Assembly (NCBI GenBank): GCA_963701095.1 | Contig: OY969564.1 | Location: 32,001 to 96,000, forward strand | Length of the DNA stretch: 64,000 nt | From: an uncultured Methanoregulaceae archaeon | GTDB lineage: Archaea > Halobacteriota > Methanomicrobia > Methanomicrobiales > Methanospirillaceae | Direction: 5' to 3' | Part shown: piece by piece, positions 1 to 64,000 of the stretch | Numbering within the stretch: the first letter of the stretch is position 1 | Layout of the letters: each line of letters starts with the position of its first letter | Notes under the pieces: model-generated | Database searches by the model: none | What the model saw: only the letters and a program-made list of their open reading frames with translations | Told to the model about the DNA's origin: nothing | Made by a program: the position numbers and the translations under genes

Positions 1-977
1 AGAGCGGTCCCTTCCCATGAGTTTTCCTTTGGAATTACCAAAAAGGTGGCCCCGGGTAAATCCTCGGTTAAATGCGAGGAAAAGGTCCCGGGTTGACGTT
101 TCCTCCGGGACAAACACACCTCGTACAGCCGCATCAAGGGCGCGCCGGTACGTGGATACAACGATGGATACGTACTCAGCAGATTTCATCCTGCCCTCAA
201 TTTTCAACGATACAATTGGTGTACTGACGAGCCGGGAGATATCCTGGTAGGTACAAAGATCTTTGGGTGAAAGGAGATAGGGCCCCGGAACCGGTACATC
301 CTGAAGATCAAACGGACGGCTGTACCGGTCGATTTCCGCAGTAAACAGTGAATATTTCTTCCGGCACGGCTGGGCACACATACCCCGGTTACCACTTCTT
401 CCGCCTATTACTGAGGAGAGCAGGCACTGGCCGGAGTAACTGTAACAGAGAGCCCCGTGCGCAAATATTTCAAGACCTACGCCGGTATCAGCCGTTTCCT
501 GGGCGATTGATTCTACCTCGGAAAGAGGGAGCTCCCGGGCAAGTACTACTCGTGAGAACCCGAGGCTTTGCGCCCACCGGACTCCCTCTGCATTGTGAAT
601 GGTGAGCTGGGTCGAAGCATGGAGTACAAGATCGGGCACAATCTCGTGTGCAAGTGCCGCAACACCGGTATCCTGTACTAGCACAGCGTCGACTCCCACC
701 GCATACAGCCGGACCAAATATTCTAAAACATCGGCGAGTTCCCGGTCATGGATCAGCGTATTAACCGTAACATAAACCTTTACACCCCGGGTATGGGCAT
801 ATACCACCGCCTCTTCAATCTCTTTTTCAGAAAAATTCGGGGCAAACTTCCGTGCACCAAACTGTTTACCACTCAGGTAGACTGCATCTGCCCCGGCGTT
901 GACTGCCGCTAAGAATGCCGCCGGGAGCCGGCCGGGGCAAGCAGTTCCGGGATTTTTTTTAGTTGATGATGCAGCAT
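1..977 (-). CDS. U32-family peptidase-like protein (RlhA/TrhP-like), runs off window; one frameshift near 925
   Basis: Manual translation gives MLHHQLKKIPELLAPAGS, then after adding one C: PAAFLAAVNAGADAVYLSGKQFGAR...HASTQ...FAHGALCYSYSGQCLLSSVIGGRSGNRGMCAQPCR, the U32 signature. Confidence 0.85.
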
Positions 978-988
978 GGTGTCCCCTT

Positions 989-1525
989 CTAGCGGAGGAA
1001 GAAATGTATTATGCCAAGAGTAGCAAGAGTGGTTGTAACTGCAGCGACCCAGTATCCGGCCATGGTTATCGCAAACGTCCGTCCTTTGTTCCATCCGAAA
1101 AGCCATGAAGCCGGGGAGCAGAGGTATACGCCAATCAGGATCTCTACAGGAAACAGGCCGAGAATGCCATACCGGTCAAATAATTTAGAGCGATGTACCA
1201 TCCTTCTTGTCCAATCGAGAAAGCCCGCTACGCGCCCGGACGCTGTTCCAATGGCATCGAGCATACCAAAGATGCCAAGAAATATCCCGGCCTCGATACT
1301 GGTGGCTGCCAGAAGCGCGTAAAGCGGGGGCAGTCCAAGAGCTATGCCTATAGGTATCGATCCGTATTCGATAAGAAACGCGCTTGCTATCAGGGCACAT
1401 GCCGCGCTCAGAGATAAGGTAAACGCGTATGCACCAACGAGCGGAAGGATGAACGCAAGGAGGACCCACCACCCGACTGCCTTGCATGCAGTTCGGAGCG
1501 TTGTCAATACTGCCGCACGTTCCAT
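989..1525 (-). CDS. Multi-pass membrane protein (small multidrug-export-like)
   Basis: Several hydrophobic helices; SIPIGIALGLPP and RYGILGLF motifs. Confidence 0.55.
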   Translation of the reverse strand: MERAAVLTTLRTACKAVGWWVLLAFILPLVGAYAFTLSLSAACALIASAFLIEYGSIPIGIALGLPPLYALLAATSIEAGIFLGIFGMLDAIGTASGRVAGFLDWTRRMVHRSKLFDRYGILGLFPVEILIGVYLCSPASWLFGWNKGRTFAITMAGYWVAAVTTTLATLGIIHFFLR

Positions 1526-1646
1526 ATCCAGCAAAAGAGCTTCAACCCGTAAAGTGATAAACCGGTACCCCAGAGAAAAATACGGTTAAGAGAATTTCAA
1601 AGCAGAGCACATCTTTTTGAGAGCTGCCGGCTAACGTTCAGGTAAT

Positions 1647-2279
1647 ATGCAGATAATTGCCTGCTTAATCAATCCCCAACAGGCCGCAGACGCACAGAAG
1701 CAGGGAGCGGACATCATCGAACTCCGCCTTGACCTTATGGAAGGAAATCCGGTAGATCTCGTGCGGCAGTGCAAAGCAATTTCAAATCTCCCGGTGATTG
1801 CCACACTCCGCTCTGCGCAGCAAGGAGGAAGGTACTTCGGGACACCTCAAGAATGGGAAAAGAAAATCACCCCAGTACTTCCCCTTGTAGACTATGTTGA
1901 TATCGAGCAGCAGTTTGCCCGGGGCGCAATGCTCGTAAAAGCCGCCGAAAAAACAATCATTGCCTCGCATCACGAGAGCCAGACGATGCCGCTTCATGTC
2001 CTTTTCGTGCTCGAACAGGAACTGCGGTCGTACGGTGATATACCCAAGATCGTTATCACTCCTGCAAGTGAAGACGATATTATTGACCTGATTGCATTTA
2101 CCCGGGCAGCGAAAAAACCCATATGTACCGGGGTGATGGGTACAACCTTCCGGTATGCCCGCGCTGTTCTCCCGCTCTTTGGTTCAGATTATGTTTACTG
2201 TCATACAGGGACACCGACAGCTCCAGGCCAGTACTCTGTCGCAGAGTTTATGACTTTAAAAAAGCTCCTCTTTTCTTAA
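1647..2279 (+). CDS. aroD: Type I 3-dehydroquinate dehydratase
   Basis: ADIIELRLD, IATLRS..QGG, YVDIE, IIASHH, TAPGQ motifs; convergent with the aro operon. Confidence 0.9.
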   Translation: MQIIACLINPQQAADAQKQGADIIELRLDLMEGNPVDLVRQCKAISNLPVIATLRSAQQGGRYFGTPQEWEKKITPVLPLVDYVDIEQQFARGAMLVKAAEKTIIASHHESQTMPLHVLFVLEQELRSYGDIPKIVITPASEDDIIDLIAFTRAAKKPICTGVMGTTFRYARAVLPLFGSDYVYCHTGTPTAPGQYSVAEFMTLKKLLFS

Positions 2280-2314
2280 AATGATAAATATATCCGAGCA
2301 GACATGATAAAAGG

Positions 2315-3300
2315 TCACCGGTATTTTTTCTGTTCGAGCACCGCATCGACTATCACAAGGGCGAGCATCGCTTCTGCCACCGGGATTATCCGGGGCACAA
2401 TACAGGGATCATGTCGCCCGCCAACGTTTATATCAACGACGTTTCCGTGGATGTCTCGTGTTTTCTGGGTCTTTGCAATGGATGGCGTTGGTTTGACGGC
2501 AATACGAACGACAATATCCTTGCCTGACGAAATGCCTCCAAGAATCCCCCCGGCATGGTTGGAGGCAAACCCGGTTTTGGTCATCTGGTCATTGTTCTCA
2601 CTTCCAAACCGCCCGGCAACAGCAAAACCATCACCTATTTCGACTCCTTTAACTGCACCGATTCCCATCATTGCACCGGCAAGTGCGGCGTCGAGTTTGC
2701 CGGAAACCGGGTCTCCCAGTCCTACCGGACAGCCGGACGCCACGATCTCTGCAATCCCTCCTACGGAGTCACCCGCATTTTTTACTGCAAGTATTTCCTG
2801 TTCAATTTCCCGGGTGGTGGTTTTCCCATGCACGGATATAATCCGGCCGGTCACCGCAATCCCGAAGCCGGAAAGGTACTTTAACGCAACTGCTCCTGCC
2901 GCTACCCGTCCTACGGTTTCCCTGCCCGAACTCCGTCCACCGCCCCGGTAATCGCGGATCCCGTATTTTTCCTGGTAGGTGAAATCTGCATGACCTGGAC
3001 GGAATTTTTCTTTGATTGCTGCGTAATCGCCTGAGTGCATATCCCGGTTCCTGACCAGTAACGCAATCGGAGATCCTGTAGTCATCCCCTCAAATACACC
3101 GGAGAGGATTTCGACTGTGTCAGTTTCGTTGCGGGCCGTTGTAAGGTCAGAAGTGCCCGGCGGCGCCGGTCAAGCAGAGGCTGGATATCTGCGGTAGATA
3201 ATGCGAGCTGTGCCGGGCATCCGTCAATTACCACCCCCACGGCCGGACCGTGGCTTTCCCCGAATGTTGTAACTGCAAAATTCCTGCCAAAGGTGTTCAT
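2315..3300 (-). CDS. aroC: Chorismate synthase (frameshift near 3160)
   Basis: TTFGESHG in ORF 3082-3300; [16 protein letters not shown] and RHDPC in ORF 2315-3085; one added C restores [14 protein letters not shown]. Confidence 0.93.
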
Positions 3301-4686
3301 GCCAATATCTCCCGTATGACCGTCTCGGGAACGTCTATCCCAAAGAAGAGACGGAACTGTTCGCGTGCCTGGTGGATAAAAACCTCAGTCCCGGTAATGG
3401 TTTTACATCCTGCTCTTCGGGCGGCTGCAATAAACGGTGTGACCGGAGGTGTATACACAAGATCAAATACGGTCATCTCCTTTTTGAGCTGATCGTCCCG
3501 AACCGGACTTGAGGTATCCGGGTCCATACCAACAGGTGTTGCGTTTACCACCAGATCCGGAGTTATTCCATCAAATGCGTCCCATGTGCGCCAGCTGCAA
3601 CCAAACCGTTTTGCAAGCGCCTGTGCTTTTCGTGGTGTCCGGTTCAGGATGATAACCTCCATATCAAGATCCAACAATGCATACGCTGCAGCCGCAGCAA
3701 CCCCTCCGGCACCGAGCGGTCCTGCACAAGATCCGGCCAGATTTTCAAGAGGTTTTCGTATCCCCTGCCAGTCGGTATTGCTGCCATACGTCTTTTCGCA
3801 GGCAAAAACAACCGTATTTACCGCCCCTATCTTTCGGGCTGACTCGTCGATCTCGTCAAGAAGAGCCATTATATCCTGTTTAAAGGGGATGGTAACCGAG
3901 AGCCCTTTTGCATCGATCTCCCGGGCTTTTTCCATGATAGTCTGTATTGACGGATCCCAGAACCGGGTGTAATGGCAGTTGAGCTGGTATTTCTCAAACA
4001 GCCTGTTAAAAAGCAGGGGACCTTTGCTGTGTCCACAGGGGCAGCCGGCAACACCGAGAAACCGGATCTGCGGGTCATACCGGGTGCCAACCAACAGGGA
4101 TTTCATCTGCTCCCGTTCCTGAACCGGGAGAGGGCTTGCTGCAAACCACCGGAAGACAGACTCCCGGGTCGGTGCAAAAACAGTACCTTTATCCAGAAGA
4201 CAAAGTATGTTGTCAGCTGCCTGTTCCGTCGATGTTCGGCTCGTGTCAACGCAAAAATCTGCAGCCGCAGCATAGTTGCATCGCCTGGAAGCGATTACGT
4301 GGGCGATCTCTTCTTCCGGAGGAAGACCGGTAAGGGGAGGCCGGGGAGATCGTGCCAGCCGGCGACCGATAGTCGCATGATCCGCGTGCAGGAGGACACC
4401 TATGCTTGCTGCACGAAGCTGTTCCATTTTTGCCGGATCCATCACGACGCCACCTCCGGTACTGACGATACAGTCTGATGAAGGAAGACTGGAAATCACT
4501 TCGCGTTCAAGGATCCGGAACCTCCTCTCCCCCTCATTACGGAATATCTCGGGGATTGTTTGGCCGCTCCTTTTTTCTACTAATTCGTCGGTGTCGATAA
4601 AAGCTCATCCCGAGCCGCCGGGCAAGAACGGTTCCGATAGCTGTTTTGCCCGTACCCCGGTATCCGAAGAGTACGATCCTTTTCAT
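3297..4686 (-). CDS. aroE: Shikimate kinase (P-loop type) - shikimate dehydrogenase fusion (frameshift near 4600)
   Basis: ATG 4686 gives [15 protein letters not shown]; removing one T gives FIDTD...EGERRFR..E...STGGG; C-terminal HSKGP, SVTIPFK, GAVNT, NTDW, NATPVG, DLVY motifs. Confidence 0.88.
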
Positions 4687-5948
4687 TCTATCACCCCGGA
4701 AAGCATAGTCCAGAATGCCGGGAAGGACTTGTTAACGCATTCCGCTCCGGTGATCGATACACCGCCGATGCCAAGACCAAGTATGGCGAAGCTCATCGCG
4801 GTACGGTGGTCGTTTGCCGGGTCTATAGTGCCCCCGTGGAGAGGGGCGGGCCGGATAATAATCCGGTTGCCATCAGTTTCTGCAAAAGCCCCAAGCTGCC
4901 GTAGGCGTTCGGCAGTGACCGCAAGACGGTCACTCTCCTTATATTTCAGGTGTCCTATACCGGTGATTACCGTGGGGGTCTTTGCCACTGCCGCCACCAT
5001 ACAGAGTGTCTGGACAGTATCGGGAGATGAGGACATATCAATGGTAATGCCGGAAAGGATTCCTTCGTTTTCGACTGTCACGCTGGTATGTGACCAGGTA
5101 ACGTGGCAGCCCATTTTTGTAAGGGCACCAAGCAAAAGTCGATCTCCCTGTACCGAATCCGGGGTAAGATCGTTCACTGTAACTTTTCCGCCACAGATCG
5201 CCGCAAGGGCAAAAAAATACGAAGCAGATGAATAGTCCCCTTCGATGACATACGTACACCCGGTGTAACGATCCTGATTACTCACTTCGAAAAGCTTGTA
5301 CTTTTCACGATGGATTTTTGCCCCAAATTTGGCCATGACACCGACCGTAATATCGAGATAAGACTGCGATGCTGGTGTTCCGGTGATTGCAAGGGTCACC
5401 GGTTTGCGTGAATACGGTGCTGCCATCAAAACCGAAGAAGCAAACTGGCTGCTCACCGACCCATCGATTGAGGTAGTTCCTCCTTCAAGGCTGCCTCCTA
5501 TTGTAAGGGGAGGAAAACCCGGTTTTTTCTTAAAGGTGATCTTTGCCCCCAGAACCGAAAGGGTATGTGCAAGCGGGTCGACCGGCCGTTCCTGCATCCT
5601 GGCGTTTCCTGTAAGAGTAACCGGATGATCTGCCAGGAGTACCGATGAGGAAAGCAGGCGCAGGGATGTCCCGGAGTTTTCAAGATCGAGTACTGTACCG
5701 GGGGGACAGGAAAAACTCCCGTCACATCCTTCAATGGTCACGCTTCTTTCCCCGGCACTGATATTGACACCAAGTGTGGCAAGAGCCGTAATAGTGAGGT
5801 TAGTATCCTCGGCCAAAAGAGGTTTGATGATCGTGCTTGTGCCACGGGCAAGTGCTGCTGCGATAAGGGCACGGTGCGTGTAACTCTTAGATGGCGGGGC
5901 AGTAACCGTAAGATCGACACTTCGCCTCTTTGGAAGGGTTACGATCAT
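4683..5948 (-). CDS. aroA: EPSP synthase
   Basis: PPSKSYTHR, NSGTSLR, SSQF, EGDYSSA, KESDR, DHRTAM motifs. Confidence 0.95.
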   Translation of the reverse strand: MIVTLPKRRSVDLTVTAPPSKSYTHRALIAAALARGTSTIIKPLLAEDTNLTITALATLGVNISAGERSVTIEGCDGSFSCPPGTVLDLENSGTSLRLLSSSVLLADHPVTLTGNARMQERPVDPLAHTLSVLGAKITFKKKPGFPPLTIGGSLEGGTTSIDGSVSSQFASSVLMAAPYSRKPVTLAITGTPASQSYLDITVGVMAKFGAKIHREKYKLFEVSNQDRYTGCTYVIEGDYSSASYFFALAAICGGKVTVNDLTPDSVQGDRLLLGALTKMGCHVTWSHTSVTVENEGILSGITIDMSSSPDTVQTLCMVAAVAKTPTVITGIGHLKYKESDRLAVTAERLRQLGAFAETDGNRIIIRPAPLHGGTIDPANDHRTAMSFAILGLGIGGVSITGAECVNKSFPAFWTMLSGVIE

Positions 5949-6736
5949 AAGGGGACCTCTATCCTTGGATAGCATCCCAGGTTCCTGATATTGGTGATTT
6001 CCCTGAGTTCCCGGAGTGCCTCGTCAGTATATGTATTTACGGCGTAATCGAGGAAAAAGACATATTTTCCCATCCCTTTTTTTGACGGACGCGATTCGAT
6101 ACGGGTAAGGTTGATTCTCCTTGTTGCAAAAACGCCCAGAAGATCGTAAAGCAACCCGGCCCGGTCAATATCCGGATCAATCAGAAGGCTGCATTTGCCG
6201 GATTGATTGGAAGCACAAGGGACTGTTGCAATCCGCACAAAACGGGTTGTGTTCCCCGGGTTGTTCTCTATGTGTCCTGCGATAATCGGTAGTTTATACA
6301 TCGCCGCTGCCGAGGCCGAAAGGATCGCCCCGGCGTTCGGGGTCTTTTTTGCTTCAATGGCACTTGATGCGTTGCTGCTTGTGTGTATTACCGGGACCTG
6401 CCATCGTTCGATCCATGTGCTGCATTGCTCATGAGTCTGGGGGTGAGCGTAAATCACGCGGATTTTGTCAAGCGGTACAAGGGAGGCAAAATTATGGTGC
6501 ACCGGCATATACATCTCTGCAATAATCGATAGGGGATATTTTGTCAGACCGTCAAGGGTCTCCCCGACCCCTCCAGCCTCAGAGTTCTCTATTGGTACAA
6601 TACCGTCACCATTACCTGCAGCTACGCTCGCAAAGATGCGGTGGATGGTAGGTTCCAAGACCACCGGATCGCATTTCAGCCTGAGTGCGAGTTCGTGGGA
6701 GAATGTCCCTTCGGGGCCAAGGGTAATAACGGTCAT
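5945..6736 (-). CDS. pheA: Prephenate dehydratase with ACT domain
   Basis: LGPEGTFS, PIENS, NTTRF, INLTRIESRP motifs. Confidence 0.93.
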   Translation of the reverse strand: MTVITLGPEGTFSHELALRLKCDPVVLEPTIHRIFASVAAGNGDGIVPIENSEAGGVGETLDGLTKYPLSIIAEMYMPVHHNFASLVPLDKIRVIYAHPQTHEQCSTWIERWQVPVIHTSSNASSAIEAKKTPNAGAILSASAAAMYKLPIIAGHIENNPGNTTRFVRIATVPCASNQSGKCSLLIDPDIDRAGLLYDLLGVFATRRINLTRIESRPSKKGMGKYVFFLDYAVNTYTDEALRELREITNIRNLGCYPRIEVPL

Positions 6737-7557
6737 TTTTTCACCATGCATTCGATTAAGGTATCGGTGAGCTTTTGGCCGCGTTCGCAGTAGGCACCCA
6801 GGTGACGGGTGTCGCGGGAAAAGAACGCCGAAAATGCCCCGGAATCGCCACGTTTCACAATGTCTGAAAGTTCACCGGCGGCCGACTGGCACGCAGCAAG
6901 TACCTCAGGCACAAACGGGTTTTGTTCGAGAATATCTGCATACATTGCCGGGTCCTGCGAAAGCAGTCTTCCCATAAGCGAGAGTTCGATCTGGTAGACC
7001 GGACTCATGAATTTCTCGGTTTCCTGTATATCTACGCCAAGTCTGCGGATGGTATCAGCCAAACAAATCGTGACAAAATGGGTAAGCCCCTGAACTATGG
7101 CCATCATCCGGTCATGTTCTTCTGGAGTTGTAATCGTGCAGATGGCACCCTCTTTGAGGAAAATACTTTTGAGTTGGTCAAGTCTGGCATCGGCCGTGCG
7201 TGCAGGACACATCACGATGGTTTGGCCGGAAATTGATGATACAGTCGGCCCGAACATCGGGTGCAGTCCGATCACTTCTGCCTTTGATCTCAGCATTGCT
7301 CTTACCGGATCGGATTTGAGCGATGTAAAGTCACAAAGAAGCTGATCTTCCCTTAAATGTGGTGCAATTTCATTGATGATCCGGACCGTGTCATGAATCG
7401 GAACCGAGACAATCACGAGATCGCATGTCCGTGCAATGGTGGCGTTTGTCACCGTTGTTGAACTTCCTGATACACATACTTCATATCCCGCACGTTCAAA
7501 GACCGGGACAAAAAGCCTTCCCATCTTTCCGGTTCCGCCGATAATGCCTGCCTTCAT
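6733..7557 (-). CDS. tyrA: Prephenate dehydrogenase
   Basis: GIIGGTGKMG, DFTSLK, HPMFGP, EHDRMMA.VQGLTH motifs. Confidence 0.92.
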   Translation of the reverse strand: MKAGIIGGTGKMGRLFVPVFERAGYEVCVSGSSTTVTNATIARTCDLVIVSVPIHDTVRIINEIAPHLREDQLLCDFTSLKSDPVRAMLRSKAEVIGLHPMFGPTVSSISGQTIVMCPARTADARLDQLKSIFLKEGAICTITTPEEHDRMMAIVQGLTHFVTICLADTIRRLGVDIQETEKFMSPVYQIELSLMGRLLSQDPAMYADILEQNPFVPEVLAACQSAAGELSDIVKRGDSGAFSAFFSRDTRHLGAYCERGQKLTDTLIECMVKK

Positions 7558-7559
7558 TT

Positions 7560-8552
7560 TCACTTCTCGCGGATAGTCTCTTTAACCGGCATGCCAAAGT
7601 GCCTGCCTCCTTCAAGAGAACAACCAAGGATACTGTTTCCGGTGGCAAGATTCACAACCGAGATGGCTTTTCCCTCGGGGGTTACAAGCCGGATCGTTTC
7701 AGCATTCTGGAGGATCAGGCTTGCTTTTGCCCCTCCCTCTTCAGCTTTTGCTTCAATAAGGAGCAGCGGCCGGCGTTCTATCTTGGTCCGTCCGATAATC
7801 GCCGATCGTGCGGCACCGTGACTATCGGAAACAAGTACCTGGCCGCCGATCGAAAGATCGGACAGGTATGCGGTTTTTCCATCCGGCAGCAGGATATATG
7901 CATGTACGGCTCCGGCGTTAACTCGGAATGGGCGGGGGGCTACGTATGGGTTTTCCAGTGTTTCGGCATGTACGAGGAGCATGGCAGATGAGGTGTTTCC
8001 CATCAGCATGCCATCACCGTCGGTAAGCATCGAACAGGTATCCACGCAGACCCGGTCTCCCATACCTACCGGCTGGATTTTGGTTACCGTAAATGGAACG
8101 AGTCTTACACTACTAGAGGCGTTTTTAATACGTGCTGCAACGTTCTTTATGACCGAGGGATCGCTTGTTTTCAGGAAGATACCATACACGCCTTTTTCAA
8201 GGACATGTAAGGCAAGTTCGGCCTCTTGGACATCTTTTACTGCTGCAATGATCCGGTCAGACTGGGCTACAAGGTTTTCGAGAGGAATAACGGTCCAGTC
8301 GCTCGTAGTAACGATAACAATCTTATGTTTTCCTTTTCTTGCTGCTTCGTTTTCGCTTTCCTTATCGGTGATCGTACATTCAATCACATCTGTCCCAAGG
8401 ACAAGATCGCCATCGGGAGCAATCGTGGTAATCCTGCCAAGCCGGTGAACGTCTTCTGCCCGATTCGTCACAACCGCATCTGCGCCGCTCTCTAGTGCCG
8501 TTGTCACGATCTCTTTATTCCACGGGCGGGCATCTACCCAGAACTGTTTCAT
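7560..8552 (-). CDS. 3-dehydroquinate synthase type II (archaeal AroB')
   Basis: [42 protein letters not shown] motifs. Confidence 0.92.
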
Positions 8553-9336
8553 CTATTTCTGCTCCAGGGCTTTTTTCGGGTCGACGTTGTGGTGCACGAC
8601 ACGACAGATAGACTGGACAAATGCCCGGGTGTTGTCGCGCTGGAAGGCATTTCTTCCCATGCAGACACCTGCCCCCCCGGCTGCGATAGAGTCCCGGATC
8701 ATTTCAAGCGATTCAAGGTCGCTTATTTTTTCACCGCCAGCTGACAAAAACCGGTACCGAACAGGCTTTCGTGATCCGGGTAAATGCTTCAGGCGTCCCC
8801 GGGTAGCTGGTTTTAATCATGTCGGCGCCCAGTTCCTCGGCTACTCTTACACATTGGCCGATGGTCTGTGGCGATGCGGGATCGATACCTTTTCCCCGCG
8901 GGTAGATCATCACCAGGAGCGGGATGCCCCAGCGGTTGCAGTCCCGGACGATTTTTGCCCCGGATTCAAGCATTTTCGATTCGTTTGGAGCACCGAGGTT
9001 GATATGGATGGAGACCGCATCGGCGCCCAGAGCGATGGCCTCTTCAACAGAACAGACAAGCACCTTGTCGTTGGGGTCCGGGTTGAGTGAAGTACTTCCC
9101 GAGAGGTGCACAATAAGGCCGATGTCTCGGCCATGTCTCCGGTGACCTGTCTTGACCATACCCTTATGGAGGACGATAGCGTTTGCCCCGCCTTCACTGA
9201 TATCGGTTATTACTTTAGTCATATCAAGGAGGCCGTCAATCTGTCCCATGGAAAAACCATGGTCCATCGGTATAATCACCGAGCGTCCCGTGTTCCTGTC
9301 TATAATTCGTTCGATCCTGATTTCCTTTCCTACCAT
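8553..9336 (-). CDS. ADH synthase / DhnA-type class I aldolase, paralog 2 (frameshift near 8748)
   Basis: PMDHG, HLSGST, GADAVS.H.N.G, YPRG, ELGADMIKT; removing one T restores PVLSAGG...GRNAFQ. Confidence 0.85.
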
Positions 9337-9346
9337 GATTTTTCCC

Positions 9347-10138
9347 TCACGCATTGAGAATTTTTAGCGCTTCCGTGACGCTCATATTCTGGTGCACGAT
9401 ACAGGCTGCCGCACGGACAAACTTGTCCGGTGTCCGGTGCTGGAAAGCATTCCGGCCAATCGAGATCCCGGCAGCTCCTCCCGCGATCGCGCCTTCAATC
9501 AGTTCAAGTGTTGTGCGGTCATCAGTCTTTGAACCTCCGGCAACAACAACTGGAACAGGGCAACCTCTGGTTACTTCGCGAAACGATTCCGGATCACCGG
9601 TATATACCGTTTTCACGATATCTGCCCCCAGCTCAGCTGCTACCCGGGCTGCGAGTTTAACCTGGTCGACATCATTTTCTTTTTTAATGTCCTTGCCTCG
9701 CGGGTACATCATTGCGAGCAATGGCATGCCCCATTCCATACATTCGATGGCGACATTTCCCAGATCCGAGAGCATCCGGGCTTCAGAATCTGCTCCGATA
9801 TTGACATGCATCGAGACCGCGTCAGCACCCATCCTGAGAGCGTTGGTTACAGAATTCACCAGCACTTTCTCGTTCGGATCCGGGGAGATCGAAGTACTTG
9901 CTGACAGATGCAGGATAAGCCCGATATCCCGGCCTCCCTGACGGTGACCGTAAAGGGCAAGGCCGACATGTCCTATAACGGCGTTCGCTCCACCGTCAGC
10001 AACGAGGTTAACTGCCTGCGACATATCAATAAGGCCCTGGATCGGGCCGTTTGTCACACCGTGATCCATCGGTACTATTACTGTTTTTTTCGTATTCCGG
10101 TTCATGATACGTTCCAGACGAATTTCTTTACCGCTCAT
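9347..10138 (-). CDS. 2-amino-3,7-dideoxy-D-threo-hept-6-ulosonate (ADH) synthase, paralog 1; first gene of the aro operon
   Basis: [47 protein letters not shown]-like site upstream of ATG 10138. Confidence 0.88.
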
Positions 10139-10146
10139 AACAACAA

Positions 10147-10194
10147 CAACTCCCCCTTCAGCCCTGAACAAGAGATCAGATATTGAAGGGAATT
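10147..10194 (-). promoter_or_regulatory. Predicted hairpin pairing the leader stop region with the SD of the first aro gene
   Basis: mRNA UAAUUCCCUUCA-AUAUCUGA-UCUCUUGU-UCAGGGC-UGAAGGGGGAGUU: CCCUUCA/UGAAGGG outer stem and UCUGA/UCAGG inner stem. Confidence 0.6.
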
Positions 10195-10264
10195 ACCGAT
10201 ACCAGGAATAAAACCTGAATCTAAAATAGCTAAAAAAACCGAAAACGCTAGAGCAAAGGCTCAT
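10193..10264 (-). CDS. Putative aromatic-rich leader peptide (23 aa, MSLCSSVFGFFSYFRFRFYSWYR)
   Basis: Read manually; 6 Phe, 3 Tyr, 1 Trp; stop 54 nt upstream of the aro operon start. Confidence 0.75.
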   Translation of the reverse strand: MSLCSSVFGFFSYFRFRFYSWYR

Positions 10265-10460
10265 AACGCATGTTTTTTCAGAAACGGGACTGATTATGCT
10301 CCGGACGGGTGCTGCGCTTTCAGAGATAAAGACATTCACGAGGGAAAAAACCCTCACGGGCGCTGGCGCACTCTTCCTGCATGATCATTTGTTTGGATTT
10401 GTGCCTATATAATTGTGTGTGCTAATGTGTAGCATGGCAGAAAAATATAACCTTATTCCA

Positions 10461-13139
10461 TTATTGTTTTCCGGTAAACCGGAATGATCCGGTCGGTACT
10501 GCCATCTCAAATCGTGCTCCTGCTCCGGGCTCTCCTGTTTCCCGGATCGTGATTCCGGTAAGGGAGAGGATTTCCCGGGCAAGGAAAAGACCGAGGCCGG
10601 TATTCTTCCCAAAACCACGATCGAATATCTTTTCCTTATACTCCTGGAGAACACCGACTCCGTCATCTTCACAGACAATAATCTCGTTTCCATTCTTCTC
10701 AGAAAGAGAGAACCGGATGGTGCTGATTTTTCCTCCATACCGGATCGCATTATCGACGAGATTGTAGATTACCTTGACAATTAACGGATCGGAAAAAACT
10801 TCTGCACCTGCGGGAATCTCGTTTTTTACCATGACATTTCCCAGCGACACCTGCCGTACTGCAGTTTCAGCAAGATTCCGTATGTCCTGCCATACAGGAT
10901 CTGTTTTCCGTACCGATTCGTATGCACTGGCAAACTGGATCATGGAGGAAATACGCGTGCTTACCTGAGAGATCCAGGTAAAATAATCCTCGACAGAAGG
11001 ATCCTTGACTTTTTCGTGAAGCAATTCAAGGAAACCATTCAATGCAAGAAGCTGGTTATTGATATCATGTCTGGTCACATGGGTGAGAAGAGCAAGGCTC
11101 CTATTAGCCTGCTGGAGCGCTTCTTCTGATCTACGGGATTCGGTTACGTCGCGGATAGCGCCGATTAATATTTCTTGTCCCTGGAAAGACATGACGTTTA
11201 CGGTAATTTCGACCGGGAAGACACTGCCGTCTTTTCTCTTATGATACCTGTCCCGTATAAATTTCGTCCTCTCTGCGATCGCGGAACGTGTAGCATCCGA
11301 CTCAGCGGAAAGGGCAGTTATAGGTAGTCCACGTAAGTCGTCAGTCAAATACCCATGCATGACTGCCAATGCATCGTTACAATCAATAATTTTCCCGGTT
11401 TTCTGGTCTATCAATGCAATACCGTCGGATTCAGCGGCAAATATACCCCTGAATTTCGCCTCACTTTCCATGAGAGCAGCTTCGATGCGTTTACGTTCCG
11501 TGATATCTGAACCGATGCTGAAGAGGCCGGTAAACTCACCGTTCTCATCAAACAGCGGTTTGTTGTACCACCGGATCCAGACACGCCTTCCGTAATGTGT
11601 TATATTCTCATTTTCATTGACAACGTAATTTTCAGGACGGCGGATAATATCCTCAATCATGTGAGCGAGACCCTTGTCCGATCCTGATTCACTGGCAGGA
11701 ACGATCGTTTCCATGACCGATCGTCCAATGATCTCATCACTGGAATAACCGAAGAACTCCAGGGCATATTCATTTGCGAAGGTAATTATGCCCGATTTAT
11801 CCCATTTTACGATTATACTGTTTGCGTTTTCGATCAATTCACGGTATTTTTCCTCGCTCTCCCGCAGCAATATTTCGGCCTGCTTCCTTCGGGTAATATC
11901 ACGGAGAATGACAAGTCCTGCGGGTTTACCCTGGTACCGGTAGGGTGCAATGGATGATTCGACGTTGATGGGGGTACCGTCAATTTTAAGGTATACTGAC
12001 TCACTAATGCCGCCAGGTTTCCCCTCTTTCATAACGTTCACTGCACGTTTGCGGATCTCTTCGTGATAAGAAGGATGGATCCGGTCGTAGAGTGATGTGT
12101 TCACAAGCTGATCTACAGATGTAGCACCCATGAGCCGGACCATCGCCGGATTAACATAGGCAAATGAATCACCGACAATAATATAAATGGCGTCAGGTGC
12201 CGCTTCGACAAGCTGTTGAAAATTCTCCTCGGTTTCCCGGATCAGGTTCTCTGTTCGTCCGAGCTCATCAAACTGGCTGCGCAGCTCTTCTTCGGAAGCA
12301 GCAATCTGCTCGTATGCGGCTCTCAGTTCAGTTTCAGCCCGTTTTTGTTCAGTTATGTCACGGATGGATTCAATTGCGCCTAAAATTTTTCCTTTATCAT
12401 CGAGAAGAAGGCTAGCTTTTGCCCAAAGATTGACATTTGTTCCATCAGGCCTCACAAAAGAGGTCTCCGCCATCAGCACCCTTCCACCGTGTATCGTATA
12501 GGTATAGTGTTCTTTCTCGAATACGGCATTCGGATCAAGGATGAGGTCAGCAAGCATCGGCCGGCGTTTTTGATATATTGTTAAAGCATGTTCGTAGTTA
12601 TTTTTTCCAAGAATTTCTGAAGGTCTGACCCCGGTCATTTCTTCCATCGCACGGTTCCACACAATAACCTTTCTCGATTTGTCAAGGACAAAGGTGGGGT
12701 CCGGCAGGAAATTGATGATATCGGTTTCACGGCGTTCATGTTCACGCAGCTGCGTCTCTGCCCATCTTTTCTGGACAGCGTGGCGGAGTTTGAATGCAAG
12801 CTCGGTAAACTGGGAAACGGGCTCGCCACCTTTCTGGAGATAGAAATCGGCACCTTCATTGAGTGCCTGAATGACGATCTCTTCCCTTCCTCTTCCGGTA
12901 AAAAGGATAAAGGGAATCGTTTTTCCTGAACTACGGACTTTTTTCAGGAATTCAATTCCATCAATCTCAGGCATCTGGTAATCGGAAACGATAGCGTCAT
13001 AGTTTTTTGTTGCCATCAGCACCAGTGCATCCCGTGCTGAGCTAATGATATCAACAGAAAACTGACCGCCCCGCTCAAGAAAAAGTTTTCCGATTTCAAG
13101 CATGGCCGATTCATCATCGACGTAGAGGATGGAAATCAT
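10461..13139 (-). CDS. Hybrid REC - multi-PAS - histidine kinase
   Basis: ILYVDD..SDYQMP..FTGRG receiver; about four PAS/PAC repeats; RHDINNQL H-box, NLVDNA, DDGVG, GLGLF. Confidence 0.92.
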   Translation of the reverse strand: MISILYVDDESAMLEIGKLFLERGGQFSVDIISSARDALVLMATKNYDAIVSDYQMPEIDGIEFLKKVRSSGKTIPFILFTGRGREEIVIQALNEGADFYLQKGGEPVSQFTELAFKLRHAVQKRWAETQLREHERRETDIINFLPDPTFVLDKSRKVIVWNRAMEEMTGVRPSEILGKNNYEHALTIYQKRRPMLADLILDPNAVFEKEHYTYTIHGGRVLMAETSFVRPDGTNVNLWAKASLLLDDKGKILGAIESIRDITEQKRAETELRAAYEQIAASEEELRSQFDELGRTENLIRETEENFQQLVEAAPDAIYIIVGDSFAYVNPAMVRLMGATSVDQLVNTSLYDRIHPSYHEEIRKRAVNVMKEGKPGGISESVYLKIDGTPINVESSIAPYRYQGKPAGLVILRDITRRKQAEILLRESEEKYRELIENANSIIVKWDKSGIITFANEYALEFFGYSSDEIIGRSVMETIVPASESGSDKGLAHMIEDIIRRPENYVVNENENITHYGRRVWIRWYNKPLFDENGEFTGLFSIGSDITERKRIEAALMESEAKFRGIFAAESDGIALIDQKTGKIIDCNDALAVMHGYLTDDLRGLPITALSAESDATRSAIAERTKFIRDRYHKRKDGSVFPVEITVNVMSFQGQEILIGAIRDVTESRRSEEALQQANRSLALLTHVTRHDINNQLLALNGFLELLHEKVKDPSVEDYFTWISQVSTRISSMIQFASAYESVRKTDPVWQDIRNLAETAVRQVSLGNVMVKNEIPAGAEVFSDPLIVKVIYNLVDNAIRYGGKISTIRFSLSEKNGNEIIVCEDDGVGVLQEYKEKIFDRGFGKNTGLGLFLAREILSLTGITIRETGEPGAGARFEMAVPTGSFRFTGKQ

Positions 13140-13309
13140 ATCTGTCCAGGGTCCGGCGCGATTACCATTATAAATCTTGTTTATCAGGTGAAAACACTTG
13201 GTATTTCCATTTTAAGACAGAACATGATAACAGTTACCCAAGCAAAAGGGATACCAAAAAGGACGGGGATGAAAAAAATCATATCCCTGTTACCCAAAAA
13301 AATCAGGTG

Positions 13310-13822
13310 TTATTTTTTGGATTTCTTGATGATGGTAAGATCTCCGAGCGTCTGGGTAATCTTTGCCTGGGTCTTTTTCTCCGCATCCGCTGAAACAACA
13401 TCGATAAGCTTGATGCCAAGGACTTTTTCAAGTTTTTTCCTGACTTCCTCTTCAGGGATAAGCTCTCCTTTCTCGATCTTTTTAATAAGCAGTTCCCGTA
13501 CCATCATGTGGAGGGCAAGATCTTTCATGGACAGGCCTTTTTCCATTCGTGCCTTCTTTACCCGGTCGGCATAATCCTCAACAATCTCACCTTCCATGAA
13601 ATCGAACATATCTCGTTTCCGTTGTGCGGGCATTGTTATCGCTGCCGGAGCCCTCGCGTTCTGCGCAGGCCGGCCAGCCGTCCGCTGTATATCTGTTCGC
13701 CGGACTTGTTGCACTTCGGTACCAAACTTTCCGCACCGGCTGCAGACCTGCAACTCCGCGCCTTCCACGCGGATCAATTTCGGGATGCCGCGAATTGATT
13801 CTCCACACATTTCGCACTGCAT
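13310..13822 (-). CDS. Archaeal multiprotein bridging factor aMBF1
   Basis: MQCEMCG..VEGAEL.VC..C Zn ribbon, HTH, C-terminal TLGD. Confidence 0.9.
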
Positions 13823-13877
13823 AATCTCACAAACACTTTATATGACGATTTCCCTATATAACTACTTGAGGAACGTG

Positions 13878-15188
13878 ATGGGCGATATTCTCCGTGAAAC
13901 TGCGGAACAGCAGACTCCAGAGGAACTGTGCCGGCTGTATAGAACCCTCACTGAACAGCTGCGTGACCAGCTTCAGAGGATCGAGACCGACAAACAGGAT
14001 CTCGAAACCCATTTGCTGGAACGGGTGACTAATCTTGAATCACGCAACCTGGAGCTCCGCGAGCAGATCCGGCAGAGTGAAGCGGACCGGCGGTATATCG
14101 AGACCCAGAAGATCCGGTTCGAACGGGAAGTTAGAAAACTCAAAAGCGAAAGTGAGCAGCTCAGAAGCCCGCCGCTTATTATCGGAACCATAGTTGACGT
14201 AGTCGATACAACCCGGGTCATTGTAAGGAGTAGTGCCGGACCACGGTTTCTGGTGCGTAGCTCTCCCAGCATTAACCCTGAAGATTTAAAAGCCGGTGCA
14301 CGGTGCACACTTAACCAGCAGTCTCTTGCCATCGTGGAACTACTGCCAAGTTCTTTTGATGCACAGGTCTACGGCATGGAACTGGTGGATTCGCCGCAGG
14401 AAACGTATTCTGATATTGGTGGACTAAAAGATCAGATAAACGAGATTCGTGAGGCAGTAGAGCTTCCGCTTAAACGACCCGAACTCTTCACAAGGATAGG
14501 TATCGAACCTCCTAAAGGTGTCCTGCTTCACGGTCCGCCGGGAACGGGAAAAACTCTGCTTGCAAAAGCGGTTGCCCATGAGACAAATGCGCATTTTATG
14601 CGGGTTGTAGGAAGCGAACTGGTACAGAAATATATAGGTGAAGGAGCCCGCCTTGTTCGTGAGCTATTTGACCTGGCAAAAAAGAAGTCGCCAACCATTA
14701 TATTCATCGATGAGATTGATGCAGTGGGCGCCTCACGTACAGAAGCAAATACTTCGGGTGACCGCGAAGTACAGCGGACTCTCATGCAACTTCTCGCGGG
14801 CATGGACGGCTTTGAGAACCGGGGCGACGTAAAGATCATAGCGGCAACCAACAGGATCGATATTCTAGATAAGGCACTTCTTAGGCCAGGAAGGTTCGAT
14901 AGGATCATCGAGATCCCGTTACCTGATGAAGAAGGCCGGCTTTCCATCCTTAAAGTTCACAGCCGGACCCTCACGATAGACGAGACGGTCAATCTTTCCG
15001 AAGTTGCCAGCCTGACCGAAGGAAAAAATGGTGCTGATCTCCGTGCGGTTTGCATGGAAGCCGGTATGTACGCTATCAGGAATGAGCGTGCCGCGATCAC
15101 CCGCGAAGATTTCCTTCAGGCAATCGAAAAAGTCCGCCTCGATTTCAACAGTACCCTTCACGATGTTGAAGGACGGATGTTTGCATAA
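13878..15188 (+). CDS. pan: Proteasome-activating nucleotidase, paralog 1
   Basis: Coiled coil and OB domain (LRSPPL), [25 protein letters not shown]-terminal MFA. Confidence 0.93.
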
Positions 15189-15243
15189 TTTTTTCTTAGC
15201 CGGATAAATAGTCTTAAATTGTCCGGCATTTTTTTTGCGGATC

Positions 15244-16080
15244 TTAAAAATGGATTAAAAGTTCACAAAAAGGGGGTTGAAAATTACATTTCGGGTGCGG
15301 GGAAACCTGGTGCTGTTCTCCCAGCTCGTATATGAGAGTGAAATACCGAGCTACGAAGATCGTAAAGAACGGGTTTACTACAAGGATAAAAATCCAGCCG
15401 ATATAAGGAATGAAAGCAATTACCATAACGACGACAAAATAGATAGCAGCAGCCACGGCAAAAAGAACCAGTGCAATGATATAATTCCCCCATCCGATCG
15501 TCCGAATCTGGGTGAGGATCTGGGAAAAATTGATTCCCTCGCTGATGCTGTTTGTCCGGGCAAACCGGATCACACCGAGAATTCCAAATAGTAGGGCAAT
15601 TATGATAAGGATTGATCCCGCTATCAGGAGAAGAGACAAGAGTAGGAGAAAAGACAGGTTAGACCCAGAAGTATCAGTAAAAGAAACCAAGAATTCTGCA
15701 CTTGTCAAGACGGTAATTACAATACCCGGCATAAACCAGAGAATCCATACAATATCGAGCTTGATACCATCAATAAAGAGATTTGTCCACCCGGTGAAGT
15801 CAGGAGCCGGTTTTACACCCCGGTATATCCGGACAATATAACCTGTGATGAAGAACGATAAAAGTAAACCAACCCCACACAGGATCGCGATCTGACTCCA
15901 GGGTATGGCACTCCAGTTGATACCTCCTGTACTGGCAACAAATGTTTTGGGATTGATGACGAACCGGATAAGAGATGCCGGGAGGGCAAATACAATGAAG
16001 ATAGCCCAACGCAGCCATTTTCCCATAAGAGCTTCCAGCGAATATGTCACTGAGTCTGTAAGTACTGCCGAAAAATCCAT
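15244..16080 (-). CDS. DUF4013-like membrane protein
   Basis: GYIVRIYRG...PDF..W..LFIDGIK, GVIRFART, IGWGNYI motifs. Confidence 0.75.
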   Translation of the reverse strand: MDFSAVLTDSVTYSLEALMGKWLRWAIFIVFALPASLIRFVINPKTFVASTGGINWSAIPWSQIAILCGVGLLLSFFITGYIVRIYRGVKPAPDFTGWTNLFIDGIKLDIVWILWFMPGIVITVLTSAEFLVSFTDTSGSNLSFLLLLSLLLIAGSILIIIALLFGILGVIRFARTNSISEGINFSQILTQIRTIGWGNYIIALVLFAVAAAIYFVVVMVIAFIPYIGWIFILVVNPFFTIFVARYFTLIYELGEQHQVSPHPKCNFQPPFCELLIHF

Positions 16081-16283
16081 TGAAATCTTTGGATTGTTTT
16101 AAAATTTCGATATATAAACCGTCCGTATTTCATCTTCGGTTGTTTAGACGATCCAGAAAATAATTTTTTCATTAGAACATATCCAGACCTTGTTGAGTAC
16201 GTCTTTCCCTCTTTCTATAACCGCGATCTTTTTCTCGTCATACGTAGACTTTTACGGAGTTATTATCCGCTAAGTGAGGGAAT

Positions 16284-16955
16284 ATGAGCGATCCAGAACC
16301 TAAAGATGAAATCACTTTGAACAGTGCCGATCCTGTTGATGAGACCGCAACTGTGCCGGAGCCTTCGGGAGATAAAGAAAAGACACCTGCAGAACCGAAC
16401 GATGTAAAAAAAGAAAAAGGGGGCCAGAATAGACAAAAAATGCTCCTTATTGCTGCCGGTATTGTTATAATTATCGCCCTTGTGGCGATAGGCGCCTATG
16501 TCCTCTCTCTCCCTCCTGTCGCTACAAACGGGGATACGGTATTTGTGTATTATAACGAATCTTTTGAAAATGGGACGATAATTTCTACAAATATGAATAC
16601 CACGGATCCCCTTGTGTTTACCCTTGGTAATTCCAGCTACATCGCCGGTTTTCAGGATGCTGTAATCGGAATGTCAGAAAACGAAGTGAAAACCGTTGAT
16701 ATTCCGTTCACGAAGGCCTATGGGGCGTACGATCCCGGGCTTATCCAGATGATAAACCGTACTGGGCCGATTGCAAATAAAACCTTTATTCCCGGTCATT
16801 ATTACACGGTATACTACAAACCGGCAAACTCTTACAGCCTTGTAAAAGTGCTCAATGTCACGCCGACAACCATAACCTGGGATGCAAACAACCCACTTGT
16901 CGGGTATAACCTTACGTACACCATAAAACTTGCTAATGTCCTAAAGCCGTCATAG
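16284..16955 (+). CDS. Membrane-anchored FKBP-type (SlyD-like) peptidyl-prolyl isomerase
   Basis: Single TM helix, then GDTV.V.Y, PL.FTLG...I.GF..A..GM, AYG.YD, DANNPLVG..L.Y.IK. Confidence 0.8.
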   Translation: MSDPEPKDEITLNSADPVDETATVPEPSGDKEKTPAEPNDVKKEKGGQNRQKMLLIAAGIVIIIALVAIGAYVLSLPPVATNGDTVFVYYNESFENGTIISTNMNTTDPLVFTLGNSSYIAGFQDAVIGMSENEVKTVDIPFTKAYGAYDPGLIQMINRTGPIANKTFIPGHYYTVYYKPANSYSLVKVLNVTPTTITWDANNPLVGYNLTYTIKLANVLKPS

Positions 16956-17023
16956 TTGGCAATTCAATTTCTCTTTTTATTCAAAAAATTTTAAAAATTG
17001 TGTTGGTCTTTCGATCTTTTCCA

Positions 17024-17527
17024 TCATGGGCCCGGCCCTTCGGCGGGGTTTTCTCCAGCCGCTTCAGGTGTGATCAGTTCCCCGATATCCTCCACTTCGT
17101 CCTCGTTGCACCATACTTCGATTATGGTTTCAGAACCACCAAGTTGAGTTGCATAATCCTGTATTGTAGATCCCTGTGCCATTATGAGCCTCCGGGTTGG
17201 TTTTCCGGAAGATAATCCATAAATCCGCCGGGACGCCCATGGTTTTGTGAGAATTGCCGTGCGCTCATAGTAAATGTCCTGCGCAAGGTCGTGGGTGCAG
17301 AAGATCCCGTCTTCGACTTCAAAAAGGGTTTCCCTCACATAACGCCGGAGATACCAGCGCAGTTCCGAAATGAGGGACAAGGCGCTTCCCAGGGACGCGA
17401 CCGAGATCGTGACGCCATAGGATACTTTTTTCGGATGGTAAAACCGGAGTGCAAGCCGGCTTGTCTCTGATGAAAAAAGGGTATGATGGAGATCGGTCCC
17501 TTCCCGTTGGATCAAAAGAATATTCAT
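17024..17527 (-). CDS. Conserved archaeal protein (DUF5804-like)
   Basis: DL..TL.SSETSR.ALRFY and SLGSALSL.SELRWY.RRY motifs. Confidence 0.65.
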   Translation of the reverse strand: MNILLIQREGTDLHHTLFSSETSRLALRFYHPKKVSYGVTISVASLGSALSLISELRWYLRRYVRETLFEVEDGIFCTHDLAQDIYYERTAILTKPWASRRIYGLSSGKPTRRLIMAQGSTIQDYATQLGGSETIIEVWCNEDEVEDIGELITPEAAGENPAEGPGP

Positions 17528-17574
17528 CCGGGCTCTCCGTGCAGTATCGTGAACAGCCCACCAATGCGACGGGT

Positions 17575-18735
17575 TCAGGTATACATGCGGGTGTCAATGG
17601 TCGTATCTGCCCTGACTTTCTTTACGGCTTCTGTAAAATCCTTCATCTCAACAGCCGGGGCATCACGGCGTACCGCCATCATCCCTGCCTCACGGCAGAT
17701 GGCCTGAAGTTCAGCCCCGGTCGCTCCTTCGGTCATGCCAGCAATAACTTCGATATTGATATCTGAGAGATGCATCTTGTTTGAATGGATTTTGAGAATT
17801 TCAAGCCGTGCCAGACAGTCGGGTAACGGAATCTTGATCAGGCGGTCAAACCTGCCAGGCCGAAGAAGGGCGGGATCAAGCATGTCAACCCGGTTTGTTG
17901 CAGCCATAATCCGTATCTCTCCCCGGTTATCAAAGCCATCCATCTCCGCAAGGAGCTGCATGAGCGTCCTCTGGACTTCCGCACTCCCACTTGTTCCGTC
18001 ATTGGTCCGCATGCTTCCGACAGCATCAATTTCGTCAATAAACACAATAGCCGGCGCCCGTTCGCGGGCAAGCGTGAAAAGCTCGCGGACAAGTCCTGCC
18101 CCCTCACCGATAAACTTGTGAACGAGCTCGCTTCCTGACATCCGTATAAACGTGGCTTTTGCTTCATGAGCGACCGCTTTTGCGATCAGGGTTTTTCCCG
18201 TTCCCGGGGGGCCGTAAAGCAGGATACCTTTCGGCGGTTCCACGCCGATCCTCCGGAATATCTCGGGTTTTGTAAGCGGATATTCCACCGCTTCCCTCAC
18301 TTCTTTGATCTCATCGGTCAGCCCGCCAATCTGGGCATAGCTGATCGTTGGTGACTCTTCAAGTTCCATGACCCGGACACGGGAATCATACACATTTCCA
18401 ATCACTTTGACAATGGAAAGCGCATTGTTCACCGCAACTTTTGTCCCGGGTTTCAACAGGGGCCGGAGCTCTTCAGATGCATGGGTCAGGTATTCCTGGT
18501 TATTACCCTGCTGGCGGAGATAGATCTCATTATTCTCCAGAATATCGATAATGACCGCGACAAACAACGGCATGCGCTTGAGCTGGTTATTTTCGCGTTT
18601 CAGCTGCGCGTTTTCTTTCTGGAGATCTTCGGCTCTGACCTTCTGTTCAAGGAGCGCCGCCTCGAGCTCATTTATCTGGATCTGGTATTTGAGTTCGTTT
18701 TGGGCCGGCGGGTTATCGACCGAGGTCTCTTCCAT
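17575..18735 (-). CDS. pan: Proteasome-activating nucleotidase, paralog 2
   Basis: Coiled coil, [25 protein letters not shown]-terminal HbYX motif MYT. Confidence 0.92.
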   Translation of the reverse strand: MEETSVDNPPAQNELKYQIQINELEAALLEQKVRAEDLQKENAQLKRENNQLKRMPLFVAVIIDILENNEIYLRQQGNNQEYLTHASEELRPLLKPGTKVAVNNALSIVKVIGNVYDSRVRVMELEESPTISYAQIGGLTDEIKEVREAVEYPLTKPEIFRRIGVEPPKGILLYGPPGTGKTLIAKAVAHEAKATFIRMSGSELVHKFIGEGAGLVRELFTLARERAPAIVFIDEIDAVGSMRTNDGTSGSAEVQRTLMQLLAEMDGFDNRGEIRIMAATNRVDMLDPALLRPGRFDRLIKIPLPDCLARLEILKIHSNKMHLSDINIEVIAGMTEGATGAELQAICREAGMMAVRRDAPAVEMKDFTEAVKKVRADTTIDTRMYT

Positions 18736-18773
18736 ATTACTCTTATATCTTTATCTTCAACCATTTATGTGGT

Positions 18774-19187
18774 GTGATTTTGATAATAACCGGTCGCAGC
18801 ATTTCCGGGGGAAGAGGTTCAGGCAAGCTTCTGATAAGTCCGGAGCCGATATCATTCCTGTCAGGCGTCGATCCCGAAACCGGCGTAATTGTGGAGAAGG
18901 GCCACCCGCTTGAAGGTACCTCAGTTGCCGGGACAGTACTTGCTTTTCCATACGGTAAAGGTTCAACAGTGGGATCTTACGTAATATACGCTCTTTCAAG
19001 GAACGGCCACGCCCCGGCTGCCATTGTCAACATGGAAGCAGAATCCATCATCGCTACCGGGGCTATTATCGGTAATATTCCGATGATAGATCACCCTGAT
19101 GTTCCCCTTTCCCGTTTGAAGACCAGGACGCGCGTGAAAGTGGATGGTGACTGCGGGACAATGGAATACGAAGGATCCCTGGAATAA
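18774..19187 (+). CDS. DUF126 / aconitase X small subunit (phosphomevalonate dehydratase small subunit)
   Basis: ISFLSGVDPETG, GKGSTVGSY, APAAI motifs. Confidence 0.85.
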   Translation: MILIITGRSISGGRGSGKLLISPEPISFLSGVDPETGVIVEKGHPLEGTSVAGTVLAFPYGKGSTVGSYVIYALSRNGHAPAAIVNMEAESIIATGAIIGNIPMIDHPDVPLSRLKTRTRVKVDGDCGTMEYEGSLE

Positions 19188-19195
19188 GAAACCCG

Positions 19196-20855
19196 TTACC
19201 GGAAACCTGTACCCGATTTTATCGAAGTTACCGGGATACCAGGAATATTTTCCTCTTCCTTCTGACTATCGCAGGGGTTGGAGGTTATTACTTCTATTTT
19301 CAGGCGTTTCTGGAAGACTCTTTCGAAGGTCCTTTGCTCGGCCTCTGCTCCCCAGATCTCGAGCTGGCAGTCGTTTTCTGCTACGATATTAAGGAAAACC
19401 TCGTTTTTTTCTGCCCGGACAAACTCAGCATGCTGGACAAAGCCTGCATGGCTTCGGTCAAGACTCTCGCTTAACCTGATAAACATGGCAAGGACCAGTA
19501 CGGTCCGCTGATCATTATCAGCTGAGTTCCGGTAGATCGAGATGTTTTTTTCGCGGTTTCTTTTTGCGGTGGAACTTGGCGATATTAGCCATGATATCGA
19601 TCTCTTTCTGGTCAAAACCGAGGAGTTCGGAATTTTTGATAATGTAGTAGGAGTGGGCATGGTGATTGGTATAAGATATAAACGAACCGATGTCATGCAG
19701 GAACGCGGCATACTCAAGCAGTTCACGTTCCCAATCCCCATAAGAATGCAGGCGGACATCTTTTGCCGAATCAAATATTTCAAGTGCAAGCCGGGTAACG
19801 TTCCGGGCATGGGCTTCGTTAATCCCGCAGGATCTTCCCAGTTGAAGAACGCTCCTTTCACGGGGAGATAATGTGCCAAAAAGAGGGAAGTTTTCCATGC
19901 GGGAGAGATAATCCATTAAAAGACCATCCTGTAATCCGCGGCTCGTTGTGGTTATCGATTCAATCCCGATTTCCTTCATGAAGGTCTCAAGGATTATCCC
20001 TCCGGCAATGATGATATCGGCCCGTTCAGGATTGATCCCGGGAATCTGGCGGCGCTCCTCAAGAGGGAGTGCACACAAAAGATCAATTGTTTTTTTGAGA
20101 TCGCGGTAGGTTAATACTCCGGCGGGAGCATTTTGTTCGATATGATGAGTTCGCTCGACAATATCTGCGAGGTTCATGATACTACCGGAACTACCGATGG
20201 CAAGATCTATTTTCTGAAGTTTGATTTTCTGGATCGTGTGGATAATGGCGTTTCTTACATATTGCTGGACGATCCTGTACTGGTCGGGCCGTACTGGTCC
20301 TGACGGTGATTCTGAGAAAAACATGTTCGTCAGCCGGATAGCGCCAAGCCTGAAACTTTCCAGTTCCTGGAACTGGTGCTGTCCCCCCACCGATATTTCG
20401 GTGCTTCCGCCACCGATATCGATAAAAAAAGCCTGTCGGTCGCCAAGGTGCATCCCACTTGCGACACCAAGATAGATCAACCGTGCCTCTTCAAGACCGG
20501 AGATGACCCTTACGTCGATCTGGGCTTCATGGCGCAACCGGTCAAGAAGCACGTTCTGGTTTGAAGCTTCCCTGGCCGCTGAAGTGGCAACCGCAACAAA
20601 TTCTTCGGCATTGAACGTTCTCGCAAGATCGGCAAATTTTCGGCACACAACGCAGGTCCGGTCGATAGCCTCCGGCGTGATCTCTTCTTCATCAAACTCA
20701 CCTTCGCCAAGCCTTACCTGCTGTTTCTGTCGTGTAAGGATACTGTAGGAATGGTTGGGATTAAGCCGGACCACAAGCATACGGACCGAATTTGTGCCGA
20801 TATCGATAAATGCAACAATACGTCCGGCAGCCCCGATCTTTCGTTTGGACTTCAC
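19196..20855 (-). CDS. ppx: Exopolyphosphatase Ppx/GppA with HD domain (frameshift near 19520)
   Basis: DIGTNS, ATSAAREA, DIGGGSTE, RADII, LHDIG; the RLSESLDRSH tail is in the adjacent frame. Confidence 0.9.
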
Positions 20856-22462
20856 ATGACCACCAGCACTTTTTTGAACACTTCCGTAAAAAGGTCACTT
20901 TTCCTGACTGCCCTTGCTTTTTCCGTCTCTGCGTCGTTCGTGGTAGTGAGGGTACAGAGAATATCAGTTTCTCGGATGACACATGTGAGTCCGGTGACGC
21001 TCCCGGCGTGGAGGTAATCAAGACCGTCGGCGACCCGGAGAAGTGTAGCAAGAACAAGCGCTCGTTTCTGGTCGTCTGGCGAAAGAAGAACAAAAAAACC
21101 CTTGGGCCGTGTGTGCACATTCCCACTATGCAACCGTGCAATGATAGCGATGATACCCTGCTCCCGGACCTGAACAGGAAGGCTCGCGCAGGTAAGGATC
21201 AGTTCTGCGCTTTTTTTCTGGTGACCGGACTGCACAGTATTGCAGCCAATATCGTGTACCATTGCTGCGTAGGAAAGCAGAGCTCGGTCGCGGCGGCTAA
21301 GGCAGTGGAGAGGTTTTAAGGTATCAAAAAGCCGGAGTGCCAGGACTCTTACAGTCTGGGCGTGGGCTGCGTGATCCGGTACTCCTGCAGCAAGCTGCTC
21401 AAATGCATTTCGTTCCTCTTTTGCAGGAAGGGTACGACGATTAATGAACGCGGAACGCTGTCCGGAAAGTACCTGTGATTGCAGGTTATTCCAAAAGCCT
21501 GAATGGACAAGGGAGTCCCAATACCGGACACACTGCCGGTACAACAATGCCCGGCGTTTTTCGCGGTTTATCAGAAGCTTTCGGAGAGGAGAAATGGCGG
21601 ATACCGATAGAGCCGGAAGCGAGTCCAGCGGCGTCCGGCGGGCCCTCTGTTTTACAATTGCAAGAGACATGTGCTCGATCCAGACGTCACAATCGTGGAT
21701 ATCTCCCAGAAGATCCTGAAGTTTTTTTATGCGCCCGATAGGTTTTTTGAGATCGCGCCGGAACAACGGCGCATACGTTTCCAGCGTATACCTCAGTTTT
21801 TTGGTTGCGATCCTGAGTGCATGATGCTCGAACACCGCATCCGGATTGTGAACAAAAGGTTCAAAGCGGTATACCTCCTGCAGTCTTCGACCGATCCTTT
21901 CGGCGGCAATAGGAAGAATCCCTTCATATCTTTCCCTGTTTTTTATGGGGGACTGTTGTTCGAGCGCTAAACATGCGGACTGCAGCTGGAGGATCATCTG
22001 GGAATGTTCCAGTTCATCAAGTACGACAATCACGTTTTTCTGATACACCCCTCGCTGTTTCTGGTAACGAGTGAGAAGTGCAGTCAGGGGATTTCCCGCA
22101 TCTGCCTGGTTGCCGGGGGTAGAAGTTGTCCCGGATGGTGCAGGCATCGCCTGTGTTTTAAGATATTTTTTCAGGAACGCTACCTGCACATCATTATCTC
22201 GGGCCGCACCAAGGGCACGGGTTATCTTTCGTATCTGCCGCATCCAGCGACGGTAGTCTTTTTCCGCAAAACAGGAGGAAAAAAGAGGTAAAGCAGCACG
22301 AAGCCTGCGTGAAGCCACCCGCATGCGGTGAACATGCTCAATATCTTTAGCCTCCCTGACTCCGGCAATCTCTTTTGAAAATGCATCGATAAGAGGGAGC
22401 AACCTTCCCATCCCAAACGTGCAAGAACCAGATATGGCTGGTATCGGATCAGGAACCTGCAT
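20852..22462 (-). CDS. CHAD-domain polyphosphate-binding protein with C-terminal Ppx-like HD domain
   Basis: VHRMRVASRRLR, LGAARDNDV, HALRIATKKLRY, QDLLGDIHD; C-terminal VHDIG..LRVADGLD. Confidence 0.87.
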   Translation of the reverse strand: MQVPDPIPAISGSCTFGMGRLLPLIDAFSKEIAGVREAKDIEHVHRMRVASRRLRAALPLFSSCFAEKDYRRWMRQIRKITRALGAARDNDVQVAFLKKYLKTQAMPAPSGTTSTPGNQADAGNPLTALLTRYQKQRGVYQKNVIVVLDELEHSQMILQLQSACLALEQQSPIKNRERYEGILPIAAERIGRRLQEVYRFEPFVHNPDAVFEHHALRIATKKLRYTLETYAPLFRRDLKKPIGRIKKLQDLLGDIHDCDVWIEHMSLAIVKQRARRTPLDSLPALSVSAISPLRKLLINREKRRALLYRQCVRYWDSLVHSGFWNNLQSQVLSGQRSAFINRRTLPAKEERNAFEQLAAGVPDHAAHAQTVRVLALRLFDTLKPLHCLSRRDRALLSYAAMVHDIGCNTVQSGHQKKSAELILTCASLPVQVREQGIIAIIARLHSGNVHTRPKGFFVLLSPDDQKRALVLATLLRVADGLDYLHAGSVTGLTCVIRETDILCTLTTTNDAETEKARAVRKSDLFTEVFKKVLVVM

Positions 22463-24541
22463 GGTACCATACCCCTTTATGATCCAGGAACCAGGATTGG
22501 GAGTCAACCGGGTCTTCTCCCGGCGCGGGATGCCTGCGGCAATAGGTCCCGTCACTTGACATCAGCCGGAGCTGGTGGTTATCTTTAAGTTCGGTGTCGA
22601 GTATGATCGAAAGAAGTGCTTTCTTTATGGAAGGATCGGTTACCGGGAAGAGTATTTCCACACGCCGGTCCAGGTTTCGTGGCATGAGATCCGCACTGCC
22701 AAGCAAAACTTCGTCTTCACCGTTATTTCTGAAATAGTAGATTCGTGCGTGTTCAAGGAATCTTCCGACAATCGCACTGACGGTGATGTTTTCGCTAATG
22801 CCGGAAATGCCAGGTCTCAGGCAGCAGATACCACGTACCTGAAGATCGATTTTTACCCCCGCCTGGGAAGCGCGATAAAGTGCGTTGATACATGCATAAT
22901 CCACAAGGGCGTTCATTTTAAAAATAAGATGTCCGCCACCATGTTCACGGTGGTTTGCAATTTCCCGCTCGATTCTCGAAATAATAGAGGACCTGAGCGT
23001 TACCGGTGCAACGGCAAGTTTCCGATAGTCGTTAAACCGGGCATAACCGGTCAGGAAATTGAAAAGATTAGCCATATCATACCCGATATCCCGGTCGCAG
23101 GTAAACATGCCAAAATCCGTATAGACCCGGCTCGTAGTCGCGTTGTAGTTCCCGGTCCCGAGGTGCATGTATCTTCTTATGCCGTCCTTCTCCCGCCGGA
23201 CAACCATACACAGCTTTGCATGCACTTTAAGGCCGACAACACCATAGACCACGTGTACACCCGCGCGTTCTAGGGCACGTGCCCATCCGATATTATTTTC
23301 TTCATCAAACCGCGCCTTGAGCTCGATTAAGGCCGCCACTGCCTTCCCGTTATCCCTCGCCTCCATTAGAGCCTTAACAATAGGTGAATTGGATCCTACC
23401 CGGTACAGGGTAATCTTGATGGCAAGGACACCCGGGTCGTGTGCCGCCTGGCGGATAAAATTGATTACCGGTGAGAAACTGTCATAGGGATGATAAAGGA
23501 GGATGTCTTTTCTTTTTATCGCTGAGAAAATGCTCTTTTCCTCGGCAAGTTCAGGGGGGACGGATTGCTGGAACGGAATATCTTTTAAATCCGGGCGGTC
23601 AAGCGACATAAGTTCCATGAGATCTGCCATACCGACCGGGTGGCCGATCCGGTAGAGCATATGCGAACCAATCCCCAGTTTTTTCTCGAGCATTTGGCAG
23701 GTACTTTCCTGCATTGTGCAGTCGACTTCAATCCTGACCGGCGTACCCGGGCCCGCTGTCCCATGATCTCCTCGACCGTGGTCAAAAGATCGGATGCCTC
23801 GTCCACCTCAATGTCGAGATCGGCATCACGGGTAATGCGGAAGGGGGCAGCGCCGATCACTTCGAGGCCCGGGAATAGCAAGTCGAGATGTGCAGCGACA
23901 AGATCTTCCAGGTAAACGAGATGTACTTGTTTATCGTCACGGTGTCCAGACTCCGGTATCCGTATGAGCCTTGGAAAGAGCCCGGTGGGGACTTTGATCC
24001 GGGCAAAAAGCTCCTTTCCCTTAGGATCGCGGATAGTAATGGCAAGATTCAGCGAGAGATTAGAAATGAACGGGAACGGGTGGGCTGAGTCAAATGCGAG
24101 CGGGATAAGTACCGGAAACACTTCTTCGACAAAGTACGTGCGCAGAGCCTGCTTCTGTTCTTCATCCAGCTCACCATACGTGTGGATAAAAATACCGGCA
24201 GCAGCAAGCCGGGGAAGGATCTCGCTGTTCCAGCATTCAAATGAAAGATCAAGATCCGGAATAAGTGCCTTTTCAATAGCGAGAATCTGCTCAGAAGCGG
24301 TCATCCCGTCAGGGGGGGCCTTAAGCATACCCTGTGCAGCCTGTCGCTGAAGCCCTGAGACCCGGATCATAAAAAATTCGTCAAGGTTGTTTGCAAAGAT
24401 CGCGAGGAACTTAACCCGTTCAAGCAGCGGGTGTCGCTCATCCCGGGCTTCTTCCAGTACATGGTGATTGAACCGGATCCAGCTCAGCTCGCGGTTGATG
24501 TAAAGTGACGGAGAATCCAGCGAAGGTAAACTATCGGTCAT
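22449..24541 (-). CDS. ppk1: Polyphosphate kinase 1 (frameshift near 23750)
   Basis: NRELSW, NLDEFFMIRV, HPFPF, HPYDSF, KARFDEENN, KVHAK, GTGNYN, RFLEH.R, SADLMPRN motifs. Confidence 0.93.
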
Positions 24542-25100
24542 GGTATCACCGTAAAACTGCATACATCATAGTTATGCAGGAGCTTATTGTACTGGGAAGA
24601 TAGGGAGGCGGGGTTTATCAATCCTGCACCCTGTAGGAGACCTATAGCGGTCACAAGAGTGTTACCTTGATGGGGCGTGTCAATATAGTATTCCCAATCG
24701 TTTTTTTCCAACTCGCCATTTTTGATAAATGCTTCATCTCTCCAGGAAGTTTTCAAGATAGATGGCACAGGCTTTGAAGCACCTTTTTTTTGAAACCGAC
24801 ACCGTTTAACCTCAGATGTTTTATATCGAATTTTTTTCAGATTTATGAAATGGTAAAAGGTATCTCACAGATTGGTTCTGTTAATATTGTTTTATTATGC
24901 CAGATCAACGGATAATAATGGAAGACAGAAAATTCGCTTGTTTTCACGTCGATTAGTTTCATTTTTTGAAACTTTTATTTTGGTATATATACTGATAGAT
25001 CAAAACTACCGATTATTGAAATTACCGACCCGGTTTTACCGGTGATATAATCCGGTGTTTTCTGGGACCAAAAGGAAATTTTAACAGTGAAGGAGATAGG

Positions 25101-25475
25101 ATGAGAACAGAGAAAGTAACCTATTTTACAGAAAAAGAAGACGAATTTGTAACTCTTCTTATGAGGATTGGAACAAATAAGAATGTAGCAAAGGTGCTCG
25201 TGTTTCTAAACGCCAACCTCAAATCAACCTCTCGTCAGATAGAGCGTGGAACTGATCTTCGACAGTCTGAGGTTAGTCTGGCGATAAAATACATGATATC
25301 CCATGGGTGGCTCCTCGTCCATGAAAAGAAGCATGAACGAAATGCACGATTGGTTAAAATCTACGAACTTGCAAAACCAATCACTGATATCCTGGACTCA
25401 ATTCAGAAAGAACTGGAAAACGAAGCTGATAATCAGCTCATCCTTATCAGGAAGTTGCGTAAGTACAGCGAGTGA
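25101..25475 (+). CDS. wHTH transcriptional regulator (COG4738 / ArsR-like)
   Basis: NVAKVLVFL..TSRQIERGTDLRQSEVSLA..GW motif. Confidence 0.8.
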   Translation: MRTEKVTYFTEKEDEFVTLLMRIGTNKNVAKVLVFLNANLKSTSRQIERGTDLRQSEVSLAIKYMISHGWLLVHEKKHERNARLVKIYELAKPITDILDSIQKELENEADNQLILIRKLRKYSE

Positions 25476-25876
25476 ATCTCCCCAAACACTCCCCTTTTTC
25501 GCTGTACGGTTACTGTATTAGCGAGGTCTTGTTTCCTGTATTAGGTCAGAAAAAGAACATAAGGAAGAGATTCCATATCAATGAAGGCACAACAACCAAA
25601 AACAGCACCCCAAAGAGGGATCCTCGTTCCCTCAATAAAATACTTCAAAAAGATCTATTTCCCGCACCAGTTACTCCCCTTTTTTTCCTGAAAGAGTGTG
25701 CCGTGCTGAAGACTTCAAGGGACCTAGTTTCATTTTTTGAAACTATTGTTGTTGCATATATACTGACAAAACAAATTATAGAATACAGAAATCCTCGCCC
25801 GGATCGATTGGTTATAATCCAGTTTTTTTGGGGTGGACTAATGGGTTCTGGCTATCTTTCGTTGGAATGGTTCGAA

Positions 25877-28585
25877 ATGTGTTGTAATCGATTTAGTCTT
25901 GATTGTGCAGGATTTTTGATTATTGCGTTGCTGTTTGTTGGCTCCGTAAATGCGATGACAGCGAATTTTAATGGGGCGCCCAGAAGCGGAACTGAGCCAT
26001 TACCAGTAAGTTTCACGGATGATTCAACGGGCGGGCCAACCGGTTGGGCATGGTATTTCGGTGATGAAAACTGGCAGACCATCGGTTCAAACTGGACGGA
26101 AATGACCGCCAGCCCCGGATGGAATGATAGTTACTATAGTGCGGCGACATCATTACCTGATGGAAGCATTGTGATGCTAGGAGGGTTTGATAATGTACTG
26201 GACGTGACTCTAAACGATACATGGCGTTCAACGGATGAAGGCGCTACGTGGACTCTTGTAAACCCGAGTTCAGGCTGGCTTCCCCGATATGCATTTCCCG
26301 CCGTTACATTACCTGATGGTAGTATCGTGATAATGGGCGGCGTAGGTAACTATTCTGCCGGGACTTTTCTGAACGACACGTGGCGGTCAACGGATGAAGG
26401 CGCTACGTGGACGGAGATGAACGCGAGTTCAGGCTGGTCACCCCGGGAATATGCCGCTGCAGTAGCGTTACCTGACGGCAATATCACTATCCTCGGGGGG
26501 TCAGCTAATGGCGTGTATTTAGGCGATGTGTGGCAGTCGACGGATAAAGGTGCCACATGGACGAAAATAAATGCTTCCGCTTTTGGTGGTACGGGTCTGA
26601 GTGCTCCTGCTGCTGTTGCTCTCCAAGATGGCAATATTGTCGTAATGGGTGGATACTCAGGCGGTCATGGCAGAACTAGTAAAACGTACCGGTCAACGGA
26701 TGAAGGTAAAACATGGACAATAGTTAATGGAAGTGGCGGTTGGCAAGGTCGAGACCGGTTCCCCGCAGTTCCATTACCTGACGGGAGTATAGTGTTCGCC
26801 AGTGGCTATTCTGGCGCCGCAGCCCTCAATGATACCTGGAGGTCGGCGAACGAAGGCGCTACGTGGACTGAACTCAACGTGTCAGCTCCGTGGCAGGCGC
26901 GAAATGGTGCCGATATGGTTTCTTTACCGGATGGAAGTGTCGTGATATTATCCGGACAGATTGCTACAAATGTAGGTTTTGATGACGTTTGGCGGATGCA
27001 GACCGCATCAGCATTTGGTGAGAATCCGGTTCACATTTATACAACTCCAAGTAATAGTTTTAATGTCACACTCAATGCGTATATTTTGGGTAATATCCTT
27101 GACGAGAACAGCACAACAAAGTTTTTCTTTATCAATCCGGTATCATACCCCGGTTTCACGTCCGTCATTCCCAGTCGCGGATCAGTCAGTATTCCAAACA
27201 CGGTTCTGATTCAGGGTGGGGGGTTCAACTCAACCGGCACAACCCAGGTGATCCTGAGCAGGAGCGAGGGGCCCTCTAGTATAACGCTGAGTACTCCGGC
27301 TAACGTTTCGGTGCTCTCCAATTCCCTGATCCGTGCCACGATTCCTTCGGGCATCGCAACGGGTTTATGGAATGTCAGCGTGATATCACCGCTCGGCTAC
27401 CCTGCGGATAATGCGAGTGTTACGTATATGGCGGCAATAAGTCTGACGGGAATCAACGCGATCAATGGTACACCACAGGTCGGGAGTACGCTCAAGAACG
27501 GTACGGTCGCCCCATCGGGATCAACGGCGATATTCCAGTGGACAGAATCTTCGTCAATTAATGGACCCTACACGAACATTAGTGGAGCGACATTGGGGAC
27601 ATACGTCCTGCAACCCAGTGATCTCGGGATGTATGTTGAGGTCAACGCGACGGGAACCGGGCTCTATATCGAGACGGTCAACAGCACACCGGTTGGCCCG
27701 GTCATCCCTCTGGCCCCGGTATCTTCGTTCACTGAGAACACAACTTCCGGAACCGTACCGTTAGCGGTCCAGTTCAACGATACGTCGTCAAACACTCCAA
27801 CCTCATGGTATTGGGTATTTGGTGACGGATCGACATCAACGGTCCAGAATGCGACACATACCTTCAGTACCTCCGGGACGTATCAGATCAACCTGACAGC
27901 CAGTAACGCCGGTGGATCGAATACATCATCTAACCAGACAATTACGGTCGATGGTCCGGCCCCGGTATCTTCGTTCACTGAGAACACAACTTCCGGAACT
28001 GTACCGTTAGCGGTCCAGTTCAACGATACGTCGTCAAATACTCCAACCTCATGGTATTGGGTATTTGGTGACGGATCGACATCAACGGTCCAGAATGCGA
28101 CATATACCTTCAGTACCTCCGGGACGTATCAGATCAACCTGACAGCCAGTAACGCCGGTGGATCGAACACATCATCCAACCAGACGATTACGGTAACCCA
28201 GTCCGGTCCAACGACAACAATTACTCAATCTTCTGGCGGTAGACCCTCGTATGGCGGTGATGGCGGGAGTAACTCACCAGCTGGAAATACCGGGCCGCAA
28301 AACCCCAATCCTGCTGGTAACACCCAAAACCAAAATACCGGTTCAGGGACCTCCAATACTGGCAATGGTAGAGGAACAGAACAGCTCGGGCCTCTTGAAC
28401 CGGCTGGCGGCCCTGCCACTGTAGTAAACCCGTCGTCTCCCCAGCTCCAGAATCCGATCATAATCACCATTGCCAATGCTCTGCTGACGCTTAAGGAAAA
28501 TCAGTTCTTACTAATCACCGGTGTCGTCGGCATTATCAGTGTTGCAGTCCTGCGAAGATGGTGGATCCGGCGCCAGCAACCTTAA
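25877..28585 (+). CDS. Cell-surface protein: signal peptide, Kelch/Asp-box propeller within a PKD domain, IPT-like domain, two PKD domains, G/N/P-rich linker, C-terminal TM helix
   Basis: Repeated LPDGSIV..GG and W.STD.G.TW motifs; W.FGD PKD motifs; start moved to the ATG preceding the signal peptide. Confidence 0.85.
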   Translation: MCCNRFSLDCAGFLIIALLFVGSVNAMTANFNGAPRSGTEPLPVSFTDDSTGGPTGWAWYFGDENWQTIGSNWTEMTASPGWNDSYYSAATSLPDGSIVMLGGFDNVLDVTLNDTWRSTDEGATWTLVNPSSGWLPRYAFPAVTLPDGSIVIMGGVGNYSAGTFLNDTWRSTDEGATWTEMNASSGWSPREYAAAVALPDGNITILGGSANGVYLGDVWQSTDKGATWTKINASAFGGTGLSAPAAVALQDGNIVVMGGYSGGHGRTSKTYRSTDEGKTWTIVNGSGGWQGRDRFPAVPLPDGSIVFASGYSGAAALNDTWRSANEGATWTELNVSAPWQARNGADMVSLPDGSVVILSGQIATNVGFDDVWRMQTASAFGENPVHIYTTPSNSFNVTLNAYILGNILDENSTTKFFFINPVSYPGFTSVIPSRGSVSIPNTVLIQGGGFNSTGTTQVILSRSEGPSSITLSTPANVSVLSNSLIRATIPSGIATGLWNVSVISPLGYPADNASVTYMAAISLTGINAINGTPQVGSTLKNGTVAPSGSTAIFQWTESSSINGPYTNISGATLGTYVLQPSDLGMYVEVNATGTGLYIETVNSTPVGPVIPLAPVSSFTENTTSGTVPLAVQFNDTSSNTPTSWYWVFGDGSTSTVQNATHTFSTSGTYQINLTASNAGGSNTSSNQTITVDGPAPVSSFTENTTSGTVPLAVQFNDTSSNTPTSWYWVFGDGSTSTVQNATYTFSTSGTYQINLTASNAGGSNTSSNQTITVTQSGPTTTITQSSGGRPSYGGDGGSNSPAGNTGPQNPNPAGNTQNQNTGSGTSNTGNGRGTEQLGPLEPAGGPATVVNPSSPQLQNPIIITIANALLTLKENQFLLITGVVGIISVAVLRRWWIRRQQP
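27712..28194 (+). repeat. Tandem duplication of a PKD domain, 246-bp period
   Basis: 27712-27948 vs 27958-28194: 6 differences in 237 bp by manual comparison. Confidence 0.95.
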
Positions 28586-28848
28586 TGGTTTCAGGAATTC
28601 AACGAATCTTTTCTAGGGAATATCCCATTATTTTTAAAAATTCCGGAGATCTTGCCCCTACACGATACTCCCCTACCGGGGTTTTATTACGAGATCTAAA
28701 TTTATTAGCCTTTCAGCGACGGTCGTCGTTAACAAAAAGCAAAAACAGGGTAACAAACACCATCATTTTTCCTGTCCCGAACAGACCGGTCCTTGCCGGT
28801 ACACAAAAGGCTTCATTACCGGAGCAGCCAAGTATATCGGTAAATATC

Positions 28849-29502
28849 ATGACTGATAATACATACGGTGCAAAACTCCAGCGGGACGGCAAGACCTACG
28901 CGATTCAGACCCGGATCCCGGCCGGTGTCGTATCGCCGGATGACCTGGAAACCCTTGCACGAGTAGCAAAAAAATACGCAATACCCCTTGTCAAGATTAC
29001 CTCCGGCCAACGATTCCTACTTGTTGGTGTACTGGAGAAGGATATCGTCAATGTCAGAAAAGATCTCGGACCGCTCGGAACGGCATCTATCACACCAGGT
29101 GTACGTTATGTCCAGTCCTGCCCGGGCATTTCGTTCTGTAAAAACGGTACACAGGATTCCATCAGTATTGCAAAGGAGATTTCCGATGAGTATGCCGGAA
29201 AAGAGTTCCCGGCAAAGATTAAGATTGGCATCTCCGGCTGCCCGCGATGCTGCGGCGAAAGCCGGGTCCGGGATATCGGTATTATGGGATCCGCGAAAGG
29301 CTGGACGGTCTCTTTTGGTGGGCACAGCGGGTTTAAATCGCGGATGGGGGAGCAGGTCGCCACTGGACTGTCCTCGGAAGAGGCAAAGGACTGTGTCAGG
29401 AAACTACTAACGTTCTATAAAACACATGCCGAGCCAAAAGAGCGTACCTCCCGGTTCCTTGAACGGACGGGAAATGAATGGATAAAAAAAATAATTGATT
29501 AA
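28849..29502 (+). CDS. Small nitrite/sulfite-reductase-domain protein
   Basis: RIPAG, KITSGQR, CPG...C and KIGISGCPRCC 4Fe-4S/siroheme ligands, DIG, ER..R. Confidence 0.82.
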   Translation: MTDNTYGAKLQRDGKTYAIQTRIPAGVVSPDDLETLARVAKKYAIPLVKITSGQRFLLVGVLEKDIVNVRKDLGPLGTASITPGVRYVQSCPGISFCKNGTQDSISIAKEISDEYAGKEFPAKIKIGISGCPRCCGESRVRDIGIMGSAKGWTVSFGGHSGFKSRMGEQVATGLSSEEAKDCVRKLLTFYKTHAEPKERTSRFLERTGNEWIKKIID

Positions 29503-29530
29503 AAAATTTCCTTTAATTATTGACGTAAGA

Positions 29531-30202
29531 TCATCCATTAAAATTATGGTGCCGGTAGCAGTTTTCGATAAACTCCTGTTTCCGGTGCTCGCTTGCGTTT
29601 ACCGGTGGTTTCAAGTATCCGACAGAAGGAGTCTGCTTTGCCGGGCAAAACGGGCAGAGAGCGGCATCAACATCGTTAGCCTTCTCTTTTACCGGGCAGT
29701 AATAGACACCGTCAATACACTCAACGAAATCTCCTCCGGGAAACCGGAGACCTGCCGGATGTCCTGGTTCCTGCCGGACGATCATGCAGAATCCGGCAAG
29801 TAAGAATTTTAAAAACCGGAGCCTGATGTCTCCGGGTCCGACCCGGCACTGTTCGCATACTATTGCCCAGTATCTCTTCTCTCCATCGGTCACCGGCTCG
29901 TTCATCCGCGCAAATGCACCTGATTGGTCCATGAGCCGGATTGCCTGGTATGTCCCAAGTAAGTGACCGGCAATCGCCGTTTCGAGTTCTTTACGGTACC
30001 CTGGTGAAAGATCCCGGATTGATAATCCAAAATTTTGTTCCATTTTCCGGATGTCACGGGGCTGAAATTGCAGCACAATCCGCGCAAGGAATGCACCAAT
30101 TTCGCCCCGGGTATGGAATGTTTTGAGCATGGTGCAGTCTTTCTGGATGGCGGAAACGATCTGTTCCGGCGGGACATCCTCTGCGTTATAAGGGGTTTCC
30201 AT
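29531..30202 (-). CDS. DUF2115 (UPF0305) methanogen protein
   Basis: PGHPAG..FPGG, YYCPVK, ALCPFCPAKQ motifs. Confidence 0.8.
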   Translation of the reverse strand: METPYNAEDVPPEQIVSAIQKDCTMLKTFHTRGEIGAFLARIVLQFQPRDIRKMEQNFGLSIRDLSPGYRKELETAIAGHLLGTYQAIRLMDQSGAFARMNEPVTDGEKRYWAIVCEQCRVGPGDIRLRFLKFLLAGFCMIVRQEPGHPAGLRFPGGDFVECIDGVYYCPVKEKANDVDAALCPFCPAKQTPSVGYLKPPVNASEHRKQEFIENCYRHHNFNG

Positions 30203-30409
30203 TGCTGCACCGATTTTTTTGATCATTGTAATATAAACAGATAACGAAAGGTATCTTTTTTGGTAGAAAATTCTCGACAATACTGTTTTTTGGGTCCGGC
30301 ATAAATGAAGTGCGAATACTCAAAGTAGAGCGTATTTTCGGGTTACTGATAAACGGCTGGTTATTGTTTCTTCCTCACATTCATCTACTTGGAACCCCAA
30401 TAGATCAGG

Positions 30410-30946
30410 ATGGATTCTTTTTTTATCCGATCCGAAATTCCTGAGGATATACCCGCAATTTATGAGGTCAATCTTCAGGCTTTCGGCCAGGATGGTGAAG
30501 CCCGGCTCGTCAGCGCTCTCCGTCATGATGGTGACTATATCCGCGGGCTCTCTCTGGTTGCAGTGCATAAAGACAAAATAATCGGGCATATTCTCTTTGT
30601 CCCGGTATCCATTGAATCGGGCGACATCCACGTACCGGCTGTCGCTCTTGCACCACTTTCGGTATGTTCGGATTACCAGTGTCAGGGTGTTGGATCAAGC
30701 CTTATAAAAGAAGGTCTGCGGGTGTGCCGGCAGCTGGGGCACCGGATTGTGATCGTAGTTGGGCATCCCACATATTACCCCCGGTTCGGGTTCACACCAG
30801 CGTCTATATCGGGGATTAAATCTCCGTTTCCCTGTAAAGATAACGTATTCATGGCATGTCCCCTTGTTCCCGGGGCTCTTGACGGGATCCATGGTACCGT
30901 ACAATATCCCCCGGCGTTCGACACAGAAGGGGCACACGCCGGATAA
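30410..30946 (+). CDS. GNAT N-acetyltransferase (YhbS-like)
   Basis: LSLVA...IIGHILF, LAPLSV..YQ.QGVG, VVGHPTYYPRFGF motifs. Confidence 0.88.
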   Translation: MDSFFIRSEIPEDIPAIYEVNLQAFGQDGEARLVSALRHDGDYIRGLSLVAVHKDKIIGHILFVPVSIESGDIHVPAVALAPLSVCSDYQCQGVGSSLIKEGLRVCRQLGHRIVIVVGHPTYYPRFGFTPASISGIKSPFPCKDNVFMACPLVPGALDGIHGTVQYPPAFDTEGAHAG

Positions 30947-31241
30947 AATCTTGTCTTTTCTCATTCTGCCCCTTTCGGTTTACTATATCTGTAAAAAGTC
31001 CTGACTGGCTTCAAGGCGACCTTCACATCAGGTTTATGAACGGACCGGGATATCAACGAGTCTTTGTTTTTCCAAAACTCCACTTTTTCATGCGACCCTT
31101 TTTTCCTCAGAATCATACCACATTCAGAAAGGATCGCATACCCTCCCTTTTTCCTTTATTTGTGATTTTGATATTGCTGATAAACATGGCACCATTCTGG
31201 TGCAGGAAAAATATTTGTCCTTGAGCGATCAAAGTCCATGC

Positions 31242-31334
31242 ATGGCAAAACCAAGCGGTTTTTGTTTGTGCGAAATATCTGATATTCATCTCCCCTATTT
31301 TATTATTCAAATTATTGTAAGTATTCGGGCGTAA
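31242..31334 (+). CDS. Putative Ile-rich leader peptide (30 aa, MAKPSGFCLCEISDIHLPYFIIQIIVSIRA)
   Basis: Read manually; 7 Ile, 2 Leu, 1 Val with an IIQIIVSI cluster; GAAAAATATTTG BRE/TATA-like box about 28 nt upstream. Confidence 0.7.
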   Translation: MAKPSGFCLCEISDIHLPYFIIQIIVSIRA

Positions 31335-31367
31335 TTCAGCGTCCGATTCAACTTCAGGATGTGTGAA
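31335..31367 (+). promoter_or_regulatory. Predicted hairpin directly after the leader stop, covering the cimA SD-like site
   Basis: TTCAGCGTCC (31335-31344) pairs with GGATGTGTGAA (31357-31367) using two G-U pairs and one bulge; ATG at 31372. Confidence 0.55.
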
Positions 31368-31371
31368 AAAT

Positions 31372-32889
31372 ATGGATTTAGATAAAACCTGTTCATTTCC
31401 GAATAATCTGTTCGCAAGGAAATTGCGCTTTTTTGATACCACGCTACGGGACGGGGAACAGACCCCGGGGGTATCGTTGAACCCGGACCAGAAATTGGAG
31501 ATTGCAACCAGATTGGCAGCGGTAGGTGTCGATGTCATTGAGGCCGGCTCAGCGGCGGCATCAGCCGGGGAACAGGATGCGATCCGGCTCATCTCCGGTG
31601 CGGGGCTCCCGGTAGAAACGTGCACATTTGTCCGGGCAGTCCGATCCGATATCGATTATGCCGCTGACAACGGTGCCGATTCAGTCCATTTGGTAATACC
31701 GGTTAGCGACCTTCACATCGAAAAGAAGATGCGAAAAACCCGCGATCAGGTTGCAGAGATGGCCTGGAACTCGGTCGAGTACGCAAAAAGCCGGGGACTT
31801 ATTGTAGAACTTTCGGGAGAAGATGCTTCCCGGGCGGACCAGCAGTTCCTGTCCGCCGTTTTTTCCGGGGGAGTAGAGCGCGGTGCCGACCGGCTTTGTT
31901 TCTGTGACACGGTGGGTCTCCTGACGCCAGAGAAGATTGCGGAAATTATCCCGCCGCTTGCCGGCATCGCTCCGCTTTCGATCCACTGCCACGATGACCT
32001 CGGTTTTGCGCTTGCAAACACCGTTGCTGCGTTAAAATCTGGTGCAGGTTGTGCCCACTCAACAGTGAACGGTCTTGGCGAACGTGCCGGCAATACACCC
32101 TTCGAGGAACTCGTGCTCTCTCTTGAGGTACTCTACGGATACCAGACCGGGATAAAAAAAGAAGAGATATATGCCCTTTCCACGCTGGTATCCCGGCTAA
32201 CCGGTGTCCCGCTACCGGTGAATAAAGCCGTTGTGGGTGAGATGGCGTTTACCCACGAAAGCGGTATCCACGCGCACGGCGTGATCCGGGAACCGGCTAC
32301 CTATGAGTCAATACGGCCGGAACAGGTGGGAAGGCGGCGCCGGATCGTTCTTGGGAAACATTCTGGTTCGGCCTCGGTTGAAGCTGCACTGCACGAGATG
32401 AAGTACGCGCCAAACGATCAGCAGCTTAGAGCCATTGTTTCCCGGATAAAAGATTTGGGCGATTCGGGAAAACGTGTCAGCGATGCCGATCTCATGGCGG
32501 TTGCCGATTCAGTCCTTGCCATGGAATGCAGGCCCACCATCAAGCTGCGGCAGTTTACTGTCGTTTCCGGGAGTAACATGATACCCACGGCATCGGTCAC
32601 GCTCGAAGTAAAAGGAAAAGAGATGACCGGTGCTGCAACAGGAGACGGGCCCGTCGATGCTGCGATGCAGGTACTGGCGCAATCGGTCGCCGATGTAGGG
32701 AACATACGACTCGAAGAATATCATGTTGACGCGATCAGCGGTGGAACGGATGCATTGGTTGAAGTGACTGTAATGTTAAGTAAAGACGGGAAGATAATTA
32801 CTTCACGGGGCGCGCGCACGGATATAATCATGGCGAGCGTTGAGGCGATGATCGCCGGAATGAATAGACTACTTGAGGAACGAACATGA
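31372..32889 (+). CDS. cimA: (R)-citramalate synthase (LeuA/CimA family)
   Basis: [27 protein letters not shown], regulatory domain GDGPVDA; CimA rather than LeuA is inferred from linkage to ilvBN and the Ile-rich leader. Confidence 0.75.
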
Positions 32890-34564
32890 AAACCGGGGCA
32901 AAACTCCTTGTTGAATCACTGCAGCGTGAGGGTACCGATACATTGTTTGGTTACCCTGGCGGTTCAGTGTTGCCGATCTATGATGAACTCTACGATTCAC
33001 CATTGCGGCATATCCTGGTACGGCACGAACAGGCAGCAGCGCATGCCGCAGACGGCTATGCACGCGCGAGCGGCCGGGTAGGTGTATGTCTTGCCACCTC
33101 GGGTCCTGGAGCCTGTAACCTTGTCACCGGGATAGCAACTGCGTATATGGACTCGGTCCCTGTTGTGGCCATTACCGGCCAAGTGCCCACAACGATGCTC
33201 GGAAACGATGCGTTCCAGGAATCGGATATCCAGGGCATCACGATGCCTATCACCAAACATAATTACCTGGTAAAGGACACTTCGGATATTCCCCGCGTGG
33301 TAAAAGAGGCATTTTATATCGCCGGTACCGGTCGTCCGGGTCCGGTACTTATCGATCTGCCAAAGGATGTCAATACCCGGTCGGTCAAGGAACCGGTCGT
33401 CCCGGATAAAGTGATTCTCCGTGGCTACAACCCGACCTATAAAGGACATAAACGCCAGATCGATAAAGCGATTGAACTTATCATGGCAGCGGAACGCCCG
33501 CTCATTTACGCCGGTGGCGGTGTTATTATTTCCAACGCATCCCCGCAGTTAATAGCATTTGTGTCCGGCCACGGTATTCCGGTCACGACCACCCTGATGG
33601 GTATCGGCTGTATCCCCGGCGATCACCCGCTCAACCTTGGCATGCTGGGTATGCATGGCACAGAATATGCAAATTTCGCGGTCACCGAATGCGATCTTCT
33701 CATTGCGATCGGTGCGCGATTCGATGACCGTGTTACCGGAAAGATTGAAACTTTCGCACCTCATGCAAAAGTGATCCATATCGATATCGACCCTGCAGAA
33801 ATAGGAAAGAACAAACATGTGGATGTACCGATTGTGGGCGACATTAAAGCAGTGCTTACAGATATGATGGCCGGTCTTGCAAAAAAGAATGCCTGTGAGG
33901 CCTGGCAGAAAAAGATAAAGCACTGGCGACAGCACCATCCTCTCCGGTTTGGTAAAGAGAACGGGTGCCTGCACCCCCAATTCATTCTCCAGCAGATGAA
34001 TGAATTGTTACAAGGGGATGCAGTCATTGTCTCTGAGGTTGGCCAGAACCAGATGTGGACCGCCCAGTACTTCTGTTTCCGTTATCCCCGCACCTGGATC
34101 ACCTCTGGCGGGCTTGGCACGATGGGTTATGGATTTCCTGCGGCGATAGGGGCGCACTTTGCCAGGCCCGATCTCCCGGTCTTTGATGTTGCCGGCGACG
34201 GTAGTATCCAGATGAATATCCAGGAAATGGGGACTGTGGCCCAGTATAAGATCCCGGTAAAGATTGCCATTCTTAATAATATGTACCTGGGCATGGTGCG
34301 CCAGTGGCAGGAGCTTTCTACGACCGGCGCTATTCCTATACCGAGCTTCCGCCGGTGGAGTTCACAAAGATTGCACAGGCATATGGTATTGAAGGGATAA
34401 AAGTGGAGTCCTGCGACGAGGTCATGCCGGCATTACAGGCAGCAGTTGATAATGACGGGCCGTTTGTCCTGGACTTCAGGATTGAACGGGAGGAAAATGT
34501 GTTTCCCATGGTACCGGCCGGTGCAGCCATTAACGAGATGATCGGGGGGCATCCGCGATCATGA
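32886..34564 (+). CDS. ilvB: Acetolactate synthase large subunit (frameshift near 34317)
   Basis: [44 protein letters not shown]; one added T restores ELFYDRRYS. Confidence 0.93.
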
Positions 34565-35064
34565 AAGCACATACATTGTCCGTACTTGTGGAAAATAAGG
34601 CCGGGGTACTATCCCGGGTTACCGGTCTCTTCTCCCGGCGCGGTTTTAACATCGAGAGCCTTGCTGTGGGAACCTGCGAGGAACCGGACATGAGCCGGAT
34701 CACGATCGTGGTGATCGGTGATGATGCCCAGGTTGAGCAGGTAATGAAACAACTCAACAAGCTTATCGATGTGATTAAGGTCTCGGATCTTACCGACGGC
34801 GAACGGGTTGAGCGAGAGCTTGCGCTTTTCAAGGTGTCAGCCGAACAAGGCTCAACCCGTGCCGAGATTATGCAGATTGCAACCATCTTCCGGGCCCAGA
34901 TAGTAGATGTGGGTGCAAGGTCGGTAATCCTCCAGATAGCTGGTGATACCGGAAAGATCGAAGCAATGGAGAAACTTCTGCGCCAGTTTGGGATCAAGGA
35001 GCTGATTCGGACAGGTAAGATAGGGATTTTGCGCGGCACAAAGACAGTTACTAGCAGCAAATAA
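34561..35064 (+). CDS. ilvN: Acetolactate synthase regulatory subunit
   Basis: LVENKAGVLSRV.GLFSRRGFNIESL, KQLNKLIDV motifs. Confidence 0.95.
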   Translation: MKAHTLSVLVENKAGVLSRVTGLFSRRGFNIESLAVGTCEEPDMSRITIVVIGDDAQVEQVMKQLNKLIDVIKVSDLTDGERVERELALFKVSAEQGSTRAEIMQIATIFRAQIVDVGARSVILQIAGDTGKIEAMEKLLRQFGIKELIRTGKIGILRGTKTVTSSK

Positions 35065-35094
35065 TTTTTCTTTTTCTTATTAAAAATAAAAAAA

Positions 35095-36678
35095 TTAGAA
35101 GATCAGCATCAGGCACAACATAATGCCGGTGATAATAGTCAGCACAATTGCAAAAGGTGCAACTTTGCGGACAACCTCTCCTTCAATACCGATCTTATCA
35201 ACTACTGCAGCCGCATTAATGATCTTTGCTACCGCAATACCGGATGCAATACCCCCAGCAACCATATGGGCTGCGTAGACCTGTATGAAGTTAAGGTTAA
35301 GCATCTCGGTTGATTTTTTGAGGATACCGTAGAACATGACGTTTGACGAGGTTTCACTGCCCGATACAAACGATCCGAACAGACCCAGCGACGGGCTGAT
35401 CAGCGGGAATGCAATGCCAAATGCAAGAGCAAGAACCGTACCGATAACAATGTTCATGTTGAAACCGGAAGCTCCTGGTGCAAAGGTGAGTGCACCGTTG
35501 ATTACCGACTTTCCTGACCAGTCCATGACATAGGCGATGGCAAAAAAGACTATCGCGGCAAGCACCGGACTCCATGAGCGTTTCAGCCAAACGGTAGTGA
35601 TCTTTTTGAGTTCGTCTTTTGACCGGATCAAAAACGGTGCAGTAATAATGGTACTTACCAGAACCCAGAAGTAAGCCTGGGTCAGGAGTTTGAGGTTGAC
35701 GATCTGGTCAGCCATGACGTGAAGCTTCTGCAAATTACCAAGGGACGCAAGAAGTGCCCCCTGGATTACGGGAATGCTGATGATGATACAGAAGATCACG
35801 AGCGCAAGCCAGGGGAGTGATGCCTTCCAGAGCGGCATCTTATTCTTACGTTCCTCCCTGGCTTTTGCTATTTCAGCTGGTTCGGAAACATCAAGCGGCC
35901 TGCCTCTGATCTTCCTCATCAGGAAGAGAACTGCAACGGTAACAATGCCAGAGAAGACACCAACGAGACCTATTGCCGCTGCGGGAAGGACATGGACAAA
36001 CAAAATCGCACAAAGCCCGAGCGTCAGGCCTGCGACGAGTGCCGTGAGGAATCCTTTTCTTACACCGGCGATACCATCGGCGACCCAAAGCATGGCAAGT
36101 GCAATACCCGTCGAAATCACCGGCAGGAACCACGCCACCGTGATCCCGAGGGTTTTTACATCTAAGCCGAATGCAGCTGCCGGCAGTGTTATGGGAACAG
36201 CTAAGAGCGAGAACGATGTAAGCGGGTCATATCCCATACAGGGAAGGGCTACTGCTGCAAGCGGCGAGAAACCGAGCGCCAGCATAATAGGCGGGAGCAT
36301 GGTTACCGGTGTTGCACCAATAGAGACTAAAAACGTCCCGAACCCGACGTTCAGGATCATAATTTGCTCGTACCGTTCTGCGGCAATCGTTTTGATGTAA
36401 GCTGTTATACTTGCGATCGCGCCCGTGATGTCCATCATCGTGACCTGCAGGATGGTAAAGAGTACCATCAGGGAGATCCCAAATGATGAGAGTACGCCGT
36501 ACCAAGATGCAGCAAGTGCTACAGAAATATCGGTCTGGAAAAAGAAGACCGCGATGATCACCGTCAGAATCCATCCAAGGACGCCCATGAGCGTCCCGGA
36601 CTGTCTGAAGAAGACAAGTCCGATAAAGACCATGAGAATGGGCAGTATGGCCAGAATAAACTGAATAACAAGATCCAC
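35095..36678 (-). CDS. L-lactate permease (LctP family) transporter
   Basis: Many TM helices; LLAVPIT, LGLFGSFVSGSETSSNVMF motifs. Confidence 0.78.
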   Translation of the reverse strand: MDLVIQFILAILPILMVFIGLVFFRQSGTLMGVLGWILTVIIAVFFFQTDISVALAASWYGVLSSFGISLMVLFTILQVTMMDITGAIASITAYIKTIAAERYEQIMILNVGFGTFLVSIGATPVTMLPPIMLALGFSPLAAVALPCMGYDPLTSFSLLAVPITLPAAAFGLDVKTLGITVAWFLPVISTGIALAMLWVADGIAGVRKGFLTALVAGLTLGLCAILFVHVLPAAAIGLVGVFSGIVTVAVLFLMRKIRGRPLDVSEPAEIAKAREERKNKMPLWKASLPWLALVIFCIIISIPVIQGALLASLGNLQKLHVMADQIVNLKLLTQAYFWVLVSTIITAPFLIRSKDELKKITTVWLKRSWSPVLAAIVFFAIAYVMDWSGKSVINGALTFAPGASGFNMNIVIGTVLALAFGIAFPLISPSLGLFGSFVSGSETSSNVMFYGILKKSTEMLNLNFIQVYAAHMVAGGIASGIAVAKIINAAAVVDKIGIEGEVVRKVAPFAIVLTIITGIMLCLMLIF

Positions 36679-36810
36679 TTTGATCTACCCTCCGGGGTGT
36701 AAACTATTGGTCTGCTATGCCATAGCATAACATTATCGTTTTTGATCCGGCAGCATAGTGATCACGGTCAGGGTGAAATGCTATAGGTACCGCCAGCCTA
36801 TAATTGGGCA

Positions 36811-38123
36811 GTGAAAACAGCAATTCTCGGGGGCGGTTTATCCGGCCTTACTCTGGCCCGGCTCCTTTACGAAAAAGACACCGATCTCGTGATCGTCGAA
36901 GCCGAACCTGAATATGGCGGACTCTGCCGGTCATGTGTCTCGAATGGCTTCACCTTCGATACCGGTGGGTCCCATATCATCTTTTCACGGGATACCGAAG
37001 TCCTTGGCTTTATGCGGCAGATGATCCGGGGAAACGAACAGAAAAATATCCGGAACACGAAGATTTTTTATAAAGGCCGGTATGTCAAGTATCCATTCGA
37101 GAACGGCCTTGGCGATCTGTCGGCAGAGGACCGTTTCTTCTGTATCAGTGAATTTATCAAGACGCTTGTCGCCGTCGAAAAAGGGGAACTTGAGCCACCC
37201 CGGACATTCAGGGACTGGATCTATTATACGTTCGGTAAAGGTATTGCCGAATGCTACATGGTGCCGTACAACGAGAAGATCTGGAAGTACCCGACCGATC
37301 ACATGTCGCTTCACTGGGTGGACGGCCGGATCCCGCGGCCACCGGTCGACGACGTGATTAAATCTGCAATTGGTATAGCCACCGAGGGGTATACCCACCA
37401 GTCAGTCTTCTCATATCCGCTTGACGGAGGAATCGAGGCGCTGATAAAAGCAATTGCGCGACCGGTCGAGCCGTTTATAAAAACAGCATTCCGGATCCGT
37501 TCGCTCAGGAAAGAGGGTACGCGGTGGCTTATCAGCGATGGCAGGGAAACTATCGAGGCGGACCGTGTCATTTCAACGATCCCTGTCCAGCACCTCATTG
37601 CAGCTCTTCGGGATGTACCCCGGAAGTAAAGACAGCCTGCGATGATCTCACGTATAACTCACTCATCTGTGTTAATATCGGTCTCCGCGGTGATGTCCCG
37701 GATTACTCCTGGCTTTACATTCCCGACCACGAGCTTGGTTTGACCAACCGAATCTCGTTTCCGTCACAGTACAGCAGGCACGTGGCTCCTGAAGGATGCA
37801 GTTCGGTCCTCGCGGAAATTACCTACCGGCCTAGCGATCCCGTCGCCCGGATGAGCGACCAGAACATCATTGCTGAGGTTACCGGAATGCTCGAAACAAT
37901 GGCTATTCTTATTCCGGATAATGTTGTTTTCTCCTCGGTAATGCGCCAACCATTCGCTTATGTCGTTTATGACAAAAAGTATCAGGAAAATATAGCCATT
38001 GTCCGGGAATACTGCACAGGGATCGGGATCCCTCTCGTGGGCCGGTTTGCCCAATTCGAGTATCTTAATATGGACGGGTGCATCCGGAGTGTACTGGATT
38101 TTGTGGAATCCTATCCGGTATAG
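36811..38123 (+). CDS. FAD-dependent oxidoreductase (protoporphyrinogen-oxidase / UDP-galactopyranose-mutase-like; frameshift near 37620)
   Basis: GGGLSGL, GGLCRS..GF.FD.GG.H, PYNEKIW, AYVVYD, GRFAQFEY.NMD motifs. Confidence 0.82.
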
Positions 38124-38196
38124 GTGGTTATCGGTTCCCGTACATCAGGCTTATCATCCGCCAGCCTAAAAAATGTACAGGAGTTTATTACGCTGT

Positions 38197-38895
38197 ATGA
38201 TATCGGTCATTGTCCCCTCCTTTAATGAAGAGGAGAACATAGCCCAGTGCCTGGTCTCGCTCTCTCACCAGACGGTGAATAAAAACGAGTACGAGATCAT
38301 CGTTGTCGATGGCGGGTCTACCGACAAGACCTGCGAGATTGCCCGGAAGTATGCCGACAAGGTCTTTATCCAGAAGAGTAAGAAAGTCGGCGGTGCCAGA
38401 AACGATGGGGTGATGGCTGCAAAAGGCGACATCATTGCCTCAACCGATGCCGACTGTATCCTCCCCCCGGATTGGATCGAGCGTATCAAGAATGATTTTA
38501 CCGATCCGGCTGTCGTTCAGGTCTATGGTACGGTGTATCCTATTCAGGACAGCGTGGGTAACCACTTCTCCCTCCTGCTTGCAAATACCTTCTCCCGGAC
38601 CGGGTATTACAGCCGCACCTTCTATTACACTCTTGGCTGTAACACGGCGTTTCGTAAAGACGCATTCATAAAAGCAGGTATGTACCGGTGCATTGATGCC
38701 GGGGACGATCTCGAGATTGCCATGCGCCTGAAAGATATGGGGAAGATCAAATTCGACGGTAAGTTGAAAGTCGGGTTCTCGATGCGCCGGTACCAGCAGT
38801 ACGGTACATTCAAATCTGTTTACGAGTGGCTTTACATTGTGGCCCATGGCGGAGAGACCCAGAAGTATGCCTACACCCAGAAAAAATACAAATGA
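38197..38895 (+). CDS. GT2 glycosyltransferase
   Basis: SVIVPSFNEE, VVDGGSTD, ARN.G, TDAD, GDDLE, S.RR motifs. Confidence 0.9.
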   Translation: MISVIVPSFNEEENIAQCLVSLSHQTVNKNEYEIIVVDGGSTDKTCEIARKYADKVFIQKSKKVGGARNDGVMAAKGDIIASTDADCILPPDWIERIKNDFTDPAVVQVYGTVYPIQDSVGNHFSLLLANTFSRTGYYSRTFYYTLGCNTAFRKDAFIKAGMYRCIDAGDDLEIAMRLKDMGKIKFDGKLKVGFSMRRYQQYGTFKSVYEWLYIVAHGGETQKYAYTQKKYK

Positions 38896-39107
38896 TTTTT
38901 ACTTATATTGGATAATCCGCGAGTGATTTCCAGAAAATCGACAGAAATTTTTTTTGCTGATTCTCTCAGAAGAGAAGATTTTCGGTTTTTTTAATACCCC
39001 GATCAGTTTCAGAAAAGCGGGGGGAGAGGGATTTCCCCGGTATTCTCGCGTTCACGGGATTCGCTGTAGAGATCCCGTTTATGGTTCCTGTTGAATTGGA
39101 GGTTTAC

Positions 39108-39255
39108 CTAAGATAATGCGGCAACCATCTGTGGTGCGGGGGTACTAGTGGCCACACCTTTGGTAAACGACAGAACAACGTTGTAGTTCCCCGGTGTCGT
39201 GTAGGTGCATGTGGAGTTCTGGACAAACCCCGAAGCGGTTGGTAACTTCCAGATG
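39108..39255 (-). pseudogene. Probable remnant of a Kelch-PKD surface-protein gene
   Basis: DIWKLPTASGFVQNSTCTYTTPGNYNVVL resembles DVWRMQTASAFGENPVHIYTTPSNSFNVTL in the 25877-28585 protein. Confidence 0.5.
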
Positions 39256-40770
39256 TCAGGGATTATGCCGGAACTTACCGGGTGGAACCAGCATCTCAAA
39301 ACGGGCACCTTCCCCGAAAACGCCCGTTTCAGTTATGGTTATATCGGTAATTGCCAGGATCTCTCGTACCAATAAAAGCCCTACACCCTGGCGGGGGTCT
39401 GCATGGTGTTCAAAGATTTTTAATTTTTGCGATGGATGGATCCCTACCCCGTTATCGGCATAGGTCAGGACAAGGCCATCAGGCCGTTCCTGACTGCTGA
39501 ACCTGATCTCGGTAACCGTTTCACCATTTTTAAGCGAGTTCTCGATAAAATAATTAAATAGGTTCTCAAGGAGCGGATCTGCAAAGATATCATAGTCTTT
39601 GAATTCCAGCACAACCGGGATCCCCTGAGTGTCGATACTGGAAATGATCTGTTTCAGATTCTTCCAAACGGGCAGGGTCATCCCTACCTTCTCGTACTCC
39701 TGGGTAAAATCAATCTGTTTTTTGATAGAATAGATCAGATCTTTAATTTCTTTGCTGATAGCATGACGTTCATTTTTGGAAGATATTTCTGAAATCATCT
39801 CAGCGCAGCCGATAAGGCCGGCCATCTTATTCCGGATGATATGCCTGGATACGTCATTCATTATGACAAGTTTGCGTTTGGCGAGGATCTCTGCTGCTTC
39901 CGTCTTCTTTTTCTCGGTCATGTCGATAACGATTCCCCGGAAGCCTTTGATCTTATCATCCCGGACAATCGGGATAGTATATGCGGTAATCGGGACGATG
40001 ACCCCATCTTTGCGGACAGCGCGATATTCAGCAGGTCCCCCAGTACGGGCATGGTCGGCAGAAATTTCTTGAAATTCACGGAGCAAGCGGGGTAGGTCTT
40101 CGGGGTAAATGTGGTTTCTGATAATGTATCCTTTTTGGATATCCTCGTCAGTAAGCTGGGTCATCTGCTTGCCCATCCGGTTTATATATGTATATTTCCC
40201 CGTAACATCGGCTTCAAATACCATCTGAGGCAGCATTTCCGTCAGATCATGAAAGCGGATCTCGCTTTCCCGGATGATTTCCTCATCTTTTTTGAGCTTA
40301 TCGTATTGCTGGCGAAGTTCCTCTTCCGCAGCAGCTAACTGTTCGTAGGAAGCCTGTAATTCATAGTTTTTTTCCCTCAGTTCGTCCACGGCTTTGTGGC
40401 GTTGTACTGCCTGGTGGATCTTATGGGCAAGTTCAGCAAACTGGGGCTTTGCCTGTCCACCTTTCTGAAGGTAAAAATCAGCACCGGAATTGATGGCCTC
40501 GATAACAACATCTTCCCGGCCTTTTCCGGTAAAAAGGATGAACGGGATGGAGTTCCCTGATGATCTTACGGTTTTTAATAAGGTGATACCGTCCATCGCC
40601 GGCATCTCATAATCTGATATAATGGCATCGTAATGTGTGACATTTAGCAGGGTTGGAACGTCCGGAGAATAAGAAGTAATATCAACGCGAAATTGATCGG
40701 TTTTCTCTAGGAAAGTTTTGCCTATCTCAAGGAGGTCCGGTTGGTCATCGACGTAGAGAATACGATACAT
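39256..40770 (-). CDS. Hybrid REC - PAS - histidine kinase-like protein
   Basis: Receiver paralogous to 10461-13139; one PAS domain; SRHIIRN H-box; DNGVG. Confidence 0.88.
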   Translation of the reverse strand: MYRILYVDDQPDLLEIGKTFLEKTDQFRVDITSYSPDVPTLLNVTHYDAIISDYEMPAMDGITLLKTVRSSGNSIPFILFTGKGREDVVIEAINSGADFYLQKGGQAKPQFAELAHKIHQAVQRHKAVDELREKNYELQASYEQLAAAEEELRQQYDKLKKDEEIIRESEIRFHDLTEMLPQMVFEADVTGKYTYINRMGKQMTQLTDEDIQKGYIIRNHIYPEDLPRLLREFQEISADHARTGGPAEYRAVRKDGVIVPITAYTIPIVRDDKIKGFRGIVIDMTEKKKTEAAEILAKRKLVIMNDVSRHIIRNKMAGLIGCAEMISEISSKNERHAISKEIKDLIYSIKKQIDFTQEYEKVGMTLPVWKNLKQIISSIDTQGIPVVLEFKDYDIFADPLLENLFNYFIENSLKNGETVTEIRFSSQERPDGLVLTYADNGVGIHPSQKLKIFEHHADPRQGVGLLLVREILAITDITITETGVFGEGARFEMLVPPGKFRHNP

Positions 40771-41300
40771 GAAAACAATATTCTAATCACTATATTAGGT
40801 ATCGTCGTTATTATACCTTATTTTATTACATTTTAATATACAACTTTATTTTTCGTAGATTCATATCGTTTATTTTTATCCACAACGAAGTATCCGTCAT
40901 AAAAACCGGAACTTGTAAAATACGGGAGATCCTGTTCTATGAAATCTCATTCAACGAGTCCAATCTCTAAGGATCATAACGATGCAACTTTGTCCAAATT
41001 GTAATGCGGAAGTCGATGAATGCTTCCGTGGGCTCTGTCAAGTCTTCGGCAGATTGCATTTTATCTTTGGGTTGAAATAATTCAGAACTGCCGACAACTT
41101 GATAATACTCAAATTAGGCTCCAATATATACTGCGCCGTTTCCGAATCAAGTTTCAATCACACCTTTTTTAGGAATGTGGTTGTGATCCCTCGTTAAACT
41201 GCCAAACATTTCCTTCAGAATTTAAAAAAAACTTCTTTCTATTAATTTGTTATAATTAATTTTTCAGTGCATGAAAAAAAATCTCAATCCTCGGCAGAGC

Positions 41301-41627
41301 CTATTTTTTTGAATGGGTATACAGGGTTGCACCTGCTCCGATCCCCGCCGATGCAAGTCCAATCCCTGCTGCAATAACAGAAGGATCGGAGAATGATGAA
41401 GGAGCAACAGTAGTCTGCGTTGCAACAGGTACCACAGGGGTTGCCATTGTCTGAATGGGTGTGACGCTCTCTTTTTGAATATGATTTTCCACCGGCGCCG
41501 AAGAGCCATGGTTTGACGGATTTCCGATTTGTCCCGGACCTCCGGCGGACGCTATCGCAATCATCAACGCCATAAACGAGAGCACGGAAATCAGTATTAT
41601 CTGCCGTGCTGACCATTTTTTTGCCAT
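41301..41627 (-). CDS. Small exported / membrane-anchored protein
   Basis: Signal peptide, T/P-rich linker, C-terminal hydrophobic segment followed by KK. Confidence 0.65.
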   Translation of the reverse strand: MAKKWSARQIILISVLSFMALMIAIASAGGPGQIGNPSNHGSSAPVENHIQKESVTPIQTMATPVVPVATQTTVAPSSFSDPSVIAAGIGLASAGIGAGATLYTHSKK

Positions 41628-41635
41628 AGGGAGAC

Positions 41636-41782
41636 TCAAACCTCCCGGTTCAATATAATGTATCCACAGTCGAGATTTTCCGGCAATTTCTTTTTTCGGT
41701 CCTGGATAGTGACTTTGATAACTTCTGCTTTCTTCTTCTCATATCTGGCATTCTTCGCCGCGTGTCGAACTCTCTTTTTCAT
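41636..41782 (-). CDS. Possible small basic protein (48 aa)
   Basis: MKKRVRHAAKNARYEKKKAEVIKVTIQDRKKKLPENLDCGYIILNREV; GA-rich sequence upstream. Confidence 0.35.
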   Translation of the reverse strand: MKKRVRHAAKNARYEKKKAEVIKVTIQDRKKKLPENLDCGYIILNREV

Positions 41783-42124
41783 GTCAGAAAAAATCTCTCT
41801 CCAGAATATTTATTCCCGTAATACTACTTTCAAAAAATGAAACTTCCCGTCTGTAAAATCCGGTTTATTTTATCCAAACAGAGAGAGAAAATAAAAAATC
41901 CCCGATGCGATTCGACAATACCAATTCCGCTAAGAATCGTGAACCCCGGATCCAGCACATCAGCGAGACTGTGTATAAGCTGCCGCAGCTATGGGATCAC
42001 CACCGTTGCAGCCGATACCAACGTTGACCATCATGTTCGGGGGTGCTCGTACTGTTACCAGGAACAAGGTTTCGTGACACATAGGTATAGTTCAAGTGTA
42101 TTCAGGAAAAATAAAATTAAGCGC

Positions 42125-42534
42125 ATGAATTCATCAGAAAAACAATCGCCGGGTTTCAAACGCGATCCCGTAACCCTGTTTGAAGAAAACGAGTTTGGAC
42201 GGTTGCTCGGTATTCATATAACTGAAGCCCGCGACGGGTATGCACGTGTCGAGATGGACTGCACCGGCAAATGTAACCCCCACGGTATCGCTCACGGTGG
42301 AGCCGTTTTTTCGCTTGCCGACCATGCCTTTGGTATTGCTTCCAATTATGGCAAGGATCATTATACCGCAGTTTCCGTGCATATCCAGTATATCGCTCCC
42401 GCCCGGGTCTTCTTGTTGCAGTAGCAGAACGTATTGCGTCGAACGAGACCTGCGGGACCTATCGTGTCATCGTGTACGAAGGTGAACGGACGATAGCGGT
42501 GTTCGATGGTATCGCATTCCGGGTCTCTTCTTAA
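42125..42534 (+). CDS. PaaI-family thioesterase (frameshift near 42406)
   Basis: FGRLLGI, NPHGIAHGGAVFSLAD.AF; one added G restores GLLVAVAE...YRVIV. Confidence 0.85.
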
Positions 42535-42623
42535 TTTATCGTTTTTCCGTGAAGAAATGATGAATATGTGTTCGTACTCGTTAAGACGCACTTTTATCTT
42601 TCTGCACTTTCCCATACTGCCAT

Positions 42624-43182
42624 ATGACCGTTGAGAAAACTGCAGTGACCACAGTCGCCGGCTTAATGGCGCTTGCGGCCCGTACCGCTCCGAAAGCAAA
42701 AGGACAGGACGAGATCCTGATCACTCTCCTCACAAGCACCCAGCAGAAAAAACTCTCCTTGGCTATGACCAAGTACGGCACAAAAAACGAGCTGGTTTTT
42801 TCCTGCGGGATGCAAAAAATATCCTTGCGAGCGATGCTGTTCTTGTTATCGGTATCCAGGGAAAAATCGCTGTCGGGATTAATTGCGGAGCATGCGGGTA
42901 TGCCACATGTGCGGCATTTACAAAAGCATCAGGCGCCGTAAAAAAACGCACAACGCCTTTTCCGGCCCTAACTGTGCAGTAAGGATGGCCGATCTGGGCA
43001 TTGCCGTTGGGTCGGCGGCCAAGACCGCCCAGATCCACAACGTGGACAATCGTATTATGTATACGGCCGGTTCAGTTGCTCTGGATCTTGGCTTTCTTGG
43101 AAAAGAGTGTACCGTCGCTTATGCAATTCCTCTTTCAGCTTCGGGAAAGAACATCTTCTTCGATCGTGTTGTCGTAAAATAA
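42624..43182 (+). CDS. DUF2148 ferredoxin-like protein (two frameshifts)
   Basis: AARTAPKAKG.D, FFLRDA, NCGACGY.TC, DLGIAVGSA, VDNRIMY, LSASGKNIFFDR spread over three frames. Confidence 0.8.
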
Positions 43183-43275
43183 TCCATGTTAATTTTTTTT
43201 AAGATGAAAACCCCTTTTTTTGAACTTGGTATATTAACAAAATTTTATAAATAAATCCGTCGTGTAAAAATCAGT

Positions 43276-44088
43276 ATGGATTTGTTTCAGCTTATTATTC
43301 TTGGCATCGTCCAGGGAATTACAGAATGGATCCCCATTAGTTCCAAAACACAGGTGACTTTTGTGTACCTGAAAGTTTTCCAGGGAAATCCTTCTCTTGT
43401 GATTCCAATCCTTTTGGCCGTTCACCTTGGAACTGTAGTGGCCGCTACCTTTTATTTCCGGAACGAAATTGCAGGTATTTTATCTGATATCGCTGCGCAT
43501 CCCCGGGATTTCAACCGGCAAGCCAACGGAAAGGTCGGATTTCTGTTCACAGCACTTCTCTTCACCGGCATTATCGGCATCCCCTTGCTTCTTGCAGAAA
43601 AATGGTTCTTCCCAATGCTGAATGGTGGTCTGCTTTACGCCGTTATGGGAGGTGGGCTTATTGTGACCGGTTTTCTTCTCCTATCTCATAAGACCGGGAA
43701 TACCCGTGAAATCAAAGATGTGAGCTGGAAAGATGGCATCCTTACCGGAGCTCTTCAGGGTTTTAGTATTCTTCCCGGGATTTCGCGATCCGGAACCAGC
43801 ACTACCGGACTCATCTGGCAGAGATTTGACAGCGAAAGCAGCTTTTATCTCAGCTTCCTTTTAAGTATCCCGACAGTCATACTCGCCGAAATCATCCTGA
43901 ATTATGGGAGTGTCGGATTAAAGGGATTGCCGGCTTACGACTGTATCGTCCTCTTCCTCGTCAGTTTAGTCGTTGGGTATCTTACTCTCGATGGCTTGTT
44001 GAGAGTGGTAAAACGGGTAAATATTGCGTATCTGGTCCTTTTCCTTGGTGTGCTTATAATTGCTGTGGGTTTATCGGGATTCGGATAA
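43276..44088 (+). CDS. uppP: Undecaprenyl-diphosphate phosphatase (BacA family)
   Basis: GIVQGITEWIPISS, HLGT, PGISRSGTS, SFLLSIP motifs. Confidence 0.88.
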   Translation: MDLFQLIILGIVQGITEWIPISSKTQVTFVYLKVFQGNPSLVIPILLAVHLGTVVAATFYFRNEIAGILSDIAAHPRDFNRQANGKVGFLFTALLFTGIIGIPLLLAEKWFFPMLNGGLLYAVMGGGLIVTGFLLLSHKTGNTREIKDVSWKDGILTGALQGFSILPGISRSGTSTTGLIWQRFDSESSFYLSFLLSIPTVILAEIILNYGSVGLKGLPAYDCIVLFLVSLVVGYLTLDGLLRVVKRVNIAYLVLFLGVLIIAVGLSGFG

Positions 44089-44250
44089 TCCCGGTTTTTG
44101 ATCAGTCCCAGGATAAAACCCCTTTTTAAGAATAGGTTCAAATGATTTTATTCCCGATGTAACTTTTCATTAACGGTTATACGAGGCTATTTATCATTCC
44201 TGAGCAACGTTTGAATGCCAAAAAGTCCTATCACGAATGAGGGAGCCGGA

Positions 44251-45015
44251 ATGTTCAAAATTGTATTGCTGCGTCACGGTGAGAGTGCCTGGAACCGCGA
44301 GAACCGGTTTACCGGATGGACTGATGTTGACCTGTCTGAAAAAGGAAAGGAAGAAGCTCGCCGGGCAGCAACCCTTCTTACAGATGCCGGCTTTTCTTTT
44401 GACATTACCTATACCTCAATGCTCCGGCGGGCGATCCGGACCCTGTGGATCGTCCTTGACGAGATGGACCTGATGTATCTTCCGGTATACCATTCATGGC
44501 GGTTGAATGAACGGCATTATGGTTCCCTGCAGGGGCTCGACAAAGAGGAGATGACAGAAAAGTACGGGGAAGAACAGGTCCGTGCGTGGCGCCGGGGATA
44601 TGCTATCCGCCCTCCGGCTCTCAAAGAAAATGATCCCCGGCACCCGCGGTTCGATCCCCGGTATGCATGTCTTAAGAAAAAAGAACTTCCCTCGACAGAA
44701 TCGCTCGAAGATACCCTGGACCGGGCAGTACCGTACTGGAAAAACGTTATCGTGCCATCTGTAACGGACGGGAAGCGGGTTCTTGTATCAGCCCATGGTA
44801 ACAGCATCCGCGCTCTCGTCAAACATCTCGACGGCGTACCGGATGATGAGATCACCGATCTCAATATTCCGACCGGTTTTCCCCTGGTCTATGAGCTTGA
44901 TGATTTCCTGCAACCGGTCCGGCACTACTACCTGGGGGATAAAGAAGAGATCCGTCGCGCTACTGAATCGGTAGCAAACCAAGGTGCGGCGACCGGAAAA
45001 GATCCCATCCCTTGA
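44251..45015 (+). CDS. gpmA: 2,3-bisphosphoglycerate-dependent phosphoglycerate mutase
   Basis: LRHGES.WN.ENRFTGW.DV, LNERHYG.LQG, AHGNS.R, NIPTG motifs. Confidence 0.95.
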
Positions 45016-45027
45016 AAGGAATTTCAC

Positions 45028-46398
45028 ATGACTGGCATTTTCAAGGCATACGATGTTAGGGGTGTGTACCCTGGTGAACTGGACGAAACTACCGCTGAAA
45101 AGATCGGTGTGGCATTTGCAAATCTTATGAATTCAGGTTCAATCGCGGTCGGAAGAGACTGCAGACCCTCTTCTCCGGCCATTGCATCTGCATTTATCCG
45201 GGGATATATTAGGGGGGGAGGTCGCGTAACCGACTTCGGCCTGGCCAGCTCTCCTCTCTTGTACTATGCAATTATTTCAGGAAATTTTGATGGCGGGGCA
45301 ATGGTCACTGCATCCCATCTTCCCCCGGAGATAAACGGCATTAAACTCTGTCGGGAGCAGGCAATTCCCCTGTCCGGTGACAAAGGGCTTCCTGCACTCG
45401 AGCATTTGGTGGCGACAGACCCCGGGAAAGGACAGACACCTGATAGGCCGGCTCCCGGTTTGTATACACGAGGGGATATGACGGGTTCCTACATCGATAT
45501 GGTTGCCGGATTTATTCATGCCCGACGACCACTTACTCTTGCAATCGATGCAGGTGATGGTATGGCAGGACCGGAGATCCAGCGGCTCTTTGCAAAAATT
45601 CCTACACTTACAACGGTAGCCGTTAATCTTGAACCGGATGGCCGGTTCCCCCACCATGGGGCAAATCCGTTCCTCTTGTCAGCTACAAACGAACTGCAGG
45701 AACTTGTACGAGAATCAGGTGCGGATTTCGGCGCTGCGTTTGACGGTGATGCAGACCGGTGTATCTTTATCGATGAAAAGGGGGCACGGGTGCCCGCAGA
45801 TCTGGTCACGGCCCTTATCGCACAGCATTACCTCCTCCAGGAACCAGGTGCGACGGTCCTCTACGACCTGCGTTCGAGCCGCGTAGTGGCGGAAACTGTT
45901 TCACACGCCGGCGGAAGAGGGTTACGTTGCCGGGTCGGTCATGCATTTATCAAAGAACAGATGCGCCAGGAAAACGCCCTGTTTGCCGGTGAGCTCTCAG
46001 GCCATTATTACTTCAGGGACACCGGGTTCTGCGATAATGGCATCATTGCCATGGTCCAGATGATCAACCTCCTTTCGGAAAAAGATCTACCCCTTTCACA
46101 GTTGGTTGCTCCCCTGAAAAAATACTCATCGACCGGTGAGATCAATATACAGGTAAACAGACTTGATTTAATCATGGGGGCTCTCAGGTCCGCTTTTCCA
46201 GATGCTCAAACAAACACACTTGACGGTCTGACGATGGAATATCCTGCATGGTGGTTTAATATTCGATCATCCCATACTGAACCGCTCATCCGGCTTAACC
46301 TTGAAGCCGATACAAAAGCATGCATGAATAAATATACAAGCGAAGTCCTGCAGGTCATCAGGGATGCAGATCCGTCAATCCAGATCGAAAAAGAATAG
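45028..46398 (+). CDS. Phosphomannomutase / phosphoglucomutase
   Basis: FKAYDVRG, TASH, FDGDADR, GELSGH motifs. Confidence 0.92.
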   Translation: MTGIFKAYDVRGVYPGELDETTAEKIGVAFANLMNSGSIAVGRDCRPSSPAIASAFIRGYIRGGGRVTDFGLASSPLLYYAIISGNFDGGAMVTASHLPPEINGIKLCREQAIPLSGDKGLPALEHLVATDPGKGQTPDRPAPGLYTRGDMTGSYIDMVAGFIHARRPLTLAIDAGDGMAGPEIQRLFAKIPTLTTVAVNLEPDGRFPHHGANPFLLSATNELQELVRESGADFGAAFDGDADRCIFIDEKGARVPADLVTALIAQHYLLQEPGATVLYDLRSSRVVAETVSHAGGRGLRCRVGHAFIKEQMRQENALFAGELSGHYYFRDTGFCDNGIIAMVQMINLLSEKDLPLSQLVAPLKKYSSTGEINIQVNRLDLIMGALRSAFPDAQTNTLDGLTMEYPAWWFNIRSSHTEPLIRLNLEADTKACMNKYTSEVLQVIRDADPSIQIEKE

Positions 46399-46437
46399 AA
46401 ATAAAACTCCAAGATCTTTTCAGGAAACGCTCATTTT

Positions 46438-47622
46438 TTACCGGTTAAGTAAAACATCGACTCCGGGAAGAGTTTTTCCCGAAAGGAACCGCAGGAAAGC
46501 GCCTCCCCCAGTGGAGACATGCGTCATCTTTCCTGCAATCCCGAGCTGTGTTACCGCTTCAGCGGTAGATCCTCCGCCGACTACGGTCGTTCCCGAAAGC
46601 CCGGCAAGTGCCTGTGCTACGGCTTTCGTCCCATTAGAGAATTGTGGAATTTCAAATATACCCATCGGACCGTTCCATGCGACGGTCTGGCATTGATGGA
46701 TTTCTTGTGTAAATTCCGCAATAGTCAGAGGTCCAATATCAGCAATGATGTAATCCGGTGGAATCTGGTCCGATGGGACGATGAGGGAAGGTGATCCCGG
46801 CTCAGGTTTTTTGGTGACAACGAAATCTTCCGGTAATAATATTCGGACTCCCCGGGAGGTCGCATCACGCAGGATCGTTTCAACAACCTTCATTTTGTTG
46901 GTCTCAACTGGGGAATTACCGACAGGATTCCCATGGATCTTCAGAAAGGTTGCAACCGCTCCTCCACCTACAAGAACAAGATCTACTTTTGGTATGATAT
47001 TTTCCAAAATCCCGATCTTCTCTTCGACTTTTGCCCCGCCAAGAATAACCGCAAAAGGCCGGTCCGGATGTTCGAGGAGACTACTTAGCTGTTCGATCTC
47101 TTTTTCCATAAGAAGGCCGGCGACGCAGGGTAAGAATTTGGAAATGCCCGCAACCGAGGCGTGGGAACGGTGACTGGCGCCAAAAGCATCATTCACATAG
47201 AGATCTGCGAGCCGGGAGAGATCCTGGGAAAAACCGAAATTATTTTCCTCTTCGCCCGGGTAGAACCTCAGGTTTTCCAGGAGAACCACATCTCCATCTT
47301 TCAAACCAGCCACGGTTTTTTCGACGCTGGGCCCGATTGCTTCCCGCAGCGATACAACCGGTTTTTCCAGAAGTTCGGACAATCTGCGGGCAACCGGCGC
47401 TAATCGCAGACGCTCATCTATAATCCCATGCGGCCTGCCAAGATGGGAACAGAGTATGACTTTGGCGGAATGATTAATAAGGAAGGTAATAGTCGGCAGG
47501 CAGGCTCTGATGCGGCTGTCATCTTCTATAGTACCGTCAGGACCAAGCGGGACGTTGAAATCTACCCTGACCAGTACCCGTTTTCCACTGACATCAACAT
47601 CCTTCACGGTTTTCTTCTGCAT
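46438..47622 (-). CDS. pgk: Phosphoglycerate kinase (bacterial-type)
   Basis: VRVDFNVP, SHLGRP, LENLRF, NDAFG, GGAKV, WNGPMG.FE, HVSTGGGA motifs. Confidence 0.95.
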   Translation of the reverse strand: MQKKTVKDVDVSGKRVLVRVDFNVPLGPDGTIEDDSRIRACLPTITFLINHSAKVILCSHLGRPHGIIDERLRLAPVARRLSELLEKPVVSLREAIGPSVEKTVAGLKDGDVVLLENLRFYPGEEENNFGFSQDLSRLADLYVNDAFGASHRSHASVAGISKFLPCVAGLLMEKEIEQLSSLLEHPDRPFAVILGGAKVEEKIGILENIIPKVDLVLVGGGAVATFLKIHGNPVGNSPVETNKMKVVETILRDATSRGVRILLPEDFVVTKKPEPGSPSLIVPSDQIPPDYIIADIGPLTIAEFTQEIHQCQTVAWNGPMGIFEIPQFSNGTKAVAQALAGLSGTTVVGGGSTAEAVTQLGIAGKMTHVSTGGGAFLRFLSGKTLPGVDVLLNR

Positions 47623-47803
47623 CCTTTCATCACCCTTCGCACTGACAGATATCGGTTTCTATAGCACACGGTTACCCGGTACTCGAATATAAATGCTGCA
47701 GGCACTTCTCTTTTCGTGAAACATCGCCAAGACCTGTGCATTTTTCATGAAATGCGTATCGAAACCTTTTCTTTGCTGGAGGGATCATAACCTGTGACAG
47801 ACC

Positions 47804-48883
47804 ATGCCCGTCATGATGATTCGCGGTGGTGATCTCGATCTCGTAGAATACGAGTTCCGGACATTCCTTCCCGGCGAGGTCACAAAAACGCTCGGCCTTG
47901 AAAAAAATAAGTACCGTCTGCACCCAAAAAAAGGTAAAGTCGTTGTAAAAGCACCGGCCCGCATACACCTCTCTGTTCTTGATATGAACCGGTTTGCTCC
48001 TGACCATGCCGGAGGCGGGGGGATCGGGTTTGCCATCCAGTGCTACTGTACAGCCGAAGTTGAATGCACCCGCCAAGGTCTTTTGATCGATTACAGCCGG
48101 TCTGCTATTATTGAAAACTTTGTGGCAGTCTTTAACAAAGCCGTCGGCTATACCGGCGGTTTCAAGATAAAAGCTACAGATCATGAACGTAAACATGTCG
48201 GTCTGGGATCAACCAGCACCGTTATGATTGCGGTAGCGACTGCGTTAAACGAGGCGGTCGGTGCCCCGCTTTCCAACGCAGAGTTACGCCAGCTCATCGG
48301 CCATAACTATGTCGAAGAGACCGCTGATGGCACTATAGCATTTGGTTTCGAGACAGGCGTTGGCCCTGCAGCAAGTACTAACGGCGGTATGGCGGTGATG
48401 GGTGACGAACTGGTTCTGGTGTACCATCACTCATTTGCAGAAGGAAAGAATGTCTTTATTGTGGTACCACCCACGGACATTTCCTCTGCCGGCACAAAAG
48501 AGTTCGACCTCCTCATGAACCGGGCACGGACCCTCGACTACCGGGACCGGGAACTCAAAGCGTATTTCCTCATGATGGATTTTATTCCGGCACTTGAACA
48601 CAACGATTTGAAAAAGATCGGGGATATTGTCTGGGAGATTGAATTCCGAGGATCGAAACGGGCAGAAATCGAGCACCATAGTTACCGGATCTACCAGTAT
48701 ATGAGTATGCTCCGTGAAGCCGGCCTCGAGTTCGTTGGCATGAGTTCTGTGGGCCCGTCAATTGCAATCGTAACAGATAAAACCCGCCGGGAAATCCAGA
48801 AGATCCTTTCGCCGCTTGATCTTACGATTGCAATTGCAACAAAAGTCGATAATAACGGTATGACCCTAACTTTCGGGAAATAG
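47804..48883 (+). CDS. GHMP-superfamily protein, beta-RFA-P synthase-like
   Basis: PARIH, GGGIG, HVGLGSTS, GMSSVGP motifs. Confidence 0.75.
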   Translation: MPVMMIRGGDLDLVEYEFRTFLPGEVTKTLGLEKNKYRLHPKKGKVVVKAPARIHLSVLDMNRFAPDHAGGGGIGFAIQCYCTAEVECTRQGLLIDYSRSAIIENFVAVFNKAVGYTGGFKIKATDHERKHVGLGSTSTVMIAVATALNEAVGAPLSNAELRQLIGHNYVEETADGTIAFGFETGVGPAASTNGGMAVMGDELVLVYHHSFAEGKNVFIVVPPTDISSAGTKEFDLLMNRARTLDYRDRELKAYFLMMDFIPALEHNDLKKIGDIVWEIEFRGSKRAEIEHHSYRIYQYMSMLREAGLEFVGMSSVGPSIAIVTDKTRREIQKILSPLDLTIAIATKVDNNGMTLTFGK

Positions 48884-48946
48884 CCCTATCTTGGTACAGG
48901 ATACATTTCTTTTTTTTCGGATTTCTGAAGGTTAATCCGGATAAAG

Positions 48947-49603
48947 TTACTTCTCCTGCTTTTTCTTCTTCAGGTATGAATTAACGAGCCCTCCAAGCAG
49001 GAGGAGGATCGTTCCCGCGGTTACTACGAACACAAAAAGGAGAAGCAGGTTCATGTTCTCCCGGACAACCGGCAGTTTCCCCAGGTAATACCCGGCAAGT
49101 ACAACCGTAAGGGTCCAGGAGATTGCCCCGAGCACGTTATAAAAGAGGAACCGGTGGTACTCCATGGTCCCGACACCTGCAAGAAACGGTGCGAATGACC
49201 GGACCACCGGTACGAACCGGGCGACGAAGATGGTTGTACCTCCATACTTCTCGAAAAAGGCATACGTATCGTCAATATACTCTTTTTTTACGAAGTTCGG
49301 GAACCGTTCCAGAAAAACATGGAGACCGATAAAGTTACCAATCCAGTAATTTACCGTATCCCCACATATTGCACCCAAAACAAAGGCAAGGATAAGGAGA
49401 TTAATGTTTAAGATGCCGCTTGCGGCAACTGCCCCGGAAACAAACAGCAGGGAATCCCCGGGTAAAAATGGCGTAATAACAAAACCGGTCTCAAAAAAAA
49501 TGATACCAAAAAGTAAAAGGTACGTCCACAAGCCATAACTGTGTACCACTGCAGCCAGATGCTGGTCGAGATGGAAAATAAGGCCGGCAATGGAGGCAAT
49601 CAT
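48947..49603 (-). CDS. DedA-family membrane protein
   Basis: FETG...PFLPGDSLLF, GD.VNYWIG, ARFVPVVR.FAPF.AG motifs. Confidence 0.92.
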   Translation of the reverse strand: MIASIAGLIFHLDQHLAAVVHSYGLWTYLLLFGIIFFETGFVITPFLPGDSLLFVSGAVAASGILNINLLILAFVLGAICGDTVNYWIGNFIGLHVFLERFPNFVKKEYIDDTYAFFEKYGGTTIFVARFVPVVRSFAPFLAGVGTMEYHRFLFYNVLGAISWTLTVVLAGYYLGKLPVVRENMNLLLLFVFVVTAGTILLLLGGLVNSYLKKKKQEK

Positions 49604-49700
49604 GAATGGTACAAATATAAGTTAAACTGCCTATATCAACCTGAGGCATCGACCGTCTTCTGAAACGATCCCGTATAATAAAAAGAAGGGCGAACCTAAT

Positions 49701-50588
49701 ATGGTAAAAACAAATCAGATATGCATTATGAGCGTCAGGATCCAGCAAGCCCGATTCCTGTTGCCGGCAATAATGTGCGGCTTTCTCTGCCTCGCATTTC
49801 TGGTTGTCGCCCCGGCAGCGGCATTTACTGCAGATTCCCTCAATATTACGGTTGGGACAAACGGTGACGCTACTGCCGTCTTCCAGTTTACCCTTGATGG
49901 CGTTATCGAAAATGCAATCCCCCAATCCATTCTTGAGAATCAGCTGGTTCAGGGACTTGCCACCGGCGCTAGTCAGACGCAGATTATCTCTTTTAATAAC
50001 TCAGAGGCGACTCTCCTTTTAAAAAATTTTGCAACAACAAACGATGTACCTACCGGTACAGAGTACCAGACTGCGTCCATGAATTTTACAAAAGCCCAGA
50101 TCGCTTTACAAAATTCTGCCGTGAGTACAGTCATATCCGCAGATTTTTCACCTGAAATCACAACAGTTACGTTCCCGGACGGGTATTCCCGCCAGTTTTT
50201 CTCGTCATCAGTCCTGCCAAGCCTGGATCATATCGTTGTCAATCCTGGACAAAGCGGGACCTCAGCAGGCACTCCGGCTTATGGATCCCTCGAAGTAAAT
50301 ACCACTCCTGAACATACTCATGTATATATCGATTCGATTTATGTCGGTGACAGTCCGGGTATGTTTCCTGAAATTACTCCGGGCAATCATCTGGTTTCCC
50401 TGCAGGCTGACGGTTTTATTCCTCTCAATACAACGGTAAACGTAAAAGCCGGGAATATAACGCAGCTTTTTGGAGACTTGGACTTTGCCACTACACCGAC
50501 AAAAAAGTCAGTTGCGCCGGATGCCGGCATGATAATTGCAATGCTGTCTTTTGCCTTTTGCGGTATGTCCTTCCTGTACAGGAAATAA
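49701..50588 (+). CDS. Exported PEGA-domain protein with C-terminal TM helix
   Basis: Signal peptide; GSLEVNTTP...VYID..YVG.SP...PG.H PEGA motif. Confidence 0.75.
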   Translation: MVKTNQICIMSVRIQQARFLLPAIMCGFLCLAFLVVAPAAAFTADSLNITVGTNGDATAVFQFTLDGVIENAIPQSILENQLVQGLATGASQTQIISFNNSEATLLLKNFATTNDVPTGTEYQTASMNFTKAQIALQNSAVSTVISADFSPEITTVTFPDGYSRQFFSSSVLPSLDHIVVNPGQSGTSAGTPAYGSLEVNTTPEHTHVYIDSIYVGDSPGMFPEITPGNHLVSLQADGFIPLNTTVNVKAGNITQLFGDLDFATTPTKKSVAPDAGMIIAMLSFAFCGMSFLYRK

Positions 50589-50710
50589 CCTCCGCAATTT
50601 TTAGAAAAACATCTTCAGATATGAAATTTCCAAGCGAACCCGGAGATTGCATCCCTGTCTATAAATCTTGAATAAAACCGCGAAACTGGATCTAAAAAAA
50701 GGAGGGATAT

Positions 50711-51208
50711 TTATCGCCGTGACCGGATCGCAAAGATCCCGACGATGACAAAAGCGCCAAATACTGCAAACGGCAGGCTGCCTGAAGTGGTCGGTGCCGG
50801 AGAAGCGGCAGCGGTGGTTGCTTCAGATGCAGGTACTGTTGGCTGGGTTGCCGGAATAAGCGTTACCGGAATATCTATGGTTTCCTGATTTCCCGGTACC
50901 TGGGTAATGTTTGCAGTATACAGTGCATAGCCGGGTGCCTGAACAGAGATTGTGCGGTATGGCGTACCGGTGCTGTATACGCTGACAGCCAGCGTGCCGT
51001 TCGTAATGACACCTTTATAATCCGAATCAAAGCTGACGTTTGCGCCATTAACGTTGGCCTGAACAAGATACGTGCCCATACTGCCACCGATGAGTTGCGG
51101 GGCTGTTGTAGCCGTTGTGGTAACGGTCAGGTTTACTGAGGGGACTGCTGCTAGAACGCATCCGATCATAGCAATACAGACAAACAGGACAAGAATTAGT
51201 TTCTTCAT
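50711..51208 (-). CDS. Exported protein with PEGA-like domain and C-terminal sorting/TM tail
   Basis: MKKL signal peptide, T/A/P-rich linker, SG.LPFAV...IRSRR tail. Confidence 0.7.
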   Translation of the reverse strand: MKKLILVLFVCIAMIGCVLAAVPSVNLTVTTTATTAPQLIGGSMGTYLVQANVNGANVSFDSDYKGVITNGTLAVSVYSTGTPYRTISVQAPGYALYTANITQVPGNQETIDIPVTLIPATQPTVPASEATTAAASPAPTTSGSLPFAVFGAFVIVGIFAIRSRR

Positions 51209-51301
51209 ACAATCACTTCCACGTGACAAGAAAAGAAGGTTGTCAAGCCATTTAATAATTCCTTTGCATTCTGACGTGATTTAACGATATGAACGGTAAT
51301 T

Positions 51302-51934
51302 TCAGATTTTTTTGGTAAATGAGGCTGATATCTCGGCTCGGTGAAGTAATTGTCCGCGGACTTTCATTGTCCAGTACCGGGTCTGCAATTCACGTGGAAC
51401 CAACAGATGAAATAAGGCGCTGACTTCATCTTCCGAAAAATAATGAGTCCCTATGCCGTTTTTTCGCGAAAATGTCTGCAATTCAATCTCAACACCGATA
51501 CCAGCGCGGAAATCATATGTAGAAAAATCGGAAAAATACAGGGTTCCTCCGGGCCTGAGCACCCGTGCCGCTTCTCGTGCACAGCGGTTACGGCCTTCTG
51601 CTAAAATGTGGCCTATAACGTGGAAAGCAGTAACGGCATCGAAAGAAGCATCATAAAAAGGCAGGTTGCAGACATCGGCAATAGCAAAGTGACCCTTGGC
51701 ATTTTTGGGCATATGGGATCGGCACAGGTGAACTGCAGAAGAAGAGAAATCGATACCGACAACCTGGCACTTTTTTTCCAGCAGCGCATTACAGGTTTTT
51801 CCGTTGCCGCACCCCAGTTCAAGGACACGTTTTCCGTCATCCAGAGGTATGTGCTGGTACATTGCGCCGGCCCAGATACGACCCCGGCGTGCATAATCGT
51901 TTTCCCAGTTATCTGGGCTGTGATATCCAGTCAT
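51302..51934 (-). CDS. Class I SAM-dependent methyltransferase
   Basis: VLELGCGNG, GIDFS, LPF.DASFD, RVLRPGG motifs. Confidence 0.9.
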   Translation of the reverse strand: MTGYHSPDNWENDYARRGRIWAGAMYQHIPLDDGKRVLELGCGNGKTCNALLEKKCQVVGIDFSSSAVHLCRSHMPKNAKGHFAIADVCNLPFYDASFDAVTAFHVIGHILAEGRNRCAREAARVLRPGGTLYFSDFSTYDFRAGIGVEIELQTFSRKNGIGTHYFSEDEVSALFHLLVPRELQTRYWTMKVRGQLLHRAEISASFTKKI

Positions 51935-52003
51935 TGTTGTATACGTATGTCCGGTACGGTGCCTCAGAATTAGGCACTAAAAAAAGTGCCTGTTCCAATC
52001 TCT

Positions 52004-53284
52004 TTATTCGAGGAAATGGTGGGTAAGGTTCATAACATCCCGGTACGGGATAACACCGACAAGGTGGTTGTCGTTATCAGTAACCGGGATAGCCCGGAAC
52101 CCGTACCGCTCGAATTCCTGTGAGGCATCCTTGAGTGTACTATCGGCATTTAAGGAGATCACATTCTCTGACATGATCGATGAGAGTGGCGCTTTGTCGT
52201 CAGCAGTCAGCAGTTCCTTGAGATCAACGACGCCAAGAAGATGGTCGGCCCCGTCCGTTACGTAGATGTACATGATGACATCTTTTCCCCTGGCATGGTT
52301 CGGGTAATCGTTCTGCACGTACTCAACCAGAGTGTCTGGAAGGAATTTCAGGATTTTCTGTGTGGCGTAGTGGATTACCGTTTCTTCCTGTTTTTCCATG
52401 ATTGAACGCACTTTCTTTGCGCTGTCAGGATTCATGGCCTCAAGGATGTCCTCGGCAGTCGAATGAGGAATTGCCGAAAGGACGTCAGCTGCCTGGCCGG
52501 GCGTCATAGTATTGATCAGGGGCACAACTTTTGCGGTATCGAGCGATGCGATAATATCCCGCTGGACGTTCGGCTCAATCTCTTCTAAAGTATCAGATGC
52601 ATGTTCGTTATCCAGCGACGTAAAAACCGCAACACGCTGATCGTGATCGAGTTCCTCGAGAATATCAGCCATATCGACCGGATGAATTTCCGCGAGATTT
52701 TCCTTTAAAACGGTTAGTTTCACGTTACCCTTGAAACTGCCTATATTCGTCGGGAGTGGCTGGATGTAAGCCCAGGAGATCATCTGATCATCCTTGGCAT
52801 CTGCGGATACCACCTTTGAAAGAAGGCCCAGACCGAGTCTTCTCAAGCGTGCGGATTTTCCAGTATCCACATCTGTAACATAAATCTTTTTGTTTCTAAA
52901 TGTGAGCCGGATATCATACACGATTTCGACTTCGCTTTCTTCAAGGTCGAGAACTTTTTTATCCATCACATAATCCTTAAGGAGGATAGCATCTTCAGCA
53001 GGCTCTCCCTCAAACGGGGCAATGTCGGGGATATTGATCTCGACGCGGTGTTCAGCGAGCTCCACAACATTTTCCCATGGGATGATAAGACTGGGATTCC
53101 CAAATGATCGGGTGACATAAAGCGATTTTACTTCCGGTACTCGTGCGGTCTCCACAATAATGAGATCACTGAGCGTGCCGGTTTTTTTCCCCCTTAGCAT
53201 GACAGGTATGCCGAGAATCTGACTGAGGAAGATCTCCCGATCTGTGGTTTTTGCAACACCTGCGGGCACTTCATTTTGTGTCAT
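52004..53284 (-). CDS. Soluble MgtE-like cytosolic protein (PRC-barrel-like, MgtE N domain, CBS pair), no TM domain
   Basis: HPVDMADILEEL, YIYVTD..HLLGVV.L.EL, AIPVTD...LVGVI...DV motifs; no hydrophobic C-terminus. Confidence 0.82.
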   Translation of the reverse strand: MTQNEVPAGVAKTTDREIFLSQILGIPVMLRGKKTGTLSDLIIVETARVPEVKSLYVTRSFGNPSLIIPWENVVELAEHRVEINIPDIAPFEGEPAEDAILLKDYVMDKKVLDLEESEVEIVYDIRLTFRNKKIYVTDVDTGKSARLRRLGLGLLSKVVSADAKDDQMISWAYIQPLPTNIGSFKGNVKLTVLKENLAEIHPVDMADILEELDHDQRVAVFTSLDNEHASDTLEEIEPNVQRDIIASLDTAKVVPLINTMTPGQAADVLSAIPHSTAEDILEAMNPDSAKKVRSIMEKQEETVIHYATQKILKFLPDTLVEYVQNDYPNHARGKDVIMYIYVTDGADHLLGVVDLKELLTADDKAPLSSIMSENVISLNADSTLKDASQEFERYGFRAIPVTDNDNHLVGVIPYRDVMNLTHHFLE

Positions 53285-53505
53285 GCCATGCTCCCTCCCG
53301 TAACAATAGTATAGAATTTGTAGGCAAGAAGTATTACTAAAAAGATCAGATAAATACGGAGCATGAGGAGGGCAAATTTAACGCCGGGAGACATGGTGAT
53401 CCGGGGGTGTTCATATTTCTTATTAATCGCTGATATTGCAGCCATCCCGTTTGAAAAGACCGCTTTCACCGGTTCTATTATACCGTTTTTTAAGGTAAAT
53501 GCCAT
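53281..53505 (-). CDS. Small single-pass membrane protein within the Mg-transport operon
   Basis: GGAGATGGTG SD upstream; ATGA overlap with the next gene; C-terminal TM helix. Confidence 0.75.
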   Translation of the reverse strand: MAFTLKNGIIEPVKAVFSNGMAAISAINKKYEHPRITMSPGVKFALLMLRIYLIFLVILLAYKFYTIVTGGSMA

Positions 53506-53520
53506 GATTACACCATCTCC

Positions 53521-54789
53521 TCACCCGAACAAATTCGGGAACAACGTACTTATGCCATACAGTGACGATACGACAATAATACAGGTGACAATCGATATAT
53601 TCGCTATATTATCAAAGAGTGTATTTTTGTATTTCCCCATGATTTCCTCGTTGTTGAGGAGAATGATCAAAAAGACCAGTGCAGCCGGTAATAGGGTTAC
53701 TGCCACGACCTGGACAAAGAGTGTAATTAACACCAGGGGTGCCCCTGGGATAAGGACAACGGCTCCGGCAGTAATGAGTCCTACAAAATAGAATACATAG
53801 AACCAGATGGCTTCTTTTACCTTATAGTTCAGGGAATGCGCCCACCCGAACACCTCGCCGAACGCCCATGAACTGGTGAGTGCAATACAGAGAGCTCCCA
53901 AGAATCCAGCATCAAACAGGCCGATGGCAAGGAACGTTCCCACCCAGGGATTCGTAGCCATCATAATCTGTGCTGCCTGCGCGGCACTTTGGATGTCCAT
54001 ACCCTTCAGAAGCGTCCCGGTCACGACAATAATAAAGACCGCAACGAGAACTGTAAATACCGCTCCAATAGCAGTATCGAATTTTCCCCAAGGAATGTCT
54101 TTTTCCTTCATCTGCTTATCAACAACAGCACTCTGCTGGAAGAAGATCATCCAGGGCGCGATGGTCGTCCCGATATTTGCCATCAGGAAAAAGAACAGCT
54201 CGCCATTAAAACCTCCCGGGAAATTGGGAATGACACCGTTACGGAAGATATCGGAAACCGAAGGATGGACAAGAATAGCTGCAGGTATGTAGATGAGGTT
54301 GACAAGGCAGAGTGCCATCGTGATCTTTTCCCATGTCCAGTACTTCCCGGAAAAAACTATTCCCATCATTACACAGATTACAATAATGACGGTGAGTAAG
54401 GGGGGGATACCGAATATAGAAAGTCCGGCTGTCATGCCGATAAATTCTGTCACCAGTGTAAGCCAGTTCACCAGACTTAAGTCTAGGAAAGAGAACCAGC
54501 CCCAGAATGAGCCGAAAGCGCTGAAAATTGCCTCTGCATGCCCATGCTTGGTAACAGCACCAAGCCGGACGGTCATCTCTTGGACAAAATACGCAACTGG
54601 TCCCAGAAGGATCAAAAACCAGATAAGATTATAACCAAATTTTGCCCCGGTAGCTGCATAAGTAGTGATACCCCCGGCATCATTGTCTGCAATCATTACG
54701 ATAAGACCGGGACCGGCCAGCAACAGGTATATCTGGATGGTCTTGATTATTCTCCGGTAATTAAAATAGAATTTTGCCAAAAAATCCAT
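53521..54789 (-). CDS. NRAMP-related (SLC11) transporter, probable Mg2+ type (NRMT)
   Basis: GPGL...DNDAGG in place of DPGN; NIGTTIAPW TM6; operon with the MgtE-like protein. Confidence 0.85.
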   Translation of the reverse strand: MDFLAKFYFNYRRIIKTIQIYLLLAGPGLIVMIADNDAGGITTYAATGAKFGYNLIWFLILLGPVAYFVQEMTVRLGAVTKHGHAEAIFSAFGSFWGWFSFLDLSLVNWLTLVTEFIGMTAGLSIFGIPPLLTVIIVICVMMGIVFSGKYWTWEKITMALCLVNLIYIPAAILVHPSVSDIFRNGVIPNFPGGFNGELFFFLMANIGTTIAPWMIFFQQSAVVDKQMKEKDIPWGKFDTAIGAVFTVLVAVFIIVVTGTLLKGMDIQSAAQAAQIMMATNPWVGTFLAIGLFDAGFLGALCIALTSSWAFGEVFGWAHSLNYKVKEAIWFYVFYFVGLITAGAVVLIPGAPLVLITLFVQVVAVTLLPAALVFLIILLNNEEIMGKYKNTLFDNIANISIVTCIIVVSSLYGISTLFPNLFG

Positions 54790-54796
54790 TTTTCAC

Positions 54797-54895
54797 CTAC
54801 GAATCAATTTTGTCATTCAGTGCATTGTACTGATCATCCCCCCATTCGATCCGAATGGCAGTCGGAGAGCACGGGTAAGATACCCGTCTCCTCAT
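54797..54895 (-). promoter_or_regulatory. Structured 5' leader containing a 32-aa upstream ORF
   Basis: Hairpins ACGGGTA-TCT-TACCCGT and CCATTCG-GAT-CGAATGG; uORF MRRRVSYPCSPTAIRIEWGDDQYNALNDKIDS; TTATAT box at 54925-54920. Confidence 0.5.
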
Positions 54896-55193
54896 GACAT
54901 AATCGTGGACGCCGGGCTCATATAATAATATCGCCTCAGTCGGCCTTTTTTTTGCTTTCTGGGTATTTCATGGTCATGAATTTTTATCATTGGCGCAATT
55001 CAGCCGTTTTTAATCGAATAAAATCCAAATCGGGCAGTTTAAAACAAAGACCATCCCGGAGAATATAATCTTTTTTTGGATCCGGCGCATGTTTATTGAA
55101 CCATAATAAGGTAAAACAAGTAAAGTAATACTGTATTAGCCAAAAAGACCCTTCTGGAGAAAAGACAGAGGGTTCTTTGTTGAGGTGCGCCAG

Positions 55194-56471
55194 ATGCTTG
55201 AAATCAGGTTTGTACGGGCGAGCCCGGAGATCGTAAAAGCCGATCTGCTCAAACGAAACGCTCAGGAAAAGATTGCATGGGTAGACGAAATTCTTGCAAA
55301 AGATGCACGTTCCCGCGAGCTTAAAGTACAGACCGATGAACTGCGGCGCCGGAGAAATACCATCGCCCGGGAAATCAACGAACTTCGTAAAGCCGGAAAA
55401 GATCCGGCTTCCCTGATGAAGGAAGCAACAGAACTTCCGGGGAAAATTAAGGAAAACGATGCCGAACAGGATGAAATAACAACCGTTATTCGCACCCGGC
55501 TTATGCGTCTGCCTAATATCCTTGACGACAGCGTACCGCGAGGGTGTGATGATACCGGGAATGTGGAGGTCCGGCGTGTCGGCACACCGCGTACGTTTGA
55601 TTTCGAAGTCAAAAACCACGGCCAGCTTGCGGCTGAACGGGGCTGGGCTGATTTCGAACGGGCTGCGAAGATTTCAGGGGGAGGATTCTATTTCCTGAAA
55701 GGAAATCTTGTCCTTCTCGATCTTGCCCTCCAGCGTTTTGCCCTAGACCTGCTTGAAAAGAAAGGTTTTACCCCGGTCATACCGCCGTTTATGATCAACC
55801 GCAGCTCGTACGAAGGAGTCACCGATCTTGACGATTTCGAAAAAGTGATGTACAAGATCGACAACGATGATATGTACCTGATTGCGACAAGTGAACACCC
55901 TATAGCCGCAATGTACCAAGATGAGATCTTCGAAGAAAAGGACCTTCCTCTGCGCCTTGCCGGGTTATCCCCCTGTTTCCGGCGGGAAATCGGTGCGCAT
56001 GGTCTCGACACCAAAGGACTTTTCCGCGTTCACCAGTTTACGAAGATCGAACAGTTTGTCTTCTGCAAACCTGCAGATTCCTGGCAGATCCACGACGAAC
56101 TTCTTGCAAATGCTGAAGAAGTGTTCAGGAAACTGGAACTCCCCTATCACGTGGTCAACATCTGCACAGGTGATATCGGTACTGTTGCCGCAAAGAAATA
56201 CGATATCGAGGCTTGGATGCCACGGGAAAATGCCTATAAAGAGGTCGTTTCCTGTTCCAACTGCACATCCTACCAAGCTGCCAGCCTTAATATCCGGGTG
56301 CGCGACAAGGAAATTTTCGAATCAAAACAGCTTGTCCATACCCTTAATTCAACCGCGATCGCCACCTCACGGACTTTACGGTGTATCCTTGAAAACTACC
56401 AGAACCGCGACGGATCGGTAACCATACCGCAGGTGCTGCGTCAATACATGAACGATCGTGAGTTCCTCTGA
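55194..56471 (+). CDS. serS: Seryl-tRNA synthetase (standard type)
   Basis: N-terminal coiled coil, LIATSE, CFRRE.G..G.DTKGLFRVHQF.K.E, EVVSCSNC, HTLNST; GAGGTG SD. Confidence 0.96.
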   Translation: MLEIRFVRASPEIVKADLLKRNAQEKIAWVDEILAKDARSRELKVQTDELRRRRNTIAREINELRKAGKDPASLMKEATELPGKIKENDAEQDEITTVIRTRLMRLPNILDDSVPRGCDDTGNVEVRRVGTPRTFDFEVKNHGQLAAERGWADFERAAKISGGGFYFLKGNLVLLDLALQRFALDLLEKKGFTPVIPPFMINRSSYEGVTDLDDFEKVMYKIDNDDMYLIATSEHPIAAMYQDEIFEEKDLPLRLAGLSPCFRREIGAHGLDTKGLFRVHQFTKIEQFVFCKPADSWQIHDELLANAEEVFRKLELPYHVVNICTGDIGTVAAKKYDIEAWMPRENAYKEVVSCSNCTSYQAASLNIRVRDKEIFESKQLVHTLNSTAIATSRTLRCILENYQNRDGSVTIPQVLRQYMNDREFL

Positions 56472-56568
56472 GCCCTGTTCCGCGACCGGTACATCAATAA
56501 AATAAAATATTTAATAAATACTTATTTGTCACAGATCATGCATACGTATAGTAGAGAACGTGGTAAAT

Positions 56569-58089
56569 ATGGGTTATCCCGACTTGAAAAGTGATGAGTC
56601 AATAGTCCTTACGGCGCAGCATGTCAAGGTTAAATCTGTGCCGTTCGAACTGGTACTCACCAATCGGCGTCTCATCATCATTGATAGTGAAAAAAATGTG
56701 GTGCCGACGCAGCAGATATCACTGGTCACGATCCGGAACGTTACGGCCAGCGAGAACGCTATCCGTGATCCGGTCATTACACTTACGATCCTGACGGAAA
56801 CGGCGGATACCCGTGAAATGGCGCTTACTTTTGTCCGCCAGACTGCTGGAGAACGAAGACGTGAGTCTGACGAATGGGTAAAAGCCCTCAGAAAAAATAT
56901 TGCAGAAGCTGCAATGTACCCCCCGGACATAGTGGCGACTCCCCAGGTCCCCGATGAAAGCCGGCAGGAGCATCCTGGTTCTCCCGGGATAAAAAAGAAG
57001 ATAGATGCCCCTCGTCCCATGAAAAAAATAGTTGTTGATACAAGCCATCTCCCCCCAAAGCCCGTTGAGACCACGTCGCTACCCGAAGGATCATTCTGTG
57101 GCAGATGCGGAAACCGCATCCCTCCAGGATCAACGTTTTGCAACCGGTGCGGTACCAAGGTTGCCGGATCAGCTGATGAGACCATTATTTCTGCCCCAAC
57201 CGGACAGGTTACCCCTGTCTCCTCAGTAACGGGATCGGGAGATCGGAAAGGACGGCCCATCGAACAGATCATTCACTCAATCGAACCCCTGATTGCAGAC
57301 TCAGTACCCCGGACGGAAACCCCGCCCGCAATTCCGGAACCAGTATCGGTTCCTTCAGCAGAACCTGCGTCATCTGCAGAACCTTCCACAGAAGCACCGG
57401 CAGGATCTGAACCGGCCTCTGAACCTGCATCAGAATCTGCCTCTGGGGGACTGGTAATTCCGCCGATGCCGACATTCCCCACAATTCCTCCTGTTCCTGA
57501 AGCACCCCGGAAAAAACCGTTCAAGGTTATAGCTGCAGCCATTATCGTTATTGTTATTATTGCGATTGTGGCGGTTGGAGGATTTGTGCTTATCAAAAAC
57601 ATGCACACGAATACCACCGTAGTACAGCCGATAACTACTGCAATACCGACAACACAGACCACCGTTCCAACCCCAACGCCAACAATGGCAGTAACCACGG
57701 TAATTCCCACGGTACTGCAGACGCTAGCGACATCTGTTCCTCAAACAGGAGTCTGGGTCGAGATTACCTATGACCAGACTTATAGTGGCTCTGTAGGTCT
57801 CCCTGGTGACCAGGTTCAGGTCAGTGATACCGGGGACCATTATTATAGGATCCCGACGGAAAACGGTGTTGTAGCAGTATCGGTCCAGAAGAATGATGGC
57901 AGCGCCGATGAATTGAAAGTTAACCTGTTCAATAATGGTATCCTTGTGAAGACAGGTTCAACAACCATTCCTTATGGAAATGTCGATATGCAGGTTTCGC
58001 TATCAGTCCCGACACCAACGGCAACCCTTCCACTGAAGTCAAATCCAACCGCAAATAAGACCGCCAGTACCGACCTGATACCGGCCTGA
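56569..58089 (+). CDS. Bitopic membrane protein with PH-like N domain and double zinc ribbon
   Basis: LVLTNRRLI, FCGRCG.....FCNRCG, P/E/S-rich linker, TM helix, T-rich stalk. Confidence 0.78.
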   Translation: MGYPDLKSDESIVLTAQHVKVKSVPFELVLTNRRLIIIDSEKNVVPTQQISLVTIRNVTASENAIRDPVITLTILTETADTREMALTFVRQTAGERRRESDEWVKALRKNIAEAAMYPPDIVATPQVPDESRQEHPGSPGIKKKIDAPRPMKKIVVDTSHLPPKPVETTSLPEGSFCGRCGNRIPPGSTFCNRCGTKVAGSADETIISAPTGQVTPVSSVTGSGDRKGRPIEQIIHSIEPLIADSVPRTETPPAIPEPVSVPSAEPASSAEPSTEAPAGSEPASEPASESASGGLVIPPMPTFPTIPPVPEAPRKKPFKVIAAAIIVIVIIAIVAVGGFVLIKNMHTNTTVVQPITTAIPTTQTTVPTPTPTMAVTTVIPTVLQTLATSVPQTGVWVEITYDQTYSGSVGLPGDQVQVSDTGDHYYRIPTENGVVAVSVQKNDGSADELKVNLFNNGILVKTGSTTIPYGNVDMQVSLSVPTPTATLPLKSNPTANKTASTDLIPA

Positions 58090-58109
58090 GCTGACGACCA
58101 TTTTTTGCT

Positions 58110-59168
58110 ATGGCACAAACAGATGAATCGGGAAAAAAACCTTCGAGGGCTGTTGTTAAACCGATTTACCGGATTACATTTTTCGTATTTCTCATTTTTT
58201 TGGTTATCTCCAATTGTGCATCTGCAGCCATGGTCCAGGCATATATTGGCGAAACCATACCACTGTCCGGATACATGTATTCAAGCCAGACCGCCTACCT
58301 TTTCCTGACCGGCCCAAATCTTCCGGCAAACGGCGTGGCACTCGACAACATCAACAACCGGGCCGATCAGGGCGGGTTCACTGAGGTCAGTGTTGATGGA
58401 AACAATCACTGGACCTATAATTGGTATACCGGATCAATAGGGGGAAAACTTGATGCCGGTACCTATACCATCTGGGTTGTCGATGGCCCCAATGACCTTT
58501 CCAACCTGAACCAGGCCGATTACAGCACTATTTCGGTTTCCCTGAACGTGCCCGGCCTTGGTCCGGCGACTGCATCTACGTCACCCGGGAGCCCCGTCAT
58601 TACCGCTGCGGTTCCTGCGAGCATCGTGTCTCCTTTAGAGGCTCCCGGCATCCTCGAAATTAATTCGATCCCGGATAATGCTTCGATAGTTGTCAACGGT
58701 GTCTACCAGGGAATCACCCCGCTCACTCTAAACGGATTGAATCCGGGAACATACCAGATCAATTTTTCCCGATTTAATTATTATCCCTTTTCGACAAATG
58801 CACCGGTCGAACCTGGTGTAACCACCCAGGTCAATGGAACGCTCAAGCTTATGACCGGTACCCTGGTAATCACCACAAACCCGGAGGGAGCACAGATCAT
58901 TCTCGATGGCATGAATGTTAACCAGTCCCCGATTATCCAAACCGGCCTTTCCGTTGGTAACCACACAATCAATGCGACTCTAGAGGGGTACATCCCGGCC
59001 AACATCCAGGTAAACGTTGTAGCCGATCAATCTGTCAACAGCACCCTCCAACTTAATAAGACCGCTTCATTGATACCGGGAAATGGTACGCCTCTTCCCA
59101 TTCCCGTGACGATGAGTGCTTTCATTGTGGCCCTCATCATGTTTGTATTCTTCCGGCGATGCATATGA
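58110..59168 (+). CDS. Exported protein with two PEGA domains and C-terminal TM helix
   Basis: INSIPDNA.I.VNG.YQG.TP and ITTNPEGA.I.LDG motifs. Confidence 0.8.
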   Translation: MAQTDESGKKPSRAVVKPIYRITFFVFLIFLVISNCASAAMVQAYIGETIPLSGYMYSSQTAYLFLTGPNLPANGVALDNINNRADQGGFTEVSVDGNNHWTYNWYTGSIGGKLDAGTYTIWVVDGPNDLSNLNQADYSTISVSLNVPGLGPATASTSPGSPVITAAVPASIVSPLEAPGILEINSIPDNASIVVNGVYQGITPLTLNGLNPGTYQINFSRFNYYPFSTNAPVEPGVTTQVNGTLKLMTGTLVITTNPEGAQIILDGMNVNQSPIIQTGLSVGNHTINATLEGYIPANIQVNVVADQSVNSTLQLNKTASLIPGNGTPLPIPVTMSAFIVALIMFVFFRRCI

Positions 59169-59402
59169 GTATACCGGACCAGTTAGGATACCAGGAGACC
59201 TCACGGATTTGTATTTTTTCCAAAATTGTTGAAGAAAAATATCCCTGTTATATGGTATCAGCATACTCCAATAGCGCACCTTATATTTTCTGATCGTTTT
59301 GTTTTTCGCCCTTGATTTATCGATTTGGAAATAAAAGAATAACTACAATTCACAACTTTAATATATTGATTAATTATATTCAACCTTCATTGATCTTTTA
59401 AT

Positions 59403-60366
59403 ATGTCACTCGTGCTTTTTCCGGACAAACGACATGCCGATATTCCTGCAATGATGACTGCAAAGGACATTCCCAGCCTGATCCGGCAGTTAAACCATCG
59501 TAATCCCGATACCCAGTGGCGGGCTGCTGATGCACTTGGGTCTCTGGGGGCAGAAGCCGTTATTCCGCTTATATTGGTTCTTGATAGCAGACACAAGGCC
59601 GTCCGTATCGGTGCTATCGAAGCATTGGGAAAAATTCGGGATCCTCGTTCAGTACGGCCGCTGGTTCACCTTTTAAAGCATGATACCGCTGTCGAGGTCC
59701 GTTGGATAGCTGCTCTTGCACTCGGAGAAATAGGTGACATAAATGCAATCCCGTCCCTCGTTGAATCTCTCCGGGAAAAGGAAAGGTACGTCCGGTATGG
59801 GGCAGCACGATCGCTTGAACTCCTTCACTGGATTCCTAAAGACGATGCTGAAAGGGCATATTATGCCATTGCGCTGCAGAATTGGTCTGGCGTCAAAAAG
59901 ATCGGAAAATTCAGCTACCGGTCCGCTCGCAGATATTTTCCATGACCCTGACCCGGCAACCCGGATAAAGATCGTAGAGTTGCTCGGCCAGATCGGTGAT
60001 CCGAATGCACAACCTGCCTGCGAAGCGGCACTCCGGGACAATGACGCCGCTGTCCGGTGGGTTGCAGTTGTGGCGGCAAAAAAATGCCGGGTACTCTCGG
60101 CTCACATCCCCTGGGGGCTCGCCAAACGGCCGCGAACCGGACATAACCCATGGGCTGCAGCCGTTCTTAATTTCTTTTTTGTCGGTCTTGGCTACAATTA
60201 TCTCGGTTTCTGGTGGGGCTTTCTTGTCTTCATGAGTTATGCGAGCATTTTTACGCTTGCCCAGCTTGAGTCCGGCCCGTTATTGCCGTACCTGTACACA
60301 TATCCGATCACTGCCCTGTTTGCGGCACAGACGTTCTACATGGCAAAAAAGATGTCGGACCTATGA
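59403..60366 (+). CDS. HEAT/PBS-lyase repeat protein with C-terminal membrane domain (frameshift near 59908)
   Basis: AADALG, EVRW.AA.ALGEIG repeats; NPWAAAVLNFF..GLGY.Y.G tail in the adjacent frame. Confidence 0.82.
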
Positions 60367-60376
60367 GCTGAGACCT

Positions 60377-61339
60377 ATGGTTTTCCCGAAGCTGTTCGTG
60401 GTAAAACAAAAAGATATCAGCCTGATGACTGAACGCCGGGATATCGCCGGTCTTATCAAGGCACTCCATTCTTCGGATTTTGCAGTTCAGACACAGGCAG
60501 CACAGGCACTGGGCTCTCTCGGCACCGCTGCGATGAATGAGCTCATTTCCAGGTTAAAAAACAAGAATAAAGATGTCCGGTTCGGTGTCATTGAAGCACT
60601 GTCGGTTATCAGGGATCCGCGATCCATTGGACCACTGACCGGGGCGCTCAAAGACGAGAACAGTGAAGTGCGGTGGCAGGCGGCAATGGCCCTTGGCGAG
60701 ATCGGTGACGAAAAGGCAACCCTGCCTCTTCAGGAAGCCCTCAAAGATCCCAACAAATACGTACGGTATGGTGCAGCTTTTGCCCTTGCCACCCTTGGGT
60801 GGAAACCGAACAACGCCGATGAACGGGCATCCTACTTTATCGGTATGCAGGAATGGAAGGCGGTTGAGGATATTGGACCAGATGCAATCCCGGCGCTTAA
60901 CCATGTCCTGAATGATCCAGATAGTGCAGTACGCCTGAAAGTGATGAAGATCCTTGGATCGATACGGGACGACAAGGCGATTCCGGCCCTGATGCGGGGG
61001 CTCGCTGACAGCGATAAAGACGTCCGGTGGGAAGCAGCACTAGCCGCACCTTCCTGCGGGATAAACCCTATGCATATTCCCCGCGGGCTGTCACGGCGGC
61101 CGAAAACTGCAAAAAACCCGATCATAGCCGGGGTCATGAACTTCCTTCTCCCCGGCCTTGGCTATGGATATATCGGGAAATGGTGGGGGATCATGATCTT
61201 CCAGATTGATGTCACCGCTACGGTCTGGCTTTTCAAGTATCAGGGAGACAACACCACATCGGCAGTACTTTTTCCCATCTACATTGTTCTTGGTATTCAC
61301 GCGTGGTATATCACCCGCAAGATGCCGGATTTCATATGA
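60377..61339 (+). CDS. HEAT/PBS-lyase repeat protein with C-terminal membrane domain (tandem paralog)
   Basis: Same architecture; KNPIIAGVMNFLLPGLGYGYIG. Confidence 0.85.
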   Translation: MVFPKLFVVKQKDISLMTERRDIAGLIKALHSSDFAVQTQAAQALGSLGTAAMNELISRLKNKNKDVRFGVIEALSVIRDPRSIGPLTGALKDENSEVRWQAAMALGEIGDEKATLPLQEALKDPNKYVRYGAAFALATLGWKPNNADERASYFIGMQEWKAVEDIGPDAIPALNHVLNDPDSAVRLKVMKILGSIRDDKAIPALMRGLADSDKDVRWEAALAAPSCGINPMHIPRGLSRRPKTAKNPIIAGVMNFLLPGLGYGYIGKWWGIMIFQIDVTATVWLFKYQGDNTTSAVLFPIYIVLGIHAWYITRKMPDFI

Positions 61340-61427
61340 AAGATCTGACAGATCCTTTTCAATCGGAGATTGCACCCAAGCGAATACCGGACAATTTATA
61401 GTGTTTTAAATATAATTTAGATGGTTC

Positions 61428-62198
61428 ATGACACTCACGAGGTTCACCGAGGAGCATCCCTATCTTAGCTCTGCTGTTTTCCTGCTGGTCTTCCTTTTTG
61501 TTCTTATTGTATGCGCCTTTTTAAATCTCGTCTTCATGGCAGGGCTTATTCAGCAGGTTGCCATCGCTGATCTCCTTCTTGCCAGTATTGGTATTTTTTT
61601 GGTGATTCGCCTCGATTGGTTAGGGAAAGCGGGGTACTCGACGGGAATCCGTCTGGCACAGGTCCCTCTTTTTCTTCTGCCCTGTGCATTTGCCCTTTTA
61701 TCATTGGGGGATGGCATCCAAGTGACCGCACCCCTCGCTATCCTTTATTTCGCCATCCTGACGCTGGTAGTAGGATTTGCTGAGGAAACCTATTTCCGTG
61801 GTCTGATTCTTACCGCCCTTCTTTCCACTGGTACGCTTCGGGCGGTTTTCATTAGTGCCCTCCTCTTTGCAGCCCTTCACTTACTCAATATCTTTGGCGG
61901 CACATGGGATCCCACCTACACGGTTGTGGACATTGTGGCTGCATTTGGTCTCGGGATAACCTATGCTGCAATTCGTTTGCGGACAGAGAGTATCTGGCCC
62001 GTAGTGGGCATTCATGCCCTCTTTGATTTTACTGCGATTATTTCCCAGGGAGGGATCCAGGTATCCGAGCAATCACTGCATGTACTGCTTATGCTGGTTT
62101 TCACGGGTGTCGTCTGCGCGGTATACGGGCTGTTTTTGTTACGGGACAGAAAAGAAGATCATATAACTATAGGTGATACCGCACCTCTTTCAAAATAG
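61428..62198 (+). CDS. CPBP (CAAX/Abi) intramembrane metalloprotease
   Basis: EE..FRG, FAALH, H...D motifs. Confidence 0.9.
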   Translation: MTLTRFTEEHPYLSSAVFLLVFLFVLIVCAFLNLVFMAGLIQQVAIADLLLASIGIFLVIRLDWLGKAGYSTGIRLAQVPLFLLPCAFALLSLGDGIQVTAPLAILYFAILTLVVGFAEETYFRGLILTALLSTGTLRAVFISALLFAALHLLNIFGGTWDPTYTVVDIVAAFGLGITYAAIRLRTESIWPVVGIHALFDFTAIISQGGIQVSEQSLHVLLMLVFTGVVCAVYGLFLLRDRKEDHITIGDTAPLSK

Positions 62199-62358
62199 GA
62201 TAAAAGGCAGTCAAAAAATTTTCCACATGAGTTTTTTGGAGTCATTTCCTCAAGAGTAAACTTATTAAATTTAATTCCGACGAATCGTAAGAACCGTTTA
62301 TTCCCGATTTTCTTTCACGAAAGAAGCGTATTAATACAAGTTTGGGTTATGTGAGCAT

Positions 62359-62853
62359 ATGCAAGCCTTTCCCTGTTTTGTGTCTGGAGCGGCTGTTGCT
62401 CTCCTGGTGATTGCAGCTGTTTCGATTGCCGGATGCATGTCCCCCTCACAACCTACGGCCTCGGTACCTATAGTCTCTCCGCTGATAACCGTATCTCCGA
62501 CAATCGAAACCACCCCCATACCCGTGGCCACAACGATGATAATGGCCGAATCAACACCATCATCCCCGGTGACGACAATCGTTTCAACGTCTCAAAATGT
62601 GTCAGTTTCGATACAGAATTATGCATTCATTCCTGCGTCGGTAACAATCCGACCCGGGACTACCATAACCTGGACGAACCTGGATCCTATTTATCATACG
62701 GCCACCTCGACAGAACCTTCGCCGGTCGCGTTCAATTCGCCGGTCCTTCACCAGGGAGATACATTCCAGTTTACGTTTGCCCAGCCCGGTACCTACCATT
62801 ATCTCTGTAATATACATCCATTTATGCGAGGGATTGTGACTGTATCTTCGTAA
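62359..62853 (+). CDS. Cupredoxin (amicyanin/plastocyanin-like) lipoprotein
   Basis: IAGC lipobox, W.N.D...H, Y.C.IHPFM.G copper ligands. Confidence 0.87.
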   Translation: MQAFPCFVSGAAVALLVIAAVSIAGCMSPSQPTASVPIVSPLITVSPTIETTPIPVATTMIMAESTPSSPVTTIVSTSQNVSVSIQNYAFIPASVTIRPGTTITWTNLDPIYHTATSTEPSPVAFNSPVLHQGDTFQFTFAQPGTYHYLCNIHPFMRGIVTVSS

Positions 62854-63024
62854 TTTTTTGTATTTCGAAGGTCTGGATAATCTACTACCGCTCGTTAGGA
62901 CTGGCAACCATTAATTTGCCGGTGCAACTTTCCTTATTTTCTTGCTAGCTTGAACGCAATAATTTCAACCGTAGAATCAAGGATAATATTCGTTATAAAA
63001 TCGATAAAACTATAATTCCTTAAT

Positions 63025-63783
63025 CTACTCTGAAAGGTCTTTTTTCAGGAAAATGACTTTTGTCATGTCAAAATTTCGCATTTTTTTGATGTTTTCGAGC
63101 TGGCTGTTATCTTTGTCAATCATCTCTTTTTCGATGCCATCGGCAATCGCCGTTATAGGTTGTGCCAGATCGAAGGCTCTCTTCGGCATACCAATCTTAC
63201 CGCTTGGGTTTGTACAGTGTTTGATCCAGCCTTTTTCGACAAGGTACTGTGTCGCTGCGCTTACATTGGACTGGAATGTATCGGTTCCGGACTCAATCTC
63301 CTGAAGGGTAGCTCGTGGTGTGTTTGCAAGAAACACCAGCACCTGGGCCACCGGTTTTTTTATGCCACTTTTGACTAACAGACTGATTGACTCTTTTCTC
63401 TTCGGATAATGACTGAGGTTGTTCCGGAATTTTCTGATATGAGTGAGTCGGACACCGGCTTCTTTTTTCTTCTCCGATTCGATACCGTCCAAAATAACAG
63501 TTATGGGCTTTTTGAGCTGCCAGACGTTTGTCGGCCGAAAATTTTGACCTGAGGTGGTCTCATGGCTTTTGATCCAGTCCTGATCCATCAGGTACTTTAT
63601 TGTCACGCTGGCGTCAGGCTGACGAAGGCCAATTCCCTGTTCAATGTCCTGAAACGTCCCTTCTGAAGTGCTTGAAAGGAACGCAAGCACCATTGCCCCG
63701 TGTTCCTTCACACCGGTACTGATCAGGAGATTGACGAACTCCTCACCCTCCTTTGTAAAATACTGAATGTTTTCTTGTTTCAT
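63025..63783 (-). CDS. Tandem-duplicated COG4738-like wHTH regulator
   Basis: Two copies of LL..G...A.VL.FL...T.Q.IE.G....Q..S...YL...WIK; homologous to 25101-25475. Confidence 0.8.
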   Translation of the reverse strand: MKQENIQYFTKEGEEFVNLLISTGVKEHGAMVLAFLSSTSEGTFQDIEQGIGLRQPDASVTIKYLMDQDWIKSHETTSGQNFRPTNVWQLKKPITVILDGIESEKKKEAGVRLTHIRKFRNNLSHYPKRKESISLLVKSGIKKPVAQVLVFLANTPRATLQEIESGTDTFQSNVSAATQYLVEKGWIKHCTNPSGKIGMPKRAFDLAQPITAIADGIEKEMIDKDNSQLENIKKMRNFDMTKVIFLKKDLSE

Positions 63784-63863
63784 TATACGCCTGTTTTTTT
63801 CCGGGCAACTGCATATCCGAATTAGGGGAAATTATTTAGAGAATAGAACCATCGTTGCATAAA

Positions 63864-63938
63864 TGCTGCTATGGGGATTTGAACCCCAGTCGCGGGCGTG
63901 AAAGGCCCGCATGATTGGCCGGTCTACACTATAGCAGC
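63864..63938 (-). tRNA. tRNA-Glu (TTC)
   Basis: GCTGCTA acceptor stem, GCGGGC-CTTTCAC-GCCCGC anticodon arm, GGTTCAAATCC T arm; CCA not encoded. Confidence 0.95.
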
Positions 63939-64000
63939 GCGTTGCTCTAACTAGTTTTACTCGTCCCGATAAATAGGTTATGGAAGCGACCGGTGAGCTG

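Follow-up and report, generated by a model that had tools for sequence, protein, structure and literature searches.

The classical bacterial leader-peptide transcription attenuators include trpL, pheL, hisL and ilvL/ivbL. In the drug-inducible ermC, cat and cmlA leaders, a stalled ribosome melts or remodels a hairpin that hides a downstream SD. Programmed +1 frameshifting is known at hungry or slow A-site codons, as at CUU-UGA in prfB and CUU-AGG in Ty1; in E. coli the prfB site, CUU UGA, is accompanied by an upstream SD. Mycobacteria have polycysteine leaderless short ORFs, the 'Cys ribulon', for which translational attenuation has been shown (Canestrari et al., bioRxiv 10.1101/834739). Our literature search found no amino-acid-sensing leader peptide in archaea. 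Here we examine two short ORFs that precede amino-acid operons in a 64,000-nt window of the genome of an uncultured Methanoregulaceae archaeon, one rich in aromatic residues before the aro operon and one rich in Ile before leuA/cimA-ilvBN (Table 1). We judge it somewhat more probable than the alternatives taken together that both are ribosome-sensing leader ORFs on the mRNA of amino-acid operons, the aro leader acting by translational attenuation.

Table 1. Features of the two leaders and their operons in the window
Feature	Coordinates	Strand	Description
TATA-like box TTATATA	10406..10412	-	putative aro leader promoter, read in the sequence
Frame-B ORF	10320..10382	-	overlaps leader 5' end; MQEECASAREGFFPRECLYL, then stop
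Aromatic leader ORF (frame A)	10193..10357	-	54 codons from candidate GTG start at 10357; MRVFSLVNVFISESAAPVRSIISPVSEKTCVMSLCSSVFGFFSYFRFRFYSWYR, then stop
Conserved 5' element of aro leader	10328..10357	-	two repeats 18 nt apart, GTGAGGGTTTTT and GTGAATGTCTTT
Small hairpin GAGC-CTTT-GCTC	10251..10262	-	directly 5' of the aromatic run; gives the LC dipeptide
Aromatic tail	10196..10243	-	last 16 codons, 10 of them Phe/Tyr/Trp
aro stop hairpin	10144..10198	-	starts from last codon and stop; 3' strand holds GGGGGAG (10150-10156) and GTTGTTG spacer
aro operon	2315..10138	-	first gene ADH synthase, 9347-10138
TATA-like AAATATTT	31209..31216	+	33 nt before Ile leader start; putative promoter
Ile-rich leader ORF	31242..31334	+	MAKPSGFCLCEISDIHLPYFIIQIIVSIRA, then stop; Ile 7 of 29 residues after Met
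8-bp hairpin UCGGGCGU/GCGUCCGA	31325..31346	+	encloses Ile leader stop codon
leuA/cimA-ilvBN	31372..35064	+	leuA/cimA-family synthase 31372-32889, ilvB 32886-34400, ilvN 34561-35064

The aromatic leader ORF and its conservation

The aro leader ends 54 nt upstream of the gene for ADH synthase, which catalyses the first step of aromatic synthesis in archaea, and lies on the same strand. The operon that follows comprises the common aromatic pathway with tyrA and pheA: a second ADH-synthase paralogue, DHQ synthase II, prephenate dehydrogenase, prephenate dehydratase, EPSP synthase, shikimate kinase/dehydrogenase and chorismate synthase are all encoded (NCBIfam TIGR01949, 352.6 bits with a cut-off of 299.45, and NF002627, 503 bits; Pfam PDH, PDT+ACT, EPSP_synthase, SKI+Shikimate_dh and Chorismate_synt). 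Metatranscriptome contigs from a relative with about 92% identity run without a break across leader and gene; as contigs they cannot prove a single transcript, and one of 5.8 kb also extends into the upstream gene.

The original prediction described the unit as a 23-codon ATG ORF (MSLCSSVFGFFSYFRFRFYSWYR, then stop) with 10 aromatic residues among the 22 after Met. Its ATG (10271-10269) lies within CATGC, a second ATG (10264-10262, minus strand) follows 7 nt downstream, CGG is the last codon and GTAATTC the stop context. The conserved unit proved instead to be the 54-codon frame; an in-frame ATG is present in only 9 of 66 orthologues. The features listed for this leader and the Ile leader are real in the sequence, with the exception of a hairpin-SD overlap in the latter. 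The shared architecture built on them was nevertheless not conserved: GTAATTC was found in 5, CGG as last or penultimate codon in 11, LC in 3 and CATGC in 2 of the 66 distinct aro leaders. Only the general layout matters.

By a strict criterion, loci were searched for an ORF whose last 16 codons include 7 or more aromatic residues and which ends no more than 130 nt from ADH synthase. One was present at 53 of the 66 loci from Methanomicrobiales and at 68 of the 73 named loci from Methanoregulaceae; nine further loci of the order had 6 aromatic residues in 16, or 9-11 in 16 but at 178-230 nt upstream. None of 29 leuA-upstream control loci had an ORF of this kind, and no aro leader was found upstream of ADH synthase at 23 outgroup loci from nine other families of the same phylum. 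The aro leader is conserved across the whole order Methanomicrobiales, where it is probably a regulatory device of ancient origin.

From the 5' element to the tail, the leader is one open frame in 57 of 58 order loci and 69 of 71 named loci. There are 21 distinct lengths, from 35 to 70 codons, over all of which the frame is kept, and this conservation, as read from the sequences, argues for translation of the ORF. The frame-A start codon is GTG (84) or ATG (27) in all 111 distinct leaders. A 12-mer from the 5' element was detected with up to two mismatches at 58 of 66 order loci, and its sole exact intergenic copy in this genome is in the aro leader. The N-terminal part, (M/V)xVFSPVNVFI, is conserved. 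In the tail, residue identity drifts while aromatic content stays, as in AAFYRFFWYF, YRYFNWFSQF and GFFFRYFYLF, each directly followed by the stop. Among 62 non-redundant tails, 60-95% of residues at codons -1 to -5 are aromatic, and beyond codon -20 the frequency is at most 13% at most positions. Codon use also differs, with TTT at 72% and TAT at 85% in the tails, as against TTC at 84% and TAC at 87% in ADH synthase genes. The ORF always stands before the aromatic operon.

Both leaders are, as first claimed, rich in the product of their own operon. The further claim that the enrichment exceeds what composition would give called for correction: among 12,726 small ORFs and 22 residue groups the aro leader had p = 4e-5, which is not significant genome-wide, and the Ile leader was not among the best 60 rows. 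It is context and conservation, and not composition, that make the case for a leader. Comparably aromatic-rich small ORFs occur elsewhere in this genome, before unrelated genes.

At the gathering threshold, Rfam gave nothing in the window except a tRNA elsewhere; in E-value mode the aro leader had one chance-level match on the opposite strand (16 bits, threshold 59.8) and the Ile leader had no match. A search of 5.8 billion clusters for proteins of near length (29-95 aa) sharing words with the aro ORF found none, which shows only that the ORF is not called as a gene. In our judgement the aro ORF is quite probably translated and under selection as a regulatory leader linked to aromatic supply.

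The hairpin at the aro leader stop and a model for its action

In the aro leader, an SD-like GGGGGAG (10156-10150) lies 11 nt before the ADH synthase ATG at 10138, within the 3' strand of a hairpin with a minimum-energy fold of -17.9 kcal/mol (z = -2.05). The hairpin had been predicted to begin at the stop and to cover the SD with its 3' arm in both leaders; the cover of the SD stands for the aro leader only. In 53 of 63 leaders the hairpin begins no more than 12 nt from the stop, as against 197 of 600 control stop triplets. Its lower stem takes in the last leader codons, and in the short-spacer majority the SD is consistently in the 3' arm. At 10 of 66 order loci the stop is 105-321 nt from the gene, so the hairpin there cannot mask the SD (G004 and G020; L025, L027, L029, L092, L095 and L098 of family f4; L094 and L097 of genus g18 in family f6). 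No U run follows either hairpin, in agreement with the original prediction that a classic hairpin plus poly-U terminator is absent.

The arms of the aro hairpin vary by family yet stay complementary, for example CCCTTCA/TGAAGGG, TCCCGGAA/TTCCGGGA and CCTCCC/GGGAGG. Cognate arms paired at a mean of -14.75 kcal/mol, compared with -11.64 for arms exchanged with other genera; 15 of 51 cognate pairs ranked in the best 5% and 27 of 51 in the best fifth, several being poor, and this test gives only moderate support for the hairpin. In 45 Methanoregula sequences 84.9% of cells pair, as against 42-57% with the partner slid, and 9 of 25 pairs have changed on both sides; the structure was derived from folds of these same sequences and the test is therefore biased in its favour. 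None of 500 shuffles of these sequences matched the observed pairing, double-change cells or covariation score, with the caveat that related sequences can outdo shuffles without any structure. RNAalifold on MAFFT alignments predicted no pairs for 51 order-wide sequences and only 4 for the 45 Methanoregula sequences. With these qualifications the arms covary. The small hairpin 5' of the aromatic run was recovered by RNAalifold with 4 pairs in 13 Methanoregula sequences, 3 of them with changes on both sides in 3-4 sequences. Folding of the aro leader did not recover an alternative, mutually exclusive pairing scheme.

We infer that a ribosome-dependent mechanism acting at the level of translation, as had been suggested, is the best reading. 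The aro ORF closes with densely packed Phe, Tyr and Trp codons and the hairpin comes directly after it; in most lineages this pairs the last codons and the next 10-20 nt with the SD and the region before the AUG of ADH synthase. When charged aromatic tRNAs are scarce, a ribosome would dwell on the last leader codons, and its footprint and helicase would keep the hairpin open, allowing other ribosomes to initiate on ADH synthase and turning the operon on. When aromatic amino acids are plentiful, the leader ribosome would terminate and leave, the hairpin would re-form, and initiation would be low. The chances that the output is unmasking of the RBS by a stalled ribosome, with the operon on in starvation, seem to us evenly balanced, the direction being suggested by geometry only. 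Similar logic may apply to the Ile leader, in which pairing is possible between the region of the start codon and the first part of the Ile-codon run.

The model was examined by placing a ribosome on the last 0-2 leader codons and computing SD accessibility. The simulated stall opened the SD in four of five non-Methanoregula genera (0.18 to 0.50, 0.25 to 0.61, 0.08 to 0.51 and 0.14 to 0.29); the fifth leader, L019, did not respond. In four Methanoregula leaders the SD barely changed (flat at 0.23 and 0.29, 0.17 to 0.11-0.20, and 0.30 to 0.39), and in a fifth, L011, accessibility rose from 0.24 to 0.40; the upper stem remained closed in Methanoregula. Stalls at the early aromatic codons, 10-20 before the stop, are too distant and would not open the hairpin.

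The Ile-rich leader and other amino-acid loci

The Ile leader ends 37 nt from the leuA/cimA gene, on the same strand. Its first ATG, at 31238, is within CATGC and its second is at 31242 (plus strand); CGG is the penultimate codon and GTAATTC the stop context. A region GGTGCAGGAA.ATATTT is homologous to the leuA promoter region in relatives. The downstream genes match NF002085 (589.6 bits, cut-off 517), TIGR02090 (489.5, cut-off 484.75) and TIGR00118 (771 bits) in NCBIfam, and ACT_AHAS_ss and ALS_ss_C in Pfam.

The hairpin at the Ile leader stop has -14 kcal/mol in a 60-nt window (z = -1.75) and is extended to 9 bp in genomes G015 and G398. About 17-20 nt separate the end of its 3' arm from the SD-like GTGA (31363-31366), which the arm does not cover. 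The 88-nt leader fold has z = -2.74, none of 200 shuffles being as stable, and pairs CCUAUUUU.. with ..AAAAAUAUGG. Pairing of the start region with the head of the Ile run is seen in G000, G015 and G398; the minimum-energy fold of G256 differs and lacks it.

Homologues of the Ile leader were found in 4 of 108 Methanoregula genomes (5 copies) and at 2 of 30 order-wide leuA loci, and represent only two divergent lineages. The variants read MARQSGFCLCEIPDISLPSFIIQIIVSIRA and MAASHGSSYAE(F/L)PPSILVISIIVIIRA, each up to the stop; a second copy in G256, at a contig end and read by eye from the DNA, has the same YFIIQIIVSIRA tail before its stop. In the four genomes the 5' half has diverged while the ILV-rich tail and the hairpin at the stop persist. 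Whether the Ile leader is functional seems to us an even question, and there is weak support for regarding it as a recent, lineage-restricted device with the logic of the aro leader.

A general archaeal system, as first proposed, is not supported: the aro leader was not found at the outgroup loci and the Ile leader is rare among congeners. The suggested scan of other amino-acid loci was likewise negative: no cognate-rich leader ORF was found at 12 of them in this genome (trpE, two hisG, hom, two leuC-type, three amino-acid kinase, ilvD, ilvC and a leuA paralogue), nor at trpE in 30 loci of the order.

Alternative readings and relation to known systems

The 5' end of the aro leader offers material for a different sensor, in which ribosomes would by default translate a frame-B peptide of 15-21 codons and stop. 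At two (C/U)UU-U sites before a Phe or Tyr codon, a hungry A site would let the P-site tRNA slip +1 into the long frame, taking ribosomes to the aromatic tail and hairpin and switching the operon on. The frame-B ATG is kept in all 58 distinct leaders, at the transcript start predicted from TATA distance, and the ORF is probably leaderless, given the TATA-like octamer 30-34 nt upstream in 54 of the 58; the bases flanking the aro TATA-like box are conserved within Methanoregula. Frame B has mostly 15 codons outside Methanoregula and 20-21 within, and its stop remains in place through changes among TAG, TAA and TGA that alter the long-frame residue. The long frame is frame B +1, and in 62 of 111 leaders its own start, GTG in most cases, is separated by only 4-7 nt from the predicted 5' end. 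All 91 frame-B ORFs contain two YTT-T sites, the first running into a Phe codon and the second into a Tyr codon (A-site codons TTC/TTT 91, TAT/TAC 91, TAG 1), and 123 of 183 sites are preceded, at 2-11 nt, by an SD-like GGTGA or GAGG. These features are not independent, however, because all follow from one conserved nucleotide block. A frame reached only by shifting would need no start of its own, yet a canonical one is present in all 111 leaders; codon-position variability is ambiguous (long-frame entropy sums 10.0, 12.9 and 15.0 for positions 1-3), and the transcript start is itself a prediction. We regard frameshift sensing as unlikely, and it is equally doubtful that the leader is a two-stage ribosomal sensor without precedent, in which two tandem +1 cassettes in a leaderless ORF, each with its SD-like stretch, would send ribosomes into the long frame when Phe or Tyr is short, and the aromatic tail, with its Trp codons, would then stall them on the masking hairpin. 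If true, hungry-codon frameshifting would be a conserved means of sensing amino acids throughout an order of archaea. According to a study of pheL, high frameshifting on a Phe-rich leader can be incidental (PMC3082878).

Control might instead be exerted on transcription, with uncoupling of ribosome and polymerase in a U-rich leader leading to early termination or RNA cutting by aCPSF1/FttA or at oligo-U runs from Phe codons, and a held ribosome giving protection. Oligo-T is an archaeal intrinsic termination signal, and T runs of at least 6 occur in 28 of 62 leader tails, but TTT codons generate such runs as a side effect. At the 10 long-spacer loci the hairpin lies far from the SD, some with short T runs and AT-rich spacers after it, and one metatranscriptome contig ends within the leader region at 10371, a weak hint. 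Most lineages, however, lack a T run after the hairpin, the following sequence being GTTGTTGTT, GATTGATTG or similar, and the consistent place of the SD in the 3' arm of the short-spacer majority also speaks against this explanation, which we consider improbable. It is very unlikely that the ORFs are translated with no amino-acid sensing at all, either just coupling translation to the first gene by opening the hairpin or, for the aro ORF, encoding a small aromatic-rich protein with a function of its own, and that the Ile ORF is a chance product of an AT-rich insert. Upstream ORFs commonly couple translation by unmasking, and the conserved aro N-terminus, the equally aromatic-rich ORFs before unrelated genes, the few genomes with the Ile leader and its weak Ile content would all fit. 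Against this, the aromatic codons abut the stop, their content persists as residues drift, the ORF never leaves the aromatic operon, the protein search was empty within the limit given above, and the ILV tail of the Ile leader outlives heavy divergence elsewhere.

Translational attenuation, the reading we prefer for the aro leader, can be set beside the systems named at the start. The prfB and Ty1 sites bear only on the frameshift alternative: the (C/U)UU-U slip motif, the slow A-site codon and the SD-like stretch are similar, whereas here the A-site codons are Phe and Tyr sense codons, the sites are two in tandem, an ordinary +1-frame start is present and the shift is hypothetical. Like the classical attenuators, the leaders have a cognate-codon run near the end of a short ORF, RNA structure from the stop, and residue content that is kept where sequence is not; the match of leader to operon is also alike, aromatic for the aromatic operon and branched-chain for ilvBN. 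Unlike them, they lack the 1:2, 2:3 and 3:4 alternatives and the hairpin plus U run, the output here is most likely translation initiation, and archaeal polymerase and termination factors differ. The proposed unmasking of the SD by a leader-stalled ribosome resembles that of erm, cat and cmlA, with a shortage at aromatic codons, through uncharged tRNA, in place of drug and arrest peptide as the stall signal. Compared with the Cys ribulon, the aro leader is archaeal, would sense three amino acids with one leader and is predicted from sequence; at 45-65 codons its ORF is far longer, its N-terminal part is conserved and a second ORF overlaps it, and in Methanoregula the long ORF is away from the predicted 5' end. 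The two share a product-rich short ORF at or near the 5' end of the operon mRNA and the lack of a terminator, and control by the aro leader would likewise be translational.

The two leaders and their genomic setting

The source genome is a single contig of 2.63 Mb with 48% G+C. ADH synthase, which catalyses the first step of the archaeal aromatic amino-acid pathway, heads one of the two operons studied (Table), and the aromatic-rich leader upstream of it is termed here the aro leader, or leader 1. The Ile-rich leader, or leader 2, precedes a leuA/cimA synthase gene that NCBIfam assigns to a joint archaeal family. Split or truncated genes are common in this genome: there is a TGA within the ADH-synthase paralogue (window positions 8731 to 9354), trpE, leuC and ilvC are each in at least two pieces, ilvB (32886 to 34400) covers just 477 of 557 profile positions, the chorismate synthase gene (2315 to 3085) is another such locus, and genome completeness is 86% despite the single contig. 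The split genes look like assembly indel errors, and the frames of small ORFs in this genome should therefore be read cautiously.

Coordinates of the leaders, their reading frames and the associated genes (window positions)
Feature	Position	Strand	Remarks
ADH synthase	ATG at 10138	-	TIGR01949, 352.6 bits against a cut-off of 299.45
Genes after ADH synthase		-	second ADH-synthase paralogue, DHQ synthase II, prephenate dehydrogenase, prephenate dehydratase
Further genes of the aro operon		-	EPSP synthase, shikimate kinase/dehydrogenase, chorismate synthase
Leader 1, as originally predicted	ATG at 10271 within CATGC; second ATG at 10264	-	MSLCSSVFGFFSYFRFRFYSWYR, then stop; end CGG-TAA-TTC
Long aro frame	10193-10357	-	54 codons, GTG start
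Frame-B ORF	10320-10382	-	MQEECASAREGFFPRECLYL, then stop
Leader 2	ATG at 31238 within CATGC; second ATG at 31242	+	MAKPSGFCLCEISDIHLPYFIIQIIVSIRA, then stop; end CGG-GCG-TAA-TTC
Isopropylmalate/citramalate-synthase family gene	ATG at 31372	+	followed by acetolactate synthase large and small subunits

The original prediction had described a leader architecture shared by both operons, and on reading the sequence all the features that it listed were found in place in both leaders; folding and sequence likewise agree with its statement that neither leader has a classic hairpin plus poly-U terminator. The claim that the 3' arm of a hairpin at the stop covers the SD of the first gene holds for leader 1, where the hairpin begins at the last codon and takes in GGGGGAG, the SD-like sequence of ADH synthase (-17.9 kcal/mol, z = -2.05). 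In leader 2 the stop codon is enclosed by an 8-bp hairpin, and about 17-20 nt separate the end of this hairpin from the SD-like GTGA; the claim is therefore wrong for this leader. As elements of a conserved architecture, the shared details are scarce: among 66 aro orthologues GTAATTC was found in 5, CGG in 11, LC in 3 and CATGC in 2, and the LC of leader 1 arises from a small covarying hairpin, GAGC-CTTT-GCTC. The conserved aro ORF is also longer than the one first proposed, an in-frame ATG at that start being present in only 9 of the 66 orthologues.

Enrichment of each leader in the product of its own pathway, the other main element of the prediction, was upheld in that the cognate residues are present in both, but composition alone is not decisive. 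In a scan of this genome that took in 12,726 small ORFs lying 5' of called genes, the Phe+Trp+Tyr content of the aro leader has p = 4e-5, with comparable ORFs existing elsewhere, and the Ile leader does not rank within the best 60. Annotation of the genes downstream of 20 other top-ranked enriched ORFs gave no amino-acid gene; these genes encode ThiC, radical-SAM proteins, BacA, a helicase, kinases and unnamed proteins. The proposed check for a general attenuation-like system, a search of other amino-acid loci of this genome, was run and speaks against it: no cognate-rich ORF was found upstream of trpE, at two hisG operons, or at hom, two leuC-type genes, three amino-acid kinases, ilvD, ilvC or the leuA paralogue. 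Nor was a Trp-rich leader found at 30 trpE loci across the order, for which gene starts were called roughly. Beside the trpE start in this genome (genome positions about 1518990 to 1519020) lies a palindrome-like TGTATAAATATGTACA, with no leader ORF, which may be a protein operator and is reminiscent of TrpY-type TGTACA boxes.

Distribution and reading frames of the aro leader

Loci were scored by the number of aromatic residues in the last 16 codons of the best ORF upstream of ADH synthase, the strict criterion being at least 7 of 16 and a stop no more than 130 nt from the gene. Such ORFs were found at 53 of 66 Methanomicrobiales loci from six families and at 68 of 73 named Methanoregulaceae loci (55 not identical to the earlier loci), and at none of 29 control regions upstream of leuA. 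The recurrence in relatives expected by the original prediction is thus order-wide, without a counterpart at any of 23 outgroup loci from nine other families of the same phylum, a result that means not found within 500 nt upstream, since in those organisms other genes may precede ADH synthase in its operon. Among the 13 remaining loci of the order, six have 6 of 16 aromatic residues, three reach 9-11 of 16 at a distance of 178-230 nt upstream, and four are weak (L087, L093, L094 and L097). Contigs with a leader and a Methanoregula-type ADH synthase (82-90% identity) also occur in Spirochaetia and Bacteroidales bins (L161 and L208); these labels are probably due to binning contamination in public MAGs.

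The content of the aro leader peptide is kept while its sequence drifts, as illustrated by the tails AAFYRFFWYF, YRYFNWFSQF, GFFFRYFYLF and FGFWYRF, each directly followed by the stop. In 62 non-redundant tails the share of aromatic residues is 60-95% at the last five positions, 26-77% at -6 to -16, and at most 13% at most positions beyond -20. The tails use TTT (72%) and TAT (85%), as against TTC (84%) and TAC (87%) in the ADH synthase genes of 30 loci. This preference is compatible with slow, wobble-read codons and also with AT-rich intergenic DNA.

A 12-base element, GTGAATGT(C/T)TTT, usually occurs as two copies 18 nt apart, 35-70 codons upstream of the leader stop. It shares one open frame with the aromatic tail in 57 of the 58 order loci that have it, at 21 distinct distances, and in 69 of 71 named loci; the exceptions are one genome with a degenerate-looking leader (L093) and two assemblies with suspected indel errors. 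Because indels between element and tail are always of whole codons, with no stop between, these comparisons argue for translation of the whole long frame. The 54-aa peptide is absent among the called proteins, a search of proteins near this length giving no candidate. When GTGAATGTCTTT was used to search this genome for a regulon, 18 matches with at most one mismatch were found, compared with about 12 expected by chance on our own estimate; most lie within genes and none precedes an aromatic gene. Around the midpoint of the leader, at about 10290-10310 (alignment columns 178-196), there is a conserved C-rich sequence, CACCCG(C/T)CCG..GCAT, followed by GTTTCTGAA. The C-rich stretch pairs with the SD region in full-length folds; both partners are invariant, so that covariation cannot test their pairing. 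Among public RNA runs, only six wetland metatranscriptomes contain 7-8% of the sampled words, the matches being contigs of a relative that carry no start, end, strand or level.

Upstream of the element, all 58 distinct leaders have an ATG whose frame runs one base ahead of the long ORF; it opens a short overlapping ORF, here called frame B. In 54 of the 58, this ATG is preceded by a TATA-like octamer whose first base lies 30-34 nt away; given the position of archaeal TATA boxes, such a spacing is what a transcription start on the ATG or directly beside it would give. Frame B is mostly 15 codons long outside Methanoregula (resembling MRGECFFAGECFYLR, then stop) and 20-21 codons within that genus. 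The position of its stop is fixed while the codon varies among TAG, TAA and TGA, and the switches change the long-frame residue. Retention of the stop position despite these changes suggests that frame B is itself translated.

The overlap of the two frames admits another reading, hungry-codon frameshifting, by which a ribosome on frame B would enter the long frame through a +1 slip. Each of the 91 distinct frame-B ORFs has a pair of (C/T)TT-T sites, with a Phe codon after the first and a Tyr codon after the second; a slip at either site lands in the long frame, and an SD-like stretch lies 2-11 nt upstream of 123 of 183 sites. However, these features all come from one conserved block, and an ordinary start codon for the long frame is available in 111 of 111 leaders (GTG in 84, ATG in 27), the distance of this codon from the predicted 5' end being 4-7 nt in 62 leaders and 25 nt in 49 of Methanoregula type. 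Codon-position variability, measured as entropy, is ambiguous between the two overlapping frames, and a report on E. coli pheL indicates that frameshifting on such leaders can be incidental (PMC3082878). Entry into the long frame by slippage thus appears improbable to us.

The terminal hairpin and the proposed working of the aro leader

A stem of at least 6 bp and -8 kcal/mol or lower, starting no more than 12 nt from the stop in a 60-nt window, was found at 53 of 63 distinct leaders, compared with 197 of 600 stop triplets taken at random from control regions; the ten misses are mostly long hairpins that exceed the window. In the majority of leaders, which have a short spacer of 33-80 nt, the G-rich SD is within the 3' arm, and the arms vary by family yet stay complementary. 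When each 5' arm was paired with the 3' arms of other genera, the cognate mean was -14.75 kcal/mol against -11.64 kcal/mol for non-cognate arms, the cognate arm being among the best 5% in 15 of 51 cases and the best 20% in 27. No Rfam family was found at either leader.

In Methanoregula the structure put to the test has two tiers: the last codons (UGG UAU stop) pair with GUUGUU..ACUA just 5' of the AUG in the lower stem, and CCCUCUGG.. pairs with ..CAGGGGG in the upper. RNAalifold on MAFFT alignments predicted no pairs for 51 order-wide stop-to-start regions and 4 pairs for 45 Methanoregula regions; for the full Methanoregula leader (13 sequences) it gave small 5' hairpins only and missed the terminal hairpin. 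Since few pairs were recovered in this way, the structure obtained from single-sequence folds was tested instead. In the 45 Methanoregula sequences 84.9% of cells were paired, compared with 42-57% when the partner was slid by 1-3 columns, double-sided changes were seen in 9 of 25 pairs, and none of 500 shuffles equalled the observed pairing, double-change cells or covariation score, values that carry a bias in that the structure was derived from folds of the same sequences and the relatives are not independent.

At 10 of the 66 loci (genomes G004 and G020, six of family f4 and two of f6/g18) the leader stop is 105-321 nt from the gene, and the hairpin therefore cannot hold the SD. A Methanoregula sub-group (L003 and L004, the loci of G004 and G020, with L160 and L161) has a 60-80-nt insert between the hairpin and ADH synthase, rich in GTTGATTG repeats and with its own SD, AAAGGAG, which places the hairpin off the ribosome-binding site. 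In family f4 (L025, L027, L029, L092, L095 and L098) a strong long hairpin with up to 15 perfect pairs follows the leader, and after it comes a 100-230-nt AT-rich spacer in which TATA-like sequences precede the ADH synthase ATG by about 26-33 nt. The spacer may hold an independent promoter of a leaderless gene; alternatively, the layout may be a terminator-type version of the device.

The aro leader combines a conserved, probably translated ORF, aromatic codons against its stop and a conserved hairpin starting there, which in most lineages contains the SD and the region preceding the AUG. In the working that we propose, the ribosome would be delayed on the last codons when charged tRNA for Phe, Tyr or Trp runs short, leaving the hairpin open and ADH synthase translated; prompt termination would allow the hairpin to close. 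The same logic has been shown by experiment for polycysteine leaderless short ORFs of mycobacteria (10.1101/834739). Stalling was simulated by constraint folding with the ribosome on the last 0-2 codons. Accessibility of the SD rose in four non-Methanoregula leaders (0.18 to 0.50, 0.25 to 0.61, 0.08 to 0.51 and 0.14 to 0.29) and barely shifted in most Methanoregula leaders, where only the lower stem was reached; the simulation lends the model partial support. Ribosomes starved at earlier aromatic codons would sit too far upstream of the hairpin, so that the direction of control, with starvation opening the hairpin for translation of ADH synthase, is a best guess that we hold with half confidence.

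The Ile-rich leader and comparison with known systems

A DNA search found the Ile leader in 4 of 108 Methanoregula genomes (the present one, G256, G015 and G398), with two copies in G256, one of them at a contig end. Across the order, only the present genome and G015, of 30 leuA loci, have at least 5 Ile in the last 12 codons near the gene. The other 28 have a different conserved 5' element, the palindrome CATGGTG-N5-CCATG with a mini-ORF, MSECFIC and stop, overlapping the GTG start. In most Methanomicrobiales (L033-L060) a TATA-like box precedes this element, which reads CATGGTG-N5-CCATGAGTGA(A/G)TGTTTTATTTG; the mini-ORF has 7-8 codons and the gene starts at the overlapped GTG. The window's counterpart of this place lies at about 31230-31245, and in the four genomes the Ile leader has supplanted the element. 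A further sequence, GGTGCAG(G/T)AA, precedes an AT-rich box in the window (31200-31210), at the leuA paralogue (genome position about 2316380) and at leuA in relatives, and may serve branched-chain genes as a common BRE or regulator site.

There are two Ile-leader lineages, whose 5' halves diverge heavily while the tail (YFIIQIIVSIRA versus SILVISIIVIIRA, each before the stop) and the stop hairpin are kept. In an 88-nt fold from the present genome the head of the Ile run (CCUAUUUU..) pairs with the start region (..AAAAAUAUGG; z = -2.74, none of 200 shuffles as good). The corresponding regions pair in G015 and G398 and are unpaired in the minimum-energy fold of G256; with only two lineages the comparison is without statistical power. 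We give the Ile leader about an even chance of being functional. It is young, and its presence in so few congeners indicates how fast a device of this kind can appear.

For bacteria, the control of amino-acid operons by leader peptides is described in textbooks; it needs ribosomes that read the mRNA during its synthesis. In the full-text literature outside subscription journals we found no report of an archaeal amino-acid-sensing leader peptide; passages of the Methanosarcina and Haloferax ribosome-profiling papers treat upstream ORFs in general terms only. The aro leader would offer an order-wide, testable archaeal case for ribosome-mediated sensing of tRNA charging. It bears on how the archaeal pathway to aromatic amino acids, by way of ADH synthase, is regulated and on the regulatory use of small, unannotated ORFs, and frame B, at the predicted transcript start, raises the question of how leaderless mRNAs choose their reading frame.

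As proposed, the aro leader would work like bacterial leader peptides and, judged from its sequence, would represent bacterial-type logic in another domain of life. A classical transcription attenuator has a terminator and alternative hairpins, whereas the aro leader has neither and so does not qualify as one. It differs from known leader peptides in being unusually long, in responding, as predicted, to three amino acids at once and in its overlap with a predicted leaderless ORF; the closest known systems are translational attenuators.

Follow-up and report, generated by a model that had tools for sequence, protein, structure and literature searches.

A conserved leader frame rich in aromatic codons in front of the aro operon of Methanomicrobiales: a candidate for translational attenuation in archaea

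Does a small reading frame crowded with Phe, Tyr and Trp codons serve as a ribosomal sensor for the aromatic amino-acid (aro) operon that follows it in a methanogen? In bacteria, attenuation in which a ribosome reads a leader peptide with cognate codons is textbook knowledge; in pheL-pheA, trpL and hisL, the leader ORF is rich in codons for the product and the ribosome senses the charged tRNA. We investigated this question in a 64000-nt stretch of DNA (hereafter named the window), which is DNA of a Methanoregula, order Methanomicrobiales, and in the equivalent upstream regions of other genomes. The original prediction was that a 23-codon ORF on the minus strand, lying directly upstream of an eight-gene aro operon, is a leader that responds to aromatic aminoacyl-tRNA. 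The gene content of the operon was borne out by Pfam and NCBIfam searches: two DeoC-type genes, both scoring as the ADH synthase subfamily, were detected together with genes for DHQ synthase II, prephenate dehydrogenase, prephenate dehydratase-ACT, EPSP synthase, shikimate kinase plus dehydrogenase and chorismate synthase, i.e. tyrA, pheA and the common pathway. The first gene, the ADH synthase gene (aroA'; 9347–10138, minus strand, start ATG at 10138), matched DeoC in Pfam and scored 352.6 bits with TIGR01949 and 392.6 bits with NF005556 in NCBIfam, and its N-terminal M(S/R)GK is kept in relatives. Several genes of the operon are truncated or interrupted in the assembly of the window.

The aromatic leader frame and its conservation

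The 23-codon ORF (10193–10264, minus strand; ATG at 10264, TAA at 10195–10193) translates as MSLCSSVFGFFSYFRFRFYSWYR. As described originally, ten of its last 16 residues are aromatic (6 Phe, 3 Tyr and 1 Trp), the stop lies 54 nt before the ADH synthase ATG at 10138, and a second, out-of-frame ATG (MRYEPLL) is present at 10271; the aromatic codons occupy 10199–10243. The run of seven T at 10238–10232 is also there, but the earlier concern that it might be an indel artefact did not hold, as a contig from the DNA run of an independent sample matched the window from 10156 to 10365 with 0 differences and 0 gaps; the run is therefore not an assembly indel. What had to be revised was the ORF as the unit. 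The ATG at 10264 is not conserved, being missing in two of the related loci, and the conserved frame reaches upstream for at least 40–60 codons, as far as a 5' element that is itself conserved and lies where the transcript is predicted to begin. This conserved tail frame (frame A; 10193–10357, minus strand), of which the 23-codon ORF is the 3' part, comprises 54 codons from a GTG at 10357, with a variable linker and an aromatic-rich 3' end. The leader unit in the window is either this 54-codon frame (10357 to 10193) or a trans-frame product starting from an ATG at 10382.

An aromatic-rich frame was present upstream of the ADH synthase gene in all 93 regions analysed within the order (91 genomes, 23 genus groups and 6 families), the related genomes in these counts not being independent samples. 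The best 10-codon window contained at least six aromatic codons in 82 of the 93 regions, five in ten regions and four in one. Outside the order, the leader was found in 0 of 32 genomes, which represent 15 further families sampled from the phylum; their best window had at most five aromatic codons and in no case adjoined the start. Among the families sampled, the element is thus restricted to one order, Methanomicrobiales.

The last 40 codons were stop-free in the tail frame of 52 of 53 genomes of the order, compared with 1/53 and 7/53 for the other two frames, and among 37 mutually dissimilar representatives the corresponding numbers were 37, 0 and 5. The tail frame is open for 43–111 codons, and the linker could not be aligned between genera, yet was open in every case. 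Apart from a conserved N-terminal motif, VF[SL]PVN[VA]FI, the middle and tail vary freely in sequence and length, and composition and openness alone are kept. Over the last 12 codons, Phe accounted for 30%, Tyr for 25% and Trp for 6%, giving 61% aromatic codons. Counting back from the stop, the aromatic fraction was 0.62, 0.65, 0.73, 0.79 and 0.98 at positions −1 to −5 and no higher than 0.10 at positions −26 to −40 (n=52); position −5 is the most conserved, −7 and −8 are also high, and the other two frames were far lower. An open frame is thus conserved in the 5' leader of a biosynthetic operon and carries a cluster of codons for the end products of that operon, as is characteristic of leader-peptide attenuators.

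Conservation across the order is the decisive evidence against chance. Within a single genome, aromatic clusters as such are not rare, since 579 of approximately 3.46 million stop-free windows in the six-frame translation had seven or more aromatic residues in 12 codons. When the comparison was confined to intergenic stop-to-stop segments located no more than 200 nt ahead of an ORF with 120 or more residues, the leader of the window ranked first of 6880 frames for its aromatic tail (10 of the last 16 residues, with eight for the runners-up). Only one of 200 dinucleotide shuffles of its region reached the same aromatic density, and in 34 of 46 regions at most two of 200 shuffles equalled the real density, so that the predicted enrichment in end-product codons was both conserved in relatives and denser than in shuffled sequence. 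A genome-wide scan of intergenic tails rich in Trp, His, Ile/Leu/Val, Thr or other residues gave nothing convincing, the region upstream of trpE had no Trp-rich ORF, and no other amino-acid operon in this genome was found with a cognate leader; use of such logic elsewhere in the organism is therefore not supported.

The leader stop, the hairpin and the Shine–Dalgarno sequence

We analysed the spacer between the leader stop and the ADH synthase gene using RNAfold. In the window, the 5' arm of a hairpin (UCCCUUCA; 10184–10191, minus strand), an anti-SD (anti-Shine–Dalgarno) sequence, starts 1 nt past the leader stop, and the 3' arm (UGAAGGGG, 10160–10153; 10150–10160 with the SD, minus strand) overlaps the SD of the ADH synthase gene, GGGGGAG (10156–10150). 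The same geometry was observed in 47 genomes with a short spacer, in which the SD region lies in the 3' arm of the minimum-free-energy structure, the 5' arm begins 0–5 nt past the stop and the SD-containing hairpin is the only strong structure beyond the stop. The two arms covary: cognate arms paired with a mean of −15.0 kcal/mol compared with −10.7 kcal/mol for arms swapped between genera, a gain of 4.4 kcal/mol that had the same sign in 12 of 12 genus groups. Folding z-scores were negative in 17 of 17 cases and −2 or lower in nine of the 17; the hairpin of the window is itself unexceptional (z=−0.99, with 31 of 200 shuffles folding equally well). A downstream SD is thus sequestered in a duplex, as in translational attenuators, according to both the individual folds and the arm swap.

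The analogy with attenuation of the pheL or trpL type, which had been drawn at the outset, was not supported by this analysis. No terminator or antiterminator was seen, there being no T run between hairpin and start codon in the 47 short-spacer genomes, nor was there the mutually exclusive pair of an antiterminator and an intrinsic terminator that is typical of these bacterial leaders. Instead, the leader stop abuts a hairpin that sequesters the SD, pointing to translational attenuation. We consider it probable that the aro operon is controlled in this way, through the aromatic-codon leader and the SD hairpin. The 5' region of the aro mRNA would be a translated leader in which the amino-acid sequence matters little and of which the last 12 or so codons, approximately 60% of them for Phe, Tyr and Trp, would do the sensing. 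With plentiful aromatic aminoacyl-tRNAs, ribosomes would run through the leader and leave, the hairpin would be closed and the operon poorly translated. With Phe-, Tyr- or Trp-tRNA in short supply, ribosomes would linger over the final codons and mask or melt the anti-SD arm; the SD would be exposed, and translation of the operon would rise. That the leader senses aromatic aminoacyl-tRNA is something we infer, as we do its translation, the stalling of ribosomes on it, and the sign and size of the response.

The scheme was examined in an occlusion model. The mean probability of the SD core being unpaired was 0.25 in the free RNA and rose to 0.54, 0.62 and 0.57 with the ribosomal A site at position −2, at position −1 and at the stop respectively. 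For the window, the SD opened best with the A site at −4 and −3 (0.64 and 0.86), with only 0.37 and 0.35 at −1 and the stop. Most of the aromatic codons are left unexplained by simple occlusion, because a ribosome at −5, −7 or −8 should not reach the hairpin.

The spacer is not uniform across the order. In six genera of one family (g4, g8, g10, g74, g76 and g78), the leader lies 74–230 nt upstream, and the folds of g4, g8 and g10 have a large hairpin without the SD after the leader; in two further loci, an insertion of approximately 70 nt separates the hairpin from the start codon. A search of Rfam 15 with positions 9900–10700 at E values up to 10 returned only two chance-level matches (E 0.74 and 6.4), both far under the gathering scores. 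A consensus built with MAFFT and RNAalifold from 22 Methanoregulaceae spacers was discarded, as the 3' arms were misaligned and a weak structure of five pairs (−2.31 kcal/mol) resulted; the evidence for the hairpin consists of the per-sequence folds and the arm-swap control in its place.

The transcript start and a second reading frame

A predicted archaeal TATA box (AATTATATAGG; 10404–10414, minus strand) is centred approximately 27 nt upstream of the ATG at 10382, and in 85 genomes of the order the distance from the centre of the TATA-like box to this conserved ATG was 26–34 nt, with a mode of 28. An ATG some 28 nt from the TATA box suggests that the aro mRNA is probably leaderless, starting at the AUG at 10382. 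Small portions of the stretch are represented in six metatranscriptome runs. Contigs from two of these runs (approximately 92%-identical relatives, covering 10166–10447) made neither a start nor transcription evident and were uninformative because the DNA upstream of the predicted start and the upstream kinase gene were covered as well; these contigs may be DNA or read-through.

The ATG at 10382, whose spacing from the TATA box is kept in every family, opens a second short frame, ORF B (MQEECASAREGFFPRECLYL*; 10320–10382, minus strand), with a conserved and probably leaderless start at 10382–10380 and a TGA stop at 10322–10320. ORF B has 14–21 codons in the genomes that carry a U-run. Upstream of the U-run, in the non-Methanoregula families, pN/pS was 0.38 in the ORF B frame and 3.15 in the tail frame; within Methanoregula, Nei–Gojobori counts did not discriminate between the frames. 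The conserved ATG stands in the −1 frame relative to the tail, the exception being the genera in which the two frames are fused. Its distance to the tail stop was 3n+1 in 72 U-run genomes, the one exception owing its length to an indel in the tail; the distance took 16 values between 133 and 298 nt, all of them 3n+1, and 62 of 65 named loci fitted. The +1 relation of the two overlapping frames is thus kept through length variation, as expected of +1 frameshifting.

Two candidate +1 shift sites lie where the frames overlap. The first (10344–10357, minus strand) consists of an SD-like GUGAGGG followed by UUU-UUC (10349–10344), which would place a Phe codon in the A site, and the GTG at 10357 within it provides the tail frame with its first start codon. 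The second, CUU-UAU (10326–10331, minus strand), would place a Tyr codon in the A site, with the ORF B stop two codons on. The first motif takes the form YUU-UUY in U-run genomes, where its last base varies between T and C, silently in frame B but with a Ser-to-Leu change in the tail frame; the second takes the form YTT-TAY in the U-run sequences listed, with TAT/TAC variation synonymous in frame B. GGUGA or GAGGG stands ahead of both motifs and is complementary to the 3' end of the 16S rRNA, GGATCACCTCCT, so that at the level of sequence a shift-prone P-site codon and an upstream stimulator are found together. In 13 genomes of four genera (g7, g10, g77 and g82), the ATG is in frame with the tail and the slippery sites are absent. 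In all 13 comparisons, the N-termini of these fused frames had their best match in the conceptual trans-frame product, and in g82 the frames look fused at the second site. Such fusions could also arise from homopolymer indels, frameshifting aside.

Ribosomes could enter the tail frame either by a +1 shift at the slippery Phe and Tyr sites or from a separate in-frame GUG or AUG start. We tentatively entertain the former, in which the leader might be a two-stage ribosomal sensor using a starvation-triggered programmed +1 frameshift, as a serious possibility that we rate at somewhat under even. The leaderless AUG would start the short frame, M-x-G-E-C-F-F-A-...-[F/L]-Y-...-stop; a hungry Phe (YUU-UUY) or Tyr (YUU-UAY) codon in the A site would let the P-site tRNA slip by +1, aided by the SD-like GGUGA or GAGGG upstream. 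Only shifted ribosomes would then cross the linker of approximately 35 codons to the aromatic tail, where more stalling would open the SD hairpin of the aro operon, and the genera lacking slippery sites would have the two frames permanently fused. Programmed +1 frameshifting is known from prfB. Together with hungry-codon frameshifting, that system resembles the present arrangement in a shift-prone YUU-U codon in the P site, a slowly read codon in the A site, an SD-like element a short way upstream, two conserved overlapping frames in a +1 relation and relatives with fused frames; what differs is that the slow codon in the aro leader would be a sense codon for Phe or Tyr, which the pathway itself makes. 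Hungry-codon frameshifting is described in a review in which a −1 event, in fucA1, is the only programmed frameshift given as demonstrated in archaeal cells (PMC8211752). If the frameshift reading is true, this would be the first +1 event of its kind in a cellular transcript of an archaeon and, for any domain, the first case in nature of sense-codon hungry frameshifting used as a metabolic sensor. A long-range pairing of the second slippery motif with ADH synthase codons 2–7, noticed in the full-leader fold of the window, was set aside as not being a core feature: its z-score was below −2 in six of 51 cases, all of them g1, and it beats shuffles only within Methanoregula.

Other explanations and known systems

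Could the aromatic codons act on transcription instead, with the position of the ribosome setting premature termination at the leader's own oligo-U runs or through a termination factor that acts on untranslated RNA, and the hairpin being secondary? Oligo-T tracts terminate transcription by archaeal RNA polymerase, T runs abound in the leader, such as that at 10238–10232, and four loci of one family have a long hairpin, T5–T8 runs and a long spacer with no SD hairpin. However, the 47 short-spacer genomes have no T run between hairpin and start and the 3' arm is the SD itself; furthermore, the T runs of the leader are Phe codons sharing one frame with Tyr and Trp codons, and simple uncoupling models give the wrong sign, namely less expression on starvation. 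We regard this explanation as unlikely. A constitutive coupling device, in which translating the leader simply opens the SD hairpin for the operon and the aromatic codons are incidental or even lower expression when aromatics are scarce, would account for the leader stop abutting the anti-SD arm: any terminating ribosome should open the hairpin (0.57 in the model with the A site at the stop), and the top conserved aromatic positions, −5, −7 and −8, are too far upstream to occlude the arm. It leaves unexplained an approximately six-fold enrichment in codons for precisely the three end products, which is confined to one frame and to its 3' end and survives complete sequence turnover across 6 families, and less biosynthesis on starvation would be maladaptive. 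Coupling of this kind thus appears slightly less likely still.

The conserved open frame and N-terminal motif might also be read as those of a functional small protein of approximately 45–60 residues with an aromatic C-terminus, co-expressed with the operon and sensing nothing. This is improbable, as the middle and tail are free in both sequence and length, NCBIfam has no match for the leader, the N-terminal motif overlaps the second conserved frame and nucleotide-level signals, and the geometry of stop, hairpin and SD would go unexplained. Least probable of all is that the region goes untranslated and owes its likeness to an aromatic ORF to a T-rich element in the DNA or RNA, for instance a structured RNA or a site where a protein binds. 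The T-rich DNA, the palindrome and direct repeats conserved near the promoter and the metatranscriptome contigs, which give no support for expression, would be compatible with such an element, but only the tail frame is stop-free in nearly all genomes (52/53 against 1/53 and 7/53), the aromatic enrichment is specific to that frame, changes in length keep the frame (16 ATG-to-stop lengths, all 3n+1) and no Rfam family was matched.

The proposed translational attenuation by the leader and the SD hairpin can be set beside several known systems. The leader shares with pheL, trpL and hisL a leader ORF rich in product codons upstream of a biosynthetic operon and the ribosome as the proposed sensor; it differs from them in having no terminator/antiterminator, or hairpin plus U-run, before the first gene, in the SD hairpin being the regulated structure and in mixing Phe, Tyr and Trp codons in one leader. 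Bacterial leader-peptide transcription attenuators are treated in PMC3082878 and PMC1262725. Closest in architecture are the leaderless polycysteine small-ORF attenuators of mycobacteria (Ms5788A), which the preprint of Canestrari et al. (bioRxiv 10.1101/834739) presents as experimentally demonstrated and in which a stalled ribosome blocks a duplex, so that control is translational. The aro leader, alike in architecture, is archaeal rather than bacterial, and putatively senses three amino acids at once instead of Cys. It is also longer (approximately 45–60 codons), has its cognate codons at its extreme 3' end, adjoining the stop and the anti-SD arm, and in most lineages has its start and tail in different frames. 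The logic of freeing an SD from a hairpin is common to the proposed aro switch and ermCL/cat, where, as given in the same preprint, a ribosome arrested in the leader ORF remodels a hairpin and frees the downstream SD; there, however, arrest is by drug and nascent peptide, not hungry codons, and the genes controlled are for resistance, not biosynthesis.

We found no archaeal case of cognate-codon leader attenuation in the literature searched, and the aro leader looks like the first ribosome-sensing leader-peptide switch seen in archaea. If this is true, a leader conserved across a methanogen order would show that ribosomes serve archaea as sensors of amino acids, and would offer a natural system in which to study how archaea translate leaderless mRNAs, sequester an SD and possibly regulate a +1 frameshift. 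The leader can be tested in cultured Methanoregula, Methanospirillum and Methanoculleus, and would justify systematic searches for cognate-codon upstream ORFs in archaeal genomes, where such small ORFs go unannotated.

TrpY is an archaeal transcription factor for aromatic amino-acid genes. The archaeal regulators known for these genes are transcription factors; Tar (TK0271) of Thermococcus, which controls aromatic amino-acid genes, is described in PMC6737238. The aro element has in common with Tar and TrpY the control of archaeal aromatic biosynthesis genes; those are DNA-binding proteins acting at initiation, whereas the aro element is a putative cis-acting translated leader. Near the aro promoter there are a conserved palindrome and direct repeats, and the palindrome suggests that a transcription factor may act at the aro operon too.

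A conserved aromatic-rich frame upstream of the ADH synthase gene

The 23-codon minus-strand ORF of the window (MSLCSSVFGFFSYFRFRFYSWYR; ATG at 10264, TAA at 10195–10193) ends 54 nt before ATG 10138 of a gene identified by NCBIfam as ADH synthase (TIGR01949, 352.6 bits). Further genes follow on the same strand (−), encoding a second ADH-synthase-like aldolase, DHQ synthase II, prephenate dehydrogenase and prephenate dehydratase-ACT, and then EPSP synthase, a shikimate kinase/dehydrogenase ORF and chorismate synthase. Named relatives placed the window's genus as Methanoregula (Methanoregulaceae, Methanomicrobiales). The concern that the T7 run in the leader might be an assembly indel was dispelled by a contig from the DNA run of a different sample, which showed 0 differences and 0 gaps over 10156–10365.

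To compare relatives, the ADH synthase gene was located in 51 of 61 genomes, in 39/39 of one family and in 18/20 of another, and the upstream DNA was then read. Regions that were too short (L005 and L094), masked (L046), next to a broken gene whose start was not located (L049) or represented by a paralogue only (L050) were excluded; L014 (128 nt) was kept outside the counts, yet the tail and hairpin are visible there. As originally predicted, an aromatic-rich upstream frame is conserved, being present in 93/93 Methanomicrobiales regions (91 genomes, 23 genus groups and 6 families, which are not independent samples). The best 10-codon window held at least six aromatic residues in 82 regions, five in ten and four in one; the tail of L077, read from the sequence, is weaker (YRFFSETFRSGAWAPYRRF). 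No comparable tail adjoining the start was found in 32 genomes of 15 other families of the phylum, where the best window reached at most five.

The 23-codon ORF exists, but it is not the full unit, as ATG 10264 is not conserved among relatives and the frame (hereafter the tail frame; window 10357–10193, −) is open for 43–111 codons, back to a conserved 5′ element. Across its 40 terminal codons, the tail frame was stop-free in 52 of 53 genomes, the sole exception (L048) having a tail indel in an assembly with other broken genes, and the alternative two frames were stop-free in 1/53 and 7/53 (mean stops 2.6 and 1.4). Among 37 dissimilar representatives the corresponding counts were 37, 0 and 5. 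Counting back from the stop (n=52), the aromatic fraction was 0.62, 0.65, 0.73, 0.79 and 0.98 at positions −1 to −5, 0.63 at −7 and 0.79 at −8, and at most 0.10 across −26 to −40; the last 12 codons comprised 30% Phe, 25% Tyr and 6% Trp. The linker could not be aligned between genera. As openness and tail composition are all that is kept, these sequences look more like a regulatory ORF than a functional peptide.

Aromatic-dense windows are not rare in the six-frame space of a single genome. Among 6,880 intergenic stop-to-stop segments of its own genome ending at most 200 nt before a long ORF, the leader ranked first by aromatic content, 10 of its last 16 residues being aromatic compared with 8 in the next-best segments. 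Its density was reached by 1 of 200 dinucleotide shuffles, and 34 of 46 Methanomicrobiales regions were matched by at most 2/200 (the remaining 12 by 4–50), so the expected enrichment over shuffles holds. No cognate leader was found at any other operon of this genome. The AT-rich region upstream of trpE (G000:C1:1518861-1519260) contains a TATA-like box and a TGTACA motif but no Trp-rich leader; judging by sequence, control of the trp operon seems to differ from that of the aro operon.

Three stretches of the operon looked interrupted in the window assembly (8731–9354, 2315–3085 and 3297–4499). The second aldolase has an in-frame TGA, the chorismate synthase match covers profile positions 66–327 only and the shikimate kinase part 58–155 only. 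Leader frames are broken in three related long-read MAGs (L138, L139 and L184). These broken genes and frames are probably indel noise, not biology.

Hairpin over the Shine–Dalgarno region and the proposed mode of attenuation

RNAfold placed a hairpin directly 3′ of the leader stop in 47 genomes, the set in which the stop lies no more than 75 nt from the start codon. Its 5′ arm starts 0–5 nt past the stop and the G-rich SD (Shine–Dalgarno) region lies inside its 3′ arm (window 10191–10184 and 10160–10153, −); the SD assignments are consistent with the 16S 3′ end GGATCACCTCCT. The arms stay complementary despite lineage divergence (CCCUUCA/UGAAGGG, CCCUCUG/CAGGGGG, CCCGGAA/UUCCGGG, CCCGCCG/CGGCGGG and CUCAGCAG/CUGCUGAG), with a mean pairing energy of −15.0 kcal/mol for cognate arms compared with −10.7 kcal/mol for arms combined between genera, a difference that was negative in 12/12 genus groups. 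Folding z-scores were below 0 in 17/17 representatives and −2 or lower in nine; the window hairpin itself reached only −0.99.

The original prediction had likened the leader to pheL and trpL. This likeness did not survive, as no terminator-like hairpin with a U-run precedes the ADH synthase gene and the leader therefore fails the terminator/antiterminator test that defines those attenuators. A ribosome stalled on the leader would rather free the sequestered SD of the ADH synthase gene, i.e. translational attenuation. This geometry matches that of the mycobacterial leaderless polycysteine sORFs, where, as shown in 10.1101/834739, a duplex sequestering the next gene's ribosome-binding site is blocked by stalled ribosomes; by analogy, the leader element would work like these sORFs and the ermCL class. 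When RNA 5′ of A-site+12 was removed to model occlusion (n=47), the mean probability of an unpaired SD core rose from 0.25 in the free RNA to 0.54, 0.62 and 0.57 with the A site at −2, −1 and the stop respectively, and the window's own profile was maximal at −3 and −4. The model lends modest support to translational attenuation. The best-conserved aromatic positions lie too far upstream for direct occlusion, which would therefore account for only part of the design. Models based on transcription–translation uncoupling predict a response of the wrong sign.

The leader stop lies 74–230 nt from the start codon in six genera belonging to a single family (g4, g8, g10, g74, g76 and g78). Those folded from g4, g8 and g10 (L034, L038, L041 and L042) have a long hairpin after the leader and an AT-rich spacer but no SD hairpin, and in some the 3′ arm carries T5–T8 runs; such genera may use a different, possibly transcriptional, read-out of the same sensor. 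In two Methanoregula loci (L003 and L004), ~70 nt are inserted between the G-rich arm of the hairpin and the start codon; a new SD lies farther downstream, and the old SD arm is retained though no longer serving the start codon.

ORF B and a candidate +1 frameshift

A TATA-like box is centred 26–34 nt (mode 28) 5′ of a conserved ATG in 85 genomes (window 10414–10404 and 10382, −), a spacing which suggests that the aro mRNA is probably leaderless. In the window, the box lies 47 nt from the end of the upstream neighbour (10461–13139, −), a PAS histidine kinase gene ending at 10461. Its 892-aa product is a hybrid sensor in which a receiver domain at the N-terminus is combined with four PAS domains and a histidine kinase ATPase domain.

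The conserved ATG opens ORF B, of 14–21 codons (MQEECASAREGFFPRECLYL and a stop in the window; M-x-G-E-C-F-F-A-G-E-x-F-Y-x-x-stop in other families), which overlaps the tail frame; the latter is +1 relative to ORF B. A U-run together with an ATG-to-tail-stop distance of 3n+1 was recorded in 72 of the 87 regions classified in an automatic table (six regions had no ATG call); distances of this form take 16 distinct lengths between 133 and 298 nt. The distance is 3n in 11 regions without the U-run; L099 and L101 have a shortened T5 run and read in frame, and L048 is at 3n+2 because of its indel. On sequence reading, L055 and L075, whose ATG the table misassigned, are both 3n+1 with a U-run. Among 75 named Methanoregulaceae/Methanomicrobiales loci, 62 were at 3n+1, three had broken frames and ten were unmatched by the search pattern. 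A linker motif, UUUCUGAA or UUCUCUGAAC (window ~10279–10290), lies mid-leader in most loci and recurs across families; in Methanoregula it puts a UGA into the ORF B frame.

The overlap contains two conserved motifs, YUU-UUY (site 1, 10349–10344, −) and YUU-UAY (site 2, 10331–10326, −), each preceded by GGUGA or GAGGG. At either, the P-site tRNA could re-pair on UUU (+1) with a Phe or Tyr codon waiting in the A site. Third-base T/C variation of these Phe/Tyr codons is synonymous in ORF B and would give Ser→Leu or Ile→Thr in the tail frame, and four-way variation one codon past the U-run leaves the tail-frame residue (Pro) unchanged. In a small, non-independent sample of non-Methanoregula families, pN/pS upstream of the U-run was 0.38 for ORF B compared with 3.15 for the tail frame, and downstream 0.44 and 0.67 respectively. 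Thirteen genomes of four genera (g7, g82, g10 and g77) are fused, with the ATG in the tail frame and no ORF B stop. Their N-termini were closest to the conceptual trans-frame product of sister genera, rather than to the single frames, in 13/13 comparisons, with the best-matching junction at site 1 in eleven and at site 2 in two (g82).

The motifs, frame relation and fused lineages fit a +1 frameshift at hungry Phe or Tyr codons. They also fit a separate start at a conserved in-frame GUG/AUG (window 10357), together with homopolymer deletions in part of the lineages. A separate start is somewhat disfavoured in Methanoregula, where it would be 25 nt from the 5′ end and has no well-placed SD. As to precedent for the frameshift, a 2021 review (PMC8211752) reports a single PRF demonstrated in archaeal cells, of the −1 type.

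The second slippery motif region (GAAUGUCUUUAUCUC, 10321–10337) is complementary to ADH synthase codons 2–7 (10117–10135), and the full 258-nt window leader has a folding z of −2.48. Only in Methanoregula does the pairing outperform shuffles (6/51 with z < −2); as modelled, it may be a genus-specific extra layer.

Novelty and a possible second control

Neither an Rfam model for the leader element nor an NCBIfam family for the tail ORF or ORF B was found, and open-access papers and bioRxiv yielded no archaeal leader-peptide attenuator. Among attenuators of this kind, the element would stand out by its new domain of life, its sensing of three amino acids, its probable leaderless start and, possibly, recoding.

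An inverted repeat, TGCTA-N5-TAGCA, lies beside the TATA box (window 10420–10434, −), or just upstream of the ATG in L023 and L027. In other orders of the phylum, which have no leader (L067, L069, L070, L117–L119 and L131–L134), the TATA box and the ADH synthase SD flank a longer palindrome, GTGCTAC...GTAGCAC. The palindrome probably serves as operator for a transcription factor controlling aro genes across the phylum, and Methanomicrobiales may therefore use both this factor and the leader.

What the first reader, a model, noticed from the sequence alone, without database searches (positions are those of the whole stretch)
31242..31334. Ile-rich leader peptide upstream of the cimA-ilvB-ilvN operon
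Seen: a 30-codon ORF MAKPSGFCLCEISDIHLPYFIIQIIVSIRA with 7 Ile, 2 Leu and 1 Val, clustered as IIQIIVSI just before the stop, which lies 37 nt before the cimA ATG. A GAAAAATATTTG box about 28 nt upstream suggests the uORF starts at or near the transcription start (leaderless). Established: methanogens make Ile through citramalate synthase and acetohydroxyacid synthase, and bacterial ilv/thr leaders are rich in Ile, Leu and Val. Inference: Ile-responsive leader control, which also supports calling the gene CimA rather than LeuA. Caveats: AT-rich DNA favours ATT codons, and an out-of-frame ATG at 31238 gives MHGKTKRFLFVRNI.
Basis: partly seen in the sequence, partly recalled or inferred. Interest (0 to 1): 0.88.

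Follow-up and report, generated by a model that had tools for sequence, protein, structure and literature searches.

The report
Swapped isoleucine sensor before methanogen cimA
In a few Methanoregula lineages the ribosome-slip signal that normally opens the first isoleucine-pathway gene has been replaced by a small isoleucine-rich upstream gene inside a two-way RNA fold, probably a second way for ribosomes to gauge isoleucine, of a kind described in bacteria.

Summary
The 30-codon ORF is real. Six distinct leaders (4 genomes, 2 more from metagenomes) keep the ATG, the stop, the frame and 4-6 Ile codons in the last 12, while the 5' half drifts to 38-54% identity. The telling result is what it replaced. 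Of 98 genus genomes, 92 have a short out-of-frame ORF with TTT-ATY one base out of step with cimA (candidate Ile-gated +1 frameshift; leuA has YTT-CTY instead). Four have this cassette, none has both, 2 are unreadable. The cassette (promoter, uORF, hairpin, Shine-Dalgarno, new N-terminus) sits on at least three cimA backgrounds, so it probably moved by recombination. Best model: ribosomes crossing the last codons open hairpin H1, freeing its 3' arm to hide the cimA Shine-Dalgarno; stalling on the Ile run keeps it open. This is folding prediction only: no covariation, no mapped start, non-consensus TATA box. This scan reported the frameshift and other archaeal leader peptides before on other DNA, but a sequence look-up found no note like this cassette. 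I found no paper on archaeal leader-peptide attenuation of ilv genes.

The parts
31198..31219 (+). Promoter-like element: TGGTGCAGG, a purine run, then a T-rich box (TATTTGTC) where relatives have their TATA box; TATA non-consensus
   Evidence: Conserved in 6 of 6 leaders, 34-35 nt before the uORF ATG; in frameshift-type relatives such as L013 and L020 the same element lies 35 nt before the ATGG that follows their TATA box. Function inferred.
31242..31334 (+). Leader ORF, 30 codons (27 in the other subtype), possibly leaderless
   Evidence: ATG and TAA invariant in 6 of 6, only internal indel is 9 nt
31302..31325 (+). Ile/Val sensing run, codons 21-28 (IIQIIVSI)
   Evidence: Three Ile codons and one Val codon invariant, other positions turn over
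31325..31332 (+). Arm A (last codons and first stop base), 5' strand of hairpin H1
   Evidence: 8 pairs, 100% paired, 7 never vary
31339..31346 (+). Arm B, pairs either with arm A (H1, about -12 kcal/mol) or with the Shine-Dalgarno region (H2, about -7.5)
31354..31363 (+). Arm C with the Shine-Dalgarno-like AGGATGTG of cimA
   Evidence: Invariant in 6 of 6, with an in-frame ATG 6-8 nt downstream in 6 of 6
31372..31407 (+). New in-frame start and 12-codon N-terminal extension brought by the cassette
   Evidence: Absent from frameshift-type relatives
31413..31434 (+). Small stem and T6 run inside early cimA; candidate stop point for untranslated transcripts
   Evidence: 148 of 157 Phe codons at these two positions are TTT against 202 of 416 later in the same genes. 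Role is inference.
31372..32889 (+). cimA-like gene (HMGL-like, HCS_D2 and LeuA allosteric domains)
32886..34564 (+). ilvB, acetolactate synthase large subunit, read here in two frames (break near 34320)
34561..35064 (+). ilvN, acetolactate synthase small subunit

Best explanation
The ORF is a cis-acting leader that reports charged tRNA-Ile (perhaps also tRNA-Val) to the cimA-ilvB-ilvN operon; the peptide itself does not matter. With Ile plentiful, ribosomes run through the Ile tract and repeatedly unwind hairpin H1, which overlaps the last codons. Freed arm B pairs with the cimA Shine-Dalgarno (H2) and cimA initiation drops; an untranslated transcript may then be ended at the U run 57 nt into cimA, which would also lower ilvBN. 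With Ile scarce, ribosomes wait on the upstream Ile run, H1 stays closed and the Shine-Dalgarno is free. The whole unit came in as a cassette of roughly 250-320 nt that displaced an older candidate Ile sensor, a +1 frameshift at TTT-ATY, and spread between Methanoregula lineages by recombination. Shown: the ORF, its conservation, the replacement and its mutual exclusivity, non-monophyly. Predicted: the two helices. Inferred: translation, Ile response, direction of control, termination relay.
For: Mutual exclusivity: 92 of 98 genus genomes have the shift site, 4 the cassette, none both, 2 unreadable; 0 of 6 cassettes keep a site opening into cimA. Amino-acid logic of the displaced site: TTT-ATY in 86 of 88 sampled cimA loci, YTT-CTY in 20 of 20 leuA loci; cross-controls 0 of 20 and 3 of 88. 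All 4 cassette genomes keep the Leu site on leuA. Clean swap: L034 matches frameshift-type L036 and L046 on both flanks and differs only across the cassette. Coding pattern: the only indel inside the ORF is 9 nt, while indels outside it are 1, 2 and 23-25 nt; random substitution at the observed level keeps the frame open with 4 or more Ile in only 3.5-5% of 20000 trials. H1 to H2 switch predicted in 6 of 6 leaders when a ribosome covers arm A. The cost of opening the cimA start is lower with the ribosome on the upstream Ile run than on the last V-x-I-R codons in 6 of 6 leaders for a short transcript, for example 5.4-6.3 against 10.9-12.1 kcal/mol in L032. The one variable base of arm B (G or A) fits both helices.
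Against: Only six related leaders in two subtypes. No compensatory change in H1 or H2. H2 alone is not unusual: 29 of 200 shuffles fold as well; 212 and 730 of 5000 in two other controls. With a longer transcript the energy contrast vanishes in L033 and L034. Ribosome-free mRNA is about as open as the stalled state in most leaders (clearly more closed only in L001), and H1 is stronger than H2, so repression needs constant ribosome traffic. The last invariant Ile codon lies in the predicted 'off' zone. The TATA position is non-consensus. The first analysis, with the downstream ATG in L033 and L034, gave the opposite trend there; I then used the in-frame ATG 7 nt after the Shine-Dalgarno, a choice made after seeing the result.
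Confidence: 0.55

Rival explanations
1. The uORF senses Ile but acts mainly on transcription: a stalled ribosome shields the U-rich leader RNA, or keeps coupling, so that FttA/aCPSF1 does not end the transcript.
For: FttA binds U-rich RNA, and mutual exclusion with a coupled ribosome is hypothesised in PMC11616081 (passages). The Ile run is U-rich. A T run of 5 or more occurs in early cimA in 86 of 94 loci.
Against: No terminator-like site on the + strand between the stop and cimA. Runs of 4 or more T inside the uORF are missing in L033 and L034 (sequences). The cimA U run is also present in frameshift-type genes, and 5' ends of genes are often AT-rich (recalled). It does not explain why arm B and the Shine-Dalgarno are invariant.
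Confidence: 0.17
2. Nascent-peptide arrest: the invariant I-R-A-stop end stalls the ribosome in the presence of free Ile, as TnaC does with Trp (recalled), and the parked ribosome represses cimA.
For: The last three codons and the stop are invariant in 6 of 6; a ribosome on these codons gives the most closed start region, which would solve the dwell-time problem of the main model.
Against: Those bases are also arm A, so RNA pairing explains their invariance. Substitutions upstream fall evenly on all three codon positions, and the peptide is not conserved.
Confidence: 0.08
3. The ORF is incidental: the cassette is a promoter plus a structured or AU-rich 5' leader (constitutive, or bound by a protein), and it was selected because it frees cimA from the frameshift.
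For: An open frame alone survives the observed divergence in 27-29% of trials. ATT codons are favoured by AT-rich DNA. No covariation. No expression data.
Against: Invariant ATG and TAA, a triplet indel inside and non-triplet indels outside, Ile retained with turnover, 1 of 457 gene-proximal ORFs, and Ile is the amino acid sensed by the displaced site.
Confidence: 0.13
4. The uORF encodes a small protein that acts in trans or sits in the membrane.
For: Hydrophobic C-terminal half.
Against: No third-position bias in substitutions (for example 10/10/12); no NCBIfam family; hydrophobic stretch only about 10 residues.
Confidence: 0.04
5. The uORF feeds cimA by a +1 frameshift in its Ile run, like the ancestral site.
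For: The window's uORF contains TTT-ATT, and cimA is in its +1 frame in L001, L032 and L063.
Against: The frame offset is 1, 1, 1, 0, 0, 2 in the six leaders. A shift at TTT-ATT meets a stop at 31318-31320. All six have their own Shine-Dalgarno and in-frame ATG.
Confidence: 0.03

Closest known systems
Mycobacterial leaderless polycysteine sORF attenuators (Ms5788A; bioRxiv 10.1101/834739, passages seen)
   Same: Probable leaderless short ORF, cognate codons at its 3' end, control of the downstream Shine-Dalgarno, no classical terminator.
   Different: There the codon tract itself pairs with the Shine-Dalgarno and the ribosome-free state is 'off'. Here the conserved pairing runs through a separate arm B after the stop, and the free state is predicted mostly open. 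Archaeal; Ile rather than Cys.
Bacterial leader-peptide transcription attenuators of ilv operons (enterobacterial ilvL/ivbL, recalled; Corynebacterium ilvBNC, PMC11857589, search listing only)
   Same: Ile/Val-rich leader before cognate genes; mutually exclusive helices set by ribosome position.
   Different: No hairpin-plus-U-run terminator between leader and gene; output predicted at translation initiation; the stop codon lies in the loop of the anti-repressor helix.
Actinobacterial LEU element before leuA (PMC1262725, passages)
   Same: Cognate-codon uORF and Shine-Dalgarno sequestration before a gene of the same enzyme family.
   Different: Leu run pairs with the Shine-Dalgarno at the base of a pseudoknot; that paper doubts a classical leader-peptide mechanism. 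No pseudoknot tested here.
Candidate +1 frameshift leaders of archaeal cimA/leuA
   Same: Same gene, same amino acid read by the ribosome; this is the state of 92 of 98 genus genomes.
   Different: The window's cimA has lost the site and has its own in-frame start.
Other candidate archaeal leader-peptide attenuators noted by this scan (ilvB, ileS, ilvE leaders; aro leader at 10193-10264 of this window)
   Same: Cognate-codon uORF with alternative helices in an archaeon.
   Different: No sequence likeness to the aro leader (blastn of own genome); its hairpin follows the stop and holds the Shine-Dalgarno directly. The others are AI notes that I did not check.

Membership tests
Leader-peptide transcription attenuator (ilvL/thrL type) | Short upstream ORF rich in codons of the pathway's product | tested here: met
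Leader-peptide transcription attenuator (ilvL/thrL type) | Mutually exclusive helices set by ribosome position | tested here: inconclusive
   Predicted in 6 of 6; no covariation; H2 within chance range
Leader-peptide transcription attenuator (ilvL/thrL type) | Intrinsic terminator (hairpin and U run) between leader and first gene | tested here: not met
   the only + strand terminator-like site in 30940-31450 lies inside cimA
Leaderless sORF translational attenuator (mycobacterial polyCys type) | uORF starts at the transcription start | not testable with these tools
   Position fits; no start mapping available
Leaderless sORF translational attenuator (mycobacterial polyCys type) | Cognate codon tract at the 3' end of the sORF | tested here: met
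   4-6 Ile in the last 12 codons in 6 of 6
Leaderless sORF translational attenuator (mycobacterial polyCys type) | Unoccupied tract pairs with and hides the Shine-Dalgarno | tested here: inconclusive
   Seen in the window's fold (z -3.1); that outer helix is 80% paired across leaders with no covariation above shuffles; free mRNA clearly more closed only in L001
Any ribosome-mediated attenuator | Expression responds to cognate amino acid and needs uORF translation | not testable with these tools
   Needs reporters or Ribo-seq
Archaeal cimA/leuA +1 frameshift leader (candidate class) | TTT-ATY in the -1 frame opening into the gene | tested here: not met
   0 of 6 cassette leaders
CimA (citramalate synthase) rather than LeuA | Lacks the N-x-P-D-T pocket motif of LeuA; a separate LeuA paralog exists | tested here: met
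   3rmj and 3eeg have NIPDT where the window protein has CFCDT; the paralog has NIPDT. That this motif separates the two activities is recalled.
CimA (citramalate synthase) rather than LeuA | Curated family assignment to CimA | tested here: inconclusive
   NCBIfam passes only NF002085 (named 2-isopropylmalate synthase) and TIGR02090 (isopropylmalate/citramalate/homocitrate); both CimA models are below cut-off. RefSeq calls the M. mazei orthologue MM_0671 2-isopropylmalate synthase.
CimA (citramalate synthase) rather than LeuA | Condenses pyruvate with acetyl-CoA | not testable with these tools
   Enzyme assay needed
Known Rfam family | Match at gathering score | tested here: not met
   Five matches with E 1.2-2.6, all far below gathering

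The most novel reading that the evidence does not exclude
Methanogens have two interchangeable ribosome-based gauges of isoleucine at one gene: an ancestral amino-acid-gated +1 frameshift and a leader-peptide switch that travels between lineages as a portable regulatory cassette and overwrites it. This would show leader-peptide attenuation and regulatory +1 recoding in archaea in a single natural swap experiment.
Probability: 0.5. Interest if true: 0.92.

Novelty: new variant of a known kind. Interest (0 to 1): 0.8.

Why it matters
Archaeal amino-acid pathways are described mainly as controlled by transcription factors (TrpY and Tar, PMC6737238, passages), and a 2021 review lists a single archaeal case of -1 frameshifting (PMC8211752, first part of section 7). 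An Ile-sensing leader that replaces an Ile-coded frameshift site at the same gene gives each element independent support: two unrelated designs point to the same amino acid. Both leaders are under 320 nt and can be compared side by side on one reporter in a genetically tractable methanogen. It also suggests that regulatory leaders are exchanged by recombination, and it explains mis-annotated cimA starts (the M. mazei orthologue is annotated with an ATC start).

Tried and rejected
Donor of the cassette not found: the exact hairpin pattern gave 14 hits in one genome per species, 4 in Methanoregula cimA leaders (one a contig-end copy equal to L063) and 10 without an Ile-rich ORF; none in viral contigs. 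DNA search of 228 family genomes found long matches only in G000, G116, G015 and G118. The covariance model matched 2 of 141 order genomes (G000, G116) and 1 of 150 phylum genomes (G000); these are samples, not proof of absence. No second copy in the own genome. TGGTGCAG is not a general promoter mark here: 44 non-coding copies, 5 with a TATA-like box. The alignment with the aro leader had that leader on the wrong strand and is not used. Rfam blank. The careful protein tree did not finish; the DNA trees did. Literature searches that gave no report of an archaeal ilv/cimA leader-peptide attenuator or of this cassette: (open-licence PMC and bioRxiv only; most subscription papers are not searched). 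In PMC11456600 three supplementary files were not searched and one was cut; its uORF tables could bear on whether the frameshift-type leader is translated in M. mazei. bioRxiv supplements were closed.

Full report
Observation. Window 31242-31334 encodes MAKPSGFCLCEISDIHLPYFIIQIIVSIRA followed by TAA, 37 nt before the ATG at 31372. Downstream lie a LeuA/CimA-family gene, ilvB and ilvN. Named records that carry the same leader are Methanoregula. With a criterion set after seeing the ORF (6 or more Ile, 5 or more in 8 codons) it is the only hit among 457 intergenic 20-40-codon ATG ORFs that end within 80 nt of a crudely called gene; 11 of 4021 genome-wide, 8 of 1296 GC-matched ORFs and 8 of 5000 shuffles pass.

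Conservation. The ORF occurs in G000, G116, G118 and G015 and, from a metagenome scan whose pattern was the CimA N-terminus and not the leader (5 hits), in two further distinct leaders, L061 and L063. L062 and L065 repeat G015 and G116, and L064 is cut before the ORF. All six distinct leaders keep the ATG 34-35 nt after TGGTGCAGG, the ending I-R-A-TAA and 4-6 Ile in the last 12 codons; the out-of-frame ATG at -4 is present in 3 of 6. Between the two subtypes the 5' half of the ORF is only 38-54% identical, while the stretch from the last Ile codon to the Shine-Dalgarno is 83-100% identical. The one indel inside the ORF is 9 nt; those outside are 1, 2 and 23-25 nt. Substitutions fall evenly on the three codon positions, so the peptide sequence is not what is kept. 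Random substitution at that level leaves the frame open in 27-29% of trials, and open with 4 or more Ile in 3.5-5%. This is modest evidence from six related sequences.

What the leader replaced. Of 108 genus genomes, 98 gave a cimA match, and I read the upstream DNA of all 98: 92 have a short ORF carrying TTT-ATY one base out of step with cimA and open into it, 4 have the cassette, none has both, and 2 are unreadable (one with N bases, one at a contig start). In a wider set of 88 non-cassette loci (38 of the genus, 50 from other genera of the order, 40 of them hand-picked from the lists), 86 have the site, each with an ATG or GTG upstream in that frame; 16 have no ATG, GTG or TTG in the gene's frame after the last stop; one has TTT-CTT instead. 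The LeuA-like paralog has YTT-CTY at the same place in 20 of 20 hand-picked loci; the cross-controls give 0 of 20 and 3 of 88. In other orders of the phylum 16 of 20 hand-picked best hits have [T/A]TT-ATY and 4 have an ordinary start. RefSeq annotates the M. mazei orthologue MM_0671 with an ATC start (supplement row of PMC11456600). This is best read as an amino-acid-gated +1 frameshift, like RF2 or antizyme control (recalled); it is not shown by experiment. I saw it before the look-up; the scan had reported it on another genome (e1-6492299), and PMC8305020 speculates on slippage for Haloferax leuA2 (passages and supplement). All four cassette genomes keep the Leu site on leuA, so the change is specific to cimA.

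A mobile cassette. L034 matches the frameshift-type L036 and L046 through the upstream DUF2115-like gene and again from the FASKLRFF region of cimA, and differs only over about 320 nt that replace about 85 nt of promoter and shift leader. Cassette-bearing cimA genes fall at three places inside one well-supported subclade, and a tree that holds the six together is rejected (23 rows, first 690 nt, p-AU 1e-10; I named the group before any tree but chose the rows after the quick tree). The unlinked leuA tree also rejects one clade for the four genomes (16 rows, L189 left out, p-AU 3e-6). Because every sampled outgroup in the order has a shift-type site, the cassette is derived. Spread by recombination is the simplest reading; one gain followed by reversions through recombination is not excluded. 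No donor was found.

Mechanism. The last codons form arm A of an 8-pair hairpin H1 with the stop in its loop. Its 3' arm B can instead form an 8-pair helix H2 with the region holding AGGATGTG, which lies 6-8 nt before an in-frame cimA ATG in 6 of 6 leaders. With a ribosome footprint of recalled size as a folding constraint, H1 dominates while the A site is on the upstream Ile run and H2 takes over on the last codons in 6 of 6 leaders. The energy needed to open the cimA start follows this in 6 of 6 for a transcript ending 15 nt into cimA, and in 4 of 6 at 40 nt. The direction is what feedback needs. The weaknesses are real: no compensatory pairs; H2 is matched by 4-15% of shuffles; ribosome-free RNA is about as open as the stalled state in most leaders, so repression must come from traffic; the last Ile codon lies in the 'off' zone, using the more downstream ATG, gave the opposite trend for L033 and L034. 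A stem and T6 run 41-62 nt into cimA, with 148 of 157 Phe codons there being TTT against 202 of 416 later (kin are not independent, and two loci were selected on this run), could end untranslated transcripts through FttA (PMC11616081, passages) and so extend control to ilvBN. That step is inference.

Promoter. The element before the uORF aligns by distance with the promoters of frameshift-type relatives, which would put the start at the uORF ATG, and no Shine-Dalgarno precedes that ATG. But the TATA position reads TATTTGTC or TTTTTGTS, not the recalled consensus. The leaderless start is unverified.

Gene identity. Solved LeuA enzymes have NIPDT where the window protein has CFCDT; the paralog at about 2.316 Mb has NIPDT, and a third, shorter paralog lacks the regulatory domain. 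Ile on this gene and Leu on the paralog fits CimA and LeuA. Curated families do not decide it. Deleting cimA causes Ile auxotrophy in Methanothermobacter marburgensis (PMC12131731, passages).

Comparison and novelty. It works like a leader-peptide attenuator, closest to the mycobacterial leaderless polycysteine sORFs, but it is not a member of the terminator-based class and no longer of the frameshift class. Eight literature searches showed no archaeal ilv or cimA leader-peptide attenuator, within an open-licence library. I recall a Met-Trp minigene on M. thermautotrophicus trpY mRNA; it did not appear in the passages. The scan has noted other archaeal leader peptides but nothing alike by sequence; one report touching this stretch is withheld. 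Verdict: a real, selected Ile-rich leader (about 0.8 that it senses Ile by translation, 0.55 for the H1/H2 route), new variant of a known kind, notable because it displaced another Ile-coded ribosomal device at the same gene.

Noticed in passing
L175 (G000:C1 near 2316278-2316400, minus strand); L106-L125; L176-L188: The LeuA-like paralog starts with a short ORF about 24 nt after a TATA box, ending in YTT-CTY (Leu) one base out of step with the gene; kept in this genome.
   Followed up: yes
L098 (G032): This cimA orthologue has TTT-CTT (Leu) in place of TTT-ATT; here and in G027 and G037 cimA and leuA lie back to back.
   Followed up: no
L133, L137-L141: In family f7 the site reads ATT-ATT, where the P-site tRNA could hardly re-pair after a +1 step; the shift may not need re-pairing.
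   Followed up: partly
L003-L030, L066-L105, L106-L125: A Shine-Dalgarno-like stretch (GAGTGA, GAGGGA, GGGGGA) lies about 3 nt before the shift codon, the geometry of the RF2 stimulator (recalled); duplex energies with the anti-SD ranged from -4.4 to -10.7 kcal/mol.
   Followed up: partly
window 32886-34564: ilvB is split by a one-base loss in a T run near 34318-34320; probably a sequencing error in a single-contig genome scored 86% complete. Relatives not checked.
   Followed up: partly
window 10193-10264, minus strand: Phe/Tyr/Trp-rich ORF before the aromatic operon, followed by a hairpin that holds the Shine-Dalgarno; no sequence likeness to the Ile cassette.
   Followed up: partly
window 31165-31178; L032, L061, L063: A TTTGTG..TTTGATAT motif upstream of the cassette promoter is spaced 9-10 nt differently between subtypes, about one helical turn; possible activator site.
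   Followed up: no
L033, L034: A 24-nt in-frame duplication gives two candidate cimA starts, each with its own Shine-Dalgarno-like sequence.
   Followed up: partly
L146 (G116:C50): G116 holds a second, contig-end copy of the leader identical to L063; probably a second strain in the bin.
   Followed up: partly
window 29531-30946: A DUF2115 gene usually lies directly upstream of cimA on the other strand; here a GNAT acetyltransferase gene sits between them.
   Followed up: no
L070, L100: These cimA genes have about 15 extra codons between the shift site and the conserved core, still open in the +1 frame.
   Followed up: no
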